From Candidatus Nanoarchaeia archaeon (lineage in GTDB: Archaea > Nanobdellota > Nanobdellia > Woesearchaeales > GW2011-AR9), in NCBI GenBank assembly GCA_035289385.1, contig DATDXI010000012.1, forward strand, positions 9,871 to 73,870: 64,000 nt of DNA, given 5' to 3'. Shown here piece by piece: positions 1-64,000 of the stretch. The first letter of the stretch is position 1. Each line of letters opens with the position of its first letter. The position numbers and the translations under genes were made by a program. The notes beneath the pieces were generated by a model. That model saw only the letters and a list, made by a program, of their open reading frames with translations, searched no databases and was not told where the DNA came from.

Positions 1-2
1 AA

Positions 3-233
3 GTGACTGACGAAGTCTGTGAGCTGATCAGGGCAGGGAAAATGTCACGAGAAGAGGGTGTAGAACTTGTCAGGAAATATGATGGAAAATGCCATCCGGA
101 ATATATCAAAAGATTCTGCAGATATCTGGAGATGCCTGAACAAGAATTTTGGAACGTAACAGAATCATACCGGAACAAAGATATCTGGGAACAGCAAGGG
201 GGAGAATGGAAATTGAAATATCCGCTTCAGTAA
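3..233 (+). CDS. N-acetyl sugar amidotransferase (WbpG/PseA family), C-terminal fragment; the 5' end lies outside the window
   Basis: The 76 aa are collinear with the C-terminus of the full-length paralog at 1863-3119 (REEGxxLxxKY ... YRNKDIW ... W-L). The ORF is open to the window edge. Confidence 0.6.
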   Translation: MTDEVCELIRAGKMSREEGVELVRKYDGKCHPEYIKRFCRYLEMPEQEFWNVTESYRNKDIWEQQGGEWKLKYPLQ

Positions 234-252
234 CTCACAGTAAATAAAAAAC

Positions 253-993
253 ATGGCTGCAACAATAGAATCAATCAAAAACAAGGATGTAGTACCACGA
301 GATGTCTTAGTGATAGATTATGGAGTTGGAAATCATCTGTCCATATTGAATGCTCTTGATTTTCTAGGTTACACATACTATGTATCCTCTAATAAAGAAG
401 ATATCCGGGCAGCAAAAGCATACATCCTTCCAGGTGTTGGAGCATTCAACGAAGCGATGAAAAATATTGAACAACTTGGCTTCCGCGATGTTTTAGCAGA
501 AGAAGTATTGCAGAAGAAAAAGCCCCTGCTGGGAATATGCTTAGGGATGCAGATCCTCGCAGAATCATCGGAAGAAAACGGCTATCATCAGGGCTTGGGA
601 TGGATAAAAGGAAACGTCGTTAAAATGAAAAGTAGCGATGTTAAAGTCCCCCACGTAGGATGGAATGATGTAACGATCAAGAAAAATGCCCCGCTCTTCA
701 GCAAAACAATAGGCAATCCTCACTTTTATTTTGACCATAGCTATCATATCAGCTGCGACAGTTCCATCATCTCTGCAACTTGCTTTTACGGCACAGAAAT
801 AACGGCAGCTATCCAGCAAGAGAATATTTTTGGCGTGCAATTCCATCCAGAGAAAAGCCAGAATAATGGCCTAAGAATATATCGCAGTTTTTTCAATTAT
901 GTGCGGTCAAGGGCTGATGGTAATCAACTAAATAAGAGAATAACAGATCATGCCCCTAAGAAAAAAGAAGGTGATCACCATGCTGAAGAATAG
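253..993 (+). CDS. HisH-like class I glutamine amidotransferase (imidazole glycerol phosphate synthase subunit H paralog, AglY/WbuY-like)
   Basis: Nucleophile elbow LGICLGMQIL and the GVQFHPEKS His/Glu motif are present. There is a ~40-aa C-terminal tail that overlaps the next gene. Confidence 0.8.
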   Translation: MAATIESIKNKDVVPRDVLVIDYGVGNHLSILNALDFLGYTYYVSSNKEDIRAAKAYILPGVGAFNEAMKNIEQLGFRDVLAEEVLQKKKPLLGICLGMQILAESSEENGYHQGLGWIKGNVVKMKSSDVKVPHVGWNDVTIKKNAPLFSKTIGNPHFYFDHSYHISCDSSIISATCFYGTEITAAIQQENIFGVQFHPEKSQNNGLRIYRSFFNYVRSRADGNQLNKRITDHAPKKKEGDHHAEE

Positions 994-1858
994 GCTTATC
1001 GCCTGTCTCGTCATAAAAAATGGGATTGTCGTACAGAGTATAGGATTTTCTCGCTACCTTCCTGTCGGAAAGCCAGAGATTGCCATAGAATTCCTGAACA
1101 GCTGGGGGATAGATGAGATCATTGTGGTAGATATCGATGCCAGTAAGGAAGGAAGAACGATCAGCCGGGATAATGTCAGGAGTATCGCAAAGAAATGCTT
1201 TGTTCCCCTCACTGTTGGTGGAGGTTTTAATAGTGTTGAAGAAGTTCGCCAAGCCATACGCTCTGGAGCAGATAAGGTATCGATCAACGCTGCAGCTATC
1301 AGAAGACCTGAACTGATAACCGAGATAGCAGCAGTCCTAGGCGCACAGAGCGTTATCGTTTCCATGGATGTGAAGGTTAACCAACAAGGGAAGTATGAAG
1401 TCTTTATTTCTAATGGCAAGGAAGAGACAGGCCTTGACCCCGTCAGCTGGGCAAAGAAAGTAGAAGAGCTCGGCGCTGGTGAAATTTTACTCAACTCTAT
1501 CGATAGAGACGGAACAAAGCAAGGATATGACCTTGAGCTTATCAAAAAGGTTTCAGCCGCTGTCAATATCCCTGTCATTGCCCTGGGCGGAGCGTGCCAT
1601 CCGGATCATTTCTGTGCAGGGATTGAAAAAGGGAAAGCAGCTGCCGTCGCTGCGGCAAACTATTTTCATTTTACAGAGCATAGTGTCATTACCACAAAAG
1701 CTGCGATGAAGAAACAAAAAAGCATTCACCTCCGGCTGGATACCTATGCCCATTACCTCCATCTGGAGCATCAAGAAACCGACGGCAGGATAAGAAAGCC
1801 GTCGGATGATTATCTTGAAGAGATACGGTTTGAATTCCACCCTAAGGAGGAGATCTGA
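980..1858 (+). CDS. HisF-like cyclase subunit paralog (AglZ/WbuZ-like)
   Basis: HisF-type (beta/alpha)8 strings are present: MLKNRLIACLVIKNGIVVQS, DEIIVVDIDAS, PLTVGGG, GADKVSIN, LNSIDRDGTKQGYD, PVIALGG. The start at 980 was chosen by the HisF-like N-terminus; the ORF opens at 950. Confidence 0.8.
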   Translation: MLKNRLIACLVIKNGIVVQSIGFSRYLPVGKPEIAIEFLNSWGIDEIIVVDIDASKEGRTISRDNVRSIAKKCFVPLTVGGGFNSVEEVRQAIRSGADKVSINAAAIRRPELITEIAAVLGAQSVIVSMDVKVNQQGKYEVFISNGKEETGLDPVSWAKKVEELGAGEILLNSIDRDGTKQGYDLELIKKVSAAVNIPVIALGGACHPDHFCAGIEKGKAAAVAAANYFHFTEHSVITTKAAMKKQKSIHLRLDTYAHYLHLEHQETDGRIRKPSDDYLEEIRFEFHPKEEI

Positions 1859-1862
1859 TCCT

Positions 1863-3119
1863 ATGAAATATTGTACGCGCTGTGTTTATCCAGAAAATCA
1901 CCCCTTGAATATCACCTTTGATGAGCAGGGAGTCTGCAGCGGCTGCCGAGTCCATGAAGAGAAAGACAGCCTTGATTGGAAGAAAAGAGAAGAAGAGCTC
2001 AAAACAATTCTGGAAGAATACAAGAGCAAGTCAAAAGGACATTATGACTGCATCATCCCCGTCAGCGGAGCCAAGGATTCCTATTTCATCGTCCATCTGA
2101 TAAAAAATATCTATGGCATGAAGCCATTGTTAGTAAGTTATAACAAGCATTATAATACGGAGATAGGCATTCGAAATCTGGCGTACCTCCGGACGATATT
2201 TGACTGCGATATCCTCACGCAGACCATCGACCCAAAGACAGTTAAGAAAATAACCAGGGCAACACTGAGAGATATGGGCAGCATCTATTGGCACTGCCTT
2301 GCCGGACAGACCGTCTTTCCTGTGCAGATCGCAGTGAGATTGAAGATACCCTTGATCATCTGGGGAGCGCATCAGGGGATAGACCAAGTAGGAATGTTCT
2401 CCCATCTAGATAATGTAGAGATGACCCGGAAATACAGAAAAGAGCATGATCTGATGGGCTGGGAAGCGGAAGATCTTGTCAGCGAAGCGATGTACCTTTC
2501 AGAGAAAGATCTCCAGGCATTTGCTTATCCTCATGATAAAGAGATAGAAAAAGTTGGAGTACGGGGGATTTACCTCAACAATTACATCCGCTGGGATTCA
2601 AAGAAACAGCATGAAGACATGATCCAGCTGTATGGATACGAAAGTTTCCCGCAGCAGCGGACATTTGACACCTATAACGATGTGGATTGCCACTATTATT
2701 CTGATCTCCATGATCATATCAAATTTCTAAAATATGGATATGGAAAAGTGACAGACCATGTCTGCCGAGAGATAAGATTAAAGCGCATGACCAGAGAAGA
2801 AGGCATTGATCTCATCAAAAAATATTCCAACATCCCCCCTAAAAATATCCATCTGTTTCTGGATTGGTTGGGGATTACTGAAGATGGTCTGCAGTATTTT
2901 ATCGATCAGTACCGCAACAAAGATATCTGGAAGAAAAATGATCAGGGAGTTTGGGAACTGAGAGATAATATCCTCCACCATCAGCACGATCCACACGTAG
3001 ATGAAGTAAGACTGGAGAAGAAAGAAGAATGTCATTTCCAGATAACCCCTCTTAAAAAAAATCCTTCACCACATACAAGACAGATCCTTATTGGACGCGG
3101 GTTCGTTGATAGGGAATAG
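1863..3119 (+). CDS. N-acetyl sugar amidotransferase (WbpG/PseA/AglX family)
   Basis: N-terminal Cys pairs (CTRC...CSGC), the PP-loop-like string IIPVSGAKDSYF, and a C-terminus shared with the fragment at 3-233. The ATG at 1863 lies 5 nt after the HisF-like stop. Confidence 0.75.
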   Translation: MKYCTRCVYPENHPLNITFDEQGVCSGCRVHEEKDSLDWKKREEELKTILEEYKSKSKGHYDCIIPVSGAKDSYFIVHLIKNIYGMKPLLVSYNKHYNTEIGIRNLAYLRTIFDCDILTQTIDPKTVKKITRATLRDMGSIYWHCLAGQTVFPVQIAVRLKIPLIIWGAHQGIDQVGMFSHLDNVEMTRKYRKEHDLMGWEAEDLVSEAMYLSEKDLQAFAYPHDKEIEKVGVRGIYLNNYIRWDSKKQHEDMIQLYGYESFPQQRTFDTYNDVDCHYYSDLHDHIKFLKYGYGKVTDHVCREIRLKRMTREEGIDLIKKYSNIPPKNIHLFLDWLGITEDGLQYFIDQYRNKDIWKKNDQGVWELRDNILHHQHDPHVDEVRLEKKEECHFQITPLKKNPSPHTRQILIGRGFVDRE

Positions 3120-3168
3120 ATTGAGTAAAAGAAAAACGGAAGATATACTTGATCTCTCTCACGAAAAT

Positions 3169-4140
3169 CTATCTCTTTTTTCTCTTCAAAAAAAATCTTC
3201 TCAGAAGAAGAACTCCAGCAAGAGAGAGGAGTACACTGATTCCTACAATGATAAGAAAACTTCTGTTAAGAGCACGCTCAGCCCAGGAAGTGCCTGAAGA
3301 AGTTGTGGAAGAAGAGATAGCTGAAGATGAAGAGGAGATAGCTACAGAGGGTCTAGGAGATGGATCTGATAAAATATTTGAAGGATCATTTCTTGACAAA
3401 CCATAAAGACCTTTGATCTCTTCAGAAGCGAGAGCTTCCAAAACGATCATGCATTCATCGGCTATCCCGCCCCAATTTCGATACGCAAGATGTTCTTTTG
3501 TGTTACTATTTCTGGTAAACCATCTGATCTCACCATCAATTAAGTCTGATGTTCCGCATCCAGACCCAGTGCCTTCCAGAACACCATCAACATAGATCAA
3601 GCTCTTATCCTGCTTTCCATCACGAACTCCAACATAAAAGTGCCATTTTCCATCGCTCACCGCAGTTTGAGATGGTGCCCGGCAGCCCCTGCCGTCAGCG
3701 GGATTGAATGCTGGATAGAAAGTCATATAATCTTGGTCGCTGTCACGGAACAATACCTGATAAGAGTAAAAGCCATCTGGAGAAAAGCCAAGCAAAGTTT
3801 GTTCATCATTCTGATAGGTCTTGGCCCAGCAAACGACACTAAAATCTTGATCATGATGAAGAGTGATGCCTTTAGCCGAAAGGAATTGCCCCTGTTCAAC
3901 ACTTCCTATCCATGCTTCTCCAGAGATTGCATCATCAGTAAATTGAGGAGAACTTGCAGTATAGGTAAAATTTCCCGTAAAATCTTCCTTATTCCCATCA
4001 AAATGAAGTCCTGTCAAAATAGTACTGTTGTCAAATGGAAAAGAGAAGCTGAAGGTTGGAAAGAATAAAAAGAAGAACAGGAAACAGAAAAAAGGCAACA
4101 TCTTCCAGCGCAATATCCCTTGCTTCATTATGGCTTCCAT
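3169..4140 (-). CDS. Secreted, membrane-anchored LamG/concanavalin-A-like lectin-domain protein
   Basis: There is a signal-like N-terminus (MEAIMKQGILRWKMLPFFCFLFFFLFF) and a LamG-like core (GKWHFYVGVRDG...SLIYVDGVLEG). A Ser/Thr-rich linker, one C-terminal TM helix and a KRKKR tail follow. The start was trimmed from 4347 to 4140 on the signal peptide and a TATA-like box near 4163. Confidence 0.55.
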   Translation of the reverse strand: MEAIMKQGILRWKMLPFFCFLFFFLFFPTFSFSFPFDNSTILTGLHFDGNKEDFTGNFTYTASSPQFTDDAISGEAWIGSVEQGQFLSAKGITLHHDQDFSVVCWAKTYQNDEQTLLGFSPDGFYSYQVLFRDSDQDYMTFYPAFNPADGRGCRAPSQTAVSDGKWHFYVGVRDGKQDKSLIYVDGVLEGTGSGCGTSDLIDGEIRWFTRNSNTKEHLAYRNWGGIADECMIVLEALASEEIKGLYGLSRNDPSNILSDPSPRPSVAISSSSSAISSSTTSSGTSWAERALNRSFLIIVGISVLLSLAGVLLLRRFFLKRKKR

Positions 4141-4237
4141 CTCCTTTTCAACCCTCTTTTTTATGCTTAAAGAAGACAAGGTATAAATAATTTCCGCAGA
4201 ATCATAACCTGGAATTCTGTTCCCATGATAAATAATG

Positions 4238-4245
4238 TTTATATA
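4238..4245 (+). promoter_or_regulatory. TATA box (TTTATATA) about 26 nt upstream of the neuA ATG; implies a leaderless transcript
   Basis: The box centre at 4241.5 plus 26.5 gives 4268, the ATG. The same spacing recurs at more than 10 genes in the window. Confidence 0.5.
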
Positions 4246-4267
4246 CCAACTACACCATTTTAGACAT

Positions 4268-4978
4268 ATGAGCAAGCCAAACTTGAACATCCTGGCGATC
4301 ATCCCTGCCCGAGGAGGATCAAAAGGGCTTCCGGGAAAGAATATCAAGCCCTTTCTAGGAAAACCACTTCTTGCCTATACTATTGAAGAAGCAAAAAGAT
4401 CAAAGTATATTACCAAAATAGTTCTGTCAACGGATGATACAGCTATTGCCCAGGTTGGGAAAAAATACGGGGCAGAAATCCCCTTCCTACGCCCTTCAGA
4501 ACTGGCTACGGATACATCTTTAGCGCCAGATGCTTATATCTATACCATAGAGCGCTTAAAGAACGAGCAAGGATATGCTCCAGAGATTGTAGTTATATTG
4601 CAGCCAACCTCACCGCTCCGTACGGTAGATGATATCGATGCAGCGATCAGCCTTTATCTTGAAAAAAACGCAGATTCAGTAATCAGTGTTGTGGAATTTG
4701 AGCATCCCCTCGAGCGTGCCAGGATCATCACCCCAGATGGACTGCTTGAAAATTATCATCCAGGAAAAATCATCCCAAAAAATCGCGCGGATTATCAAAA
4801 AGCATATTCTCCAAATGGAGCGATATATGTCCTAACACCGTCATTGCTGCTAAAAGAGAAAACATATTACTTCTCTAAGACCTACGCTTTTATCATGCCT
4901 AAAGAAAGATCTATAGATATTGATACTCAAATAGACTTTGAGATTGCCGAATTCTTGATGGCGAAACGCAAAGCTTAA
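4268..4978 (+). CDS. neuA: CMP-nonulosonic acid (acylneuraminate) cytidylyltransferase
   Basis: N-terminal ILAIIPARGGSKGLPGKNIKPFLGKPLLAYTI and the later LQPTSPLR motif are typical of the CMP-NeuAc/CMP-Leg synthetase family. Confidence 0.85.
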   Translation: MSKPNLNILAIIPARGGSKGLPGKNIKPFLGKPLLAYTIEEAKRSKYITKIVLSTDDTAIAQVGKKYGAEIPFLRPSELATDTSLAPDAYIYTIERLKNEQGYAPEIVVILQPTSPLRTVDDIDAAISLYLEKNADSVISVVEFEHPLERARIITPDGLLENYHPGKIIPKNRADYQKAYSPNGAIYVLTPSLLLKEKTYYFSKTYAFIMPKERSIDIDTQIDFEIAEFLMAKRKA

Positions 4979-5010
4979 CACAAAACATAAAAGATAAAAA
5001 AAACAAACTC

Positions 5011-6615
5011 TTACTCCATATCACTGAAGAGAATCACTTCCTCAGGCCCTTTACTTACTTTCAGTTTTCTGCCCAGAACATATGACAGCTTATCTGGAGA
5101 AATCCCATTACCCGGGCGCTTGAAGACAAGATCTTCTTCACGAAGTACATGACCTGCGGGAAGAACCATAGCAGACAAGATGCTTCTCCTTCCCCATACT
5201 GCCACTCTACGCTTCTTCTCATCTTCCTGCAGCACTTTTTTACTCGTACCTAAGGAAGCGGCTACTTGACGAACGTCGATGACCAACTGTTTCAGCTGAT
5301 CAGGCTTTAAGGAAACGGCAGCATCTCGGCAAGGCCCATCATCCAGTTTTATATGCTTCTCAATGATGCTTGCTCCTAAGGCAACGGCAGCTGCAGGTAT
5401 AGCCGTACTGGTAGAATGATCAGAAAACCCGACGGGAACGCCAAAAGCTGCTTTGAGCATAGGAATATTTTTTAAATTATTCATCTCTGGCTGAGGAGGA
5501 TAGACAGAAATACAATGGAGAAGGGCCACTTCTTTGTTGCCTTCAGCATAGATGGTTTCTAAAGCTTGCTCAACTTCCGTCATCGTTCCCATGCCTACGG
5601 ATAAAATCATGGGCTTCCCCTGCTTGGCCACATACTTCAGCAAGGGAAGATTTGGTAAGTCAGGAGAACCGATTTTAATAAATGGAACATCCAATTCTAC
5701 TAGCCAATCGACCTGTTCTTTTCCTAACGGATACGAGAAGAACAGGATTCCTTTCTCGTCAGCATATTTTTTTAATTCCACATGATTCTGCTTCGATAAG
5801 GCCAGCTTCTTTTGGATAGCTTCTAAGCCAACGGCATCAACTCCTCCTGCAACCATCTCCTTATTGGCATCAAGCAAGGACTGAGGAAATAAGCTATTGT
5901 AATGAAACGATTGAAATTTAACCGCATCACAGCCTGCTTCTTTGGCAACATCGATCAATCGCTTTGCTTTCTCCATATCACCATTATGGTTTGACCCGAT
6001 TTCACCGATGATAAACGGCCTTTCCGGATTTGTTAAAAGTTCATAATATGATTTTGTATTTCCCATAGTATCCTCCGTAGCATCACTAGCAGCATCTTCC
6101 AAATAGACAAAAGCATTATCACGCTTGACCATGGCTCTAATCTTTGAAACAGGAAAAGAGAATGTCAGGCTCTTTGTTTTCAGATAATTGGCAATCTCTG
6201 TTTTTTTATCATCAGCAACAGTTGACTCTGCCAAGCTGAAATGGAATTCATAGTTTTCGCTGGACTCTGCTTCACGGAAATCAGTGATTCCTGCCTTTTC
6301 TTTCAGTGTCGCATGAAGGTCACGTTGGAGTTTCTTAAGGTCAGGATTTTGCTCAACTGCCAGATGGAACAGCTTCCCATCTCCCTTCACTCCTCGGATG
6401 TTGATGGTCAGAGGCAATATCCCTCTGTTGAATTCACGGATAACCTGCTTCAGTTTCTCTTCATCAACAAAATCAAAGCCGTATTTGATAGGGATATGAG
6501 GGGGATACATCCATATTGAATGCACATTGAATCTCTTAATGACATCTTGAGTCAGGGCGATGGCCCCTTCCTGGATGATCTCCGGAAGCTGAAGCGCTAA
6601 GGCATATCGGTTCAT
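5011..6615 (-). CDS. neuB: Fusion protein: N-terminal 2H-phosphoesterase-like domain (~185 aa) joined to a NeuB-type nonulosonic acid synthase with a C-terminal SAF domain
   Basis: The NeuB core carries PFIIGEIGSNHNGDMEKAKRLIDVAKEAGCDAVKFQSF and a C-terminal SAF-like segment. The N-terminal domain has two H-x-(T/S/P)-x strings (PHIPIKY and FHFSLAE) in a LigT-like arrangement. A TATA box at 6638-6646 lies 26 nt from the ATG. Confidence 0.8.
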   Translation of the reverse strand: MNRYALALQLPEIIQEGAIALTQDVIKRFNVHSIWMYPPHIPIKYGFDFVDEEKLKQVIREFNRGILPLTINIRGVKGDGKLFHLAVEQNPDLKKLQRDLHATLKEKAGITDFREAESSENYEFHFSLAESTVADDKKTEIANYLKTKSLTFSFPVSKIRAMVKRDNAFVYLEDAASDATEDTMGNTKSYYELLTNPERPFIIGEIGSNHNGDMEKAKRLIDVAKEAGCDAVKFQSFHYNSLFPQSLLDANKEMVAGGVDAVGLEAIQKKLALSKQNHVELKKYADEKGILFFSYPLGKEQVDWLVELDVPFIKIGSPDLPNLPLLKYVAKQGKPMILSVGMGTMTEVEQALETIYAEGNKEVALLHCISVYPPQPEMNNLKNIPMLKAAFGVPVGFSDHSTSTAIPAAAVALGASIIEKHIKLDDGPCRDAAVSLKPDQLKQLVIDVRQVAASLGTSKKVLQEDEKKRRVAVWGRRSILSAMVLPAGHVLREEDLVFKRPGNGISPDKLSYVLGRKLKVSKGPEEVILFSDME

Positions 6616-6667
6616 AGCTTTGTGGGAAAGAATCCCATTTATATAATTAATGAAAGTAGAACCAAAT

Positions 6668-7582
6668 TTACTTCTTCTTCAAGTCTAAATCCAATCGATG
6701 AGGCAAATCTGCATGATCGTATCTCCCTTCCTCAACCAATCCATGCTCAAACCCTCTCCAGCGGAAAACTGCATCACGATGACCAGCATCAAACCGAACT
6801 GTTGTTCCGGATGCATATGCTCGACTAGGATCCAGATATTCTGCCACTAATGGAACTATTTCCTCCAGTGAACCGCTTCGACCCAGAGTTGTTGATTCAT
6901 CAAAAGCTCGTCTCCTCGCCAAAGTATAACCTGAATCATCTACTTCTCCTTGCAAGGGATTTGAGGGAGTAATAATATTTCCAGGCTCAATCAGAACTGA
7001 AACAATTCCAGCTCTACCCCAATCAACAGCAAGAGAGTGGGCTAGAGAAGCCACTGCTGCTTTTGAGGCAGCATATACAGGTTTGCCACGATCTCCATAC
7101 CCTGCTAAAATAGACCCGATAGTAACAATATTTCCACGAACACCAGTAACTCCCCCGAATGTATCAGGAACAACTGTAGTGGGATTATTCCGTAGCATGA
7201 GACTAATTGCAAGTTGTGAAGCATGTAAAGCAGCATAAAAGTTATGTTCAAAAACACGCATAACATCTGCCTTGCTGATGCCTAAGGTATTAGTAACATA
7301 GTGTGGAACATAAGCAGTATTAACCAAACCTCGAATATCTGAATTAGTTTCTCCAATTCGCTTGAAGACCACCTTTGTTAAAGCTTCATCTGCTAGATCC
7401 ACATCATGTTTTTGGATTGTATCATTATCTGCATCAATAGAAGCCAAAACTTCTGGATCATTGGAAAGAGCAATGACACGCCCATTATGCTCGGGTATAT
7501 ATCTTACTAAAGCTCGTCCAAGACCATCACCAACACCAGCTATAATAACTGTCTTTCCTTCAAAATCAATATGAATTGCCAT
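6668..7582 (-). CDS. Short-chain dehydrogenase/reductase (SDR) with an extended C-terminus
   Basis: Gly-rich VIIAGVGDGLGRAL and the catalytic YAASKAAV motif. The start at 7582 (ORF opens at 7600) was chosen because a TATA box at 7604-7613 lies 26 nt upstream. Confidence 0.7.
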   Translation of the reverse strand: MAIHIDFEGKTVIIAGVGDGLGRALVRYIPEHNGRVIALSNDPEVLASIDADNDTIQKHDVDLADEALTKVVFKRIGETNSDIRGLVNTAYVPHYVTNTLGISKADVMRVFEHNFYAALHASQLAISLMLRNNPTTVVPDTFGGVTGVRGNIVTIGSILAGYGDRGKPVYAASKAAVASLAHSLAVDWGRAGIVSVLIEPGNIITPSNPLQGEVDDSGYTLARRRAFDESTTLGRSGSLEEIVPLVAEYLDPSRAYASGTTVRFDAGHRDAVFRWRGFEHGLVEEGRYDHADLPHRLDLDLKKK

Positions 7583-7603
7583 TTCTTTTAGATAAAACAT
7601 CCA

Positions 7604-7613
7604 TTTATAAAAA
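7604..7613 (-). promoter_or_regulatory. TATA box for a leaderless SDR transcript
   Basis: The minus strand reads TTTTTATAAAT, centred about 26 nt upstream of the ATG at 7582. Confidence 0.4.
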
Positions 7614-7698
7614 TTAAGAAAGATTAGTCCTAAAAAGTAAAGACATTTAATAAGAAAAAGTAAGTTTATTATATCTAGAGTAAATCAAATAAAAATCA

Positions 7699-8598
7699 TC
7701 ACAAATACCCCTCATCCGCCCATGCCCACCAGTACCACTGCTTATCGACGCTATTGATCTTCTCTTCGTACATCTTTAGGGTTGGAGGATTCGACAAACG
7801 TCCCTTCAGCCGCAAGATAGACTCCAGCTGTTCTTCAACAAGATCCTTATTCTTTCCGGACAAATACGTCACGGCATTGGAATACAACGCCAGCTTGACC
7901 TCTATTGCCCGAAAAATATCTTCAGAAGAGAAATGCTGCTTCATCCCTACAAGATTATGCCCATGCTGGCGATAAAAATACCTTGTCCCCTCAACCTTAT
8001 GAGCAGTATGTCCTTGAGCAAGCAGACTGAAAAAGAACCACCAGTCGCCAACGATAAGATCATCAGCATACGGCCAGACCTTCTTCAACAATTCCCAACG
8101 GACAGCTGAATGGCCAAAGCCAATAAGATGCTTCTCTATCTCATCCTCAAATTTCACTTGGCTAACACCAGCAGGAATAAAATTCTTGTTCAACAGCTTC
8201 CCCTCGTTATCAACCGCTTCCATATCCGTAAAAACAATATCATTATTTTTCAAGCCATGAATTAAAACCTCGACCCTCTTCTCATCAAAGAAATCATCCG
8301 TATCGGTAAAGATGATGTTTTCCACATCTTTTTCTTTTTTTAAAACGTCAAGCATCAATCGTCGGATATCAATGGTCCCGGCAGGATTTTTATCTACAGG
8401 AATGATTCTGACAGGAACAGTACATGTTCCAATTTCACAACCAGAATGATTATCAAACAAAAAGAGCTCAAACTGTTTTTTGGTCTGCTTATTGATGGAT
8501 TGGATATAATCTGGAAAGAAAGCTGCAACAGAGGGATGCAAGATGCCGACGACGATCGTCCTCACGTGCGTTTCACCTCTCCAGATATGTTCCCACAA
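7699..8598 (-). CDS. GT-A fold (family 2-like) glycosyltransferase
   Basis: TIVVGILHPSVAAFFPDYIQSINKQT...LFLFDNHSG and a DxD-like FTDTDDFF. An alternative GTG start at 8565 forms a GTGA overlap with the upstream stop. Confidence 0.5.
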   Translation of the reverse strand: MWEHIWRGETHVRTIVVGILHPSVAAFFPDYIQSINKQTKKQFELFLFDNHSGCEIGTCTVPVRIIPVDKNPAGTIDIRRLMLDVLKKEKDVENIIFTDTDDFFDEKRVEVLIHGLKNNDIVFTDMEAVDNEGKLLNKNFIPAGVSQVKFEDEIEKHLIGFGHSAVRWELLKKVWPYADDLIVGDWWFFFSLLAQGHTAHKVEGTRYFYRQHGHNLVGMKQHFSSEDIFRAIEVKLALYSNAVTYLSGKNKDLVEEQLESILRLKGRLSNPPTLKMYEEKINSVDKQWYWWAWADEGYL

Positions 8599-9290
8599 GA
8601 AGAACAGGAAGAGCTGTAAGAAGCTTGTGCTGCAGAAGGCTCTTTATATTTCAACAATTTAGCCGGATTCCCTACCATCACTGCATTGTCTTCAACATCC
8701 TTTAACACGACAGCCCCTGCACCGATGGTGGCATTATTTCCTATCTTTACTCCTTGGATGACAACAGACCCTACTCCCAGCCAATTCTTGCTGCCCATTC
8801 TCAGCCCGCCGCAAGGATGCACTCCGGCATGGACAAAGTTATAATCACCGATGATTGTATCATGGCTGATGCTGCAGCACCTATTGAAATAGTTAAAATT
8901 TCCAATCGTGATGTCCGCAGTAACGACACAATAGGCATTGAAGATGTTGCCTTCTCCCAGACGGACGCTTGTAGCATCGATCTGCACCGAAGGGTGGACG
9001 ATGTTGGGAAAAAAGATTCCTTTCTCCATAGATTTTAATTGTCGGACCATCTTCTCCACCACATCAGAATTTCCTATAGAAAAAGCAACGGCAACATTAT
9101 CTGCAATATTATCTAATGAAGAAAATACTTCTGCAAAGCTTCCCATGACAGGATAACCTTTGACGATGGATCCTTTCTTCAGATGATCATCATCTACAAA
9201 GCCAATGATATCATAACTCCCTACCTGCTCCAGCAGTAAGGCAATATTCTTCCCCTGGCCGCTGGCTCCGATGATGACTATCTTCTGCAT
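8562..9290 (-). CDS. NeuD/PglD-family hexapeptide-repeat sugar N-acetyltransferase
   Basis: N-terminal Rossmann-like KIVIIGASGQGKNIALLLEQ...YDIIGFVDDD followed by a left-handed beta-helix repeat region (IGNNATIGAGAVV). Confidence 0.8.
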   Translation of the reverse strand: MQKIVIIGASGQGKNIALLLEQVGSYDIIGFVDDDHLKKGSIVKGYPVMGSFAEVFSSLDNIADNVAVAFSIGNSDVVEKMVRQLKSMEKGIFFPNIVHPSVQIDATSVRLGEGNIFNAYCVVTADITIGNFNYFNRCCSISHDTIIGDYNFVHAGVHPCGGLRMGSKNWLGVGSVVIQGVKIGNNATIGAGAVVLKDVEDNAVMVGNPAKLLKYKEPSAAQASYSSSCSSCGNISGEVKRT

Positions 9291-9448
9291 ACCTCCACAA
9301 TCAAAGTACGATTAATAAAGGTTATGAATTCTATGTTTTTCACCAACATTAACGATAAAATGGTTTTACTCTCTCCCGGATGCAGCACGCGAGATGCACC
9401 ACTCAGAGAAAAAAATGAGGATGGAGATTGTCTCCAAAGTCCATAATA

Positions 9449-9455
9449 TTTATAA
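9449..9455 (+). promoter_or_regulatory. TATA box for a leaderless BKACE transcript
   Basis: TTTATAA is centred 26 nt upstream of the ATG at 9478. Confidence 0.45.
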
Positions 9456-9477
9456 GAGCAAATAGAAACAGCAACCT

Positions 9478-10326
9478 ATGGAAAAACTCATCATCAATTT
9501 CACGCCGACAGGGATGATACCCACCAAAGATATGACACCCTACGTTCCTATCAGCCCCGAAGAGATCGCCAACGAAATCTTAGAAGCAGCAAAATTAGGG
9601 GTTTCCATGGTCCATATCCACGGGCGTGAAGAAGACGGAGAACCTACATCAAATAAGGAAGTTTATGGGGAGATCATCCGCAGAGTTCGGGAAAAGAACA
9701 AGGAAATAATCTTAGGAGTAACTACCAGCGGCAGAAAAGAGACGTCATTTGAAGGCCGTTCCCAAGTTCTTGATCTGGAAGGTCCATTGCGCCCCGATAC
9801 GGCCAGCTTAACGTTAAGCTCCTTAAATTTCAACAAAGAAGCCAGCATGAATTCTCCTGATCTTATCCAGAAATTAGCCAAGAAGATGCTTGACAACGGA
9901 ATTAAGCCAGAGCTCGAAGTGTTTGACATTGGGATGATCAACTATGCCCATTACCTTATCAAGAAAGACCTCGTCAAGCCGCCATATTACTTCAATCTTC
10001 TCCTAGGCAACATTGCTTGCGCGCAAGCTGATCTCATCATGGCCGGCTTGATGCTCAGAGAATTGCCTCCAGGAAGCACCTGGAGCTTTGCGGGGATAGG
10101 TGATGCCCAGCTGAAGATGAATGCGTTAGCTGTCGTCTGGGGAGGAGGAGTACGAATAGGATTGGAAGACAATATCTTTTTTGATAACCCTGTCCGAAAA
10201 GTGCTAGCAAGCAATTTACAGCTTATCCAACGGATAGTGACATTGGCGAAGACCTATGGGCGAGAGATAGCTACTCCGCGAGAAGTTCGGCAGATGCTCG
10301 GCTTAAGGATGCCGGAAGAGATTTAA
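9478..10326 (+). CDS. Beta-keto acid cleavage enzyme family protein (BKACE/DUF849, 3-keto-5-aminohexanoate cleavage enzyme-like)
   Basis: Collinear with Kce-type proteins: INFTPTGMIPTK...PISPEEIANE...VHIHGREEDGEPT...PELEVFD...VRIGLEDNIFF...LASNLQLI...IATPREVRQMLGL. Confidence 0.85.
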   Translation: MEKLIINFTPTGMIPTKDMTPYVPISPEEIANEILEAAKLGVSMVHIHGREEDGEPTSNKEVYGEIIRRVREKNKEIILGVTTSGRKETSFEGRSQVLDLEGPLRPDTASLTLSSLNFNKEASMNSPDLIQKLAKKMLDNGIKPELEVFDIGMINYAHYLIKKDLVKPPYYFNLLLGNIACAQADLIMAGLMLRELPPGSTWSFAGIGDAQLKMNALAVVWGGGVRIGLEDNIFFDNPVRKVLASNLQLIQRIVTLAKTYGREIATPREVRQMLGLRMPEEI

Positions 10327-10376
10327 GCGCTGTTTTTGTATTTGTTTAGCTAATTTACGTTTCTCTTCATCTTCTT

Positions 10377-10562
10377 CGCCGTGAGTTCGAGAAAAGCAAA
10401 CACTGATTTCATCAGTGCAACAGCAGGCGATTTTTAACTGGTCAAGCGGGGTATATTCATCTGTTAAGTTGATAAAAATCGCTCCGTTTTCTTTTCTGAC
10501 GAAGCTCTTAGCTGAACTCACCTTTGGCGTCGCCGTGCAAGCGAACAAGTGAGCTTGTTTGC
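10377..10562. other. Nested inverted-repeat region between convergent genes; candidate structured RNA or bidirectional terminator
   Basis: An outer helix pairs CGCCGTGAGTTC (10377-10388) with GAACTCAC..GGCG (10514-10529). Inside it, AGAAAAG (10390-10396) pairs with CTTTTCT (10491-10497). Further in are the hairpin CACTGAT-TTC-ATCAGTG (10401-10417) and a 10-bp helix GCGATTTTTA/TAAAAATCGC (10427-10436/10473-10482). A 3' hairpin lies at 10538-10562. Confidence 0.3.
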
Positions 10563-10596
10563 AGGTCACTGAAGATGAAGCATCTACTTACTTTCT

Positions 10597-11661
10597 TCAC
10601 AACGTAATATGCAAAGTATCAAGAAGGTCGGCAATCTGCTCTTTCGTTAAAAAAACACCATCATTGATATCCACGTTCCCACTGCCTTCAGGAATCTTTT
10701 TCTCCACACGTTGATATTTTGGCAACAGCTTGGCCTGCCGTATCACATAAAGATCGCCTGCATCTAGAAGGTGGTTCCTCTCTTCCTCAGTAACAAGAAT
10801 TTCATGTAACTTCTCCCCAGGTCGTACACCAATTATTTTTAAGTCGATCTTTTCCGGATCATGACCATACTTTGGCCCAAATGTGCTGATCATCGCTTCT
10901 GCTAAATCTATCACTTTCAGCCGCTTCATCTTGAGGATAAATACTTCTCCTCCCCGAGATAATACTGCTGATTTCAAGACTAACTTCACCGCTGCTTCCA
11001 TCGTCATAAAAAAACGAGTCATTTCTAAAGAAGTGATAGTGACAGGGCCACCACGCTGGATCTGCTCTTTAAAGATGGGGATGACCGATCCCACTGAATT
11101 TAAGACGTTGCCAAAACGAACACAGGAGAATTTAGTTACACAATGCTCCCCTATATCCGCCGTCATGATCAGTTTCTCTGCCAGTAATTTAGTTGCTCCC
11201 ATCGTGTTGATAGGATTTGCGGCTTTATCCGTGCTGATGGCCACCATTTTCTTCACTTGCTCATCCCTTGCAACTTCAATCAAATTCTGCGTTCCAATAA
11301 CATTGGTATGCACTGCCTCAAAAGGATTATATTCACACAACGGAACATGTTTTAGTGCTGCAGCATGAAAGATGATGTCGCAGCCTCGCGCAGCAAGCCT
11401 TAGCCGTTCCTTGTCACGGATATCACCTACCAAGACCCGCAATAGAGGAGAACAGAGCTTCTCCTGCAGGTGAAATAATCCTGATTCATTATTGTCAAAG
11501 ACGCGGATTCTTTTTGGGGAGTAAGCGATAAGCTGCTTCACGATCTCGCTGCCGATAGAGCCACAGCCTCCGGTAATGAGGATATCTTTGTTGAAGAAAA
11601 AATCAGCCAGCTCTTTGGCATGGTTACTTCTTTTCTGAAACACCATCGTCTTCAAACTCAT
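10597..11661 (-). CDS. UDP-N-acetylglucosamine 4,6-dehydratase (PseB/LegB/CapD, Polysacc_synt_2 family)
   Basis: KDILITGGCGSIGSEIVKQL, STDKAANPINTMGATKLLAEKL. The start at 11661 forms an ATGA overlap with the stop of the upstream aminotransferase; the long ORF extension to 11937 is out of context. Confidence 0.85.
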   Translation of the reverse strand: MSLKTMVFQKRSNHAKELADFFFNKDILITGGCGSIGSEIVKQLIAYSPKRIRVFDNNESGLFHLQEKLCSPLLRVLVGDIRDKERLRLAARGCDIIFHAAALKHVPLCEYNPFEAVHTNVIGTQNLIEVARDEQVKKMVAISTDKAANPINTMGATKLLAEKLIMTADIGEHCVTKFSCVRFGNVLNSVGSVIPIFKEQIQRGGPVTITSLEMTRFFMTMEAAVKLVLKSAVLSRGGEVFILKMKRLKVIDLAEAMISTFGPKYGHDPEKIDLKIIGVRPGEKLHEILVTEEERNHLLDAGDLYVIRQAKLLPKYQRVEKKIPEGSGNVDINDGVFLTKEQIADLLDTLHITL

Positions 11662-12770
11662 CCTTGCAGCTCCATTATCGATTCTGCCAGTGCCTGTTTC
11701 ACAACAAGAATATCTTTCTCCTCTAAGGCAGTATAGAACGGCAACACCATCGTTTCTTTGCTTAACTTCTCCGCAACCGGAAACATCCCTTCCCGATAGC
11801 CAAACAGCTGGATATACGCCGGCTGCAAATGGATGCAAGGATAAAAATACGCCTTGCTCTGGATTCCCTTTTCCTGAAGTTTTCGGATAACATGATCTCT
11901 GATAGCAGCTCTTGTCCGTACGGCAAAGACAAACCATCCTGATGGGCTTCCAGGATATACTTTTGGCAGAACAAGGCCAGGAATAGACGAAAGCTCACGG
12001 ATATATCGTTCTGCAATCGTCTTGCGTTTCCCACTGATAGTATCAATCCTGCTCAACTGCGCTAGCCCTAAAGCACAGCTCATCTCATCCAAGCGATAAT
12101 TATAACCGATAATATCATGAGTAAGCCATTGCAGGTTGCTGCTTCTTCCTTGATTGGCAGCGCTTCGGCAATAATCGGCAATCTGTTTGTTGTCCGTGAC
12201 AATCATCCCCCCTTCCCCTGTGGTGATCTGCTTATTGGGATAGAACGCAAACACGGCAACATCGCCAAATGTTCCAACATTTCTTCCTCGGTACGACCCG
12301 AAAAGAGCTTCACAGGCATCTTCGATAACTTTAAGATTATGCTTCCTTGCTATTTCCATGATCTTATCCATGTCACAGCTTTGTCCAAAGACATGGACGA
12401 TAAGGATAGCTTTTGTCCTCGGAGTTATTGCCTTTTCAATCAAGTCAGGATTGATGTTAAACGTATCTTCCTCAACATCAACAAATACCGGTGTTGCTCG
12501 TTCATAAAGGATGCAGTTGGCAGATGCTACAAAGGAGAAAGGAGTGGTTATCACTTCATCCCCATCCTTGATTCCAAGAGCCTTGATGCATAAGTGCAGC
12601 CCAGAAGTTCCAGAATTCACACCTACGGCAAAAGACGTACCGATAATGGCAGAAAATTGCTGTTCAAATTCTTTTAATTTCGGGCCAAGGCTTAATATCC
12701 CTGATTCAAGGACGTCTACAACACCCTTTATTTCTTTAGCACCGATATCCGGCTTAGCGAGAGGAATCAT
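11658..12770 (-). CDS. DegT/DnrJ/EryC1/StrS-family PLP sugar aminotransferase (PseC/LegC/PglE-like)
   Basis: MIPLAKPDIGAKEIKGVVDVLESGILSLGPKLKEFEQQF and a family-typical core. Translationally coupled to the dehydratase. Confidence 0.85.
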   Translation of the reverse strand: MIPLAKPDIGAKEIKGVVDVLESGILSLGPKLKEFEQQFSAIIGTSFAVGVNSGTSGLHLCIKALGIKDGDEVITTPFSFVASANCILYERATPVFVDVEEDTFNINPDLIEKAITPRTKAILIVHVFGQSCDMDKIMEIARKHNLKVIEDACEALFGSYRGRNVGTFGDVAVFAFYPNKQITTGEGGMIVTDNKQIADYCRSAANQGRSSNLQWLTHDIIGYNYRLDEMSCALGLAQLSRIDTISGKRKTIAERYIRELSSIPGLVLPKVYPGSPSGWFVFAVRTRAAIRDHVIRKLQEKGIQSKAYFYPCIHLQPAYIQLFGYREGMFPVAEKLSKETMVLPFYTALEEKDILVVKQALAESIMELQG

Positions 12771-12849
12771 AAGATAAAAATCAAGATTGCAAGGTTATAA
12801 AGATTATGAATTTAAAGATTGTTGACGACCATAGGAAGAATTCCATATC

Positions 12850-12892
12850 ATCCTAGCCACATCCTAGCCACATCCTAGCCACATCCTACCCG
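12850..12892. repeat. 11-bp tandem repeat ATCCTAGCCAC, 3.9 copies
   Basis: Read directly. Units lie at 12850-12860, 12861-12871 and 12872-12882, with a degenerate fourth unit that overlaps the TAG stop of the GT-C gene. The tract sits about 80-120 nt upstream of the aminotransferase start. Confidence 0.9.
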
Positions 12893-14676
12893 CAATCATA
12901 CCTCTCCCCAATGAGTTTTCCTTGAGAGAAGAAAGATTTCTCTTTTGAACAAAGCAGAGCAACCTTCCTGGCAGGGCTGTCTTCATGCAGCGGCGGCCAA
13001 TGTAATAGCAGCAGCGTTCCTCCTTCTGCAGCAATCTTCTGCTCGACGAAAGAAGTATCTTCCCCTAGCTCATTATCTGGAATCCCAAGGACACGAGAAT
13101 GAGTTAAATCATATTTCTCTCTCCAGTATTCATGATTGAGATACCACATCATACCTGAATCGCTGACATAAATAGGATACGGCAGATTTTTCTCTTTCAC
13201 TTCGGAAAGCATCGTATGAACAACATCACTTACATCAGGAGTCGTTGGATGAAAGAGATATTCCGTAACAAGAAAAATATTGAAAGCCATACCCATCGAT
13301 AAAAACAAGACAAGAGCCATCCTTGATCCTCGATGAAGAGACAGGCAAGACAAATAGTTTAAACCGCCTTTTCTCTTGTTCTTTGCTAGCCTGCTCCATA
13401 ACAGCCATACCAAAGCATAACCACCTACCAAGAAGGAAAAAAGGATCGTCGCAAAAGAAACACCGAACATCGGTCCAGAAGAGGAAGTGAAGGAAAATAA
13501 AAACTGAGCATTACCCTGAAGAAGTTCCTGCGCATAAAGCTCGGGAAAGCGTGGAATATATTTTACTGCTAAAGAATTGATGAAGAACAATAATCCCAAC
13601 AGCATCATACCTATGACTCCTCCAAAGAGAATTTCTCTTTTCCTAAACTGAAGTCGTTGCAGACAGATCCCACCGATAATTGCTAAGGCGGGAATAGTAT
13701 TCATGAAATACCTGTCCATCGCACCATACGTGAGGAACAAGCTATAAAATATCATTGCAGCTCCTACCCACAAAATAAACGGCCGAGCTGATTTTCTTTC
13801 CGTGAATAGAGCCAGAGCAAACAATCCAGCAAATAAAGGTGTTGCCCACAACAAGAACATTCCCACTCCCAAGACAGAAACTCCTTCCGGGCGATATTTT
13901 TCCGCAAATCCAGTATACCAGGAAAAAAAATGGATAGCACCAGAACCCTGGTCAGGAAGGATCAACATTCCTAATACCAGATAAGCAAAGAAAACCAGAG
14001 CACCTATAAAACATATCAGGAAAAGGTCCTTCATTACTTTTTTAATCAGCCCATGATGATCAATAAAAGCCATCAATATCAACGGTGCAACAATATAAAT
14101 AGAATTGTATTTCACCGTAACAGCAAAGCCTAAGCTTAACCCAGCAATGATCTGCCAGAATAAAGGTTTCTTCATCAATGATAGATGCGCTGATGGAGAA
14201 GATATTTCCTTTATAGATGCTTCTCTCATAGATACTGCTGACCGCCGATACTCCAGGTAAGAAAAGAACAGCAGAAGGATAAAGAAAGTAACCATACTCC
14301 CTTCAACATCAAATTGTAATGACGCTAATGTAGGGTAAAAGCTTATCAGCATAAGTACCGTCGACCAGCGAGCAGCAGCAACGCCAAAATTCCTTTTTGC
14401 CAAAAAATAGATTAAGATAGTATTGAAAATACCAAATATCCAGGGAACAATTCTAAAGACCCACGTTTCAAGGCCGAAGAAGAATACCAATGGCTTATAC
14501 AGCAGGTGAAAAAACTGAGGGGAAGGAAAATCAGAATTGAAGCCATACTCATCCATCACCGTCAGAGAATAGGCAAAATTTGCTTCATCATCATAGATCG
14601 CCTCACCGATATTTGCCAGGCGCAAGCTGAAGATGAAGATAGCTAAACAAAGAATGAAGATTGTTTTCTTATCCAT
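12886..14676 (-). CDS. GT-C fold polyprenol-phosphate-sugar-dependent glycosyltransferase (ArnT/PMT, GT39/83-like)
   Basis: The protein is 596 aa with more than 10 predicted TM helices, an acidic first-loop motif (IYDDEANFAYS), and a soluble C-terminal domain. Confidence 0.65.
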   Translation of the reverse strand: MDKKTIFILCLAIFIFSLRLANIGEAIYDDEANFAYSLTVMDEYGFNSDFPSPQFFHLLYKPLVFFFGLETWVFRIVPWIFGIFNTILIYFLAKRNFGVAAARWSTVLMLISFYPTLASLQFDVEGSMVTFFILLLFFSYLEYRRSAVSMREASIKEISSPSAHLSLMKKPLFWQIIAGLSLGFAVTVKYNSIYIVAPLILMAFIDHHGLIKKVMKDLFLICFIGALVFFAYLVLGMLILPDQGSGAIHFFSWYTGFAEKYRPEGVSVLGVGMFLLWATPLFAGLFALALFTERKSARPFILWVGAAMIFYSLFLTYGAMDRYFMNTIPALAIIGGICLQRLQFRKREILFGGVIGMMLLGLLFFINSLAVKYIPRFPELYAQELLQGNAQFLFSFTSSSGPMFGVSFATILFSFLVGGYALVWLLWSRLAKNKRKGGLNYLSCLSLHRGSRMALVLFLSMGMAFNIFLVTEYLFHPTTPDVSDVVHTMLSEVKEKNLPYPIYVSDSGMMWYLNHEYWREKYDLTHSRVLGIPDNELGEDTSFVEQKIAAEGGTLLLLHWPPLHEDSPARKVALLCSKEKSFFSQGKLIGERYDCG

Positions 14677-14689
14677 TTTTCTTATCCAT
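14664..14689. repeat. Perfect 13-bp tandem duplication (TTTTCTTATCCAT x2) covering the GT-C start codon; it creates a 6-codon uORF
   Basis: The minus strand reads ATGGATAAGAAAA ATGGATAAGAAAA. The upstream ATG (14689) reads MDKKNG-stop and overlaps the genuine ATG (14676). Confidence 0.85.
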
Positions 14690-14720
14690 GATCACTCCAA
14701 TGATCCCTTACACTCTCCTG

Positions 14721-14837
14721 TTCCATACTTTCTTATGTTCCATACTTTCTTATGTTCCATACTTCTTCAGATTCCATACTTTCTCGGATCCCATGCTCCT
14801 CAGATTCTATACTCTCTCGGATTTCCCATAACCTCTA
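14721..14837. repeat. Decaying 16-17-bp tandem repeat array, about 7 units (TTCCATACTTTCTTATG)
   Basis: Two perfect units lie at 14721-14737 and 14738-14754, followed by progressively diverged units with a 33-bp higher-order period. The array spans the intergenic promoter region of the GT-C gene and runs into the 3' end of the oxidoreductase gene. Confidence 0.85.
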
Positions 14838-15783
14838 AGGCAATTCTAAGCGCTTGCAATCCCATTTCTCCTGTAACCTGAGGAATAACCCCTTGTTGAA
14901 CGGAGGTGATGAACGAGCGAAGCTCAAGATATAACGGCTCAGCCTGCTCAACCCCAATCTGAGTCCGGTCAGGAATACCAAACTTGATGACATAATCCCC
15001 ATATTCATCAACGATTTCCTTGGTGTAATTGCTCTCATAGACAATCAGCTCCTGAGTGAGATAATTCAGCTCAGCATAGCCTTTGCTTCCGGTGATCGTC
15101 AAGTTCCTTATCTTTACTGGAGTGATCCAATTCACCTGGATAAATCCTGACTTCCGCCCGTACTGCATAAAAATTTCAGCATAATCCTCTCTTTTTTCGA
15201 TCATCGCTTTTCCAACATTTCCGCTCACTTTCTCCGGATAAGAATCATAGAGGTAGTTGATGATATCAATATCATGCACCGCAAGGTCTATCACTACATT
15301 AGCATCCCTCACTTGGATGGGAACAGCGCCGACTCTCCGCGCAATAATGGATGTTACCTCTCCCAGTTTCCCTTGGAGAATAACTTCTTTCAATTTCTGG
15401 ACGGCAGGATTGAAGCGCTCAACATGGCCAACTTGTAGGATAACACCTTTCTCTTGAGCAGAGCTGATGATTTTTTCAGCATCAGAAATAGTACCAGCAA
15501 TGGGCTTCTCTACGAGGATATGGATGCCTTTCCCGATGCACGCTAAAGCTACTTCTTTGTGGTAATTCGTCGGCACGACGATGCTTACTGCTTGGATAGA
15601 TTCCTTTTCCAACATCTCCATATAATTATTATAATGCCGGCAAGAAAACTTTTTTGCCGTATTGATAGCCAGCTCTTCATTCAGGTCACAGACTGCAACA
15701 AGCGAAACACCAGCCATCTCCGCATAATTCCTCGCATGATGCTTGCCCATGTTCCCTAAGCCGATGACTGCAACATTGATCAT
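14800..15783 (-). CDS. Gfo/Idh/MocA-family NAD-dependent sugar oxidoreductase (WbpB-like UDP-sugar 3-dehydrogenase)
   Basis: MINVAVIGLGNMGKHHARNY Rossmann N-terminus. The ATG at 15783 forms an ATGA overlap with the upstream aminotransferase stop. Confidence 0.75.
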   Translation of the reverse strand: MINVAVIGLGNMGKHHARNYAEMAGVSLVAVCDLNEELAINTAKKFSCRHYNNYMEMLEKESIQAVSIVVPTNYHKEVALACIGKGIHILVEKPIAGTISDAEKIISSAQEKGVILQVGHVERFNPAVQKLKEVILQGKLGEVTSIIARRVGAVPIQVRDANVVIDLAVHDIDIINYLYDSYPEKVSGNVGKAMIEKREDYAEIFMQYGRKSGFIQVNWITPVKIRNLTITGSKGYAELNYLTQELIVYESNYTKEIVDEYGDYVIKFGIPDRTQIGVEQAEPLYLELRSFITSVQQGVIPQVTGEMGLQALRIALEVMGNPREYRI

Positions 15784-16982
15784 GAACAACATCCTCCAGA
15801 ATAACCCTTATGTTGCTGCCGTCCTTCATCCATCTCTTTATCCATCATCACTTTATTTCTCATCACTTTCTCTCTCATCTCTTTAAATGCAGCGATGATC
15901 TTCTGGATATCAACCCCAGCAAGAGCTGGATGGACAGGAATAGATAAGACTTCTTTAGCCAAACGCTCTGCAACCGGAAAAGACTGCCCGTTGTGCTCGC
16001 AAAAAGCTTCTTGCTTATGGAGAGGCAAAGGATAGAAGATAGAATTTCCAATCCCTAAGGCAGTTAATTCCTCCGCTACTTTATCTCTAGACAGACCAAA
16101 TGAAGGAGTCACCCTTATCGTATATTGATGAAAAACGTGGCCTTCATAGGATCCTGGCAAGATCAAACCTGGAATGCTGGCAAGGCCTTCCGTCAATATT
16201 TTTGCATTTTGTTTTCTAGCATTGTTGAACAAAGGCAATTTTTTAAGCTGAGCTAAACCTATGGCCGCAGAGATATTGGTCATCCTAAAATTATACCCCA
16301 GAGCAGCATGAAGATATTTGTTGTAGGGGCTGGAATGATGGCTGATCAACCTCTTTACTTTTTCAGCAATACCAGCATCATCGGTCGTGATCATCCCACC
16401 TTCACTGGTCGTCATATTCTTTGTGGGATAAAATGAAAAACACCCTGTACCGAAAGAGCCTACTTTTTTCCGTTCTCCACGCGGCAAAAGAAGCTCCGCG
16501 CCATGCGCCTGGCAGGCATCTTCGATGACGTTCAGATGATATTTCTGCGCAATTTCCATAATTGTATCCATCGCTGCTGGCATGCCGAAGAGGTGTACAG
16601 GAAGGATCGCTTTCGTTCTAGGAGTGATTGCCTTTTCGACCAAGGAAGGATTGATATTAAAAGTATTTTCTTCAACATCCACAAAGACAGGAGTAGCCCC
16701 AACCATCTTGATAGCATTGGCAGTTGCGATGAACGTAAATGGTGTTGTTATCACTTCATCCCCAGCGCGAATACCATGAGCAAGCAGAGCTGCATGTAAG
16801 GCCGTTGTCCCATTAGAAGTTGCTATGGCAAAAGAAGTTCCGATGTAGCTGGCAAAAGCCTTTTCAAAATCTTCAACTTCCTTGCCTTGAGCTAACATCC
16901 CTGAATCTAGAACCTTCAAAACAGCCTCCTTTTCCTCAGCTCCAAGAAGAGGTTTGGCCATCGGTATCGATGCGGAAACCAT
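15780..16982 (-). CDS. DegT-family aminotransferase (WbpE-like)
   Basis: PMAKPLLGAEEKEAVLKVLDSGMLAQGKEVEDFEKAF and a family-typical core. The ATG at 16982 lies 26 nt downstream of the TATA box at 17005-17013. The C-terminal tail is repetitive (REKVMRNKVMMDKEMDEG). Confidence 0.8.
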   Translation of the reverse strand: MVSASIPMAKPLLGAEEKEAVLKVLDSGMLAQGKEVEDFEKAFASYIGTSFAIATSNGTTALHAALLAHGIRAGDEVITTPFTFIATANAIKMVGATPVFVDVEENTFNINPSLVEKAITPRTKAILPVHLFGMPAAMDTIMEIAQKYHLNVIEDACQAHGAELLLPRGERKKVGSFGTGCFSFYPTKNMTTSEGGMITTDDAGIAEKVKRLISHHSSPYNKYLHAALGYNFRMTNISAAIGLAQLKKLPLFNNARKQNAKILTEGLASIPGLILPGSYEGHVFHQYTIRVTPSFGLSRDKVAEELTALGIGNSIFYPLPLHKQEAFCEHNGQSFPVAERLAKEVLSIPVHPALAGVDIQKIIAAFKEMREKVMRNKVMMDKEMDEGRQQHKGYSGGCCS

Positions 16983-17004
16983 CTCCAAAAAGGGATAATT
17001 TTGC

Positions 17005-17013
17005 TTTATAAAA
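17005..17013 (-). promoter_or_regulatory. TATA box for the leaderless WbpE/WbpB-like operon
   Basis: The minus strand reads CTTTTATAAAG, centred about 26 nt upstream of the ATG at 16982. Confidence 0.45.
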
Positions 17014-17044
17014 GTTAGGCAACTAAAATATGTACTAAGCAGGG

Positions 17045-17106
17045 ATCATAGAGATATCATAGAGAAAAGATAGAGAGAAAAAACAGGACTCCACAGAACA
17101 GGACTC
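17045..17106. repeat. Two pairs of short direct repeats (ATCATAGAGA x2, period 11; ACAGGACTC x2, period 15)
   Basis: Read directly. They lie upstream of the TATA box at 17005-17013, and the last copy overlaps the stop of the acetyltransferase gene. Confidence 0.8.
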
Positions 17107-17668
17107 AACATGTCTTGCTTAAACAAACACCACAATCATTTCCCGCACTATTCCCTTCGTCCAACTTTCTTCCACACGTACATACCCATCCCGCTAGCCG
17201 TGCAGGATTTCCATACACCAATGCAAAATCAGGAACATTCTTTGTAACTACAGACCCTGCTCCGACCATGGCAAATCTTCCAATAATGATGCCAGGAACA
17301 ACGACAGTCCTAGCGCCTAACGACGCACCTTCTTTTATCAGCGTTTTACTTTCTTCCCAATCTGAATCTGTTTTCAAGCTTCCATCGCTATTGATCGCTC
17401 TTGGCCAACGGTCATTGGTAAAGACACAATGCGGCCCGACAAACACACCATCTTCAAGAGTGACGCCATGATAGACAGAAGAATTATTTTGGATCTTACA
17501 ATTTTTTCCTATTACAACGCCTTTGTCAACATAAACATTCTTGCCGATGATGCAATTATCCCCGATGAAAGCTTCTTCCCGAACCTGAGCCTGATGCCAT
17601 ATTTTTACATTCGTTCCAATGGTCGCTGAAGAAGAGACATCTGCAGAAGGATGAAAAAACGTTGTCAT
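17105..17668 (-). CDS. Hexapeptide-repeat N-acetyltransferase (WbpD/WlbB-like)
   Basis: [79 protein letters not shown] overlap with the upstream epimerase stop. Confidence 0.75.
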
Positions 17669-18762
17669 AATGACCTCAACAAGCTAATGATATTATCAGC
17701 AACACCTTTCTCATAAGGATAGGGGATGTTTTTAATCTTTTGCAGTTCTTTATCATCCAGTAAGCGTCTGGCAGCCGACAAGATGGTCTCCGTCGTCGTT
17801 CCCGCAAGAATGTTCTTTCCCGCATCAACTAGGCTGATCCATTCTGTCTCCTGCCGAGGGATCAGGCAAGGGACATTAAAAAAAATCGCCTCTTCTTGAA
17901 TCCCACCGCTATCAGTAACACAAAAGCGGCATTCTTTCAGCAAAGCCAAAAATTGAAGGTATCCCTGAGGCTCAATAAGATGAATCGTTGGCGGCAAGGA
18001 GATACTGAATGTTTCTAGTGCCTTTTTGGTTCGAGGATGGATAGGAAAAAGTACAGGAAGATTCCTAGAAATAGTCTCTAGAGCAGCCAGTATCTCCTGC
18101 AGTTTGTTTTTATCATCTGTTGTTTCAGCCCGATGCAAGGTGACAAGAACATACTGCCCTGAAGAGATATTCTGTGTTTTAAGCATATTCTCGGAAGGGA
18201 TAAGTTTTTCATTCCTCTCCAAGGCATCAAAAACAATGCTGCCAAAAAGGTTGACGCCTTCCGTTATCCCTTCCTGAGATAGATTCTGCAAACTAGCCTT
18301 ATCAGGGGCAATAAGAAAAGAAGAGAGATGATCTACTATCACCCTATTAATCTCCTCAGGCATCTTCCTGTTAAACGAACGGCAGCCTGCTTCCACATGG
18401 AGCACCGAGATATGGAGCTTAGCCGCTGCCAGTGCTCCTGCTAAAGTGCTGTTAGTATCTCCCTGAACAATCACTAATTGAGGCTTTTCCTTCAGAAGCA
18501 CTTCTTCAATATTCTCCAGCATCATCGCTGTCTGCTTGCCAGCAGGATGAGAGCCGATAGTGAGGTTGTAAGACGGTGGTTCCAGCTGCAGCTCATCAAA
18601 GAAGACCTTATCCATCCGATAGTCATAATGCTGCCCCGTATGGATCAGGATATGCTGGAATTCTTTGTCTAGCAGAGGAAGCAATGGTGAGAGTTTGATG
18701 ATTTCTGGACGGGTTCCTAACACTGTAGCGATCTTCAATGGATTTTTTGCTGGATATCCCAT
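17665..18762 (-). CDS. UDP-N-acetylglucosamine 2-epimerase family (WecB/WbpI/NeuC-like)
   Basis: [37 protein letters not shown]. Confidence 0.85.
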
Positions 18763-18784
18763 CTTCTCCTTGCCAGAAAAATAC

Positions 18785-18792
18785 TTTATAAA
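18785..18792 (-). promoter_or_regulatory. TATA box for the leaderless epimerase operon
   Basis: The minus strand reads GTTTATAAAG, centred 26.5 nt upstream of the ATG at 18762. It lies just outside the left direct repeat of the 424-bp element. Confidence 0.5.
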
Positions 18793-18808
18793 CGTGGTGG
18801 AACTAAAG

Positions 18809-19232
18809 ACTCTGTCCTAAATGTGATTAGCATGTTTTATACGAGCATTTCTTTGCTTAAACATTTTCTTGTGGAAGGGGATGCTCCCTACGGGAAAGAG
18901 CCACAGTTTACTGAAAAAATCATAAAAATGCGTGAAACCGTCTCACCTCGCACTAAAGTGCGAGGTTTGAACAGAGACGGTTCAAGAAATAGGACGACGA
19001 TCCTATTTCTGAACAAAAATGAAATCGCAGTTTCATTTTTTGTTTCTAAACTACGCATTTTTAGGATGCAAAGAAATCCGAAAGGATTTCTTGCACAAGA
19101 AATGAACACATTTCTTTGTGCTAAAAAACCAGACCATTCATCCATTGACTAAAGTCAATGGTTTTCTGGTTTTTTTTCATAAGCAAAGCGAGTACATGCT
19201 AATCCGAGTAGAACGAGATTTAGGACAGAGCC
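18809..19232. mobile_element. MITE-like 424-bp hairpin-rich non-coding element with split terminal inverted repeats and 10-bp flanking direct repeats; the alternative reading is a large structured ncRNA
   Basis: Terminal inverted repeats: CTCTGTCCTAAAT (18810-18822) pairs with ATTTAGGACAGAG (19218-19230), GATTAGCATGT (18825-18835) with ACATGCTAATC (19194-19204), and TTTGCTT (18851-18857) with AAGCAAA (19181-19187). The flanking direct repeat GGAACTAAAG occurs at 18799-18808 and 19233-19242. The interior is a chain of at least 8 local hairpins. Confidence 0.4.
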
Positions 19233-19262
19233 GGAACTAAAGTAAATGGACAGAGGACCAAA

Positions 19263-20030
19263 TTACTTTTTTCCAGAAAAATCTCCTTTCAGACGATGCT
19301 TCGCTACTCTCAAGGCAAAGGCAGTATGGCTCTTGATAACTCTCAACAGTTTCATCTTCGACGTGCCAAAGACCCTGACGTTAAGGACAGTGGGATATTC
19401 TTTAACCTGATATCCTTTCATCATCGCAAAAATAAGAAATTCTGCCGTGCTCAAAAAATCATTAGATCTAAACGGAATATTTTTCACAACATCTTTGCGC
19501 TGAGCGCGGAAGAGGGCAGTAAACGTATATATTTTCGATCCCGTCAGCAGACGATCGATAGCGGTAACCGCTTTGCTTAATGCCAAGCGATATTTTGGAA
19601 CATTGTTCACCCCACCCAAAGGATGGTAAGGAGAAGCGGTGACGATGGCCGTTTCTTCATCCATCAGCTTCAGCAGATCAAAGATCCCTTTTGGCTCATA
19701 GGTGCAATCGCTATCCATGGTGACGATGATATCTCCTTGGGCAGCAGCAAATCCTGTACGTAACGCTGCCCCTAAGTTCATGTTCTTCTCATGACGGATG
19801 ATCTGAGCAGGATGCGGAGGAAGATGCTGAGCAGGATGCGGAGCAGAAAACTTTGTTACAAAAATCTCCTGAAGCAGCTGATAGGTATTATCCTTGCTGC
19901 CATCATCAACGAAGATCAACTCCCAATCATAATCTTTACTAAGTTGGTCCAGCACCGGAAACAAGTTGTCGGCAAGATGCCGGAGCCCTTCTTCCTCATT
20001 ATAGCAGGGGATGACGATAGATATCTTCAT
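19263..20030 (-). CDS. GT2 polyprenol/dolichol-phosphate glycosyltransferase (DPM1/ArnC-like)
   Basis: KISIVIPCYNEEEGL, IFVDDGSKDNT, TMDSDCTYEP. The ATG at 20030 lies 26 nt from the TATA box at 20053-20062. The gene contains an in-frame 24-bp tandem duplication (19803-19843, APHPAQHL/PPHPAQII). Confidence 0.8.
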   Translation of the reverse strand: MKISIVIPCYNEEEGLRHLADNLFPVLDQLSKDYDWELIFVDDGSKDNTYQLLQEIFVTKFSAPHPAQHLPPHPAQIIRHEKNMNLGAALRTGFAAAQGDIIVTMDSDCTYEPKGIFDLLKLMDEETAIVTASPYHPLGGVNNVPKYRLALSKAVTAIDRLLTGSKIYTFTALFRAQRKDVVKNIPFRSNDFLSTAEFLIFAMMKGYQVKEYPTVLNVRVFGTSKMKLLRVIKSHTAFALRVAKHRLKGDFSGKK

Positions 20031-20052
20031 CCTCAGCAATCACCGCTGCGGA

Positions 20053-20062
20053 TTTATAAATA
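20053..20062 (-). promoter_or_regulatory. TATA box for the leaderless GT2 transcript
   Basis: TTTATAAATA, with the centre 26.5 nt upstream of the ATG at 20030. Confidence 0.45.
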
Positions 20063-20096
20063 TTTGGGGATAGAGATACATTTACCTTCATAACAC

Positions 20097-20104
20097 TTAT
20101 AAAT
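20097..20104 (+). promoter_or_regulatory. TATA box for the leaderless hypothetical gene at 20126
   Basis: TTATAAAT, with the centre 26 nt upstream of the ATG at 20126. Confidence 0.45.
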
Positions 20105-20125
20105 CACTTTAGCCAACACAGAGGG

Positions 20126-20731
20126 ATGATAGAAGAACTCCTTTCTGGCGTAGAAGTTATTCAAAAAGTGAACTTAGGATTACAAGCTAACGGTCAACTG
20201 ATAAAAGCCTTTGATATTGCCCCTCCAGTTAAATTTTTGGTTGCTCCTGATCCATTACCTGGAAGAAGTGATCACTCTCTGAAGTATGCACAGACAGGTC
20301 TATTCCACTTTGGAAATACAACCTATTTTCTGGCAGTGGGCAATGCGCCAAACGCTGGTCAACATGAGCAGAGTGATTTTCTTTCTCTACAAATGGAATG
20401 GTATCATAGAACCCCTGATTCAATGACTGAACGAGAAGTTGTAGAGATATTCCGAGAGTATGCAGAGATATCAAAAAGAAATCTCACAGGGAGATCCTCA
20501 CTGATAGGTGCAACAAGCACGGGCCATCTTACTTTTTCTTCAGAAACTGCTAGACAGGCATTTCTTAGAGTATTTCCGAACGACACATTTATTTCTTTTT
20601 CAGCACCACAGCAAGAAAGAGGAGAAGACACTATCATGCGCTATCATCATTCTATTGTAGACCACATAGTACAAAAACTCCCTATCTTCTTAGAAGGAGT
20701 ACCCTCGAGATTCTACGCAAGAAAATCATAA
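20126..20731 (+). CDS. Hypothetical protein (201 aa, soluble, no family recognised)
   Basis: A clean ORF with a canonical TATA-to-ATG spacing. It is the only plus-strand gene inside the minus-strand block. Confidence 0.5.
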   Translation: MIEELLSGVEVIQKVNLGLQANGQLIKAFDIAPPVKFLVAPDPLPGRSDHSLKYAQTGLFHFGNTTYFLAVGNAPNAGQHEQSDFLSLQMEWYHRTPDSMTEREVVEIFREYAEISKRNLTGRSSLIGATSTGHLTFSSETARQAFLRVFPNDTFISFSAPQQERGEDTIMRYHHSIVDHIVQKLPIFLEGVPSRFYARKS

Positions 20732-20748
20732 AAAGAAGGCAAGCCTAC

Positions 20749-21075
20749 TCACAAATGCATAACCACAATTCCCAGCAAGATCAGGCTTATCCCGATGATC
20801 TTATACTTATTAATCTGTTCTTTCAGGACGGTCTTCGCTAAAATAATCGCCCAAATATAGCTTATGGAAGCTGTGAGATAGATGAACGTCAATGAGGCCT
20901 GCTGTAAGGCATAGATGTAGAAGACAAAAGAAACCCCAGCAAGGATAAACGCCCCCATCAGCTTATAGTTCTGAAGATTGATCTTCAACCCAGCACCAAG
21001 CTTAAACAGAAGTGTGCTGAATGCGCCAAAAATAGAGGAGATCAGGATGAACATCAAGGCCAAGGCAACATTCAT
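20749..21075 (-). CDS. 4-TM EamA/SMR-like half transporter (ArnE/ArnF-like lipid-linked sugar flippase subunit)
   Basis: The protein is 108 aa with four hydrophobic helices. It overlaps its paralog by 4 nt. Confidence 0.55.
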   Translation of the reverse strand: MNVALALMFILISSIFGAFSTLLFKLGAGLKINLQNYKLMGAFILAGVSFVFYIYALQQASLTFIYLTASISYIWAIILAKTVLKEQINKYKIIGISLILLGIVVMHL

Positions 21076-21425
21076 TGTTTACCACCCCGACCAATAAAGA
21101 TGACCCCACCGATGATGAGCAAGATACCTACCCATTTTTGAAGAAGAATTTCCTCTTGAAGAAAATATACGGAAAGAAGAGTAACGATGACATAGCTGGA
21201 AGCCATCACAGGATAGACGACAGACATCTCTCCTAAACGGAAAGCAAAGATAAACACGATAGAGCCGAGGGCATATAGCCCTAACCCCAGCAGGAGAGGG
21301 TAGTTATAAATTTGGTTCCAGTGCAAGGCAAAATTATCGCTGCCAAACTTCAGCAAGATCTGTGCCACCGAAACAATGATAGTACAGACCAAAGCTAGAA
21401 TGATGGCTTTTGTATTATTTTCCAT
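21072..21425 (-). CDS. 4-TM EamA/SMR-like half transporter (ArnE/ArnF-like flippase subunit)
   Basis: The protein is 117 aa with four helices and is paired with the gene at 20749-21075. Confidence 0.55.
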   Translation of the reverse strand: MENNTKAIILALVCTIIVSVAQILLKFGSDNFALHWNQIYNYPLLLGLGLYALGSIVFIFAFRLGEMSVVYPVMASSYVIVTLLSVYFLQEEILLQKWVGILLIIGGVIFIGRGGKQ

Positions 21426-21440
21426 GATTGATCATTGAGT

Positions 21441-22466
21441 TTATTTCTCAGCGTTCTTTTCAGAGATTGCTTGTTGATAAGAGTTAATAAATGTATGTAA
21501 TTTTCTCTTGGAAAAAGAGGGATTATTAGGGATAAAGATAATCTTCTCTGAAAGTCTCGATCCCAGCCACGGCGGTAAGAACAGAAAATTCTTAGCAAGG
21601 GCGCGATCCCGCTGGTCTTTACTTTCAAACCAGAGAGACAGATAATTATGGCTAGATAAAGCCCCCTTCGCCAGCCGTTGTGTCGGCACGTGATCTTTTA
21701 ATAAAAGATAATTCCTTCTCCTTTTCAAGATGGCTTTATGAATATGTTGCACCTGTCGTAAGGCCAGATATGCTTCCAACGGACTACAACGAAAATTTTT
21801 ATCAAGACTGTTCACCATCTTCAGATCAGTATTTCTTCTGGCGATGTCAATCAGGATCTTGGAAAAGAAAAAAGCTTTAGTTTCATATAATGAAGCCATC
21901 AGCCTTTTCATATAGCCCATAAATGGAGCTGGTTGATCAAGAGCATCCCGCAACTCACAGATCTTCAGCACGTCATGATTTGTTATCAGCGCCCCTCCAC
22001 CAACATTAACAAGCTGCTTGGTGAAACTATAGATAGTATAATCCCCAAAACTGCCAGCTAATTGACCCTCTTCCGATGCACCTAAAGCATGAGCAATATC
22101 TTCAATTAAGATAATGTTATTCTTCTTACAAAGGTTGGTGATTTCTCTGATTCCACTAGGATTCCCATACGTATGGACAAACACCAGAGCCTTTGTCTTC
22201 TTCGTTATATTTTTCTTGACTTCTGTAATATCAACATTAAATGTCCTATCGTCAACCTCCACTAGAATAGGTTTTCCTCCAGCTTTCTCGATAGCTTGTG
22301 GCAAACTATCACAGATAAACGATTGAATGATCACCTCATCATCCTTCTGCAGCGAAAGACTTAGCAGTAAAGTATACAACGCATTCCGGCAGGAGCTGAA
22401 TAGAACAGTATTCTTCAAGCCCAGGAATGATGATAATTCCCTCTCCAGTTGTTGTCGTATGTTCAT
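21441..22466 (-). CDS. DegT-family PLP aminotransferase (ArnB-like, short form)
   Basis: FSSCRNALYTLLLSL...DDEVIIQSFICDSLPQAIEKAGGKPILVEVDDRTFNVD and FSFTKQL (PLP Lys region). Confidence 0.7.
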   Translation of the reverse strand: MNIRQQLERELSSFLGLKNTVLFSSCRNALYTLLLSLSLQKDDEVIIQSFICDSLPQAIEKAGGKPILVEVDDRTFNVDITEVKKNITKKTKALVFVHTYGNPSGIREITNLCKKNNIILIEDIAHALGASEEGQLAGSFGDYTIYSFTKQLVNVGGGALITNHDVLKICELRDALDQPAPFMGYMKRLMASLYETKAFFFSKILIDIARRNTDLKMVNSLDKNFRCSPLEAYLALRQVQHIHKAILKRRRNYLLLKDHVPTQRLAKGALSSHNYLSLWFESKDQRDRALAKNFLFLPPWLGSRLSEKIIFIPNNPSFSKRKLHTFINSYQQAISEKNAEK

Positions 22467-22643
22467 AGTTCTTTCACTTTCAGATGTAATAACTTTTCAA
22501 CCTTATCTTTTTCATTATATAGTTATCGTCATGATTTATTTATTTATTGTCATTATTTATTTTGTCATTACTTATATCCATTATTCATTTATTCTCTTCA
22601 TTATTGAATCCCCACTATTATTGAGGAACAGTCAGATGAATAG

Positions 22644-23693
22644 TCAGACAAATTGCCGCATGACAAAGGGGCTTATCTTTTTAATCAGCCATATCGGCAA
22701 CATCCGCCAGACCATTCCGTAAAGGCGATACAAGCCGAATGATCTTTTGAGTTCAGGGATATTTTTCTTTTCCCTGGCATAAAAATAATAAGGGATCTCT
22801 CTCTTCTCCTTGCACCAGCGCTCCTTAAAAGCATAGAGATAACCATCATTTAGCTCTTTCGTCGTTCCTCCAAAATCAAGAGTACTGTAGCCATTCTTTA
22901 TTCCATATCGAATCACTTCCCATAACAGAAGGTAATACGGGCAGAGCGACGTGTATCTATAATCCGCTCCCGCAAAGCCATATTCTATCTCTAGACGATG
23001 GGTAAAGAAAAATGCAGCAGCTATCGGCTTCTGCTCAAGATAGGTGACGCCGACGAAAGCTGCGCATGTCTCCAGAGCATCGACAAATAATTGATACGGC
23101 CAAGCAGGAACACCGCGTTTCTTTTTAGTATACAGATATACTTTATAAAAATCAGCAACCATCTCTTTGCTTTTTCCTAGTTTGACAGAAAGACCGTTTT
23201 TTCTGGCCTTGTTGATATCATATCTCACCCGTTTATCCAAAGAGTGGAATGTTTCTTCTTCCGTCTTCTTAAAATGAAAAATGAAATCGGTGATGGGAGA
23301 TTGCTTTACAAAATCATCAGCGATTCCTGCAGGCAATTCCTCTCGCTGGCGGATCTCCAAGAATCTGCCTCCAGCTGACAGTTCTTGCGCTTTAGTTAGT
23401 AATTGCCGCTGGCACTCACTATTTTCGCCTATTACACCGCCAAAAGGAAAAAAAGGGATAGAAACAAAACGGCGTCCCTCGATGATACTATTAGCTTCAA
23501 AAAGAGGAAGAGCGCCAACGATCTTTTCTCCTTTTTTAGCTAAAATATAGAATGGCTTAAATTTGAAATGAGAGGCAATAAGGTCCTTCACTTCTAAGCT
23601 ATGCTCGTAAAGCGCAGCAGGATGCTCGGTGATGAATCTCTTGTACTCAGCAATATCCTGCTCTGTTAACAATGAAATGGTATAATTTGTCAT
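22644..23693 (-). CDS. FemABX-family (aminoacyl-tRNA-dependent peptidyltransferase-like, GNAT-fold) protein 1
   Basis: FKPFYILAKKGEKIVGALPLFE...RRFVSIPFFPFGGV; the C-terminal half has YGFAGADYRYTSLCPYYLLLWEVIRYGIKNGYSTLDFGGT, as in FemX/FemA. Confidence 0.6.
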   Translation of the reverse strand: MTNYTISLLTEQDIAEYKRFITEHPAALYEHSLEVKDLIASHFKFKPFYILAKKGEKIVGALPLFEANSIIEGRRFVSIPFFPFGGVIGENSECQRQLLTKAQELSAGGRFLEIRQREELPAGIADDFVKQSPITDFIFHFKKTEEETFHSLDKRVRYDINKARKNGLSVKLGKSKEMVADFYKVYLYTKKKRGVPAWPYQLFVDALETCAAFVGVTYLEQKPIAAAFFFTHRLEIEYGFAGADYRYTSLCPYYLLLWEVIRYGIKNGYSTLDFGGTTKELNDGYLYAFKERWCKEKREIPYYFYAREKKNIPELKRSFGLYRLYGMVWRMLPIWLIKKISPFVMRQFV

Positions 23694-23744
23694 GATCAGT
23701 TCTCTTCAACTATCTCCACCTATTTATCTCAGCAGCTAATGCCA

Positions 23745-24899
23745 TCAGACAAACTGCCTGATCACTATCGGACTTAATAATTTTATCAAACTGACTGGCA
23801 ATTTTGCCCAAACAGAACTAGCTATCTTTAGCAATAAGCTCTGGTCGTGCACAGGAATCTTCTGGCCTTTATTCAGGGAGTAATAATACGGCACTTCTTC
23901 AACGGTATCTGCCCACTTCTTCTTAAATTCGTAAAGACCACCATCATTAGTCTGAAGGGTAGCCCCGCCAAAATTGAAAAGGGTATAGCCTTTCTCACAC
24001 GCATCAGTGATTGCCTGCCAAAGAGCCAGATGATACGGCTGAAGCGCCATGATCTCTGGCTGATGCGCTGCTCCGGCAAAAGCGTACCGCACTTCTTTGT
24101 GGTGATATATCAGAAAGATGGATGCGACAGCTTTACCTTGAAAAAAGGAGGTATATATCCTTACATCATCACCAAAGGAATGAAGGATGTCCTTAAAATA
24201 ATCATAAGGATAGGCAGGAACTCCCCTTATTTTTCTCGTCTGAAGAAAAAGATGATAAAAGGTATCAAGATCGCTGGGGGTATTCCCGCTATGAACTACC
24301 ATTCCTGACTTTCTCGCCTTTGTAATGCCCCAGCGAACACTGCCTTTCGGCAATTTCTTCCAGACCTCTTGATGGTCTGCAGACAAATGCAAAGAAAAAT
24401 TGAAGACATGATTCACCGAAGGGATATCAGGAGAATAAACACTTGGTCCGTAACTATCTGGTTTTTCCCGGATCTCCATAAAATCAACCTGATGTTCCTG
24501 AGCAAGCCGCTTTGCAAACGTGAGAAGCTCCTTCGCCGTCTCTTCATCATTTGCAAGAATTCCGGTGAAAATAGCATAAGGGGTAGAGACAAATCTCTTC
24601 CCAAAGATGCTGACAGCTTTAAACAAGGGCAGGACACCGATAATCTTTCCATCGTCATCCTTGCCGAGAAGGTAATAGGGAGTAAAGTGAAAATTCTTCT
24701 GGATGATCTCTTTCCATTCTAAAGTATATTCAAACGTTACTCTCCCGTCCAAAATCATTTCTCCAAGAAATTGTTGGTATGCATCTTTATCTTTCTCCTC
24801 AAACAAACAAATGATACCTTTTTTTTGTTCATTTTGTTCATCTTCTCCTTTCTCCAAAGGATATTTTTGAGCGACAGTAGTTTGAGTTACCGTAGTCAT
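23745..24899 (-). CDS. FemABX-family protein 2 (tandem paralog)
   Basis: Collinear with 22644-23693: FTPYYLLGKDDDGKIIGVLPLFK...KRFVSTPYAIFTG ... YAFAGAAHQPEIMALQPYHLALWQAITDACEKGYTLFNFGGAT. Confidence 0.6.
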   Translation of the reverse strand: MTTVTQTTVAQKYPLEKGEDEQNEQKKGIICLFEEKDKDAYQQFLGEMILDGRVTFEYTLEWKEIIQKNFHFTPYYLLGKDDDGKIIGVLPLFKAVSIFGKRFVSTPYAIFTGILANDEETAKELLTFAKRLAQEHQVDFMEIREKPDSYGPSVYSPDIPSVNHVFNFSLHLSADHQEVWKKLPKGSVRWGITKARKSGMVVHSGNTPSDLDTFYHLFLQTRKIRGVPAYPYDYFKDILHSFGDDVRIYTSFFQGKAVASIFLIYHHKEVRYAFAGAAHQPEIMALQPYHLALWQAITDACEKGYTLFNFGGATLQTNDGGLYEFKKKWADTVEEVPYYYSLNKGQKIPVHDQSLLLKIASSVWAKLPVSLIKLLSPIVIRQFV

Positions 24900-24911
24900 G
24901 AATGCTTTGCC

Positions 24912-26030
24912 TCAATATTTTTTTTCTCCAATATTTCCTGGAGAACATTTTCCAAGTCTGTCATCATTCGATAAAGCGAATTTTCTTCTCACCAGCTCTT
25001 CCGTGGTAATAACAGTATGACGGCTGGCAATATCTTTAATCACACGCTCAAAGAGTGCTTCACGTTTCTTTAAGGATATGCCTACATGAGGTGCAACAGT
25101 ATTTCCTATAATTGTATTGCCCATAACAGTATTGCCCGTACTAGTATTATCCATACCATCAGTATTATCTACACTATTATTTCTCCTGCCTCTCTGTGGG
25201 AAAGGATCATCCGCTAGGTCAACAGCATGAAATTCATAATTGAGGGGGATTTTTGCCATGGAGACCATCTGCCGGCCAATCCAAAAGTATGGAAAACCTA
25301 GCTTATTGATAAACGTGGCATGAAATGGCAGACGAAAAAAAGGGAGCGTTGTGCAAGGCACTTCCAGAACTCCTCTCTCGGCATTCCCCTGAATATCTCT
25401 ATCTCTGCTTCCATGCGCCTTCCTCCACTCCACATCCCTGCTCGGCCAATAAGGGGCATTGGGAGCAAAACACCAGCTCCATTTTGGCCCATGGCTGCGT
25501 TTCACACCTCCAGACATAAACCTATTCAGCCCCATCAGCAAAGGATAAGCAAACGTCGGAATGACAGAGGAATCATACAAATAACCGCGTGACGATAAGA
25601 GCTGCAATGTTTCTATATCAATATCATAGCCTGGCACTTTAAATCCTAGTGGCTTCTTTCCGATGACTTCCTCGATGAGCTCTTCACTTCGCTGGATTTC
25701 TAGGATCTTCTCCGACAAAATAAGCTTTCTGAATCCAAAAATATGAGAATAAGTATGATTGGCAACTTCATGCCCGGCTCGATTTATTTTTTTAACTAAG
25801 GCCCGCTTCTGTGGGATTTCTAAGTCCTTTCCGATAACAAAAAACGTTGCCTTTACGCCATACTTTTCAAAAAGGTCAAGATAACGAGGGATAGAAGTAA
25901 TAAAGATATCATCGGGATATTCAGGAACAGTATTCCCATAATAAGAAGAATTGACCCAATGGCCGTCTAAATCTACTTGGATTGTACTTAATTTTTTTTG
26001 TGGTAGCTGTTGCAGCATCTGTTCTGCCAT
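24912..26030 (-). CDS. Polysaccharide deacetylase (NodB homology / CE4, ArnD-like)
   Basis: VKATFFVIGKDLE, AGHEVANHTYSH. It carries an internal low-complexity insert (NTDGMDNTSTGNTVMGNTIIGNTV) encoded by short DNA repeats at about 25090-25170. Confidence 0.75.
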   Translation of the reverse strand: MAEQMLQQLPQKKLSTIQVDLDGHWVNSSYYGNTVPEYPDDIFITSIPRYLDLFEKYGVKATFFVIGKDLEIPQKRALVKKINRAGHEVANHTYSHIFGFRKLILSEKILEIQRSEELIEEVIGKKPLGFKVPGYDIDIETLQLLSSRGYLYDSSVIPTFAYPLLMGLNRFMSGGVKRSHGPKWSWCFAPNAPYWPSRDVEWRKAHGSRDRDIQGNAERGVLEVPCTTLPFFRLPFHATFINKLGFPYFWIGRQMVSMAKIPLNYEFHAVDLADDPFPQRGRRNNSVDNTDGMDNTSTGNTVMGNTIIGNTVAPHVGISLKKREALFERVIKDIASRHTVITTEELVRRKFALSNDDRLGKCSPGNIGEKKY

Positions 26031-26128
26031 GCTTCATATCAGAAATGACCCCTAATTAAAGGTTATGATATAGTGTAATACTTCAGCTTTGCGAAGGAGA
26101 ACACGTCTCAAAATAGCATCCTAAAGCC

Positions 26129-27943
26129 TTATCCTGCAACTCTATCCTTCTTAAACAAGAAGATGACCGGCATCTTCTGCATACCCTTCTCCGTTGGGAC
26201 TTCCCTTTCCACAACATGAACTATCTGAAATCCTTGGCTTAAAAAGTAATCGATACTCTGCTGGCTGACGGGCCAATACCATTTTGGCTGAGTGTATTCC
26301 CAAACATCGATCTCCAGGAAGATGTCATGATCCTTCACTAACATAGCCAGATCTTCTTCAAAATTCTGCTTTGCATCATCAGGGTGAAATTCCTCCAGAT
26401 AACGATCGCCGCGCAGCCACCATAATGGTCCACCGACGATCGGGCTGTCTTCATGCCCTTCGTTATAATATTCCCTGCCGACAAAAGCACGGATAGACCT
26501 CGGAGAACCGGCAAAAATGATGGCATCATCCGGCGCATTTTCCTTAAGCCATTGTCCAGCTTCCTGATAGCCAAGAAAAGTAAAGGACTTGCCATATGCT
26601 AAGCTGTCAGCTACGACAAACGACTGTTGGGCGATGAAAAATACTGCTCCAAGCACGAGCAGGAATTTAAGCGGAGATGCAAATTTCTTGGTAGTAAACC
26701 CTGCAGCAAAAGAGGCTAGCTCTGTTAAGGTAAAAACTGCTAAGATGATGGCTAAAGGCAAGAGAGGAAGCATATATCTATCTTGAGTGTTATCGACGTT
26801 TACTTCAAAGAACAGCCAGTAGCATACCCCTAACACTAATGGTCCATAAAAAATTCTTTGCCGATAGATGATGACCAGAGCGATCCCCATGAGTACAAAT
26901 GGGATCAGATACCAAGAAAAGATCCATTTGAGCATCCCTGCCGCTTCAAGACCAAAAGGCATTCCCCGCAGCTGAAGAAAGAGGCCAAAGACACGCCCAA
27001 GAAGTTTTGTATGCAGGAAAACAGCAGCGACTATCGAAGCGACAATAGCTGCTCCCCAGGGAATGACCCATGAAGCAATATATGGCTTTGAAAGAAACAT
27101 CTCTTTCCTTTTGAAGAGTAAATAATAGACAAGAATAGCTAAGATAAAGAGAACTGACTGGACCTTATGGAGCAAGGTGATCAGGAAAGATAAGCCTAAT
27201 ATGATCCCCCACTTCATATTCTGCTCCTTTTCCAGCTTCACTAATGAATACATCAGAAAAATGACGCTGACGAGCAATGGAGCATCCCCCAGCGGGCGGA
27301 TCGTGTAAAAATAATAGATATGGTTTACAGAAAGCAAGATAGCCGCCATCAATCCCGTAAACTTATCACGAAGCTCCTTGCCCAGCAGATAGATGAGGAT
27401 AACTCCTAACACGCAGTAAGTAAGGATCATCAGCTCTGAAGCGGTAGATATGTTGCCAGTGATGATAGAATAAAATGCAGTTATTGTTTGAGGGATAGCA
27501 TAATCTTCTAAATAATACGTCGGCCAGAGCAGGGTGGAAAGAGGATGCATGATTAATTTCTGCGCATACCACAGATGGACTGCTGCATCGTTCCAGATGC
27601 TTTCCATGGGCAGATACTTCAGCCTGATCAAGACGGTCCCTATAACAACAAAGAACAGCAGGATAGCATACAAACCTATCTTTCGTTCCTTGCCTTGGAA
27701 ATAAACTCTTGCTTTTTGAAAGAGATCGAAAGCATTTTTTTTCTGCTCGGAAAAAGGTTCATGATGAGGGGATACTTGTTCATGATGTTGGACTAGCGGT
27801 TCCTGATGGGAAGACGCATGATGATGAGACCTATGGCTAGGATGCCCCTCCTCTGTATTGATATGTTCATTGACCATCGTTTTATGAGACCGTTTTATGA
27901 GATAGTTTAACAAAAAATACGCTAGGCGGAGATAAAATCTCAA
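26129..27943 (-). CDS. GT-C fold glycosyltransferase (ArnT/PMT-like), second copy
   Basis: The protein is 604 aa with a His-rich N-terminal tail, more than 10 TM helices and a soluble C-terminal domain. An alternative start is at 27877 (MVNEH), which is preceded by the 12-bp tandem duplication CGTTTTATGAGA x2 at 27879-27902. Confidence 0.6.
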   Translation of the reverse strand: MRFYLRLAYFLLNYLIKRSHKTMVNEHINTEEGHPSHRSHHHASSHQEPLVQHHEQVSPHHEPFSEQKKNAFDLFQKARVYFQGKERKIGLYAILLFFVVIGTVLIRLKYLPMESIWNDAAVHLWYAQKLIMHPLSTLLWPTYYLEDYAIPQTITAFYSIITGNISTASELMILTYCVLGVILIYLLGKELRDKFTGLMAAILLSVNHIYYFYTIRPLGDAPLLVSVIFLMYSLVKLEKEQNMKWGIILGLSFLITLLHKVQSVLFILAILVYYLLFKRKEMFLSKPYIASWVIPWGAAIVASIVAAVFLHTKLLGRVFGLFLQLRGMPFGLEAAGMLKWIFSWYLIPFVLMGIALVIIYRQRIFYGPLVLGVCYWLFFEVNVDNTQDRYMLPLLPLAIILAVFTLTELASFAAGFTTKKFASPLKFLLVLGAVFFIAQQSFVVADSLAYGKSFTFLGYQEAGQWLKENAPDDAIIFAGSPRSIRAFVGREYYNEGHEDSPIVGGPLWWLRGDRYLEEFHPDDAKQNFEEDLAMLVKDHDIFLEIDVWEYTQPKWYWPVSQQSIDYFLSQGFQIVHVVEREVPTEKGMQKMPVIFLFKKDRVAG

Positions 27944-27946
27944 ACC

Positions 27947-28903
27947 TTAATGGATAACCCCCACCGGATCTGGTATCAACCGCATATCTTCCGGGCGGAT
28001 CACTTTAGAGAACTGATAATCCCCTACACCTAACGGGTTAAATCTACCAGTATACATAATTTCCAAAATTAACCGAGGCTTCTTCCTCGATCTCGAGCCA
28101 TAATGGAAACATCGTGAAGCATTGATCAGCACAGCATTTCCCGCTGTTCCAACCACCTTCAGCGCTTTTTCCGGAGATATCTGCTGATACATTTTCTCAT
28201 CAGTCACCCGCTCATTATAATATCCTATACGGTCAGCGATGACCTCTGATATGTCTCCTGGGAGGAAAGTAAAAGGCCCAGCATCCTCATCAACGTCATG
28301 GATAGCGACGAATATCTGAAAGCGCTTATGAAACCTCTTATCCAGATGATACATCTGCGGCCCGATCGTCTGGTCATTAACGGCAGTATGCATCAGAAAG
28401 ATATCCCCTATTACGGGCTTCTCTCCCATATAGTTGGCAACCATGCTGACAATCTCTGGCTTTGTGGCAAATGTTACAACAGGTAGTATCTCTTGAAGAG
28501 AATAATACTTCCCTTTTACACCGCCTTTGCCGATAAGGAAAGGCTTCGCCTTGAATTCTTGGGGGTTTTTCCGGTAATACTCCTCGACGTCAGCGCTCTT
28601 TTCCTTGAACAGCTTCTGGCAATGGGCAACAACCTCTTGTAATCCTGGAAGCGATTTTGCCGTGATAAACTTATAATGCACATCTTTAGGAAGAGTTAAA
28701 GGAGGCTGAACACGTTTCAGGAAAGGCTGTATCTCCTTTTCCCGATTCAGGTAACGAAAGGGATGGCGCGCTATCTTTAAGCTGCGAAGAATTGCCCAGC
28801 GATACTTGCAATGGACACCCAATTTAGTCAACCCATGGTTGATGATCCTGTCTGTCCCGGTGCTTCGGAATTTTTCAAAGGTATACACGCTCTTAACTCC
28901 CAT
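27947..28903 (-). CDS. Putative Fe(II)/2-oxoglutarate dioxygenase (PhyH-like)
   Basis: An H-x-D string (MYHLDKRF) and a distal His (RCFHYGS) sit in a PhyH-like arrangement. This is a weak call from motifs only. Confidence 0.35.
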   Translation of the reverse strand: MGVKSVYTFEKFRSTGTDRIINHGLTKLGVHCKYRWAILRSLKIARHPFRYLNREKEIQPFLKRVQPPLTLPKDVHYKFITAKSLPGLQEVVAHCQKLFKEKSADVEEYYRKNPQEFKAKPFLIGKGGVKGKYYSLQEILPVVTFATKPEIVSMVANYMGEKPVIGDIFLMHTAVNDQTIGPQMYHLDKRFHKRFQIFVAIHDVDEDAGPFTFLPGDISEVIADRIGYYNERVTDEKMYQQISPEKALKVVGTAGNAVLINASRCFHYGSRSRKKPRLILEIMYTGRFNPLGVGDYQFSKVIRPEDMRLIPDPVGVIH

Positions 28904-29036
28904 AGCTGCTTCAGTAAAAAAAGAGATTTATAATACTTTTGGTGATAGGATATATGAGTCCAGAAAAGCTACAGATCTGAGAAAAACAAGGGGAGAAAAA
29001 AGAGAAAACAAAGGGAAAAAGGATTACTTTGTGGAA

Positions 29037-30605
29037 CTAAATACGTGCCTTCTTCCGTGTCAAAAAAGCGAATACTTTCTTGAACAGCCGCAAGTCTAGC
29101 TTAAATTTCTTCTCTATCAGAAGCAGGATATCTTTATCCTCTTTGCCGATTCCCCCAAACAGAACGACCAAAAAAGCGTAAGTGATGAGGAACACAGCGC
29201 AAAGGGCAGAGAAACTAAAGAGCTGCAGTTGAACGTCCACCAAGCTTAAGAAAACCCATACTCCTCCTAAAGGCAACAAGGCCCCGGCAAGGTACTTCAG
29301 ATAATACGAAAGTGGCAAGGCAAAAGGGACGATCTGCCGTACTTTTATCCAGATGATAGCTTCTTTCAGGATTACAGAAAATGCTGTTGAAGATGCTGCA
29401 CCCAAAAGCCCATATGTAGGGATAAGGATGACATTAAAGATAATATTGATTGCAGCAGCGGAAATATTCACCCAGAAGATAAATTTTACCTTATCAAAAG
29501 ACTTCAGCACTTCTACCGTCGGCCCAGTTACCACACTGATGAACGAGCCAAGGATCAGCACGATGGCTGCCGGATAGGCGCTGATATACTCATTGCCAAA
29601 GAGAATTCCGATAATGGTCTTGGGAAAAGAGAGAAAGAGGATAAGAAAAGGGCAGCTCAGCAAAAAGATCCAGCGAGTGATGACGGTAAAGATCTTTCCA
29701 ACTTCTAGAGGATCCATCTTTGTCCGTAATTCCGTCAGGATCGGAAAAGCTATCCTCGAGAAAGAAGCTAAAAAGATGATGATGCTGGAGCTTATGGCAA
29801 GGGCAACATTATAGATCCCCACTGCTGCCGCATCCTTAAAATAGCCCAGCAGAAACGTATCCGCCCAGCCCATCACGTCTAGGAATATGGCGGAGAGGAA
29901 CAGAGGCAGAGAAAATTGCAGAAGCTTCTTGTATTCCATGATCGGCTTTTCTTTGCTGGTGAAGATAGGAACAACTTTCTTTTCCAGAAAGAAGAAGTTT
30001 ACGGCTAACCCTATGATCGCAGACAGCAAAAAAGCAAAGGCTATGTGCACTACAGAGCCAGAAATCAAAATGACGATTCCTATCAGCAGTATCAATAGGC
30101 CTTCCCTGCCGATAAGAGAAGAGGTCAGGGAATATTCCGGTTTCTTAAAAGCAATAAAAGATTTTCCGATAAGTTTTGTGATAGTAAAAAAAGGTATGCT
30201 CAGAGAAAAGATGATAAGGATTGGAACAAACTGTTCATTGTGAAAGAAAGTGATCGCTATAAATTTGGCGAAGACAATGAAAATGATGCTGGAAAAGCTG
30301 CTGAACAGAAAAGCAAGTTTGGTTGCAGCATAAACAGTTCCCTTTAAACGAGGCATATCGTTGGCAACATTATACTCTACAATATACTTGATGATCCCAT
30401 TATTCGTGCCCAGGGTTGCCAGAAGAGCAGTAATGTTGACGACCATGATGCCTAATGACAGCAACCCAAAATCAGACGGACCTAGATACCGTGATAACAG
30501 CAGCTTCTGGACAAAACCAAAAAGATATAATACCAAGCTTCCAAAGAATAAGATCCCTGCTCCTCTGGCAATATGAGTAAGCCCGTCGCTCTTAGTATCC
30601 ATCAT
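29037..30605 (-). CDS. MOP-superfamily oligosaccharide flippase (Wzx-like)
   Basis: The protein is 522 aa with about 14 TM helices and the typical Polysacc_synt / Polysacc_synt_C organisation. Confidence 0.7.
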   Translation of the reverse strand: MMDTKSDGLTHIARGAGILFFGSLVLYLFGFVQKLLLSRYLGPSDFGLLSLGIMVVNITALLATLGTNNGIIKYIVEYNVANDMPRLKGTVYAATKLAFLFSSFSSIIFIVFAKFIAITFFHNEQFVPILIIFSLSIPFFTITKLIGKSFIAFKKPEYSLTSSLIGREGLLILLIGIVILISGSVVHIAFAFLLSAIIGLAVNFFFLEKKVVPIFTSKEKPIMEYKKLLQFSLPLFLSAIFLDVMGWADTFLLGYFKDAAAVGIYNVALAISSSIIIFLASFSRIAFPILTELRTKMDPLEVGKIFTVITRWIFLLSCPFLILFLSFPKTIIGILFGNEYISAYPAAIVLILGSFISVVTGPTVEVLKSFDKVKFIFWVNISAAAINIIFNVILIPTYGLLGAASSTAFSVILKEAIIWIKVRQIVPFALPLSYYLKYLAGALLPLGGVWVFLSLVDVQLQLFSFSALCAVFLITYAFLVVLFGGIGKEDKDILLLIEKKFKLDLRLFKKVFAFLTRKKARI

Positions 30606-30669
30606 GTTTAGTATCTCACAGTTATGGCATTATCATTTTTAATGATATTATCATCGTTAGTATCCATCA
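30592..30669. repeat. 13-nt direct repeat TTAGTATCCATCA covering the flippase start codon and a copy 65 nt upstream; it defines a 19-codon uORF
   Basis: The copies lie at 30592-30604 and 30657-30669, with a partial third copy at 30607-30615. The upstream ATG (30667) reads MDTNDDNIIKNDNAITVRY-stop and ends 2 nt before the main ATG. The main ORF also begins MMDTK. Confidence 0.8.
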
Positions 30670-30723
30670 AGCGTTGTATCGCCGTAACAGATAGTTTTCG
30701 TTCATAACTCCTCAAAGAAGATG

Positions 30724-32304
30724 TCATAATGGAATTTGTTGAGCTTTCTTCCGAGAAGATCTTTTTCCTGACGATAGACCATCCTTCAACCCTCTCGACA
30801 TCATAATCTCCTCAGTATAGAGTTCTAGCCCAGTTACAATCTTATTGATATTCTCATCAGTCAAAGACCTATGTTGACAATCACCTGGCAAAGCTCCTAT
30901 TCCCAGATATGTCGCTTTAAGCACGGCAGCAACAAACTTTACCGTAGCGTCATAGCTTATCGTTCTTCCTAATGAGGAAGACACCAGCTCCGGAAGCTTT
31001 TCGATGCTTTCTACTCTCTTGACTTCATCAAACAGATTGTAAAATACTTCTCCGAATGTGAGAACGGGCTTCTGCAACAAGACCGCCTCCCACCCTACTG
31101 TACCGGTAATAGTAATGACTAATGAAGACTTTTTAATCATCTCTATCGTATTTGCAAACGGAGAGATCAACCGAACATTCTGGTGCTTCTTGATAGATCT
31201 GTGGAACCCTGCCGGCCTGATAGAAAAGTTTTTTGGATGCTCCTTGACATAAAGCTTATAGTCGCAGGGGATCGCTTTAACCAGATTGTCAATAAGGCTT
31301 ACTTGATCAACATACCATTTTCCCCGGATAGAAGTAGATGCTTCAGGGAACACTTGCAACGGGAAAAAAACATATTTTTCATGTTCCAGAGGCTGTTCAA
31401 AACGGCTGCTTCTTTTTAAGAGCTTATCTTTAAGGGGATGCCACAAGAAGGGAGCTAAGTGGGGAAGGCGTCGTCGATGAGCCAGCCTTTGCAGATCCAT
31501 CTTGACCCTTGATAATTTTACAGACAGGGGCTCTTTTACCAGGGTAGAATCATCTGGCTTAAAGGGAGCATCAGTAAAGCTCTGGATCAATTTCATCGCT
31601 TCTTCCTGATCAGCTTTAGTCATCCCCCTCTCTTTTATGGAAGCATAATGCTTGACGAGCAACGGCCATTCGCTATGAAAAGCATTATCAAACGTAAACC
31701 TTCCAGGGATTCGGGGATTGATCAGCTCTAAGACAGGAATATGATGAGCCAAAAAAATTTTATAGACGAGAACGTAGCTGTAGCCAGATATATCCATCAT
31801 AAAGACGCAATCTGGCTTTACTTCTTGGATTATTTTTTCCGTACCCTTAATGATAAACTCCATGTAACGGAAAATATCCTTTTCAGGAATCTTCTCCCGG
31901 CTCTTGTTTCGGAGAGCAGTCAGCTGCCAGATGTCAAAGACGCGGAAATCATAACGGTCTTCACTTTTTCTGACGTAGTCAACATCAGGATTTTCTATAG
32001 TCGTGCTGAGCGGAGCAAGCTGAAATACATTATCCTTATCGATGCCTTTTGAAGTCAAGAAACTGGCAACAGTTCCCGGAGCTAAAGAAAGGAAATACCC
32101 CTTGCTGTCATGCCTTCTAGCCAGCTCTTGGCTTACCTTGACCATCAATTCCTCACGGCCAGAAGACCCCGTGACAAAAACTATCTTTTTCTTATCAAAG
32201 GAACTCTTGGAGTCATTTAAGTGAGGAAAGTGATTAGAGTGGTTTGAACGGTGCGAATTGTTCTTCTCATCATTCTTGAGAGGGGTTTCCATCAGCCTCT
32301 CCAC
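30724..32304 (-). CDS. Capsule_synth (KpsS/KpsC-like) family glycosyltransferase; candidate CMP-ulosonic acid transferase
   Basis: YVKEHPKN...VRLISPFANTIEMIKKSSLVITITGTVGWEAVLLQKPVLTFGEVFY matches the KpsC/KpsS C-terminal signature. The ORF opens with GTG at 32304; the ATG at 32292 is the more likely start. Confidence 0.5.
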   Translation of the reverse strand: MERLMETPLKNDEKNNSHRSNHSNHFPHLNDSKSSFDKKKIVFVTGSSGREELMVKVSQELARRHDSKGYFLSLAPGTVASFLTSKGIDKDNVFQLAPLSTTIENPDVDYVRKSEDRYDFRVFDIWQLTALRNKSREKIPEKDIFRYMEFIIKGTEKIIQEVKPDCVFMMDISGYSYVLVYKIFLAHHIPVLELINPRIPGRFTFDNAFHSEWPLLVKHYASIKERGMTKADQEEAMKLIQSFTDAPFKPDDSTLVKEPLSVKLSRVKMDLQRLAHRRRLPHLAPFLWHPLKDKLLKRSSRFEQPLEHEKYVFFPLQVFPEASTSIRGKWYVDQVSLIDNLVKAIPCDYKLYVKEHPKNFSIRPAGFHRSIKKHQNVRLISPFANTIEMIKKSSLVITITGTVGWEAVLLQKPVLTFGEVFYNLFDEVKRVESIEKLPELVSSSLGRTISYDATVKFVAAVLKATYLGIGALPGDCQHRSLTDENINKIVTGLELYTEEIMMSRGLKDGLSSGKRSSRKKAQQIPL

Positions 32305-32356
32305 TTGACGTGTGTTTATTAATATTTTGAAAGATGGTTTTTAAGGATATGATCTG

Positions 32357-32374
32357 CGAGATTTAGGACAGAGC
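32357..32374. repeat. Solo copy of the 18-mer CGAGATTTAGGACAGAGC, identical to the right terminus of the 424-bp element
   Basis: There is an exact 18/18 match to 19214-19231. It lies in the divergent promoter region between 32304 (-) and 32547 (+). Confidence 0.85.
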
Positions 32375-32375
32375 T

Positions 32376-32436
32376 GAGATAATCAGAGAGATAATTAGGG
32401 AGATAATCAGAGAGATGAACAGAAGAAAGATGAACA
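32376..32436. repeat. Short direct repeats GAGATAATCAGAGAG x2 (period 24) and AGATGAACA x2 (period 15)
   Basis: Read directly at 32376-32390 and 32400-32414, and at 32413-32421 and 32428-32436. Confidence 0.85.
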
Positions 32437-32546
32437 TAAAGATGATAGAACGTACGACGAAAAAAGAAAGACCCTGTTTTGGAAGAGTCTTGTTTCAGAA
32501 AGTATTTAAAAGCGCACTTTGCTGAAAGTATAGTTTAATTGAAAGT

Positions 32547-33329
32547 ATGAGGATATTCAACGGAAGGAAAACGAAAAGATTACGGGCAAAAATGACAAAT
32601 CCAAAGATGATGAAATTTAAGAGATATAAAAATACTTCTTTCCGTTTTACTCCTCTTATCCCTTTTGTCCGAGGAAGAGTTCTGGATGTATGTTGTGTAG
32701 GTATGGGAGCAAATGACATTATGGGCGGGCATGATTTTATGCACGGAAAACTAAAGAGAATTAAGCCTGACATCGAGTTATATGGCATGGACATCGATAA
32801 GGAAGGGGTTGAAAAGCTCAATCAGCATGGTTTTAAGGTTATCCATCAGGATGTTCAAAAAAAATTTGACCTAAAGATGAAGTTTGATACCATCCTTTGT
32901 GAAGAAGGGATTGAACATCTCGATGATCTTAACAGCTTTTTGAAGAATATGCATGACCATCTTAAAGATGATGGCTTATTCTTATTGACCACCCCAAATA
33001 TCATCGGCCTTCATGTTTTCTTAGGAGTTCTTTTGCATGGACAACCACGAAAAAACCCCTATCACACCCATTATCATACCCGAGATTCTATCAAATATTT
33101 GCTGGAAAGCAATGGTTTTGAGATATTAAATATCGATTGGTTCTCTCCCACAAACCTTAAGGCAACAAACTTTAATGCCAGAATGAATTCGTGGCTTACT
33201 GCCATCCTTCCCCATCGCTGGGGCAAACATATTTGGGTCGTGGCTAGAAAGAAAGGAAACAGAAAAGGATATAGAGGAAGAAGTTACCAGGATATACCTT
33301 GGGCCAGTACAAAAACTCGTGTCGGATAA
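32547..33329 (+). CDS. Class I SAM-dependent methyltransferase
   Basis: RVLDVCCVGMG (motif I-like) and LCEEGIEHLDD...LKDDGLFLLTTPN. The exact start is uncertain. Confidence 0.6.
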   Translation: MRIFNGRKTKRLRAKMTNPKMMKFKRYKNTSFRFTPLIPFVRGRVLDVCCVGMGANDIMGGHDFMHGKLKRIKPDIELYGMDIDKEGVEKLNQHGFKVIHQDVQKKFDLKMKFDTILCEEGIEHLDDLNSFLKNMHDHLKDDGLFLLTTPNIIGLHVFLGVLLHGQPRKNPYHTHYHTRDSIKYLLESNGFEILNIDWFSPTNLKATNFNARMNSWLTAILPHRWGKHIWVVARKKGNRKGYRGRSYQDIPWASTKTRVG

Positions 33330-33382
33330 TCCTCCGCAAAATAGGTAAAAGCTTATTGATTAGGAAAGGAGGAGTAAAGAAC

Positions 33383-34483
33383 TTATTTTTTACAATTAAA
33401 ATATTTCCTTCTCACTAATGGGCTTGAATCTTTTGGGCCAATAGAAGAATATTTTCCAGTAAACACGACCAAATTTCCATAAAAGCGCAACTTTTGAGCC
33501 AACCCTTTCTGGAGGAGGTGATACGATGCCAAATTATGGAAAGAAACACCGAATTTTGTAGTTGGGCATTTCCCTGGCTGAGCATATTCCTCCAAGTGGT
33601 CGTAAAGTGTAGAAAAGATATCCATGGTTGGCGAGTTGGAAAAGAACCAGAGATCAGCCATCCCTATCCCCGTGTAAGGATATCCTATGGGAACATACAG
33701 GGGAATAAATCTGTGGAACTGGCTGTAAAACTTTGCCGCATAGAAATACTGTGGATCAAAATGGCTAAAGGTAAAATCTTCATCCCAGGCAATGTCAAAT
33801 CTGCTCAGAAAAACAAAATCATAAGTAATTTCCTGTTCCTTTTCATATGCTGCCTTAAGCTCTACCGCCTTTTTGATGCTATAGGTCATGCTGTAATGCA
33901 CAAATTTTCTTTGTTCCGTTCCCTCCATTAGTTCTGATAGTTTAAACTGCCTCTGCTTTTCAAAGATGGATTTCTTGGGCTTATAGAGCGTGAGAATAGG
34001 CTGTTCAAGTTCTGTGCTCCAAGTATGGACGAAGATGTCAATATTTTTGTTCTTCTTGAAGAAATGCTTATCGTAATGCTTAAATCCCAGTTCTAAAACT
34101 TCTTGGGAGCTAAGGCTGCTTTCTCTGGTTTTACCTTTGATGCCACCTACTAAACCAAAGAGGCAGATGGCAACTCTCGGCTCTTTTCCTAGTGGAGATG
34201 ACGCTTCCCGAGATGCCACTGCTGGAGATGCCGCTGGTGAAGATGCTACAGAGGGAGATGCTGCTGGTAGAGTTGCTGCAGATGAAGATGCTGCAGGTGG
34301 AGTTGCTGCAGATGAAGATGCTGCAGGTGGAGTTGCTGCTGGAGATACCGGTAGTGGAGATGCCCCTGGCAGAGGTGCCTCTTGTCGAGATGCTCCCTCT
34401 TGAAATGCTGCTTCCTTTGGAAAATAAGCAAGATCCTGCTTAAGCAGATGATAGAGATACGTCGGAATCTGGAGAGGCCGCAT
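33383..34483 (-). CDS. Hypothetical protein with an Ala/Ser/Pro-rich repetitive N-terminal region and an uncharacterised C-terminal domain
   Basis: The N-terminus contains (SSSAATPPAA)n. The C-terminal ~260 aa (VAICLFGLVGGIKGK...DIFVHTWS...) match no family I can name. Confidence 0.45.
   Translation of the reverse strand: MRPLQIPTYLYHLLKQDLAYFPKEAAFQEGASRQEAPLPGASPLPVSPAATPPAASSSAATPPAASSSAATLPAASPSVASSPAASPAVASREASSPLGKEPRVAICLFGLVGGIKGKTRESSLSSQEVLELGFKHYDKHFFKKNKNIDIFVHTWSTELEQPILTLYKPKKSIFEKQRQFKLSELMEGTEQRKFVHYSMTYSIKKAVELKAAYEKEQEITYDFVFLSRFDIAWDEDFTFSHFDPQYFYAAKFYSQFHRFIPLYVPIGYPYTGIGMADLWFFSNSPTMDIFSTLYDHLEEYAQPGKCPTTKFGVSFHNLASYHLLQKGLAQKLRFYGNLVVFTGKYSSIGPKDSSPLVRRKYFNCKK
34210..34345. 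repeat. In-frame 30-bp tandem repeat inside the CDS (two perfect units at 34271-34330 plus degenerate flanking units)
   Basis: AGTTGCTGCAGATGAAGATGCTGCAGGTGG x2, read directly. It encodes the AASSSAATPP repeats on the minus strand. Confidence 0.85.
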
Positions 34484-34521
34484 AGGTATTCTGGATCCCC
34501 CCTCTTTTTAAAAGTTATTGA

Positions 34522-35430
34522 TTACTCTATCAGTTTTTCTTTCACAAAAAGAATATTTGTAATCCCCGAGCGCTCTATTTTTTTTGTTTTTTCTCTCAGA
34601 GGATGAAAACCATGCCCCTTCAAGAAGGAAAACACCTGAGGCGCTTCATTCTTACTGGTCTCACAATAGACATATGTAGCTTCCACAAGAGCCTTTTCCA
34701 TACCTTGCAATACCGCCAATTCATGACCTTCAACATCTATCTTGATGAAATCAACTTTCCCAAGATGAAGATCGTCAAATCTTCTCAGCGGAACATCCAT
34801 CGTGGAATCAATCTTTGTCTTGATGCGATCCATAAACCCCTTGCTCAGCGAATGCCCGCCATCATTCTCTTTACTGAGGTATATCGTCTCCGCCCCTTCT
34901 TTGTTGGACAGGGCATAAGGAAATAATGTTATATTTTTCTTGGTAGGGTTCTGCTGAAGATTCAATTGAAAATTATCGACAGTTACCGGCTCAAATGCCA
35001 AAACTCTTTTAGCATAACAAGCAGCGATCAGCGATGTCTGACCGATATTTGCGCCAACATCAACATATACACTCTCTCTTCCCAGACGTTCTTTTAAGAT
35101 TGCTGCCAACGTGTCAGGATTATTCAGATAAAAACGCCTTCTGCTGACATAGCTTCTCAAGTTCAGCCGGAGGATATACTCATTCTTCTCATCCAGCCTA
35201 AATTCCTGATCAACAAATATATCCTCAGGATGGTTGCTGAGGAGACCATCAAAAAAAGCAAAAAACATAGCACGAAGAAAGATAGGGTTTATCTGCCGAT
35301 AGTTCTTCAGGGAAATGATAGGGATAACATGATGAGGGATGACGTGATAAATGGCAGATCCTAATTTTCGGAAAAGAAAGATCCCGACGTTCTTCACTTT
35401 TCGAAGGAAAAAGCTATTCATGATATCCAT
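34522..35430 (-). CDS. FkbM-family methyltransferase
   Basis: VYVDVGANIGQTSLIAA, AFEP, FIKIDVEGHELAVLQG. Confidence 0.75.
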   Translation of the reverse strand: MDIMNSFFLRKVKNVGIFLFRKLGSAIYHVIPHHVIPIISLKNYRQINPIFLRAMFFAFFDGLLSNHPEDIFVDQEFRLDEKNEYILRLNLRSYVSRRRFYLNNPDTLAAILKERLGRESVYVDVGANIGQTSLIAACYAKRVLAFEPVTVDNFQLNLQQNPTKKNITLFPYALSNKEGAETIYLSKENDGGHSLSKGFMDRIKTKIDSTMDVPLRRFDDLHLGKVDFIKIDVEGHELAVLQGMEKALVEATYVYCETSKNEAPQVFSFLKGHGFHPLREKTKKIERSGITNILFVKEKLIE

Positions 35431-35433
35431 ATT

Positions 35434-35463
35434 CTTACCTACTTACCTACTTACCTACTTGCC
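35434..35463. repeat. 8-bp tandem repeat CTTACCTA, 3.6 copies, immediately upstream of the FkbM start codon
   Basis: Read directly. The minus strand reads GGCAAGTAGGTAAGTAGGTAAGTAGGTAAGAAT-ATG. Confidence 0.9.
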
Positions 35464-35572
35464 ATAATCCAAATGAGATACATTTTATCTAAAAGAGATT
35501 CATGGTATCTCAAAGAGATCTGTGCTATCCCACAGAGACCCATCAGTTTATAAGGATTGAGGAAGCATGCTC

Positions 35573-36601
35573 TTAGGGTTTATGCTCATGAGGAAGGCTG
35601 TGTTCCTTCTCGATCCTCCCATCTCCTCTGCTGGCATCATCTTCATGCCGTACAACATCATCAACCTCTGGCGTCGAGCATTCGATGATAATCGAATCTT
35701 CTAAAGCGATGGTTCGATGCCTTTTCGGAGGGATGATCTCCCATAGGCCACCTTCTTCGACAACCTTCTTCTCAATTTCACCATAAGCATTTTCATACCA
35801 TGCTTCCACTCTCCCCTTGACTAAAAAATTGATCTCTCGTTTCTTCTCATGATGTTGGAAGCTCATCTTCGTCCCTTTCTTCACATATAATTTCTTGAAC
35901 ACGTAGGGCTTTTCCTCAGCGCCAACTTCTTCTCCAAAGCGATAATTCAGCCAAACTTCACCGACGCTTTCAATTCCGTTGAATGTCGCATTGCCCCAGG
36001 GTTTTGTGACAAATTTCGCGCCATCTTTCTCGTAATAGAGCCAGTTTCTGCCATTATTCACCACTCTGCCCTTATCTTCTAATCTGAACCGGACGAGAGG
36101 AATCAGCTCACGGACACTCAAACCGGAAGGATATCTTAGTGCAGCCCATTTTTCTTTTAGCGAAGCATCTCTGCCTTTTTTATCATAAATCCTCTTAATA
36201 TCTTCTTCATCATAGAACCCATGGCTGATCTCGATAAAGGTAGACCCACCCTCCAATGAAATATTCACTGGAGCATGAACCATCCCCATAGGAATTACAA
36301 CCTTATCCCCAGGTTGCATAACCACCGCATGGAGATTTGCTATTGTTTTTTCAGGGTCATTTGGATAGTAAGTCCCACGATAAACCACCATACTTCCAGA
36401 GACTAAAACATACTCTTCTGTCCGATGACTATGGACCTGTACAGAAGGTTCATCAATGATATGATGGATCCTAGTATTAGAATCAAGAATGGCGGATGCT
36501 CCCCATGCCCGTTCTACTTCATGGTAAGGAGCCCCTTCAACCAGCGCTTGCTTTGTGGTTATACGATGAAAAAAATAATTTTCTTTACGGTCGTTATTCA
36601 T
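35573..36601 (-). CDS. Bicupin protein; the second cupin resembles the type II phosphomannose isomerase C-terminal domain
   Basis: Cupin 1: VQVHSHRTEEYVLVSG...PMGMVHAP. Cupin 2: SFQHHEKKREINFLVKG...PPKRHRTIAL...IIECSTPEVDDVVRHED. Confidence 0.6.
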   Translation of the reverse strand: MNNDRKENYFFHRITTKQALVEGAPYHEVERAWGASAILDSNTRIHHIIDEPSVQVHSHRTEEYVLVSGSMVVYRGTYYPNDPEKTIANLHAVVMQPGDKVVIPMGMVHAPVNISLEGGSTFIEISHGFYDEEDIKRIYDKKGRDASLKEKWAALRYPSGLSVRELIPLVRFRLEDKGRVVNNGRNWLYYEKDGAKFVTKPWGNATFNGIESVGEVWLNYRFGEEVGAEEKPYVFKKLYVKKGTKMSFQHHEKKREINFLVKGRVEAWYENAYGEIEKKVVEEGGLWEIIPPKRHRTIALEDSIIIECSTPEVDDVVRHEDDASRGDGRIEKEHSLPHEHKP

Positions 36602-36709
36602 ATTATTCCTCCACTAAACCAATTTCACTCCATAAAACCATTTGCATCATGCCAATATCACTACTTACCATCATAACTCACAAGCATAACTCACAATAAC
36701 TATTCACCA

Positions 36710-37489
36710 TCACAACCCGCCACTCACTTTAATCGTTTCTCCCGTCATATAATTGCACTTGTCGCTGGCCAAAAATAAGATAACTTCAGCGATCTCTTCA
36801 GGACGAGCCATCCTCTTTAATGGGATCTGGTCAATCTGCTTTCGTATCCTATCCGTAAGCGTCTTCTCCGTCATCGTCGTATCGGTAAATCCTGGCGCAA
36901 CCGCATTCACCAAAATGTGAGGAGCAAATTCTTTTGCCATATTTGACGTCAAGCTCATGATAGCTGCCTTAGAAGCAGCATAAGCTGTACTGCCAGGAAT
37001 ATGAAGATACCCTTTTATAGAAGCGATATTGATGATCTTACCCTGCCTATTCCTTATCATTTGAGGAAGGACTGCTTTAGAAAAATTCACCGTGCCAAGG
37101 ACATTCACGTCAAATGTTTCTTTCCAGCTCTCCGTTGTCTGCTCCAAGAATGGCTTTGATAGATTGACTCCTGCAGAATTGACGAGAACATCAATTTCAC
37201 CGAGAGCTTCAACTGCTTTCTTCACTTGAAGCTCATCTGAAACATCACAGGAGATATATTCAGCCCCTATTTCAGAAGCAAGATTGACCAATTCTGCTGA
37301 CTGAGTTTTACCATGGAGAATTACTTTAGCGCCATAAGCAGCAGCAAGCTTTGCTATGGAAGCTCCTATCCCTCGAGAAGAGCCGGTGATAAGGATTGTT
37401 TTACCGCCCAATGGGCTTTTACCACTTAATGGACTCTTACCACCTAATAGACTTTTACCGCTGAGGAGATCAGTAGCTGTAATGGTCAA
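36710..37489 (-). CDS. SDR-family oxidoreductase (FabG-like)
   Basis: KTILITGSSRGIGASIAKLAA, YAASKAAIMSLT. The N-terminal LSGKSLLGGKSPLSGKSPLGGK is encoded by an 18-bp tandem repeat (37399-37465). The gene overlaps the upstream gene by 20 nt. Confidence 0.8.
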   Translation of the reverse strand: MTITATDLLSGKSLLGGKSPLSGKSPLGGKTILITGSSRGIGASIAKLAAAYGAKVILHGKTQSAELVNLASEIGAEYISCDVSDELQVKKAVEALGEIDVLVNSAGVNLSKPFLEQTTESWKETFDVNVLGTVNFSKAVLPQMIRNRQGKIINIASIKGYLHIPGSTAYAASKAAIMSLTSNMAKEFAPHILVNAVAPGFTDTTMTEKTLTDRIRKQIDQIPLKRMARPEEIAEVILFLASDKCNYMTGETIKVSGGL

Positions 37490-38483
37490 TCACCTCCATG
37501 ATCTGATTGATGATGACCTCTCGGATATCTTCCCTCTTCTCCAATTCAGACATCATTGTTTTAAAGCGAGGCGATGAAAAGAGATAATGTCCGGCAATGC
37601 AAGCGCAAAGGAATTTGTTTTCTGCAGTATTATCCTGCAGCCATTTCTTCCATTTGCCGCTCTGATACACTTCATCGATAAAATCACCGAAGGGAATGCC
37701 ATACATCAGGCATTTATTCAGCACCAGCATGGTTTGGACAACACCTAGCTGAGGAGCGATATTCATCGCATCGACGATGCCTTGCCGCGCCAGTATCTCG
37801 TCTTTAGAAAGATAATCTGCATTATGCTCCTTTAACTTAAGGCCCTTTCTCTGTAATAATTCATGAACTTTAGCAATGAATCCGGGATTGAAATTTCCCG
37901 CCTGATTGATCTCTTTCACTAAGCTTCCTGTCTGCACGACATAAAATAGAGGGTTGCAGAATTCTTTAAAGAAATCGATCTCTTCCTCTAGCTCATGCAG
38001 GTTCGCTAGGCTAAAGTTTGTCCCTTCATTCTCATCCGTCCCTATCTCCAGCTCCAGGTTAGGATTTAATTCCAGACAAAGCTCGATCGCTTTTTTAGAC
38101 GCAGCAAAGCGCTCCCCTTTGCTTCCTTGAAAATGGCAGAAATCTATGTGGATGAGGTCAAAGCCATGCTTAACATCTGAACGGATGGACTCATACGTAT
38201 CATCCAGGTTAAAATTACCATTAAATCCCGGGCCACAATGGTCGCGGCAGATCTTCACGCTGCTGTGAGGATAGGTGCTCCTCATCTTTCTGATAAAGTC
38301 CATGAACTGCTTTGTCGTCCAGTTGTTGACATAACCACCCTTATGGTCCACTTGATTCTTAGAAGGGATGAGCATGAGGGGCCTTCTCTGATAATGCGAT
38401 ACGCGGAATACTGCCTCAACGATCTCCTCACTCATCGGGCCTATCCCTAACTCCAGGTCATATTTTCTAAGCGTAGTCTCCAT
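37470..38483 (-). CDS. GatZ/KbaZ-like TIM-barrel protein (tagatose-bisphosphate aldolase accessory / ketose-6-phosphate 4-epimerase family), short form
   Basis: Collinear with E. coli GatZ strings: SKNQVDHKGGYVNNWTTKQFMDFI (vs [23 protein letters not shown]), CRDHCGPGF (vs GGDHLGPN), GFDLIHIDFC (vs GFSKIHLDAS), LEIGTDE (vs VIGTEV). Confidence 0.5.
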   Translation of the reverse strand: METTLRKYDLELGIGPMSEEIVEAVFRVSHYQRRPLMLIPSKNQVDHKGGYVNNWTTKQFMDFIRKMRSTYPHSSVKICRDHCGPGFNGNFNLDDTYESIRSDVKHGFDLIHIDFCHFQGSKGERFAASKKAIELCLELNPNLELEIGTDENEGTNFSLANLHELEEEIDFFKEFCNPLFYVVQTGSLVKEINQAGNFNPGFIAKVHELLQRKGLKLKEHNADYLSKDEILARQGIVDAMNIAPQLGVVQTMLVLNKCLMYGIPFGDFIDEVYQSGKWKKWLQDNTAENKFLCACIAGHYLFSSPRFKTMMSELEKREDIREVIINQIMEVIDHYSY

Positions 38484-40065
38484 TTTCCATCAGTGCCTTG
38501 TATAACATGAGTTTTCCCATGTAGTAGATCAGAAGGTCAAAAGGATCATGGTGCAGCGGCGACATATTAAGGTAAATTAAAGCACGGAGAATCTTTATCT
38601 TGCGAAGATCAAACTTGTTCCTGGACAAGAACGACTCATATTCCTCTTTTGCATCTAAGAGGTCATTCTTGATGGCAAAATTATAATAAACGCTGGTACC
38701 GCTCATGTCAAAGGTAAATTTTCCTTCTTTGATAAGCTTGTAGGATATCGTCAATCCTCCATAAAGCTTGGCAAGGTCATAATACAGGTCTCCGAACTTG
38801 GTCATGCCACCAAAATCCTGCCTCCAGTCCAGGAGGATAAACTTTTGGAGATTGCTGCTGGGATCTCTGGTGACTAGAATATTGTCAAACTGCAGGTCGC
38901 CGTGGAAATTTGAGGGAATACCATTGTTGATCTCCTCCCAATTGATCTTCGCAAGCAGCTCTTTCAGCGCCGGTACTCTGACCCCGTTGATGATGTTGGG
39001 AGTATCTTCAAGACCTTTCTTGTCATAGAACATCTCTACCCGCTGGATGGTTTTCTCTTGGTAGAATCTTTTACATGCTTGTGAAAACTCTTTCTTCTCT
39101 TCATCAGAGAGATCTATTTTTTTCCAAAGCTCAAATTTTATCCACTGAAGAAAATCATGGACTATTTGAGTGTTCAGGACATCATAAAGCACCTGGCCAT
39201 CTATCCTTTTATAAGAATAAAAATTGTCTTTGCGCTTTTCTATCTCTGGACAGAGGCCTTTCAGATGAAGAGCCCTTTCACAGCGCTTTGAAGCGATGTC
39301 TTGGTCGGCAAAAAATTTTACTACCCTCCCATTGACAAAATAGATGAACTCATCGCCTTTGCTGAAATCGAACGCAGCAGTACTGCCGGAAAAATTCTTA
39401 TTGGTCTCTATGTAATTATCCAGTGTTCCTGTATCAAACCAAGTGAATCCTACCGGAATGAGCTTATTCTCAATCAATCCCCTAAAGCCATTTGATACCT
39501 GCACTTCACCGCTCTTGATCTCTTTATTCTTCTCCAGTGAGGCAAAGAATGTCTCATGATCATAGATTCCAGCAAGGCCCAAAAATGCAAACTTATTGTC
39601 CGTCTTGATCTTGTCATCGAGCTGAAAAACTAAATTATTTTTGATCTTGACTGTACAGTAATCTTCCGTTTTCTTCACAGGCGCGATGCCAAACCAGTTC
39701 TTGTCAGGGACAGGGATATCTTCCAGGATGAGCGTGTCAGCTACACACAGGACAAAGGGACACTGAAGATGCTCCTTGCACTGAAGGAGAGAATGCCCCG
39801 GCCCTGCTCCTGGGCCCATATACTCATCGATAGCAACGAAGGTAAATTTTCTTTCGGGATGAGCTAGGGAGAGATAATTTATCACCGTTTCTTTCTTATG
39901 TCCTACGGCTATGACCATTTCCACTTCCTTAGGAAATTTTTCAACATGATAAGATATCGCTGCCTTAAAGTTGACGGGGAGGATAGAAGTGTTGATATGT
40001 TTGGAAAGGGCACCCATCCGGTTTCCTACACCTGCCGCTAGAATACATACTTTATAATTGTCCAT
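38467..40065 (-). CDS. Bifunctional nucleotidyltransferase (LicC/MurU-like) fused to an APH-fold kinase (AmgK/choline-kinase-like)
   Basis: N-terminus: YKVCILAAGVGNRMG...ILPV. C-terminus: Brenner motif HGDLQFDNILV and LLDWRQDFGG. The start at 40065 was chosen by alignment with the paralog at 41762-42466; the ORF opens at 40095. The gene overlaps the downstream gene by 17 nt. Confidence 0.7.
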   Translation of the reverse strand: MDNYKVCILAAGVGNRMGALSKHINTSILPVNFKAAISYHVEKFPKEVEMVIAVGHKKETVINYLSLAHPERKFTFVAIDEYMGPGAGPGHSLLQCKEHLQCPFVLCVADTLILEDIPVPDKNWFGIAPVKKTEDYCTVKIKNNLVFQLDDKIKTDNKFAFLGLAGIYDHETFFASLEKNKEIKSGEVQVSNGFRGLIENKLIPVGFTWFDTGTLDNYIETNKNFSGSTAAFDFSKGDEFIYFVNGRVVKFFADQDIASKRCERALHLKGLCPEIEKRKDNFYSYKRIDGQVLYDVLNTQIVHDFLQWIKFELWKKIDLSDEEKKEFSQACKRFYQEKTIQRVEMFYDKKGLEDTPNIINGVRVPALKELLAKINWEEINNGIPSNFHGDLQFDNILVTRDPSSNLQKFILLDWRQDFGGMTKFGDLYYDLAKLYGGLTISYKLIKEGKFTFDMSGTSVYYNFAIKNDLLDAKEEYESFLSRNKFDLRKIKILRALIYLNMSPLHHDPFDLLIYYMGKLMLYKALMENGDYA

Positions 40066-40411
40066 CCTCTTCACACGTCCATGCCTTTTAGCCATTCATG
40101 CTGGTAGCATCATGCTTATAGCGCCATATTAATAGCACTTATAGCATCATGTTGATAGCACCTTTTCGGCTTCACACGAACAGGAATGAACTTTAAATTT
40201 CTCTTTATAAATATTATGAACGAGGAGATTAGGAGAGACAGAACTCCAGAAATATCCCCTATTTTCCACTTCTTAGATTATTTCACAAAATATGAGGTTG
40301 TACCACAATATTTAATAATGCCCACCAATATTATCGCACTAGTGATTCCATTTAAATTATTGATAATCAAGACATTGATGATCAAGATATTGATGATGAA
40401 AATAGAAAGAG

Positions 40412-40882
40412 GTGTTGGAAACGGAAACTAAGATCTCAGCGGAGGCATATGTTCTTGCTCCAGACCAGGATACCAGGGTGGAGCTGAGTTGGGAAAAAGT
40501 AAGGGACGAAATTGTTGCATTGGCAGCAAAGATAGATTATTCTCCAGACATCATCATAGGTATAGCCAGAGGAGGGATGGTCCCTTCTATCTTGCTTTCC
40601 CAGCAATTGAACATAGAGAATATCCATGCCCTTAAAGTGGTCAAGCACGGCACGAGAAGAGAGGTCATCGCAGAGGTCTTCACTGACGTTTCAGGGAAGA
40701 ACGTTCTTGTCGTTGACGACATGCTTGAGACAGGCAATGGCATGAAAGAAGTTAAAAAGTTTCTTGAAGCAAAAGGCGCAGATGTCAGGACAGCCTGCCT
40801 GTATGTCATGCCTCACACAGAGTTCAATCCAGATTATTCCCTGCAGGGCATGACAAAAGTCATCAAGTTCCCCTGGGACTGA
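40412..40882 (+). CDS. Type I phosphoribosyltransferase (purine PRTase-like)
   Basis: DIIIGIARGGMVPS and the PRPP motif VLVVDDMLETGNGM. GTG/TTG start; the exact start is uncertain. Confidence 0.65.
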   Translation: MLETETKISAEAYVLAPDQDTRVELSWEKVRDEIVALAAKIDYSPDIIIGIARGGMVPSILLSQQLNIENIHALKVVKHGTRREVIAEVFTDVSGKNVLVVDDMLETGNGMKEVKKFLEAKGADVRTACLYVMPHTEFNPDYSLQGMTKVIKFPWD

Positions 40883-40904
40883 TGTTTATCATGGTATTAG
40901 GGAA

Positions 40905-41576
40905 TTATTTTGTTACCATTCTAGATGATTGACCTGCACTAATAGGTATCATCATTTCTCTGGCATATTCCACCAAATCAAGAGGTACATCTGGCTGCTC
41001 AACACACCAGCCTTTCTCTGACCAGTCAGCTATCTTTACCAACTCCGTCATAGCTTCCATTTGATCTCTTGGTCTCGTCGGATCAAAGATATAATTTGTT
41101 CCTGTTCTCCTGTACTCTGCTGTAAACTGTTTTTCTGCCGCTTTAAGAAGATGGACCGCATGAACTCTTCTCATCTGGGTTGGATGAATAATTATCGTCA
41201 AATGGCTATGAGATAGCTCGTGGTGAACGATAGTATCTATCCCCAATGCTGAATTCTCTGCTCCATTCCTCGCTTCTGCTTCGACATAAATATGATTCTG
41301 AGGGACTCCATGAACAATATTCAGGAGTAATGCCTGCCATTTTGCTTCCGGAACCTTTAGATCACCCAAATAACCTGAATCTTTGCCTAATCCCCCAGTA
41401 AACAGAACATATCCCACTAGTTGGGAATGGTACAGCTCTGCTGCTCGTTCCGCAACGAGAGGATCATCTCGGCAGAAGACGAAAGCTCCATCTGACCTTT
41501 CAAGAGGATGCGTCGGATTATAGAGATAATCAAATATGTCTCTTATTTTCTGCGGCTCAACAGGCATTTTATTCAT
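40905..41576 (-). CDS. DUF218 (YdcF/ElyC/SanA-like) domain protein
   Basis: VLFTGGLGKDSG and GVPQNHIYVEAEARNGAENS resemble DUF218 core motifs. Confidence 0.45.
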   Translation of the reverse strand: MNKMPVEPQKIRDIFDYLYNPTHPLERSDGAFVFCRDDPLVAERAAELYHSQLVGYVLFTGGLGKDSGYLGDLKVPEAKWQALLLNIVHGVPQNHIYVEAEARNGAENSALGIDTIVHHELSHSHLTIIIHPTQMRRVHAVHLLKAAEKQFTAEYRRTGTNYIFDPTRPRDQMEAMTELVKIADWSEKGWCVEQPDVPLDLVEYAREMMIPISAGQSSRMVTK

Positions 41577-41605
41577 CAGTTCTACTCCATATTTTTACGA
41601 GTAAA

Positions 41606-41724
41606 GAAATTCCTAAAAATTGCTACCCCGCAGCAAGCTACGGGGCATTACGCAATTTTTCGAGACGGAATTTCTAACTCCACGTTGGGTTACGCAGCAA
41701 GCTGTGGGGTATGAACCCCAACGT
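41606..41724. other. Two adjacent extended hairpins, each carrying a copy of the 17-nt box CGCAGCAAGCT(A/G)(C/T)GGGG; candidate small RNA or regulatory/terminator element
   Basis: Hairpin I (41606-41674) is built from GAAATTCC/GGAATTTC, AAAAATTGC/GCAATTTTT and CCCCG/CGGGG. Hairpin II (41682-41724) pairs ACGTTGGG with CCCAACGT. The box copies lie at 41629-41645 and 41693-41709 (period 64), and each contains the dyad GCAGC-AA-GCTG. Confidence 0.35.
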
Positions 41725-41761
41725 TGGAATCAGTTTTAGTCACTATTTTTACTCTTCAGAT

Positions 41762-42466
41762 CTATCCCCCTTGATACGAAATCCCATCAGGATAATTTTG
41801 AACAGCATGCTGATACGAGCTCTTCGTTCCCGTATCGAACCAGCTGAACTTCTGGATCTCCATGCCCTTCTTGATCAGCGCTTGAAATCCATTCGACACT
41901 TGGATTTCTCCACCTATCACCGTCTTGTTCTGTTCCAGATTGCTCCAGAAAGTTGAATGATCATAAACACCGGCAAGACCGATAAAAGCAAATCTGTTGT
42001 CGCACTTCACTTTATCATCTATGCGGATAACTTTGCCATTTTTTTCTTTCACCGAACAGAATCTGGAGGTATCAGGAACTTCCGCCACGCCAAACCAATT
42101 GGCAGTTGGAGCAGGAACAACTTCCTTTACAAGAGTATCAGCTGAAAAAAAGATGAATGGGCATTGCAGCTTATCCTTGCAGCAGAGCAGGGAATATCCT
42201 GGGCCAGTTCCTTCCCCCTCAAACTTATCTACATGGACAAATTCCAAGGACCTGGTAGGATAATTGACGGTAAGATAATCTATCACCGTCTCTTTCTTGT
42301 AGCCTACGGCTATCACTATCAGAACATTTTCAGGAAATTTCTCGATGATGTGGCAGATAGCAGGCTTACCATGGACAGGGATGAGCGCTTTATTGAACGT
42401 CTTGGTGAAATAGCTCATCCTAACCCCTAATCCTGCAGTCAAGATGCATACTTTATATTTTTCCAT
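41762..42466 (-). CDS. Stand-alone nucleotidyltransferase, paralog of the N-terminal domain of the gene at 38467-40065
   Basis: MEKYKVCILTAGLGVRMS...ALIPVHGKPAI...IAVGYKKETVIDYL...GTGPGYSLLCCKDKLQCPFIFFSADTLV is nearly collinear with the fused paralog. Confidence 0.75.
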   Translation of the reverse strand: MEKYKVCILTAGLGVRMSYFTKTFNKALIPVHGKPAICHIIEKFPENVLIVIAVGYKKETVIDYLTVNYPTRSLEFVHVDKFEGEGTGPGYSLLCCKDKLQCPFIFFSADTLVKEVVPAPTANWFGVAEVPDTSRFCSVKEKNGKVIRIDDKVKCDNRFAFIGLAGVYDHSTFWSNLEQNKTVIGGEIQVSNGFQALIKKGMEIQKFSWFDTGTKSSYQHAVQNYPDGISYQGG

Positions 42467-42575
42467 GATAATATCCTCCTCTATCAGTATTATCTTTCTA
42501 TCTCTATCAGTATAATCTTCCTATCTCTCTCAAATAATCATTTCTTGAAGTTTATTTCTTGAAGTTTACTAGTTA

Positions 42576-42938
42576 TCATTGTTTAAATGCTTTTATGCTT
42601 TTGATCTTCCCTTGTAGAGAAAATTCCAATATGTCTATTACTCTTATTTTTTCTTTGCCATTGATCGTTATCAATAAATCACCGATAATCACATTTCCAT
42701 CCTGATATATATTTAATGGCTCAACAAATATCCTCTCTACCGACTCAAATATTGCCTTGACTGCTTCTATGATGTTATCCTTCTCTTGAATATTATTCTC
42801 CCAATCAATAAGTAAGGCTTTAGAATCAAGCATATCGCTGATTTTATCACTATTTTTATCTGAAAATAGTTGAAAATACTCCCTGGCAGCTCCTTTAAAA
42901 TCCTTTTTTACTTTCTTTAAATCTCTTCCTGCTTCCAT
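42576..42938 (-). CDS. Small NTF2/SnoaL-like fold protein (tentative)
   Basis: About 120 aa with a pattern compatible with an NTF2-like cone. No catalytic motif was recognised. The ATG at 42938 is preferred over the GTG at 42944. Confidence 0.3.
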   Translation of the reverse strand: MEAGRDLKKVKKDFKGAAREYFQLFSDKNSDKISDMLDSKALLIDWENNIQEKDNIIEAVKAIFESVERIFVEPLNIYQDGNVIIGDLLITINGKEKIRVIDILEFSLQGKIKSIKAFKQ

Positions 42939-43146
42939 GTTCACGTTACAGCATCAACAGCAAAAAAGACTTATAATGCTTATGGAATATAGTGCTTAGG
43001 GAGTATAAGGCTTATGGGGGATAGTGCTTATGGAAGAGGAGAGGTGGTATCATTAGAGTGAATACATCAGTGGAAAGCTCTGCTTCTGATGGTAAACCCC
43101 GCAATCTCATCTAAAAGAGCTAATAGAACAACAACTGAAATAAAAA

Positions 43147-44706
43147 TTAACATTCCGGCAGCATTATTTTCTCATTCCGCAACTTGGCAAAATCAAATTT
43201 CTCCCAGCGCAGAGCCATCAATCGCTCAAATAATTCCTGATTAGCCTCATAATCCACTTCACATCTCTTGATCTGCGGATAATATTCCTCTGGCAACGCT
43301 ACATACAGCATGAATACTCTCCAGAGATTCTTGATCTCTTCCGCGCTAAGATATGGTGGAGGCATCTCTAACAAGGATTCCTGAGTAAAGGTGACCATCG
43401 GCTTGTCTGGAGAAAGAAATCCCTTCTCAATGCATAACTTTGTCAATTCCTGCCCCGGCTGCGGCTGGAAGATAGATACGGAACAGACAGAAGGCTTGAT
43501 CCTCCGGCATAAGTCGACCGTCATGAAATAATCTTCCCGCGTCTCGTACGGCAAACCCATCATACAGAATGCGTTGCAGCGGATATCATATTTATGCAGC
43601 AGGTCAAACGCAGTGATCACCTGTTCAGCCTTACACTCTCTGTTGCATACCTGAAGGATCTTCTCTGAACCGGACTCCACACCTATGCTTACTTGGAAAG
43701 GGATATTATATTGTACGATCTCCCGCAGCTTTTCATCACTCACTGTTTCAGCTCTTGTCTGGAAGATGAAGGGCTTCCCGATCTCTGCGGCATAGCGTTT
43801 CATGAAATCTCTTAGCCAAGAAAAAGGATGAGATAGAAAACATTCATCAGTAAATTGGAAAATATCTATCTTATGGTCATCGACCATCATCTTCATATGC
43901 TCCATGCAAGAATCCAACGGTCTCTTGATCAGGAACTTGGTCAATGGCTCTGGCTCTTCACCACCTTGAGTATAAATCTTCTTCAGGGCAGTATTTCCGC
44001 AGTAGGAGCAGCTGAACGGGCATCCCCTCGCCACTTCCATATCATATCTCCTTATCATCTTCCCATCGAATGGGCGCACAAAATAAGCATCATCAAAGAA
44101 CGAGAAATCCTGTTTGACGTCCCAAAGCTCTTCCGCAGAAGCCAGGCGCCGCCGTGGATTCGTCTTTACCGTCTTGCTCTGCCGGTCATAAAAATATGTC
44201 CCTCTGATCTCCGTAAGTTTTTCACCATTCTCGATCTTATCTAAGAGTTCTTTGAATGTCAACTCCCCTTGGCCTATAGCGACGAGATCAAACAGCCCAG
44301 ATTCAGCAACCTCCATAGGAGATAACGTCGAATGAATACCTCCGATGATGACTGTCGTATCTTTAGGAATCTTCACCTTGTGGAAGAACGTTAACAGAAA
44401 TTGGTATTCATAAGACATCGCATTGATGACGATAAGATCAGGATGGAAGCTGTCAATTCTTTCTTGAAGATCCGGAACTATCCTTTCTTTAGGTATTTTC
44501 CCGTCAGCGAAGAACATAAACCCTTTCTTGAATCCACCTGCCTTCTCTTTCTCTGTCGATGAATCCATGCCGGTCTCATGCTTATAAGTATCAAAGTACT
44601 CTGCCTTCCAACCCTTATGGCGGGCAATTCCTGCTAATGATGGAATGACCGTGCTGATGGCCGCCCAATTTGCAGAGTTTGGAAAAAAAAACAACACCTT
44701 TTTCAT
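43147..44706 (-). CDS. B12-binding-domain radical SAM enzyme (class B)
   Basis: The N-terminus is flavodoxin-like and B12-binding-like (KKVLFFFPN...). The radical SAM cluster motif is ARGCPFSCSYCGN (CxxxCxxC). The start is leaderless, 26 nt from the TATA box at 44730-44738. Confidence 0.8.
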   Translation of the reverse strand: MKKVLFFFPNSANWAAISTVIPSLAGIARHKGWKAEYFDTYKHETGMDSSTEKEKAGGFKKGFMFFADGKIPKERIVPDLQERIDSFHPDLIVINAMSYEYQFLLTFFHKVKIPKDTTVIIGGIHSTLSPMEVAESGLFDLVAIGQGELTFKELLDKIENGEKLTEIRGTYFYDRQSKTVKTNPRRRLASAEELWDVKQDFSFFDDAYFVRPFDGKMIRRYDMEVARGCPFSCSYCGNTALKKIYTQGGEEPEPLTKFLIKRPLDSCMEHMKMMVDDHKIDIFQFTDECFLSHPFSWLRDFMKRYAAEIGKPFIFQTRAETVSDEKLREIVQYNIPFQVSIGVESGSEKILQVCNRECKAEQVITAFDLLHKYDIRCNAFCMMGLPYETREDYFMTVDLCRRIKPSVCSVSIFQPQPGQELTKLCIEKGFLSPDKPMVTFTQESLLEMPPPYLSAEEIKNLWRVFMLYVALPEEYYPQIKRCEVDYEANQELFERLMALRWEKFDFAKLRNEKIMLPEC

Positions 44707-44729
44707 AGGGTAATGGGGGAGAGATATAC

Positions 44730-44738
44730 TTTATAAAA
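44730..44738 (-). promoter_or_regulatory. TATA box for the leaderless radical SAM gene
   Basis: TTTATAAAA, with the centre about 27 nt upstream of the ATG at 44706. Confidence 0.45.
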
Positions 44739-44761
44739 TTATCGCTGCTCTAACGAAAGGC

Positions 44762-44769
44762 TTTTATAT
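44762..44769 (+). promoter_or_regulatory. TATA box for the leaderless gene at 44791
   Basis: TTTTATAT, with the centre 26 nt upstream of the ATG at 44791. Confidence 0.45.
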
Positions 44770-44790
44770 CATAACCCTGCTCTGGATAGG

Positions 44791-45135
44791 ATGGCAACAA
44801 TCAAAGGGAAATGGTGGAATATCGACATGCCCGATGAAGTCAATCTTATTGTTTCCAAAAAACATGCCTGGAAACAGGATCCAACAGGGTATTTCCTGAT
44901 CCGCATCAACAAAGAAAAGCAGGAGATCGAAGCAGCCTTCTGCGGCAACAACCATAAGATCCAGAAAATAATCGTCGGCAAACACCCGGAAGAGATCTAT
45001 TACACCATGATCCGCGAGGGGCTCATTTCACTTTTGGAACATGCCGCTAATATGGGTAGTGAACTTCAGAAAGCATACTTGGCCATGAAAAATGATCTGA
45101 ACTATGTCCAGGATGATGATCTTATTCTCAAATAA
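44791..45135 (+). CDS. Small conserved-looking protein, possibly DUF4346-like
   Basis: QDPTGYFLIRI ... LLEHAANMGSELQKAYLAM recalls DUF4346-type proteins. This is a recollection only. Confidence 0.3.
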   Translation: MATIKGKWWNIDMPDEVNLIVSKKHAWKQDPTGYFLIRINKEKQEIEAAFCGNNHKIQKIIVGKHPEEIYYTMIREGLISLLEHAANMGSELQKAYLAMKNDLNYVQDDDLILK

Positions 45136-45196
45136 AGTATGATTCTTCCTCAAAGAAAGGCGATACGCATTAATAGTTTTATTATCATAAAGAATG

Positions 45197-46003
45197 TCAC
45201 ATCCCCTGATACCCTAAATAATATTTCTTTGTAAGCTCCAAGAGCTGTCGGTGGTTTTCTTGATTGTTTGAAGCGATGACAACTACAGAATCTGAAGTTA
45301 CCGCATTTCCCAGATAGTCAGTAACAACCCCTCCTGCTTCTTTGACCAGAACAGCGCCTGCCATAAAGTCATAGGAATGAACGGCATCAGAGATAGAGCA
45401 GACAAACTGTCCGGAAGCCACACCAGACAGCTGCAGAACGTTGCTGCCAATAGCACGGATTGTTGCACCACAGCTCAGCAATTCTTCCTGCGTCTTTATT
45501 TTTCGCAATGCCCGGTCGTCCCGAAACGATCCATCTAAAACAACGATACCCTTTGCCAGCGACAGGCTGTTCACCTTTATTTTTGTTCCATTGCAGAAAG
45601 CCCCATTTCCCTTTTCAGCCCAAAATAATTGATTAGTGAAAGGGTTATAAATGACACCAAGCACTGCTTCTCCACCCATCTCCACGCCAATCGATATGCC
45701 GCATATTGGAATTTTATTTTTGAAATTCGTTGTCCCATCTAAAGGATCAACATGCCATCGTATTTTCCCGATACCTGTAGTTCCCGTCTCTTCACCGACG
45801 AAAACGTGGCTTGGAAAGCGCTTCATCACAAGCTCCTTGATCGCCTGTTCTGCCTCTTTATCGGCGATACTGACAACAGTTTTATCTGCCTTTAGCGCAA
45901 AAGAAACATCTCCGCCAAAATACTTCAGAATAATTTCACCAGCTTTTTTTGCTGCTTCTTGAGCAGTAGATAGCATAGTGGTAGGTAGCGTAGTATCCAT
46001 CAT
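45197..46003 (-). CDS. Inositol monophosphatase / fructose-1,6-bisphosphatase family protein
   Basis: FVGEETG and WHVDPLDGTTNF are canonical IMPase metal-binding motifs. Confidence 0.8.
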   Translation of the reverse strand: MMDTTLPTTMLSTAQEAAKKAGEIILKYFGGDVSFALKADKTVVSIADKEAEQAIKELVMKRFPSHVFVGEETGTTGIGKIRWHVDPLDGTTNFKNKIPICGISIGVEMGGEAVLGVIYNPFTNQLFWAEKGNGAFCNGTKIKVNSLSLAKGIVVLDGSFRDDRALRKIKTQEELLSCGATIRAIGSNVLQLSGVASGQFVCSISDAVHSYDFMAGAVLVKEAGGVVTDYLGNAVTSDSVVVIASNNQENHRQLLELTKKYYLGYQGM

Positions 46004-46100
46004 CCTGCCTCATCTGCTTTTACTTTCACTTTTGCTTCAGCTGTTGCTTCAGTTGTTGTTTTAGCTTTTACTTTAGCTGTTGACGGTGAAAAAAGTATTT

Positions 46101-47072
46101 TCATTGTCGAAATTCCACTGCCTTGCTTAAGATCTCTTCGAGACGTTCAAGGTTATCCCCATTATTAGCAGCAATGACCATATCAGCAGCTTCAATGTCA
46201 TGGCAATCGACAACTTCAGTGTCATGATTGAACATCTGCCCGGAATCTAACTTCCTGTTCCCAGTGGTGGGATTAGTTTCAATGTTGTAGCATCTTGCCA
46301 CTCCCCCAGCTTCAACGACATGCAATAAGCCAATGACATCAAACGGTCCACCGATTGCCGTAGTGATATTTCCCACAAGAGTAGGTCGTCCTGTTGCAGA
46401 CAATGCAAAATGGCCGCCGTTAGTATAAAATGTTGATTCTTTTGCTCCTGCAGCTTCAATGCCGCTGCTTAATGCTCTTCTTCCGTCAGCATAAAGAACT
46501 GACCGCTTCCCCTTTTCCCGAGCAAAAGCATGATTGACATCGACTAAAACAGCTCCTTTCTGTAAGCCTTGTTGATTGACATGAAGGAGTAGACCATCTT
46601 CCGATAGCCATTGACCTGACTCATAATCAAACCTATTTAGCCAGGCACCATCTCTTTTGGCAGAGAACCAAAATCTTCCCGTTGTTGGTTCCATCGTAGC
46701 AGCTGCGAGAACTTGTTTTGCTCCGGAGTCATATGCCCCCAGAATAACCGTCGGTGTTGGACCACCGATCAAGAATCCTCCTGTGCCATCAAGTGGATCA
46801 AAGTAGACTTTAATGCTTGATCTCAAACTACCACTATCAGCAGAAGCTTCTTCAGAATTAATCCGATATCTTCCTAACCCTTTCTGAATAATTGGAAGAG
46901 CTCTCTCCTGACTTCCTGTATCCACGACGGTGACTGCTGTCTTGTCTCCTTTAAGGTGATACTCTGTTAAATCAACTTCTCCTAAAATCGCCTCTCTGAT
47001 ATAAGCTGATGAAGCGACTAACGCTTCCTTTGCCGTCTCTCGAAATGCATACGCATCAAATAGTTGTGCCAT
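46101..47072 (-). CDS. Divergent IMPase/FBPase-superfamily phosphatase
   Basis: YFDPLDGTGGF plus upstream acidic motifs (INSEE). The protein is longer and more divergent than the neighbouring paralog. Confidence 0.5.
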   Translation of the reverse strand: MAQLFDAYAFRETAKEALVASSAYIREAILGEVDLTEYHLKGDKTAVTVVDTGSQERALPIIQKGLGRYRINSEEASADSGSLRSSIKVYFDPLDGTGGFLIGGPTPTVILGAYDSGAKQVLAAATMEPTTGRFWFSAKRDGAWLNRFDYESGQWLSEDGLLLHVNQQGLQKGAVLVDVNHAFAREKGKRSVLYADGRRALSSGIEAAGAKESTFYTNGGHFALSATGRPTLVGNITTAIGGPFDVIGLLHVVEAGGVARCYNIETNPTTGNRKLDSGQMFNHDTEVVDCHDIEAADMVIAANNGDNLERLEEILSKAVEFRQ

Positions 47073-47156
47073 AATATTCCCTCCATAAAGTATTTATTTT
47101 ATGTATGTTTTTAGTTTTTTAATCTTCAATTACATCTATACTTCTAATTACACTTA

Positions 47157-47828
47157 CTATTTCCTTCCCACTATTGCAACAATCTCTTGGAGATTATGGA
47201 CGGTGTAATCCACTTCTCCTGCCTTTGGAACAACATTCTTGCCTCTCCCCCAAGGCACCCAGATCGTTGTCATCCCCAGCGCCTTTGCCGGCAATAAGTC
47301 CGTCTTATACCTATCACCGACAACAAAACAATCTTGAGGCAAAAATTTCAAGCCTTCCATGATCTCTTGATAAGGTTTCGTCTTATCATAATCTTCAACT
47401 ACCAATATCTTTTGAAAGAGCTTCTTATCGATGCCCGCCCGTTTCAGCTTCTCCATCTGGCCATCAGCATTTCCTTTGGTGACAAGACCAAAGGCAACCC
47501 CCAGAGCCCTAGCTTTCTGCAGCAATTCCATCACTCCAGGAAGAGGCTTGATGGAATACTCAAAATTAAAGTTATAAAATCCTTTTTTTCCTGCTTCCAG
47601 ATATGAAGCATCAGCATTGATCTCTTTTAAGAAAGTGGTGATAGCATCCGTGCCATCTTTTGCACCTTCATTGATTTCTGCCAATCTCTTTGCCGCTTTC
47701 TCAAATGATAGTACTTTCAACCCCGCCTTGACCATCTCCTCTACTGCCTGATTGGTCAATTGAGGAAACATCGAGCCCCACGTATCTACTAAGCAATCAT
47801 CAAGATCAAAAATAATCAGCTTTCCCAT
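47157..47828 (-). CDS. HAD-superfamily phosphatase
   Basis: Motif I: KLIIFDLDDCLVDTW. Motif IV: VVGDRYKTD. The start at 47828 excludes the repeat-encoded VNYKVNYKVNY extension. Confidence 0.7.
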   Translation of the reverse strand: MGKLIIFDLDDCLVDTWGSMFPQLTNQAVEEMVKAGLKVLSFEKAAKRLAEINEGAKDGTDAITTFLKEINADASYLEAGKKGFYNFNFEYSIKPLPGVMELLQKARALGVAFGLVTKGNADGQMEKLKRAGIDKKLFQKILVVEDYDKTKPYQEIMEGLKFLPQDCFVVGDRYKTDLLPAKALGMTTIWVPWGRGKNVVPKAGEVDYTVHNLQEIVAIVGRK

Positions 47829-47864
47829 ATAATTTACCTTATAATTTACCTTATAATTTACCCT
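47829..47864. repeat. 12-bp tandem repeat ATAATTTACCTT x3 immediately upstream of the HAD start codon
   Basis: Read directly: units at 47829-47840, 47841-47852 and 47853-47864 (the last with one mismatch). Confidence 0.9.
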
Positions 47865-47875
47865 GTCATACCCTA

Positions 47876-48991
47876 TCATATCTCGCAAAAAAGATGCTTA
47901 TAAAGTTTCTGTAACTGAGATTTTAACTCAAAGTTCTTTTCAACTCTTTCCCGTCCAGCCTTTCCCATAGACCCTACCCACTCTGGATTTTCCAAAAAGC
48001 GCTTGATTGCATAAACTATGGCAGCAACATCTTTTTCAGGAACAAGAAACCCCGTTTTTCCATCATCAACCATCTCCGGAATCCCCCATACACTGCTAGC
48101 AATGACGGGTTTGCCGCAAGCCATCGCTTCCAGAAGAGCATTAGGAAATGATTCTGCGCTGTTTCTAAGAGAAGGAAGAACGATGATGTCATGCTGATGA
48201 ATGATCTTTGGCAGTTCTTCCTGAGGGATTCGGCCAATAAAATGAATATAATTATTTTTTGTAAAGTATTTGTTCTTATAATACGATACCAACGGACCAT
48301 CCCCAACGACGGTTAACGATACCAAACCATCAAACAAAGAATCAGAGAATGAATGAACTGCTTCAAAGAGATAATCCAGACCTTTTTCCTTCCAAATTCT
48401 CCCTACAAACAATAGTTGAAGTGGTCGCCCTACTTCTTTCTTTTGAAGAGAGAACTTTTGAGGAGAGAAGAATTGAGTGTCAACACCATTATAGACAACT
48501 TCCCAAGGATGAGAGTATTGTTTCTGGACTATCGCCTGAGAATTATACACTACTTTATCACAGCTTCGAATGACTACAGGCTTTGAAAAAGTGACTACAA
48601 ACGATTTAAGAAGAGCAGAGAGAGAGTGAAGGTCATACTTCCAGGGGCTTCCACAGCGAAAAACAAGCCGTGATTTCCCTTTGATAAACGTGCCAAATAA
48701 TCCACCAACAAAAAAATCATTGATGTAGATGATCTTTGCTTCACCTATTCTTCGACGAAACTTCCACCAATCCAGAATATTTCCACTGTAATAAGTGATA
48801 TTCCCCTCTTTCTTCTGAAAAGGCTTGCCCCAGCAGAAGACGGTGATAGAACGGAATTTTTCAGACAAGAGCTGCAGGATGGGCTTGTGAATGGAATTAT
48901 GAAGAGTTTCCAAGCTAGAAAGGCTGATGAAGAGAAGATCAACAGGGATCTTTCCTTCATTTTCTTCATTCTCTTTAGTTATTTGGTTCAT
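47876..48991 (-). CDS. GT4 (GT-B, group 1) glycosyltransferase
   Basis: ESFPNALLEAMACGKPVIASSVWGIPEMVDDGKTGFLV (E-x7-E region). An SD-like AGGAG lies 8 nt upstream of the ATG, so this gene is leadered. Confidence 0.8.
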   Translation of the reverse strand: MNQITKENEENEGKIPVDLLFISLSSLETLHNSIHKPILQLLSEKFRSITVFCWGKPFQKKEGNITYYSGNILDWWKFRRRIGEAKIIYINDFFVGGLFGTFIKGKSRLVFRCGSPWKYDLHSLSALLKSFVVTFSKPVVIRSCDKVVYNSQAIVQKQYSHPWEVVYNGVDTQFFSPQKFSLQKKEVGRPLQLLFVGRIWKEKGLDYLFEAVHSFSDSLFDGLVSLTVVGDGPLVSYYKNKYFTKNNYIHFIGRIPQEELPKIIHQHDIIVLPSLRNSAESFPNALLEAMACGKPVIASSVWGIPEMVDDGKTGFLVPEKDVAAIVYAIKRFLENPEWVGSMGKAGRERVEKNFELKSQLQKLYKHLFCEI

Positions 48992-49139
48992 ACTATATCT
49001 CCTCTAGACACCATGAACGGTTCTTCTCAAAATCATCCTTAAATATGCTATGCAAAAGAGATCGATACATTGTTCATTTTTCCTATTGCCTACTACCATC
49101 TCTTCCTTCACTCAACACTCAGCCCAAGCTTTCCTAACA

Positions 49140-49147
49140 TTTATAAA
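49140..49147 (+). promoter_or_regulatory. TATA box for the leaderless Alg14/Alg13-flippase operon
   Basis: TTTATAAA, with the centre 26.5 nt upstream of the ATG at 49171. Confidence 0.5.
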
Positions 49148-49170
49148 TATCTTCAGCAGGAATACAACCT

Positions 49171-49653
49171 ATGAAACATATCCTCGTCCACCTCGGAATG
49201 GGCGGCCACACCTCACAGGTACTGCAGCTCATCAGCAGCATGGGTGATAAATATGCTTACAGCTATCTTCTGGGAGATGACGATAAAACATCGGAGAAAA
49301 AGATCATCTTCCCTGGAAAAATTCATCGTGTCAAAAATCCCCGGCTGATGAGCGACAGATCCTTGTTGATCGTCCTCCTCAAAATGATCCCGGCAAGTTT
49401 CCAGCTGTTCCATGTTCTTCGGAGAGTAAAACCGTACGCGGTCATCAGTTCCGGCCCATCATTAGCCATCCCCTTATTCTGGCTTGCTAAACTCTTAGGA
49501 ATAAAAACGATCTTCATCGAGTCTTGGGTGAGGGTGCATCATGGATCTCAGGCAGGAAGATTCTGCTCTTCCGCTGCGGACCTTTTCTTCGTGCAATGGC
49601 CCAGCCTAAAAAACGTCTATCCTAAAGCAGTTTACGTGGGGAGATTATCATGA
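49171..49653 (+). CDS. Alg14-like membrane-association subunit of a split GT28-type glycosyltransferase
   Basis: LGMGGHTSQVLQL, VISSGPSLAIPLFWLAKLLGIKTIFIESWVRV, FFVQWPSL. Confidence 0.75.
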   Translation: MKHILVHLGMGGHTSQVLQLISSMGDKYAYSYLLGDDDKTSEKKIIFPGKIHRVKNPRLMSDRSLLIVLLKMIPASFQLFHVLRRVKPYAVISSGPSLAIPLFWLAKLLGIKTIFIESWVRVHHGSQAGRFCSSAADLFFVQWPSLKNVYPKAVYVGRLS

Positions 49654-50210
49654 TCATAGAAACAGTAATGAAAAAAGCCGTGAAAACTATTTTGGAAAAA
49701 ACAAAGAGAACGATGTTTGTAACCGTGGGCAATGGAACATTTGACCCATTAGTCAAGGAGATCGACAGGCTTAAACAAGAAGGGAAGATCAGAGAAAATG
49801 TTATCATTCAAATAGGCAATGGAACATATCAGCCAAAGAACTGCAAATGGTTTACCTTCGCTCCAGAATTGCAGAAATACTATCAGCAGGCTGACCTCAT
49901 CATCAGCCATGGCGGTCCGGGAACGGTTTTTGAAATCCTGAGAATGGGAAAGAAACTTATTGCAGTGCCCAATCGAGACCGTACTGACCCCCAGCACCAA
50001 GTAGAATATTTGCAAGCCATGGCCAAGGAGACATCTGCTTTGCTCTATTGCGATGATGTCAGCCAGCTTTCATCAACTCTTGAAAAAGCAAAAACCCATC
50101 GCTTTGAGAGATATACTCAACCATCATGCACGATGGCAGAAGAAGTTATCACCTTTCTAGAAAAAGATAGGATAGAGAAAAAAATAGAAAGAGAAGAGAT
50201 AAAGAGATAA
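49650..50210 (+). CDS. Alg13-like catalytic subunit (Glyco_tran_28_C)
   Basis: MFVTVGNGTFDPLV, ADLIISHGGPGTVFEILRMGKKLIAVPN. ATGA overlap with the Alg14-like stop. Confidence 0.7.
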   Translation: MIIETVMKKAVKTILEKTKRTMFVTVGNGTFDPLVKEIDRLKQEGKIRENVIIQIGNGTYQPKNCKWFTFAPELQKYYQQADLIISHGGPGTVFEILRMGKKLIAVPNRDRTDPQHQVEYLQAMAKETSALLYCDDVSQLSSTLEKAKTHRFERYTQPSCTMAEEVITFLEKDRIEKKIEREEIKR

Positions 50211-50227
50211 AGAAAAAAAGAAGAAAG

Positions 50228-51565
50228 ATGATCCAAAAGATTAAATCTATCATCAACCAGGGCGAAACGAGATCACATCTTGTCAAGACGTTCTTCATCT
50301 ACGGATTCATATCATTAAGCATTATCATCCTCCGTGTCCTTATCGCCCGCTTTTATGGCCAAGAGGAGTTAGGGATATTCACGTACTTCTTCAGCTTAGT
50401 CAGCCTGATCTATCTCTTCAGCTCACTCAGCTTGCCGGATGCCCTCACTCAAGTCATCATCAAACAGCCTCATCTGCTGAAACAGGCGTTACTGCGCGTT
50501 GTATGGCAGATCATTCCGCCAACGATCATCTTCACGCTTCTTGCTCTCTTTATCACGGACATCATTAACATCAATCCCGAAATGGAAAACTTTACGGCAG
50601 CGGTTGCATTATATATCATCACTTATACCATCCATTATCTCACCTACTCTATCTTACGAGGTTTCAAGAAATTCGCTGCTGCATCCTGGTTTTCCTTATT
50701 GAACCGCACACTGGCTATCGTCTTTCTCATCGTCATGTTCTGGTTTTCATTCAGTTTTTCCGCTGTGTTATTGAGCATGTCTGCTGCATTGTTGATTGCT
50801 GGTGTGCTAGCCATCCCCAGCATTATCAAGGCGATGAAAGAGAAGAAGCAAGATAGTATTGGCCAGATGACACCTCCGGAACAAGAACATACTCAAAAAA
50901 AAGAAAGCTTCATGGAAACTCTCCACTCCAAAGATTTTTTTCATATCACTCTTGCCTTATTCCTAATGCAGGTAAGCATCTATACGTTGCGCTTTGTGGA
51001 TGCGTTAGTCATCAATTACCTTGCTGATTTTAACAGTTTAGGGTTATACTCTGCCCATTCTTCCATCATCAACGTCATCCGCCTCATAGGCTATGTCTTG
51101 CCGATGGTCGTCGTACCAATGGCAGCAGTCAATAGATACAAGCTCCGAACGTCATTCAAAAAAATCATGATCCTGCTCGTGCCATTTTCCTCTGTCGTTT
51201 TAATTGGAAATTATCTACTCATCCCCTGGCTCTATGGTCCGGAGTACCAAACGACATATCTGCCGGTAGCCCTTGTCATATCTTCCATGATGCTGAACAT
51301 CTATTCGTACTTCAACTCTATTTTTGTCGGAGAAAACAAACATTCCTCATTCTTTATCCGCATCCTCTGGATAGATTTCGCCATTTCCATGATTCTTAAT
51401 ACGGCATTAAACTTCCTCTTTGTCTACTATTGGGGCATTATCGGAGCGCCTATTGCCGTATCTCTAGTATTGATCATCAAGATAGCCTTAAACCTTTATG
51501 GGATAAAGATGTTGAGAGGGAGAAATGCACCAATTGCGGAAACACCAGTGCTTGAAACAATTTAG
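50228..51565 (+). CDS. MOP-superfamily flippase (Wzx-like), second copy
   Basis: The protein is 445 aa with about 12 TM helices. Confidence 0.65.
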   Translation: MIQKIKSIINQGETRSHLVKTFFIYGFISLSIIILRVLIARFYGQEELGIFTYFFSLVSLIYLFSSLSLPDALTQVIIKQPHLLKQALLRVVWQIIPPTIIFTLLALFITDIININPEMENFTAAVALYIITYTIHYLTYSILRGFKKFAAASWFSLLNRTLAIVFLIVMFWFSFSFSAVLLSMSAALLIAGVLAIPSIIKAMKEKKQDSIGQMTPPEQEHTQKKESFMETLHSKDFFHITLALFLMQVSIYTLRFVDALVINYLADFNSLGLYSAHSSIINVIRLIGYVLPMVVVPMAAVNRYKLRTSFKKIMILLVPFSSVVLIGNYLLIPWLYGPEYQTTYLPVALVISSMMLNIYSYFNSIFVGENKHSSFFIRILWIDFAISMILNTALNFLFVYYWGIIGAPIAVSLVLIIKIALNLYGIKMLRGRNAPIAETPVLETI

Positions 51566-51600
51566 CTTAGATAAATATAAAGAAAGCATAGACAAAACAT

Positions 51601-51870
51601 TCACTCTTCCGGCCAGACCTTCTTATTCGTCTCCAGCTCATAGATCTCGATGATCATCACCGGACAGACTTGGGCAGATTCCATAAATTGGTCAAACTGC
51701 AGCTCATCGATGATCAATTCTTCCCTCTCTGCTGTCTTTTTTGCCTGAGGAGATTTTAAGGTGGCTATAGACGTCTCTCTATCAAAGAACCATCCTTCCG
51801 GGAAAGCCGCTTCACAAGCCCCTGCCCCGATGCATTCGCTCTTCCGATAGACTATCTTATACTGCTTCAT
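51601..51870 (-). CDS. Small single-cluster ferredoxin-like protein
   Basis: ECIGAGACEAAFP ... QVCPV Cys pattern. The ATG at 51870 lies 26 nt from a TATA-like TTTTTAAG box (~51897). The upstream part of the ORF (to 52014) is hydrophobic junk. Confidence 0.5.
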   Translation of the reverse strand: MKQYKIVYRKSECIGAGACEAAFPEGWFFDRETSIATLKSPQAKKTAEREELIIDELQFDQFMESAQVCPVMIIEIYELETNKKVWPEE

Positions 51871-52020
51871 CCTTTGATGAAAAAGCCGCTCTCTTAAAAA
51901 GATTGTGATAGAGCAGAGGTTAGAGAAGATACCATCAAAGACAAACAACAGCAAAAAACTGAACAAACCTTTATATATTCTCCAGAAGAATAAACAATAA
52001 AAGGGTCTGAACACTGATTG

Positions 52021-52028
52021 ATATAAAA
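52021..52028 (+). promoter_or_regulatory. TATA box for the leaderless second radical SAM gene
   Basis: ATATAAAA, with the centre 26.5 nt upstream of the ATG at 52052. Confidence 0.45.
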
Positions 52029-52051
52029 AAGAACTGAGGCAATATATTCTT

Positions 52052-53677
52052 ATGAATCCCCCACCACAGGCAATAGCAGGACACCGTGATGATACACTTA
52101 CAGGAATTCCTAAAGCAGCCGCTTCATCACAAGAAGAGAACGAGCCTAACCGCTCCTATCCAAGGCGTTTCAAAAAGATCTTATTTGTTGTAACCAACGT
52201 TTCTGCTGCCTACGGCAAAGCATTGAATCCACACTTAGGCATTGCCATGCTCATGGCGTATCTTGACCGGGAAGGCTTTGAAACATCGGTCATAGACCAG
52301 CAGTTAGGGTATACCGTTGATGATATTGTCAAAAAGGCTAAAGAAGTACAGGCCGACCTTATTGGAGTAACGATGTTCAGTTTTGATTTCATCAGGACGT
52401 ATGAAGTGATCAAAGAGATTAAAAGAAGAACGAAACTGCCCATCATTCTTGGCGGAGCGCATATCTCAACAGTAAAATCAGAAGCTTTAGAAAAGACAGG
52501 ATCTGATTTTGGAGTTACGAGAGACGGGGAAATCCCCTTATTACAATTATGCTTAGGCTATCCTCTAGAAGAAATCAAAAGCCTGCTTTGGAGAAATGAA
52601 AAAGGTCAGATCATTGAAAATCAGATCAGAAAATTAAACTGGCAGTTGGATGAATTACCATTTCCAGCTTACGAAAAATTTGAATTGCCTAAATATATCC
52701 ATTACGTAGACAAACGCTTGCCTATCGAAACGTCAAGAGGCTGCCCTTACAGCTGCACCTTCTGCGATGTAAAGATAAGCATGGGACAAGCCTTCCGGCC
52801 GAGAGGGCCAGACCACATCTTAGCAGAGATAAAGCACTGGTACGACCAAGGATTCCGCTTCTTTGAATTTGTTGATGACGTCTTCACTATGGACATCGAG
52901 CGGGCAAAAGAAGTCTGCCGAAGAATTATCGCCAGCGGCATGAAATTTGACTGGAACTGCGCTAATGGCATCCGGGCAGACAGGGTTGATGAAGAATTAT
53001 TGACGTTGATGAAACAAGCCGGCTGTGTCTTTGTTTCTTATGGTTTAGAGACCGGAAATCCCTACATCCTAAAGGTCATCAAGAAAGCGACAACATTAGA
53101 GAAGATCGAAGAAATTTCTGCTTTAACGAAAAAAGTGGGATTGAAGCATGCCGTAAATTTTATCATCGGCCATCCGGAAGAGACGTATGAATATGCTATG
53201 GATTCTGTAAAATTTGCTAAAAAAATTCTCAAGACCTGTGATTATACCATGGTCAGCAACATGATCCCCTATCCCGGGACAGGTGTTTATCAATGGATCA
53301 GAGAACAAGAAAAGACTGGCCGAGCAAGATTTTTACGCCAGCCGGAAGAATATTTGAGAGATACCACGACTAAAATAGGAGAGCCAGTATTTGAGACGAG
53401 AGAATTCAGGTTTAACGAGCGGATAAAAGCATTGAAAAAAGCCAGAGCTGTTTTTAACAGGTCATTCTTACAATATAGGTTTGGCAAAAAGTTAGGATTA
53501 TTTATTTATCTCATCTGCCAAGATAATGATAAGTATATCGCCTTACGGCGCTTTGCCATGGGGAATAGAGTAGGAAAACACATTTATAATTTCTTGCGGA
53601 AAAATTATTCTATCCATCAGCAGGATAAAGGTGTTCTTCCCGGCACATCGATCAGTGTCTTGGGAAAAGAAGAGTAG
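52052..53677 (+). CDS. B12-binding-domain radical SAM enzyme (class B), second copy
   Basis: KKILFVVTN... B12-like N-domain; SRGCPYSCTFCDV (CxxxCxxC). Confidence 0.8.
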   Translation: MNPPPQAIAGHRDDTLTGIPKAAASSQEENEPNRSYPRRFKKILFVVTNVSAAYGKALNPHLGIAMLMAYLDREGFETSVIDQQLGYTVDDIVKKAKEVQADLIGVTMFSFDFIRTYEVIKEIKRRTKLPIILGGAHISTVKSEALEKTGSDFGVTRDGEIPLLQLCLGYPLEEIKSLLWRNEKGQIIENQIRKLNWQLDELPFPAYEKFELPKYIHYVDKRLPIETSRGCPYSCTFCDVKISMGQAFRPRGPDHILAEIKHWYDQGFRFFEFVDDVFTMDIERAKEVCRRIIASGMKFDWNCANGIRADRVDEELLTLMKQAGCVFVSYGLETGNPYILKVIKKATTLEKIEEISALTKKVGLKHAVNFIIGHPEETYEYAMDSVKFAKKILKTCDYTMVSNMIPYPGTGVYQWIREQEKTGRARFLRQPEEYLRDTTTKIGEPVFETREFRFNERIKALKKARAVFNRSFLQYRFGKKLGLFIYLICQDNDKYIALRRFAMGNRVGKHIYNFLRKNYSIHQQDKGVLPGTSISVLGKEE

Positions 53678-53745
53678 ATAAAAACGTCCGGAACATAATC
53701 CACTATTCAACAATCTTTAAATAAAACCCTTCTTCTGATCCTAAA

Positions 53746-54444
53746 ATGAATTACTCAAAGCTTTATTCCGGAGAACATCTCAAGCAGATTAAGCCGGATT
53801 GGACCTATGACACGTGGTCGTATAAGCATACCTTTGAAGCAAAGATGAAGCACATCATCTCGTTGCTGGAGCAAGTGCCCAAGGAAGCGAAAATATTGGA
53901 TGCCGGCTGCGGACAAGGCCTTCTCGTCCAGGAATTCAAGAAGCGCGGCTATGACATCCAAGGGATTGATGCCTTTTACGATTCCGAGCATGTGGTCAAA
54001 GACAATATCCTCAACAACAAATTTCCCGACAATACGTTTGACGTTGTCCTCTGCTTAGATGTCATCGAGCATTTCCAGAAGGATGAGCAGGAAACACTAG
54101 TTAAAGAATTAGTACGGATCACAAAGCCTGAAGGAAAAATCATCTGGAGCATCCCCAATAAAGGGAATCTTACGGCAAGAATCTTCTTCTTCATTCCAAA
54201 GTTATCGAGAACAGCAAAGCCAGAATACCACCCGGGAGATAGAACTATCAGAGATTATCTGAAATTCATGAGAAAATATATGGCTATAGTATCCTTGCAA
54301 GGCTTATCTCCTACGATCCCTGTGCTTTATCAACTAACGCAATTGTTTCCGAAACACACACAATGGCTCTATAATCTGATCAAGCCTTTTTCAAGATTTT
54401 ATTCTTGGTGTTTTAATGTGATTGTGGTAGGAAGGAAAAGTTAA
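53746..54444 (+). CDS. Class I SAM-dependent methyltransferase
   Basis: KILDAGCGQGLLVQEFKKRGYDIQGIDA, VVLCLDVIEH, GKIIWSIPN. Confidence 0.75.
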   Translation: MNYSKLYSGEHLKQIKPDWTYDTWSYKHTFEAKMKHIISLLEQVPKEAKILDAGCGQGLLVQEFKKRGYDIQGIDAFYDSEHVVKDNILNNKFPDNTFDVVLCLDVIEHFQKDEQETLVKELVRITKPEGKIIWSIPNKGNLTARIFFFIPKLSRTAKPEYHPGDRTIRDYLKFMRKYMAIVSLQGLSPTIPVLYQLTQLFPKHTQWLYNLIKPFSRFYSWCFNVIVVGRKS

Positions 54445-54803
54445 CAACACTTATCCTTTTTACATTTATCCCAACAGGTATTAGAAGAACCACCGTTCTC
54501 AGAACACTCCACAGTACACGTATTACATCCAATCTTGCATACGCTTGGATCTCTCTCCCCTACTTTAATCTGTCCCCTGTATCTAAACGCTTCACCCACA
54601 ATATTTCCATCGTCATCTACTATTTCACCTTCAAAAGAATAGTCATCGGATGTACTACTATCTTTAACACTCTGAACTGCTGAATTATTGCTTCCAAAAT
54701 TCATAACAAGAAATACAACAGCAACGACCGCCACAATCGCTACGATCGCCAAATATGGCCAATGACCAACTTCCTTATGAGACTTATGCTCTGCTTTCAT
54801 CAT
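54441..54803 (-). CDS. Small membrane-anchored Cys-rich protein
   Basis: One N-terminal TM helix (LAIVAIVAVVAVVFLVM) and a C-terminal CKIGCNTCTVECSENGGSSNTCWDKCKKDKCC. Confidence 0.45.
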   Translation of the reverse strand: MMKAEHKSHKEVGHWPYLAIVAIVAVVAVVFLVMNFGSNNSAVQSVKDSSTSDDYSFEGEIVDDDGNIVGEAFRYRGQIKVGERDPSVCKIGCNTCTVECSENGGSSNTCWDKCKKDKCC

Positions 54804-54925
54804 CAACACCTCTTTGAATTAATTTTAATGAAATAGATCCTAATAATATAAAAAGAAGCGTGACCCCTCTACAGTGAGAGAAAAAAAATTTTCGAACATC
54901 AGCAATTTTCAAACTACAGAGAACT

Positions 54926-57709
54926 CTATCTCACCACAAAGAAATAATCTGGCAGTAATTCATTCCCGCCTAAATATGCCGCTTTCGTCTCTTCATCGAC
55001 AGTAAACCCTTCTGGATAATTGATCTCCCAGATCTTGATCGGACCCATCAGTCGCCCTTGCACTAAGGCTAAAAATGGCAGATACCCCTCGCTGTTATAT
55101 ACTAACTTAAAGGCGCTCGTATCAAATGCAGGATTTTTCTGCTCAAAGACATAGAGATTGACCCATAATGCTTTCATCCCTTCTCCAGAAACGAGCAAGC
55201 CTCCGCCTATGGGATTCTGTACCTGGCCATTGCCATCAAGAGCGGGCAGGAACCTGAAACAACCAGGATACCCTTCTCCCAGAAAAAGAATCATCTGCCC
55301 TTCGAAATATAAGCATTTCAAAGGAACATCGACACGCTGATTGTCCATGACTAAAGCGATGGCTGGCTGATTGAATTCCATCTGGGGAATTGTCTCATTA
55401 CCTTTTACGACTCCAACTTGCTGCACGGGTACTAATACTGCGCCTATTCCTGCTGCATTCCGAGGATATACTTTTCCTTTCCAGACAAAATCATCATCAA
55501 GAGCATAGCCGCCTTGATAGAATAAAATAGAACCATTCCTTGTTTCTTTAGATTCTTTCGTATTCAAGCCGAAGGTCGTGATCCAGCTGTACCTATCATA
55601 ATCTGCATCAGATCCTATCGAAGAATACGCCGTATACTTCCCTATCTCTTCTGCTACAATCAGATAATGAGTTGCCTTATGAGGCTGCAAAAATTCTAAA
55701 GCCTCTTCCTGTGTCTGACCCGCCAAGACATGCCGTCCCATCAGATAGTTCCAATATTTTACTTTGTTTGCCCCATCTAAGACGCTAGCCCTATCCCAGC
55801 CATTCTGCACCCAATAGCCATAATCCCACCAGTGGCCAAAGACAGCATCTTTTGCAATATTCTCTCTCACCCATGCTCCGGCAAGCTGCCACTGCGCATT
55901 ATAAGGAGCTCCACTATATTTCGCCTGCTGCAAACTTTGAGCATACGACGAAGTAACGATGCCAGAAAAGGGAGCGGCAAAAGGGCTGAAGACGATCAGT
56001 AATAAAACGATGGCCCCGATACCTACGTACCACTTATTCTTTAGCTTTGACAAGGAAAGAGCTAATTGAGCTAAGGCATAACCAGCAAGCGCCGCAATGA
56101 CAGGAGCAAAAACGACCGTCAGACGGATAGCGCCTCGCATGGCAATCAGCATGAAGAAAACCCAGATCAGAGCAAATAACAGCTTGCTATCCCAATGAGA
56201 CAAGCGATCAAATTCTTCTTTTTTATGAGAATAAAGCTTGAAATAAAAGTACAGCCCAGCTACGGCAACAACGGCAAGACTGCCAAAGTACACGACGACA
56301 GAACTTCTGCTTGCTCCATTCAGCCAACTGTCTGGGCGATATCTGCTAAAAGCGATCCCGCCTAACATCAGTAAAAATCCCATGATCAGCCAGAATTTTC
56401 CATGGGCATGTTTCCACAGCTGATACGTGCAGAGCAATATGCCTATGATAAACAAAGCGAATAATAAAGGTATGCCCAACAAAAAAGGGCCGAACTGGCT
56501 GACCCAGTCATTAAAATACGGCTGATGCTGCTCTGCTACGGTCAATTCCCAACGGTCTTTCCCCATCGGATGAAGCAGCAAATTCTTGGCTTCGTTAATT
56601 TGCTTTCCCAATTCAGCAGGGCCCAGAAGGATGGAAACAAGAACGATCCCCAGCACTAAAGCGATACCAAAACTTCCTATCGCTCTGGGCACCTTCTTCA
56701 AGGAGATGGAATGAGGAAGACGTGCAGACAGAGACAGAAGATAAGGATAAAGATATCTGTCGATAGCCAGGACAAGAAGCATAAAGAGAGTCAGAGCTGT
56801 TGTGGGAGAAGTAAACAGGAATTTTAATGGGAACAATGGCACCCAGGATATCATCACCACAACGGATGAGAGAATCCATAACGCATACAGATAGAGATGC
56901 CGTTCCTCAACTTTATGCAGCAAGAATTGGAGAAGGACAAACACTCCAGCGATGACGTATAAGAATCTCCAGGAGCCCCAGCTTAATCCCGTCAAGCCTG
57001 TGGCTATCCCTGCCAGAGCGCCCCAGATCATAGCTTGAGATGTTGACTTTTTCTCCCAGGCAGCGATAAAAGTATAGAGCGCTAAGAACATGAACATCAT
57101 TCCCAGAACATCGTGGTCAGAGCTTCCTCCCATCGTCCTCTGTAAGAACGCCGGCATGACGGCCAATAGTCCTGTGCCTATAAGAGCAGTCTTGACATCA
57201 AACACTTTCTGAAGCAAGAGAAAGAAAAAGACCATCCCTAAAGCGAAAGCCACGACAGGGTAGATGATATCCGCATAATAGATCGTTACAGTAGGGTCAA
57301 AGAAATGCATAATTTTATAGAGGTAATAGATGCAATAGGCAGGAAAAGCATAATTTGCCGTCGGCGCACCCAAAGGGACGAACCTGTCTTCATCTACCTC
57401 TGCCAAACTACCCGTACTAAGAATTTCTCGCGCATATTTCAGATAGATGTGGGAATCTAGGTCTGTAGAAACATAATCGCCAGTCACGACATCTTTCAGA
57501 ATACCGAAGTTCTGCACGCGGATGTTGCTGCCGATAAGGATAATGATAAGAAGAGCCACCCAGGGCAGCCAACGCTTATTGGTTTTGAAGAAATGAACCA
57601 GCTGGTCCTTTCTTTGAGCTGCTTCAGAATCTTCTCCCGCTTCAGATGTAAAGAATCCTTTCACGCTGCTCAACAGCTCGTCCCGCCTGCCTTTCAGATC
57701 ATCATCCAT
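54926..57709 (-). CDS. aglB: Archaeal oligosaccharyltransferase AglB (STT3 family)
   Basis: The protein is 927 aa with a ~13-TM N-terminal domain and the signature HWWDYGYW in the C-terminal soluble domain. Confidence 0.9.
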   Translation of the reverse strand: MDDDLKGRRDELLSSVKGFFTSEAGEDSEAAQRKDQLVHFFKTNKRWLPWVALLIIILIGSNIRVQNFGILKDVVTGDYVSTDLDSHIYLKYAREILSTGSLAEVDEDRFVPLGAPTANYAFPAYCIYYLYKIMHFFDPTVTIYYADIIYPVVAFALGMVFFFLLLQKVFDVKTALIGTGLLAVMPAFLQRTMGGSSDHDVLGMMFMFLALYTFIAAWEKKSTSQAMIWGALAGIATGLTGLSWGSWRFLYVIAGVFVLLQFLLHKVEERHLYLYALWILSSVVVMISWVPLFPLKFLFTSPTTALTLFMLLVLAIDRYLYPYLLSLSARLPHSISLKKVPRAIGSFGIALVLGIVLVSILLGPAELGKQINEAKNLLLHPMGKDRWELTVAEQHQPYFNDWVSQFGPFLLGIPLLFALFIIGILLCTYQLWKHAHGKFWLIMGFLLMLGGIAFSRYRPDSWLNGASRSSVVVYFGSLAVVAVAGLYFYFKLYSHKKEEFDRLSHWDSKLLFALIWVFFMLIAMRGAIRLTVVFAPVIAALAGYALAQLALSLSKLKNKWYVGIGAIVLLLIVFSPFAAPFSGIVTSSYAQSLQQAKYSGAPYNAQWQLAGAWVRENIAKDAVFGHWWDYGYWVQNGWDRASVLDGANKVKYWNYLMGRHVLAGQTQEEALEFLQPHKATHYLIVAEEIGKYTAYSSIGSDADYDRYSWITTFGLNTKESKETRNGSILFYQGGYALDDDFVWKGKVYPRNAAGIGAVLVPVQQVGVVKGNETIPQMEFNQPAIALVMDNQRVDVPLKCLYFEGQMILFLGEGYPGCFRFLPALDGNGQVQNPIGGGLLVSGEGMKALWVNLYVFEQKNPAFDTSAFKLVYNSEGYLPFLALVQGRLMGPIKIWEINYPEGFTVDEETKAAYLGGNELLPDYFFVVR

Positions 57710-58303
57710 TTACGTCATGACTCCTAACAGGCCATAGATGAAACGTTCCGCAAACTTTTGCCGTTCAGAAGCATCATCAGCCTGAAAAATTAAGCAATTA
57801 TTGTCATTAGTTATAACGTTTTCTGTGCTGGACAGGAAGATAACTCCAGCATTATCGCAGTTGATTAAAGGAATATCCGGACAGCCTTCTTCCTGAGTGC
57901 AGGCTTCCTGAGGGATAATCCCATTGGCGTAGAGAACAGCGCCGATGAACTGTGTCTGTTGAGAAAATGAAGCATTATAATCAGTGTCTAAAGGGTCATA
58001 ACCCAGATAGACCTTCTCCTTGCTCAGCCAAGGCAGGACATCTAGCGGCAAGGTGATATTTTCCAGCATCCATGGAGGATATTGGAAGGAATATGTTCTT
58101 CCGCCAATTTGAACTTGTGACTGTAATCCTGAAGCATATATCTTATAGCCGTTATAGTCTTGAGAAGGAGGCTGCTGCTGGTCTTGCGCATAGAAGCCGC
58201 TGCTGATGATCCCTCCTACGCTTAACACCATGATGATGATGATGATCCACCCCATCAGCTTCTTATAATCCCTTTTTCCACCCATGATTTCTCCCTTTGG
58301 CAT
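57710..58303 (-). CDS. N-terminally anchored extracytoplasmic protein of unknown function, directly abutting aglB
   Basis: The stop codon is immediately adjacent to the aglB ATG (57710/57709). It has one TM helix (WIIIIIMVLSVGGIISSGF) and two N-x-S/T sequons (NIT, NAS). Confidence 0.5.
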   Translation of the reverse strand: MPKGEIMGGKRDYKKLMGWIIIIIMVLSVGGIISSGFYAQDQQQPPSQDYNGYKIYASGLQSQVQIGGRTYSFQYPPWMLENITLPLDVLPWLSKEKVYLGYDPLDTDYNASFSQQTQFIGAVLYANGIIPQEACTQEEGCPDIPLINCDNAGVIFLSSTENVITNDNNCLIFQADDASERQKFAERFIYGLLGVMT

Positions 58304-58365
58304 GAAGAGAACTGCTGCTATTTTTAAAGTTTGTTAAAAAGTTAGGGAATGCAGGAAAAGAAGAT

Positions 58366-58788
58366 CTATTTTTGGCTTTTGAGAAAGGAGATTATTTCTT
58401 TCTTGAATTCCTTAAAATCCCCTTGTTTTTCTTGAGCATGGTGATAGACTAATGCATCATCAATGTTTGTATAATGATGAATCAGCACATTTCGAAACTT
58501 TTTCATATCCTTTAAAGTGATCATCATTTCTTCAGAGATTACTTGTTTTTCGTACATTTTGTCAAATAAGCTTTCTTCTTCATCAGGAAGACCTAATTTT
58601 AATTCTTTTACGATGAATTGGCAGGTATCAATGCACACTTCAATAAGAAGCTGCAGGGTCCTTTCACATGACCGCTTTTTTTCTTTGTTTTTCTTATATT
58701 CCTTCAGGGAGCTAGGTAAGTAATCTTCTAACTCCTGAAGATATCCCTCAAGCCTGTCTATGAAAGGAAGAATCCTTTTTTTATCCAT
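58366..58788 (-). CDS. hepT: HepT-type HEPN toxin (DUF86)
   Basis: R-x4-H-x-Y motif FRNVLIHHY. 8-nt overlap with the upstream MNT gene. Confidence 0.75.
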   Translation of the reverse strand: MDKKRILPFIDRLEGYLQELEDYLPSSLKEYKKNKEKKRSCERTLQLLIEVCIDTCQFIVKELKLGLPDEEESLFDKMYEKQVISEEMMITLKDMKKFRNVLIHHYTNIDDALVYHHAQEKQGDFKEFKKEIISFLKSQK

Positions 58789-59161
58789 GGGCGACCTCTT
58801 TCAGATAATCTTCATAAATTGGCTCAAAAAGGGCATATTGCTGGATGGTGGAATAGTAGAGGTCATAGAGGTCATCCTCATTTCTTTGGTAAAGTATCTT
58901 CGCCTCTTTTAATATCCGCTTTCTGATATATAATGGAAGTTGCTGGAAAATCTGAACATCATATTTTTCTTGATGGGGAGTATATTCAAGCTTCTTCTTG
59001 GAGATGATCAATTCATCATATTTTTTCGGAACAAGAAAAATGCAGATATCGATGTCGTTGTACAACTTCTTTTTAAGATAACTCCCAAACAGAGCAACAG
59101 CTAGAATGTCTGGATCATTCTTTGCTTTTTTAATAATCTGTTGTAGTACCTTATCCATCAC
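58781..59161 (-). CDS. mntA: MntA-type minimal nucleotidyltransferase antitoxin
   Basis: G-S-x(n)-D-x-D: LFGSYLKKKLYNDIDICIF. Confidence 0.75.
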   Translation of the reverse strand: MMDKVLQQIIKKAKNDPDILAVALFGSYLKKKLYNDIDICIFLVPKKYDELIISKKKLEYTPHQEKYDVQIFQQLPLYIRKRILKEAKILYQRNEDDLYDLYYSTIQQYALFEPIYEDYLKEVAHG

Positions 59162-59262
59162 TTTACAAAGAAGGAAAGATAATATAAATCATTCGGTTTG
59201 AGACAAGTACTTCATTCTGTTGAAAGAAGTTTAAAGAAAGAAAAAAAGAAAAAGAAAAAAAA

Positions 59263-61221
59263 TTAACTGCATACACCATTGTTGCAGGTTTTGCCAGAAT
59301 CACAGGGAACATCTGCCTCAACATAGGTCTTCAAATCACCACTACAAGAGACTTGATAAACATAGGCAGTGCTATAACTTGCACAATGGTCGTTAACAAC
59401 CTTATTCTCACCATTAACTTGAAGAGTTACACTGTTGAGAACCGCCTTGTCATTCACTAACCCATCATCGGTACAGGAAGTAGGTGTTACACAAGTCCCC
59501 TCAAGACAATTCTGGGCAGTGGTACAACTAAAACCTGCAGTACCAAATTGCGAAGTGCTGGCACAATAATATTCCTTACCACTTCTCGGAGCATAACAGT
59601 TATCACTCAAGATGTTGCTTCGGCCATCACTTAGTGTCATGGTCAGCGAACCGGCAGTTCCAGGAACATTCCCGCCATCTGTTTCCCCCGTACAACTTGT
59701 TGTTAAGTCACAGCCATCTCCGGTAACTATCTCCAGTAGCTCATCGGGAACTCCCCCAGTGGTGCGACAACTTTGAGCAAAGTATTCATACCCATAAGGT
59801 GACCGGCATTTACTAAATCCACATTGAGCACAAACTGGTGCAGGAGTAAGACCACTATAAGAAACAACAGTAGCACATGTCGATACCCCCTGAGTATTTA
59901 CTAGAGGAACTTCAGTACAATCAGTCTTTACGCTTCTTTTTTCACTAACGCCCCCACATTGAGCAGTAGTAGTGGTATTTACTACAAACCGCCCATCACA
60001 AGAATTAGTGAATACCGTTCCTGACGGTATCTGACAACATTCACTTGCTGCTGCGTAATCATTGCATACGTTTGAAGCAAGTTTGGTATCACCTTCGCAA
60101 ATGTCGCTCATTGCGAAAGGCCATGTTTGAGTGTATTTAGCACAAAACTCTGTTTCTACAGGACAAGCTCCCACATCAGCAGCACACGTTTCACACGTCT
60201 CACCAGCATCTACAACGCCATTGCCACAAAGGGTGCAAAGTGGTTGGATTTTATAATGGTCAAAACCACCTCTTTGGGTACTATTTGTAAACATGTAGAT
60301 AACCCCATTTACTACCAACCGAAACCAACTTTGATATCCTCTTGAAGCAACATCCCCTGGTAAAACAATCTGACGTCCCTCTTCAATAGTTTCCCCAGTG
60401 TCAACATTTAACCATTCTATTAAACCTGGATCCCATAAGGATTCTACGAATTCGTAAGTAATTCCATTAACTACAAACCTTGTCCCTTCTGACATCCCAT
60501 TTTCGTGTAGGGGGCTATCTTCCTCAAAACAAACGAATTCTGTTAAAGCTACAGGACAAGCACCCGCATCAGCAGGGCATGTTTCACACGTCTCACCAGC
60601 ATCTACAACGCCATTGCCGCAAAGGTTTACACAACTTCCAGCAGCATTACAAGCTTGACCACTTGGACAGCCTAAAGCAGCAACAGGAAAATTTCCTGGA
60701 CAGCTGACTCCAGCCGTACAAGCCGTTGCATCTACTGCTGTACAACTCTCCACTTCTACATCTCCTGTACAAACAATATCTTGACCAGAACAAGTAGAAG
60801 CACATTTTTTCCAGCACCAAAAGAAGTCATCCCCAATACACCCATAATCCCTAGATCTCACTTCAGAGCCTGAACTGGTTTGATAGGTATAACATTGATC
60901 AGTATATGTCCCTGTTTGGAGCTTTCCATTCCACAAATAATCTCGTTTAATCTTTCCGGTTGCACTATCCAATCGGCAATTTTGATCAGGATAAACTTGG
61001 CACCCATAGCCATTATCCTTATAGAATCCCCCAGAATGAAACATATATTGAAGATCCCCATAATCCCCGCTATAAACTGCCTGTCCCGCCAAACCGGTAT
61101 TCGATTGCGATTCAAGAATCTGCTCATCTTCACTTAAGCCTTCTGTAGGATTCTCCTGACTGCATCCCACAATAACCATCAAACTTACCAAGAACAAACT
61201 GAATATCATTATCTTTTTCAT
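59263..61221 (-). CDS. Large secreted Cys-rich lipoprotein with duplicated CGNGVVDAGETCETC modules
   Basis: Signal peptide with a lipobox-like VIVGC. There are more than 60 Cys residues. Two copies of LCGNGVVDAGETCETC(P/A)AD(A/V)GACPV each neighbour an R(F/L)VVNG(I/V)(T/I)Y(E/M)F beta-rich module. Confidence 0.6.
   Translation of the reverse strand: MKKIMIFSLFLVSLMVIVGCSQENPTEGLSEDEQILESQSNTGLAGQAVYSGDYGDLQYMFHSGGFYKDNGYGCQVYPDQNCRLDSATGKIKRDYLWNGKLQTGTYTDQCYTYQTSSGSEVRSRDYGCIGDDFFWCWKKCASTCSGQDIVCTGDVEVESCTAVDATACTAGVSCPGNFPVAALGCPSGQACNAAGSCVNLCGNGVVDAGETCETCPADAGACPVALTEFVCFEEDSPLHENGMSEGTRFVVNGITYEFVESLWDPGLIEWLNVDTGETIEEGRQIVLPGDVASRGYQSWFRLVVNGVIYMFTNSTQRGGFDHYKIQPLCTLCGNGVVDAGETCETCAADVGACPVETEFCAKYTQTWPFAMSDICEGDTKLASNVCNDYAAASECCQIPSGTVFTNSCDGRFVVNTTTTAQCGGVSEKRSVKTDCTEVPLVNTQGVSTCATVVSYSGLTPAPVCAQCGFSKCRSPYGYEYFAQSCRTTGGVPDELLEIVTGDGCDLTTSCTGETDGGNVPGTAGSLTMTLSDGRSNILSDNCYAPRSGKEYYCASTSQFGTAGFSCTTAQNCLEGTCVTPTSCTDDGLVNDKAVLNSVTLQVNGENKVVNDHCASYSTAYVYQVSCSGDLKTYVEADVPCDSGKTCNNGVCS
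60158..60624. repeat. Intragenic 74-bp direct repeat pair (60158-60231 and 60551-60624), about 90 percent identical
   Basis: Read directly. The two copies share a 39-nt identical core GTTTCACACGTCTCACCAGCATCTACAACGCCATTGCC. Confidence 0.85.
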
Positions 61222-61323
61222 TCAAACACCTCTACTTATCGGAGAAAGAAGATATTTCTTTTTATAAAGATGCGTTACCCCTCCCTTGGGAGTACTTACC
61301 TCAAACTCTTACTCTATTAAGAC

Positions 61324-62256
61324 TCATCTCTCAAACACCATATGCCCATAATCAGAAAAATACTGTTTCGTCTCTAACCCCTGTTCGCGGATAAGGATAG
61401 CCGGATGCGACAACAGCCCATACTTCACATACACAGAACTCTTATACTTCTTGATCTCTGAAAGCAGCGGTAGAAATTCAGATGAAATATTCCGTCCAAG
61501 CTTCAAAGAAATCAACACATCCTGCTTCTTATCCCAAAAGGCAAGATCACTAAAATCCTTAATAACAAACAGCTGCTCCGGAGCTTGTTTGGGAAGAAAA
61601 GTAACATCATCCGCACTTTCTTTGAATTCCATCCCTAAAAAATGTAGATCCCTATCTATAATAAATTCAAGCATCCTTCCTTTCTTGAAAAGCTGTTCTA
61701 GTTTCGGCAACAATCCTTTAAACAGATCGATAAACTGCTGGACCTGAATGATCGTAAATGGCGCAACTTTCCTTGGAACAAACCCAGCAGCACTACCATA
61801 CAACGCTTCCCTTTCAACCATATAGCGATAATAATCGATCTTTTCCCCTATCTCCATGATGTCACAGCTGTCCCAGGCGCTGCTGGCCCATGTTCCCGGC
61901 ACAAGGTTAACGGTTATTTTTTCATCTCCAAAGTGCAGCGTCCCCATATATTTTGGATCAGTATGTTCCTGAATGATCGCTGCTCCCTGATAGAGATGAT
62001 CTCGGAAAAAACGATACCCTTCCTGCCAACTAGTGATATTATGCTTGCTCTTGATCCCTAACAGAGGACTTTTTGGAGAAAAACGGATGCCAAAAGCAAT
62101 ATCCTTAAACCCATTTTTCTCCATCAAAGAAAAGAATTCATCTTCTGAAATAAGCTTTGGAAGTACAAACATCTTTTTCTGAAATAAGCCTAACTCTTGA
62201 AGATACAATAAAGATGCTGCTTTAATGCCATACTGCTGCACCAATAACTGGTCCAT
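61324..62256 (-). CDS. Hypothetical protein (310 aa); the N-terminus is faintly PEP-utilising/ATP-grasp-like
   Basis: A clean ORF. YGIKAASLLYLQELG recalls the GGKxxNL string of PPDK_N domains, but this is weak. Confidence 0.4.
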   Translation of the reverse strand: MDQLLVQQYGIKAASLLYLQELGLFQKKMFVLPKLISEDEFFSLMEKNGFKDIAFGIRFSPKSPLLGIKSKHNITSWQEGYRFFRDHLYQGAAIIQEHTDPKYMGTLHFGDEKITVNLVPGTWASSAWDSCDIMEIGEKIDYYRYMVEREALYGSAAGFVPRKVAPFTIIQVQQFIDLFKGLLPKLEQLFKKGRMLEFIIDRDLHFLGMEFKESADDVTFLPKQAPEQLFVIKDFSDLAFWDKKQDVLISLKLGRNISSEFLPLLSEIKKYKSSVYVKYGLLSHPAILIREQGLETKQYFSDYGHMVFER

Positions 62257-62382
62257 GAAAGCTAGAGAAGAAGATGTTTCTTAATAATTTCGATGATAGC
62301 CTCTCCAAATCCCAAATAGATGTCCAGAAAACAGATATTACAGACATAAATATCATAGAATCTTCTAAACTAAAGTAAAACA

Positions 62383-63498
62383 TCACAAAATAAACTTATC
62401 CAGCAACTTCTCCGCATTCTTCCTTCGCTTCTGATGTTCCGCTAAAAAAGCTGTAAGCTTCTCGATCAAGATTGCTTTAAGCTCCCCACTCAGTAATTTT
62501 CCGGACTTATAATCATTATATATCTTCGCCAACTTCTTATCATCTTCTTCAAAGAAGACTAACCATTGATAAGCTACATCAATCTCTGGATTCCCCCCTT
62601 TCTGGCGATGCTCTTCCACCGTATCTCTGCCCCCGGAGAAAGCATACTTATTGACTTTCTTCTTGATCGTTGCAGCATCATCTTTGGCAAAGATAGAAGT
62701 ATTTTCTAGTGAAGAGGACATTTTCCCATTATCTTGGATCCCTGTTAATCCTGGAAGAAACCTGCATTGGATGGAAGCCGGCTTGTCATACCCTAGCTTT
62801 GGAATGATATCACGAGATACCCGAAAATGAGGGTCTTGATCGATAGCATGCGGTATTAAGCAGGGAACTTTTTTCTTATGAATGACACTACCTATAAAAG
62901 CAGGAACCGCTTGCATCGCCGTATAAAAGATGGAGCCGATATTATTATCATTGTCGAGGCCAAAAGCAGCTTTGACGGTAGAGAAGGTAATTTTCTTTGC
63001 CACTTTAATCGCTTCCGGATACATCAGATTAGCATGTTTTGTATCAATTAAGAAATGTGTTTTCTTGGGGTTAAAGCCGACGGCAATGACATCCAGCATA
63101 TTTTCATGCAATGCTTTCTGGGCTTCTTCCCACGTCAACTCTGGCTTAAAGAGAAACTTCTCTTCATCAGGGAACTGAAAATAAAGCTCCATATCAAACT
63201 TATCTTGCAGCCATTTGGTGAACATCCAGGGAACAAGATGACCAATGTGCACGTCTCCCGAAGGCGCCCTGCCGGTATAGAGATAGAACTTATTCCCTTT
63301 TTCATATTCATCAAGGATAAACGACAAGTCACGGTGCGCAAAGAAGATGCCTCTCCGTAAGAAATGATGCAGCTCTCCTGTATGCTTCTTGATCCTCCTC
63401 AGAAGAGCATCATCAATCTTCGATACCCCAAACTCCTTGATCAGCCGATCATAATCTACATTGCCTTTGACTTCCCAAGGGGTCACTTTATGCTCCAT
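62383..63498 (-). CDS. trpS: Tryptophanyl-tRNA synthetase, archaeal/eukaryotic type
   Basis: N-terminal VTPWEVKGNVDYDRLIKEFG, a HIGH motif (GDVHIGHL) and KMSSS. Leaderless, with a TATA box at 63521-63528. Confidence 0.85.
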   Translation of the reverse strand: MEHKVTPWEVKGNVDYDRLIKEFGVSKIDDALLRRIKKHTGELHHFLRRGIFFAHRDLSFILDEYEKGNKFYLYTGRAPSGDVHIGHLVPWMFTKWLQDKFDMELYFQFPDEEKFLFKPELTWEEAQKALHENMLDVIAVGFNPKKTHFLIDTKHANLMYPEAIKVAKKITFSTVKAAFGLDNDNNIGSIFYTAMQAVPAFIGSVIHKKKVPCLIPHAIDQDPHFRVSRDIIPKLGYDKPASIQCRFLPGLTGIQDNGKMSSSLENTSIFAKDDAATIKKKVNKYAFSGGRDTVEEHRQKGGNPEIDVAYQWLVFFEEDDKKLAKIYNDYKSGKLLSGELKAILIEKLTAFLAEHQKRRKNAEKLLDKFIL

Positions 63499-63520
63499 TC
63501 CTACTATAGGGAGAAGATGG

Positions 63521-63528
63521 TTTATATA
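63521..63528 (-). promoter_or_regulatory. TATA box for the leaderless trpS transcript
   Basis: TTTATATA, with the centre 26.5 nt upstream of the ATG at 63498. Confidence 0.45.
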
Positions 63529-63608
63529 TTTTGCTTTAAGGATTTATTTGCAAAAACAACAATCTTTAAAAACCTAAATCTCTTTATTAACAAAAAAGAG
63601 GTGATATC

Positions 63609-64000
63609 ATGGCTGAAAGATTTTCGAAAGCGATGCCAGGCAGTGTAAACCAGATTACGAATAAGGCGATTGCCTATACATTTACGGTAGGGGTAGTCGT
63701 GGCATTAGTTGTGGGCTTGGCTTCTTCGTTCATTCCTGCAAATGTCTTACCATACCTCACCAGTTTGTTGGTCTTGGCAGGGATAGTGGTCGGATTCTTT
63801 AACATCCACCGCGACGAAGCGAAAGATTATGTCGTATTGGTAACAGCATTAGTCATCGTGACGAGCTTGAGCGAAAACATTCTGAGCGGAGTGCAGGTAA
63901 TTGGTCCGACCTTAGAAAGCGTTCTATCCAGCATCTTAGCCTTCGTCTTGCCGTCGGTTGTTATCGTGGCAGTACGGGCAATCTTGAATCTGGAAAGAAG
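63609..64000 (+). CDS. Membrane protein of unknown function, 3' end outside the window
   Basis: The ATG at 63609 is preceded by the SD-like GAGGTGAT. My own translation (MAERFSKAMPGSVNQITNKAIAYTFTVGVVVALVVGLASSF...) shows at least 3 TM helices and stays open to the window end. It is absent from the ORF track because no stop codon is reached. Confidence 0.55.
   Translation, partial: MAERFSKAMPGSVNQITNKAIAYTFTVGVVVALVVGLASSFIPANVLPYLTSLLVLAGIVVGFFNIHRDEAKDYVVLVTALVIVTSLSENILSGVQVIGPTLESVLSSILAFVLPSVVIVAVRAILNLER

Follow-up and report, generated by a model that had tools for sequence, protein, structure and literature searches.

On balance, the gene block analyzed here, part of a 64,000-nucleotide stretch of DNA (the window), probably supplies a surface glycan with a rare sugar in nucleotide-activated form, in the style of the heptose and octose pathways, in which a carbon skeleton is served by a C1 kinase, a phosphatase and a nucleotidyltransferase (NTase). 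All of the genes listed in the initial annotation were recovered on the minus strand with their coordinates unchanged, and the domain assignments were backed by Pfam and NCBIfam for every protein domain except the APH-like kinase. Three genes were absent from that list, namely a phosphoribosyltransferase gene on the plus strand (40412-40882), a DUF218 gene on the minus strand (40905-41576; Pfam DUF218, 31.8 bits) and a PterinBD-DUF4346 gene on the plus strand (44791-45135), divergent from the radical SAM gene.

The center of the block consists of an NTase-kinase fusion (NTkin; ORF 38467-40095, with Pfam and NCBIfam NTase matches), a GatZ-like protein of 337 aa (37470-38483) and a short-chain dehydrogenase (SDR; 36710-37489). 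The overlaps of 17 nt between NTkin and the GatZ-like gene (38467-38483) and of 20 nt between the GatZ-like gene and the SDR gene (37470-37489) were correct as described before. The start of NTkin at 40065 (Met11) in the initial annotation suited the N-terminus of the family better than the ORF start at 40095, and residues 1-10 showed a pLDDT below 50 in the AF2 model; Met11 is likely the true start. All cassette counts given here are based on 81 fetched loci from many phyla. Conservation of the core elsewhere, previously raised as a question, was found in these loci together with overlapping gene junctions. The core comprised a KdsC-like phosphatase, a reductase (AroE-like or SDR), NTkin, the GatZ-like protein and a PMI-like cupin. 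NTkin adjoined the GatZ-like gene in 69 of the 81 independent loci, and the junction was 20 nt or less in 56 of the 58 scorable loci, in which the two genes are translationally coupled.

The GatZ-like protein is a short GatZ/KbaZ-like enzyme of the class II aldolase fold and the signature gene of the cassette, with 1,851 homologues. The match to Pfam PF08013 (32.1 bits, cutoff 26.7) covered only the N-terminal 100 aa. The GatZ/KbaZ TIM barrel on which the earlier assignment depended was found in the AF2 model (pLDDT 85), for which Foldseek returned the GatZ/KbaZ structures 3txv and 2fiq as the top matches (TM 0.69-0.76), with class II FBP aldolases ranking next. D81-H82 aligned to D87-H88 of GatZ, and D81, H82, E146, D150, E151 and H220 were unvaried across 23 relatives. 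GatZ and KbaZ are F6P/T6P 4-epimerases that act via Zn-dependent retro-aldol/aldol chemistry (PMC11907403). The protein is predicted to catalyze a metal-dependent aldol/retro-aldol reaction, either C-C formation or C4 epimerization, on a ketose phosphate.

NTkin, for which at least 1,897 homologues were found, carries the NTase domain at the N-terminus (approximately 39385-40056) and the APH-like kinase domain at the C-terminus (approximately 38470-39384). Some members of the family are named 'choline kinase' by JGI. The profile matches of the NTase domain were LicC, RmlA-like and GalU, and the Foldseek search with the AF2 model (pLDDT 91) gave GalU, RmlA and MurU as the top matches, so that the predicted fold is nearest to sugar-1-phosphate NTases. 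The APH-like call for the kinase domain stood on two lines, weak Pfam APH matches (11 of 12 NTkin family members, best E-value 2e-4) and the motifs HGDLQFDN, LLDWRQDF and GDLYYDLAKL read in the window sequence; the domain gave no significant match against PDB sequences. Its anomeric specificity was assumed by analogy with AmgK. NTkin of the window has Thr36 at the position of the catalytic Lys of the family, and the fused NTase domain is probably impaired because of this replacement. Loss of the Lys from the fused NTase was associated with the presence of a second NTase (16/17 vs 9/44, Fisher p = 1.4e-7), which compensates for the loss. The stand-alone paralogue NT2 (41762-42466), 51-57% identical to the NTase domains of NTkin, retains the canonical Lys (NKALIPV) and is predicted to be the active nucleotidyltransferase in the window.

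NT2 is also fused elsewhere to C-methyltransferases and to phosphatases. The latter belong to three unrelated types, which were HAD_2 (L054 and L017), KdsC-like (L048 and L024) and IMPase (L021). The phosphatases of the window, which the initial annotation had placed in the pathway, do form part of it, as proteins homologous to them occur elsewhere as fusions with the NTase. The HAD_2-type protein (47157-47888; Pfam HAD_2, 2.7e-21) is a candidate sugar-bisphosphate phosphatase acting on the terminal phosphate; the homologues attached N-terminally to NT2 in L054 and L017 were 46-48% identical to it, and the gene is syntenic in L085. IMPase-family phosphatase 1 (45197-46003; Pfam Inositol_P, 1.4e-57) shows the motifs DPLDGT and YD..AG, and its homologue fused to NT2 in L021 was 54% identical. 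The divergent IMPase-like protein 2 (IMP2; 46101-47072; Pfam Inositol_P, 4.1e-12) occurred in 13 of the 81 loci, mostly adjoining NT2, and is also syntenic in L085. A phosphatase was located within 6 kb in only approximately 55-60 of the 81 loci.

The bicupin (35573-36601; Pfam PF01050 and Cupin_2) contains the conserved PMI-like core cupin as its C-terminal half (residues 185-335, approximately 35597-36049). The small cupins found in 57 of the 81 loci aligned to these residues only, and the N-terminal cupin (approximately 36074-36601) is an accessory present in a few loci (L018, L029, L045 and L046). The SDR is of the classical FabG/glucose-1-dehydrogenase-like type (Pfam adh_short_C2, 1.9e-60; NCBIfam NF005559, 217.8 bits, cutoff 215) and was taken to be the ketoreductase of the cassette, for which an AroE-like dehydrogenase stands in elsewhere. 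The two reductase types were mutually exclusive, with the SDR in 22, the AroE-like gene in 26 and both in none of the 81 loci.

The following route, for which we infer the step order, the substrate and the nucleotide alike, is proposed. The GatZ-like enzyme would epimerize a ketose phosphate by Zn-dependent aldol/retro-aldol chemistry, or extend it in a transaldolase-like manner, giving the carbon skeleton of a sugar that carries a terminal phosphate. The PMI-like cupin and the ketoreductase (SDR here, AroE-like elsewhere) would then set the remaining stereocenters by isomerization or epimerization and ketoreduction. After phosphorylation at C1 by the APH-like kinase domain of NTkin, the original terminal phosphate would be removed by the HAD or an IMPase-family enzyme, or by the KdsC-like phosphatase in other loci. 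The NTase would form the NDP-sugar, and NT2 was chosen for this step in the window, where it is the probable catalyst, because the fused domain lacks the catalytic Lys. The NDP-sugar would be used by tailoring enzymes and glycosyltransferases, the former being FkbM, the extra cupin and possibly the B12 radical SAM enzyme here, and TylC3-like C-methyltransferases elsewhere.

That the NTase is fused to a kinase and to phosphatases suggests that a phosphate is shifted to C1, as happens on the routes to heptose and octose. Precedents for this logic are GmhA/HldE/GmhB for heptose (PMC10948575), LmbR/N/P/K/O for the lincosamide octose (PMC4351081) and MupP-AmgK-MurU (PMC5371407). The logic of the heptose and octose pathways is alike but the folds of the cassette are unrelated to theirs, and the analogy leaves the role of the reductase unaccounted for. 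An NDP-sugar product is also indicated by the TylC3-like NDP-sugar C-methyltransferase (PF08484) present in 24 loci, by the fusion of some such enzymes to the NTase, and by the 4,6-dehydratase-like and RmlD-like genes in L065. In the Nanoarchaeote locus L086, a GmhA-like isomerase and a split transketolase occupy the place expected for the GatZ-like gene, beside NTkin, a cupin, an AroE-like gene and a HAD; this NTkin is 45-47% identical to that of the cassette and could serve a different sugar. As L086 has both the cupin and the GmhA-like isomerase, the cupin is perhaps not an aldose-ketose isomerase. In S. fredii, the same GatZ-like and cupin module (cupin identity 39%) is accompanied by a DegT aminotransferase and a HAD, suggesting that the module delivers a ketone.

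DPANN and CPR organisms rely on scavenging, and the cassette might serve salvage only, although we regard this as unlikely. A sugar phosphate taken up from outside or recycled would be freed by a phosphatase, the APH kinase would form the 1-phosphate and the NTase would activate it without a bisphosphate intermediate, while the GatZ-like protein and the cupin would merely interconvert scavenged sugars. MupP (HAD), AmgK (APH-fold) and MurU (RmlA-like) work by this logic (PMC5371407), and MurU was among the top structural matches of NTkin. However, the phosphatases are fused to the NTase and not to the kinase, which fits a phosphatase step between the two, and no conserved transporter was found in the cassette among the 81 loci.

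The initial annotation was right in proposing a pathway to a nucleotide-activated surface-glycan compound, but its CDP-linked ketose-6-phosphate or hexitol and teichoic-acid-like product lacked support and is now quite unlikely. In that model, epimerization of F6P would give tagatose-6-P, whose 6-phosphate would receive the cytidylyl group; with reduction either after or before this step, the outcome would be a CDP-hexitol, to be transferred as a phospho-polyol decoration. It agrees with the action of GatZ and KbaZ as 4-epimerases (PMC11907403), with the Campylobacter synthesis of CDP-6-D-glucitol from F6P by an NTase and a reductase (PMC10918830), and with reduction as a core function of the cassette; the DegT transaminase in place of the reductase in S. 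fredii would also suit a reaction at the C2 carbonyl of a ketose phosphate. In contrast, the model requires neither the kinase nor the phosphatase, both of which are core genes physically fused to the NTase, and a hexitol-6-phosphate would need none of the phosphate relocation to which the fusions point. The resemblance of the NTase to GalU, RmlA and MurU, and the co-occurrence of the TylC3-like, 4,6-dehydratase-like and RmlD-like enzymes, which tailor NDP-pyranoses, also argue against it. The SDR occurs in only 22 of the 81 loci and gives way to the AroE-like dehydrogenase in 26, and it is of the classical type, whereas the enzyme that makes CDP-6-glucitol in Campylobacter is one of the extended SDRs (PMC10918830).

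A cyclitol pathway was considered improbable. The GatZ-like protein and the cupin would form an inosose phosphate by cyclization of a sugar phosphate; this would be reduced by the AroE-like enzyme or SDR or aminated by DegT, dephosphorylated by an IMPase-type enzyme, and activated by the kinase and NTase to a CDP-cyclitol. In its favor, carbocyclic ketones are substrates of AroE-family reductases and the AroE-like gene clears the TIGR00507 cutoff, IMPase-family phosphatases are present, the NTase is weakly similar to inositol-1-phosphate cytidylyltransferase, and some DegT enzymes are inosose aminotransferases. Genes of moc/iol-like type are found close to the S. fredii module, but the moc-like ones are on the opposite strand, beyond an IS element. 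No cyclase with the class II aldolase fold is known; nothing in the SDR or the KdsC-like phosphatases hints at a cyclitol, and the displacement by transketolase and GmhA-like genes, together with the NDP-sugar tailoring enzymes, suits an aldose better. Least probable was a LicA/LicC-type activation of a choline-, ethanolamine-like or other alcohol for a phospho-alcohol decoration, with the sugar enzymes in a separate pathway, since the best PDB sequence match of the NTase domain, LicC, was limited to the N-terminal 110 residues while RmlA/GalU-type matches spanned the entire domain, and NTkin, despite known LicC-LicA fusions and the 'choline kinase' names, is coupled to the GatZ-like gene (56/58) and has links both to phosphatases of sugar phosphates and to methyltransferases of NDP-sugars.

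Around the rare-sugar core favored here, the DUF218 protein belongs to the cassette as an accessory; its homologues, 41-60% identical, adjoin NT2 or NTkin in approximately 10 loci. The class B (B12-binding) radical SAM enzyme (43147-44706; Pfam B12-binding and Radical_SAM), with the CxxxCxxC motif as CPFSCSYC, may act as a tailoring C-methyltransferase. It is only weakly tied to the cassette and its earlier placement as a pathway enzyme gained little support, as close homologues lay beside the cassette in no more than three further genomes (L003, L085 and L086) and other homologues in unrelated contexts. The SnoaL/NTF2-like small protein (42576-42944; SnoaL_2, 27.1 bits, barely over the cutoff) was not found among the 81 loci and is local to the lineage of the window; a 120-aa gene occupies its position in L085. 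The FkbM-family methyltransferase (34522-35430; Pfam and TIGR01444), found in 5 of the 81 loci and also in L065, probably O-methylates the sugar or glycan. The GT4 glycosyltransferase (47876-48991; Pfam Glycos_transf_1, 7.4e-37) flanks the cassette and is syntenic in L085.

The two central proteins each have approximately 1,850-1,900 relatives of 60-80% identity, in DPANN archaea, Patescibacteria, SAR86, Pelagibacter, Omnitrophota and others. The block represents, in this lineage, a tightly conserved cassette that has spread by lateral transfer and occurs in thousands of ultra-small archaea and bacteria.

Gene calls from the ORF list and domain calls from Pfam and NCBIfam confirmed that the genes reported in the initial annotation are real and form a minus-strand run at 34.5-49 kb. 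By ascending coordinate, the run encodes an FkbM methyltransferase (34522-35430), a two-cupin protein (bicupin, 35573-36601), a classical SDR of 259 aa (36710-37489) matched by adh_short_C2 and by FabG and glucose 1-dehydrogenase models, a GatZ/KbaZ-like protein (37470-38483) matched by PF08013, a nucleotidyltransferase (NTase) with a C-terminal domain of approximately 300 residues (NTkin, 38467-40095), a DUF218 protein (40905-41576), a second, stand-alone NTase (NT2, 41762-42466), a SnoaL/NTF2-like protein (42576-42944), a B12-binding radical SAM enzyme (43147-44706), two IMPase-family proteins, IMPase1 (45197-46003) and IMP2 (46101-47072), a HAD_2 phosphatase (47157-47888), and a GT4 (47876-48991). 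The overlaps of 17 and 20 nt flanking the GatZ-like gene were as first described. DUF218 had been missing from the original list, as had two plus-strand genes, encoding a type I phosphoribosyltransferase (40412-40882, between NTkin and DUF218) and a small PterinBD-DUF4346 protein (44791-45135, 65 bits against a cutoff of 29.6). The phosphoribosyltransferase gene lies on the opposite strand within the cassette, and a homologous gene was found at the equivalent position in L085, the nearest relative contig. The NTkin start at 40065 (Met11) fitted better than that of the longest ORF, since the family consensus opens just before YKVCIL and residues 1-10 were disordered in the model. Within the 5' end of the SDR gene (37399-37459), an 18-bp unit is repeated in tandem 3.4 times (81% matches) and encodes GKSxLx hexapeptide repeats directly ahead of the Rossmann GxxxGxG motif, which makes the window SDR approximately 24 residues longer than its L085 orthologue (259 vs 235 aa). 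Another minus-strand gene at 33383-34483 encodes a 366-aa protein without a family match, with an N-terminal Pro/Ala/Ser-rich repeat (AATPPAASSS...). Its homologues come after the cupin gene in three other loci (L003, at 74% identity, L024 and L022), and it may be a transferase for the cassette product.

The search for relatives detected 1,851 GatZ-like proteins, the best 120 of these at 63-81% identity, and at least 1,897 relatives of NTkin. The archaeal sources were Woesearchaeota, Pacearchaeota, Nanoarchaeota and Diapherotrites/Iainarchaeota, and the bacterial sources included many Patescibacteria (CPR), Bdellovibrionales, SAR86, Pelagibacteraceae, Omnitrophota, Planctomycetota, Spirochaetota and Archangium, all of the named cassette sources being MAGs or single-cell genomes. 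Identity this high in two domains of life indicated that the genes spread laterally while strongly constrained. For 81 loci, the ORFs up to 6 kb from the GatZ-like gene were all clustered. NTkin was located directly upstream of the GatZ-like gene in 69 loci, a small PMI-like cupin downstream of it in 57, and a KdsC-like HAD phosphatase of 167 aa was present in 55. An AroE-like dehydrogenase (26 loci) and an SDR (22 loci) never occurred together. NT2 was found in 25 loci, a TylC3-like C-methyltransferase in 24 (PF08484 above cutoff), IMP2 in 13 and DUF218 in nine. The junction between NTkin and the GatZ-like gene was an overlap or a gap of at most 20 nt in 56 of 58 pairs; the same held for 32 of the 33 GatZ-like/cupin pairs, 30 of which truly overlapped. 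In the window bicupin, it is the C-terminal half that matches the conserved cupin. Synteny with L085 (81% identity) extended over the whole window block. The overlapping trio noted at first therefore turned out to be a conserved pair plus the cupin: the association of NTkin with the GatZ-like gene was retained, whereas the SDR was only one of two alternative reductases.

The sequence match of the GatZ-like protein to GatZ/KbaZ structures was confined to residues 21-123. PF08013 gave 32.1 bits (cutoff 26.7), with residues 19-115 covering model positions 24-125 of 420 only, and the NCBIfam GatZ/KbaZ equivalogs gave 18-29 bits against cutoffs above 560. The AlphaFold (AF2) model built on an alignment of 23 relatives was a confident (beta/alpha)8 barrel (pLDDT 85). 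Foldseek placed 3txv and 2fiq at the top (E 2.6e-13 to 6e-12, TM 0.69-0.76), followed by class II fructose- and tagatose-bisphosphate (FBP, TBP) aldolases. The GatZ/KbaZ-type barrel assumed from the sequence was upheld by this model, and the predicted fold is a class II aldolase TIM barrel with the GatZ/KbaZ structures as its nearest neighbors, shared with GatZ/KbaZ of E. coli and the tagatose-6-phosphate 4-epimerases of Agrobacterium/Sinorhizobium (2fiq, 3txv). GatZ and KbaZ are C4 epimerases of fructose 6-phosphate and tagatose 6-phosphate employing Zn-dependent retro-aldol/aldol chemistry; in GatZ, the catalytic Asp and the metal ligands His, Glu and His are D87, H88, E171 and H257, the Glu and the second His being located where strands 5 and 7 end, and Cys20, Glu44 and Lys279 are signature residues (PMC11907403). 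D81-H82 of the GatZ-like protein aligned to D87-H88, the Asp-His motif on strand 3. The invariant E146/D150/E151 and H220 were placed at the ends of strands 5 and 7 by strand order, not by superposition, and may be the counterparts of the GatZ Glu and second His. Glu44 aligned with the invariant Ile39, indicating that this signature residue is not kept, and an invariant Lys42 is present in the GatZ-like family. Judged by sequence, the short GatZ-like family is distinct from GatZ/KbaZ in its length (330 vs 420 residues, approximately 90 fewer, with a match over the first 100 residues only), the change of Glu44 to Ile and Lys42. The genomic context also differs, being biosynthetic for the GatZ-like family and catabolic for GatZ/KbaZ, and no GatY/KbaY-like partner was present among the annotated genes of the window block. 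A match on a Streptantibioticus cattleyicolor plasmid was a longer GatZ-like protein (477 aa) in an uninformative context.

NTkin joins an NTase and an APH-like kinase domain in one protein of 532-542 aa, a kinase/NTase combination as in HldE but with different folds. The C-terminal domain contains HGDLQFDN, LLDWRQDF and GDLYYDLAKL, with the Brenner-type HGDxxxxN and DW, and motifs of this kind characterize the APH/choline-kinase fold. In Pfam, 11 of 12 family members were matched by the APH model, all below threshold (best E 2e-4). When PDB sequences were searched with a profile of just the kinase domain, nothing matched even at E = 10, and all 50 Foldseek matches listed for the whole-NTkin model were NTases, with none to the kinase domain. 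The putative APH-like kinase, recognized by its motifs, is the weakest assignment in the block. For the NTase domain, GalU and RmlA were the top Foldseek matches, MurU (4y7v, 4y7u) gave target-normalised TM values of 0.75-0.77, and a profile match to RmlA-like 3hl3 covered residues 4-228; the domain is predicted to be a small RmlA-like sugar-1-phosphate NTase. In the window protein, the catalytic Lys of the family (NKAxLPV) is replaced by Thr. When 61 fusion proteins were compared, 16 of the 17 without this Lys had a second NTase nearby, the 17th being at a contig end, while this was the case for only nine of the 44 that kept it (Fisher p = 1.4e-7). This correlation suggested that NT2 serves as a functional back-up or replacement, and from the substitution NT2 is probably the active NTase in the window.

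In other genomes, NT2 was also found fused to phosphatases of three unrelated types, namely homologues of the window HAD phosphatase (L054 and L017, 46-48% identity), KdsC-like phosphatases (L048 and L024) and a homologue of IMPase1 (L021, 54% identity). Together with the fusion of the kinase itself to an NTase, these proteins suggest that kinase, phosphatase and NTase would catalyze consecutive or near-consecutive steps. The phosphatase genes belong to the cassette core in the 81-locus survey, and their products would act on a bisphosphate at this point of the pathway. A role of the fused phosphatases as pyrophosphatases was rejected, as three unrelated families, one of them an IMPase, are in use. 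Single ORFs combining an NT2-like protein with the TylC3-like C-methyltransferase were detected in L006 (11381-13273, 630 aa) and L013 (11700-13445, 581 aa). In another locus, L065, NTkin and the GatZ-like gene lie among 4,6-dehydratase-like, RmlD-like and extended SDR genes, with a split transketolase, a DegT aminotransferase and glycosyltransferases around them. The C-methyltransferase fusions and the L065 neighbors suggest that the product is handled as an NDP-pyranose.

The radical SAM enzyme exceeded the cutoffs of both PF02310 (33.6 bits) and PF04055 (71.6 bits) and has the CxxxCxxC motif as CPFSCSYC; its initial assignment to class B agreed with this N-terminal B12-binding domain and radical SAM core. 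No NCBIfam equivalog reached its cutoff for this protein. Homologues at 45-59% identity were numerous (180 at E <= 1e-20). Only those in L003, L085 and L086, a Nanoarchaeota variant locus, lay beside the cassette, and those in L087 and L088 adjoined pyrimidine genes and belonged to a nonulosonate/multi-radical-SAM locus, respectively. In the latter region (1-19521, Omnitrophota MAG), radical SAM genes number at least six, including four for B12-binding enzymes, and NeuB, CMP-sugar synthetase, WbqC and PIG-L are also encoded; it looks like a heavily modified nonulosonic acid pathway. C-methylation of the cassette sugar by the radical SAM enzyme is possible; 24 other loci have the TylC3-like C-methyltransferase in its place. 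The PterinBD-DUF4346 gene is divergent from the radical SAM gene, a pairing kept in L085, and might provide a pterin-dependent methyl supply for the cobalamin enzyme. A fosfomycin/phosphonate-like pathway, considered for its NTase and B12 radical SAM enzyme, was discarded, as no PEP mutase was present among the annotated genes of the block.

The variant locus L086 (9001-19033, Nanoarchaeota MAG GCA_042571645.1), which surfaced while radical SAM homologues were traced, encodes in order a radical SAM enzyme (59% identity), a methyltransferase, an unknown protein, an AroE-like dehydrogenase (60% to that of the cassette), a cupin, NTkin (45-47%), a SIS protein, a split transketolase and a HAD protein. 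The best NCBIfam matches of the SIS protein were all GmhA (sedoheptulose-7-phosphate isomerase; E 1e-18 to 1e-20). As no GatZ-like gene was found in L086, the transketolase and GmhA-like pair appears to fill the GatZ-like slot. This displacement argues that the GatZ-like enzyme would supply the sugar-phosphate skeleton by C-C bond chemistry, and that NTkin would do for the cassette sugar what HldE does for heptose. The coexistence of cupin and GmhA-like isomerase in this locus suggests that the cupin may be an epimerase, not an aldose-ketose isomerase. A metagenome scan with the L086 NTkin recovered a single weak fragment, and GmhA-like genes were seen at a distance in four other loci (L015, L031, L034, L060). 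A second variant was found in a cultured organism, Sinorhizobium fredii CCBAU 83666, whose symbiosis plasmid pSF83666a carries genes for a GatZ-like protein (33% identity) and a cupin (39%) followed by a DegT aminotransferase and a HAD_2 (HAD-IA) phosphatase (L083, 12016-15489), with a DeoR regulator adjacent and nopM and IS elements nearby. The GatZ-like and cupin module seems to feed a transaminase there and a reductase in the window cassette, implying that it delivers a carbonyl compound. S. fredii is a tractable organism for finding the product of this module.

From the observed gene content, folds, conservation, fusions and displacements, we infer a five-step NDP-sugar route, together with all its substrates, its nucleotide, the sequence of its reactions and the parts played by cupin and reductase. 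The GatZ-like protein, cupin and ketoreductase would build or reshape a sugar with a terminal phosphate, the APH-like kinase would phosphorylate C1, a HAD, KdsC-like or IMPase-type phosphatase would remove the terminal phosphate, the NTase would form the NDP-sugar, and tailoring enzymes and glycosyltransferases would consume it. We consider this route as a whole somewhat more probable than its negation. Its order matches that of ADP-/GDP-heptose synthesis (GmhA isomerase, HldE/HddA kinase, GmhB HAD phosphatase, HldE/HddC NTase; logic in PMC10948575), from ketose phosphate through aldose omega-phosphate, 1,omega-bisphosphate and 1-phosphate to NDP-sugar. As in HldE, kinase and NTase share one polypeptide, a HAD-type phosphatase would act between them, and in L086 NTkin adjoins the GmhA-like isomerase and transketolase. 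The folds are nevertheless unrelated, with an APH-like kinase in place of a ribokinase or GHMP kinase, an RmlA/GalU-like NTase, and KdsC-like, HAD_2 or IMPase phosphatases instead of GmhB. The cassette moreover adds the GatZ-like enzyme, cupin and ketoreductase. The analogy leaves the reductase unaccounted for, and Pfam annotation of the window block revealed no SIS/GmhA gene that would place it in the heptose pathway proper. The lincosamide octose pathway (PMC4351081) similarly proceeds from a C-C bond-forming enzyme, the transaldolase LmbR, to a higher-carbon ketose phosphate and then through isomerase (LmbN), C1 kinase (LmbP), terminal phosphatase (LmbK) and guanylyltransferase (LmbO), but shares no homologous enzymes with the cassette; its product goes into an antibiotic, that of the cassette into glycans on the surface of uncultured archaea and bacteria.

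At the level of folds, the phosphatase, kinase and NTase have a precedent in MupP-AmgK-MurU of MurNAc recycling in Pseudomonas (PMC5371407), in which a sugar 6-phosphate is turned into an NDP-sugar without a mutase by a phosphatase of the HAD type, an anomeric sugar kinase of the APH fold and a small RmlA-like NTase. Each of these activities has its own protein there, the substrate of the kinase is the free sugar, and the purpose is salvage, whereas the cassette has a fused kinase-NTase and sugar-building enzymes. A salvage-only reading of this AmgK type, which differs from the five-step route solely in whether a bisphosphate forms, was judged unlikely. The CDP-ketose or hexitol-phosphate product of the initial annotation follows the CDP-6-D-glucitol pathway of Campylobacter jejuni (HS5.18 NTase and HS5.17 reductase; PMC10918830), which likewise pairs an NTase with an NAD(P)H reductase within a glycan locus and starts from a ketose phosphate. 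This proposal explains the GatZ-like enzyme, NTase and reductase, but accounts neither for the core kinase and phosphatases and the fusions they take part in nor for the enzymes of NDP-pyranose tailoring. Two enzymes, with no kinase or phosphatase among them, make up the Campylobacter pathway, and the reductase, an extended SDR, binds CDP and resembles CDP-glucose 4,6-dehydratase (PMC10918830); the window SDR is of the classical 259-aa type rather than an extended SDR acting on a CDP-ketose, and is interchangeable with an AroE-like enzyme. We regard this product as rather improbable. The AroE-like, IMPase and DegT components might suggest a cyclitol, but a cyclase in the class II aldolase fold would be without precedent, and such a route seems quite improbable. 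A phospho-alcohol route of the LicA/LicC type conflicts with the close coupling to sugar enzymes and is very improbable. The parts of methionine salvage also include an APH-type kinase (MtnK), a cupin (MtnD) and a HAD enzyme (MtnC). A methionine-salvage or 5-deoxyribose shunt was rejected because the aldolase fold is a GatZ TIM barrel, not that of MtnB/FucA, and the context is glycan synthesis.

The logic of the five-step route is known; its parts are not. A full-text literature search combining the cassette components found no paper, and another, for nucleotide sugars and heptose among DPANN archaea and Patescibacteria, listed general genomics work only. What is new is the short, previously uncharacterised GatZ-like family, the convergent HldE-like fusion of NTase and APH kinase, the free swapping of phosphatases and reductases, and a distribution centred on DPANN/CPR organisms. 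More tentatively, the short GatZ-like enzymes could represent a novel class of metal-dependent aldolases, or a 'class II transaldolase', that makes a C7/C8 sugar phosphate, or another rare one, out of central metabolites. Joined by the NTase-APH kinase fusion and the interchangeable phosphatases, they would then constitute a convergent NDP-heptose-like route independent of the pentose-phosphate pathway. Horizontal transfer would have carried this route among DPANN archaea, Patescibacteria and abundant marine bacteria, whose cell surfaces it would decorate.

Each central protein has approximately 1,900 cluster representatives at 60-80% identity in DPANN, Patescibacteria (CPR), SAR86, Pelagibacter, Omnitrophota and others, named at most 'NTP transferase domain-containing' or 'tagatose-bisphosphate aldolase non-catalytic subunit'. 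Such cross-domain conservation suggests that one surface-sugar chemistry is under strong selection in these organisms, many of which live attached to hosts and whose envelopes have hardly been studied. The cassette is now sharply defined and directly testable. Solving it would add a named activity to those of the GatZ/KbaZ superfamily, establish an analogue of HldE that is independent of its fold and correct thousands of annotations, and would provide a glycan component as a possible marker or host-interaction determinant for ultra-small microbes.
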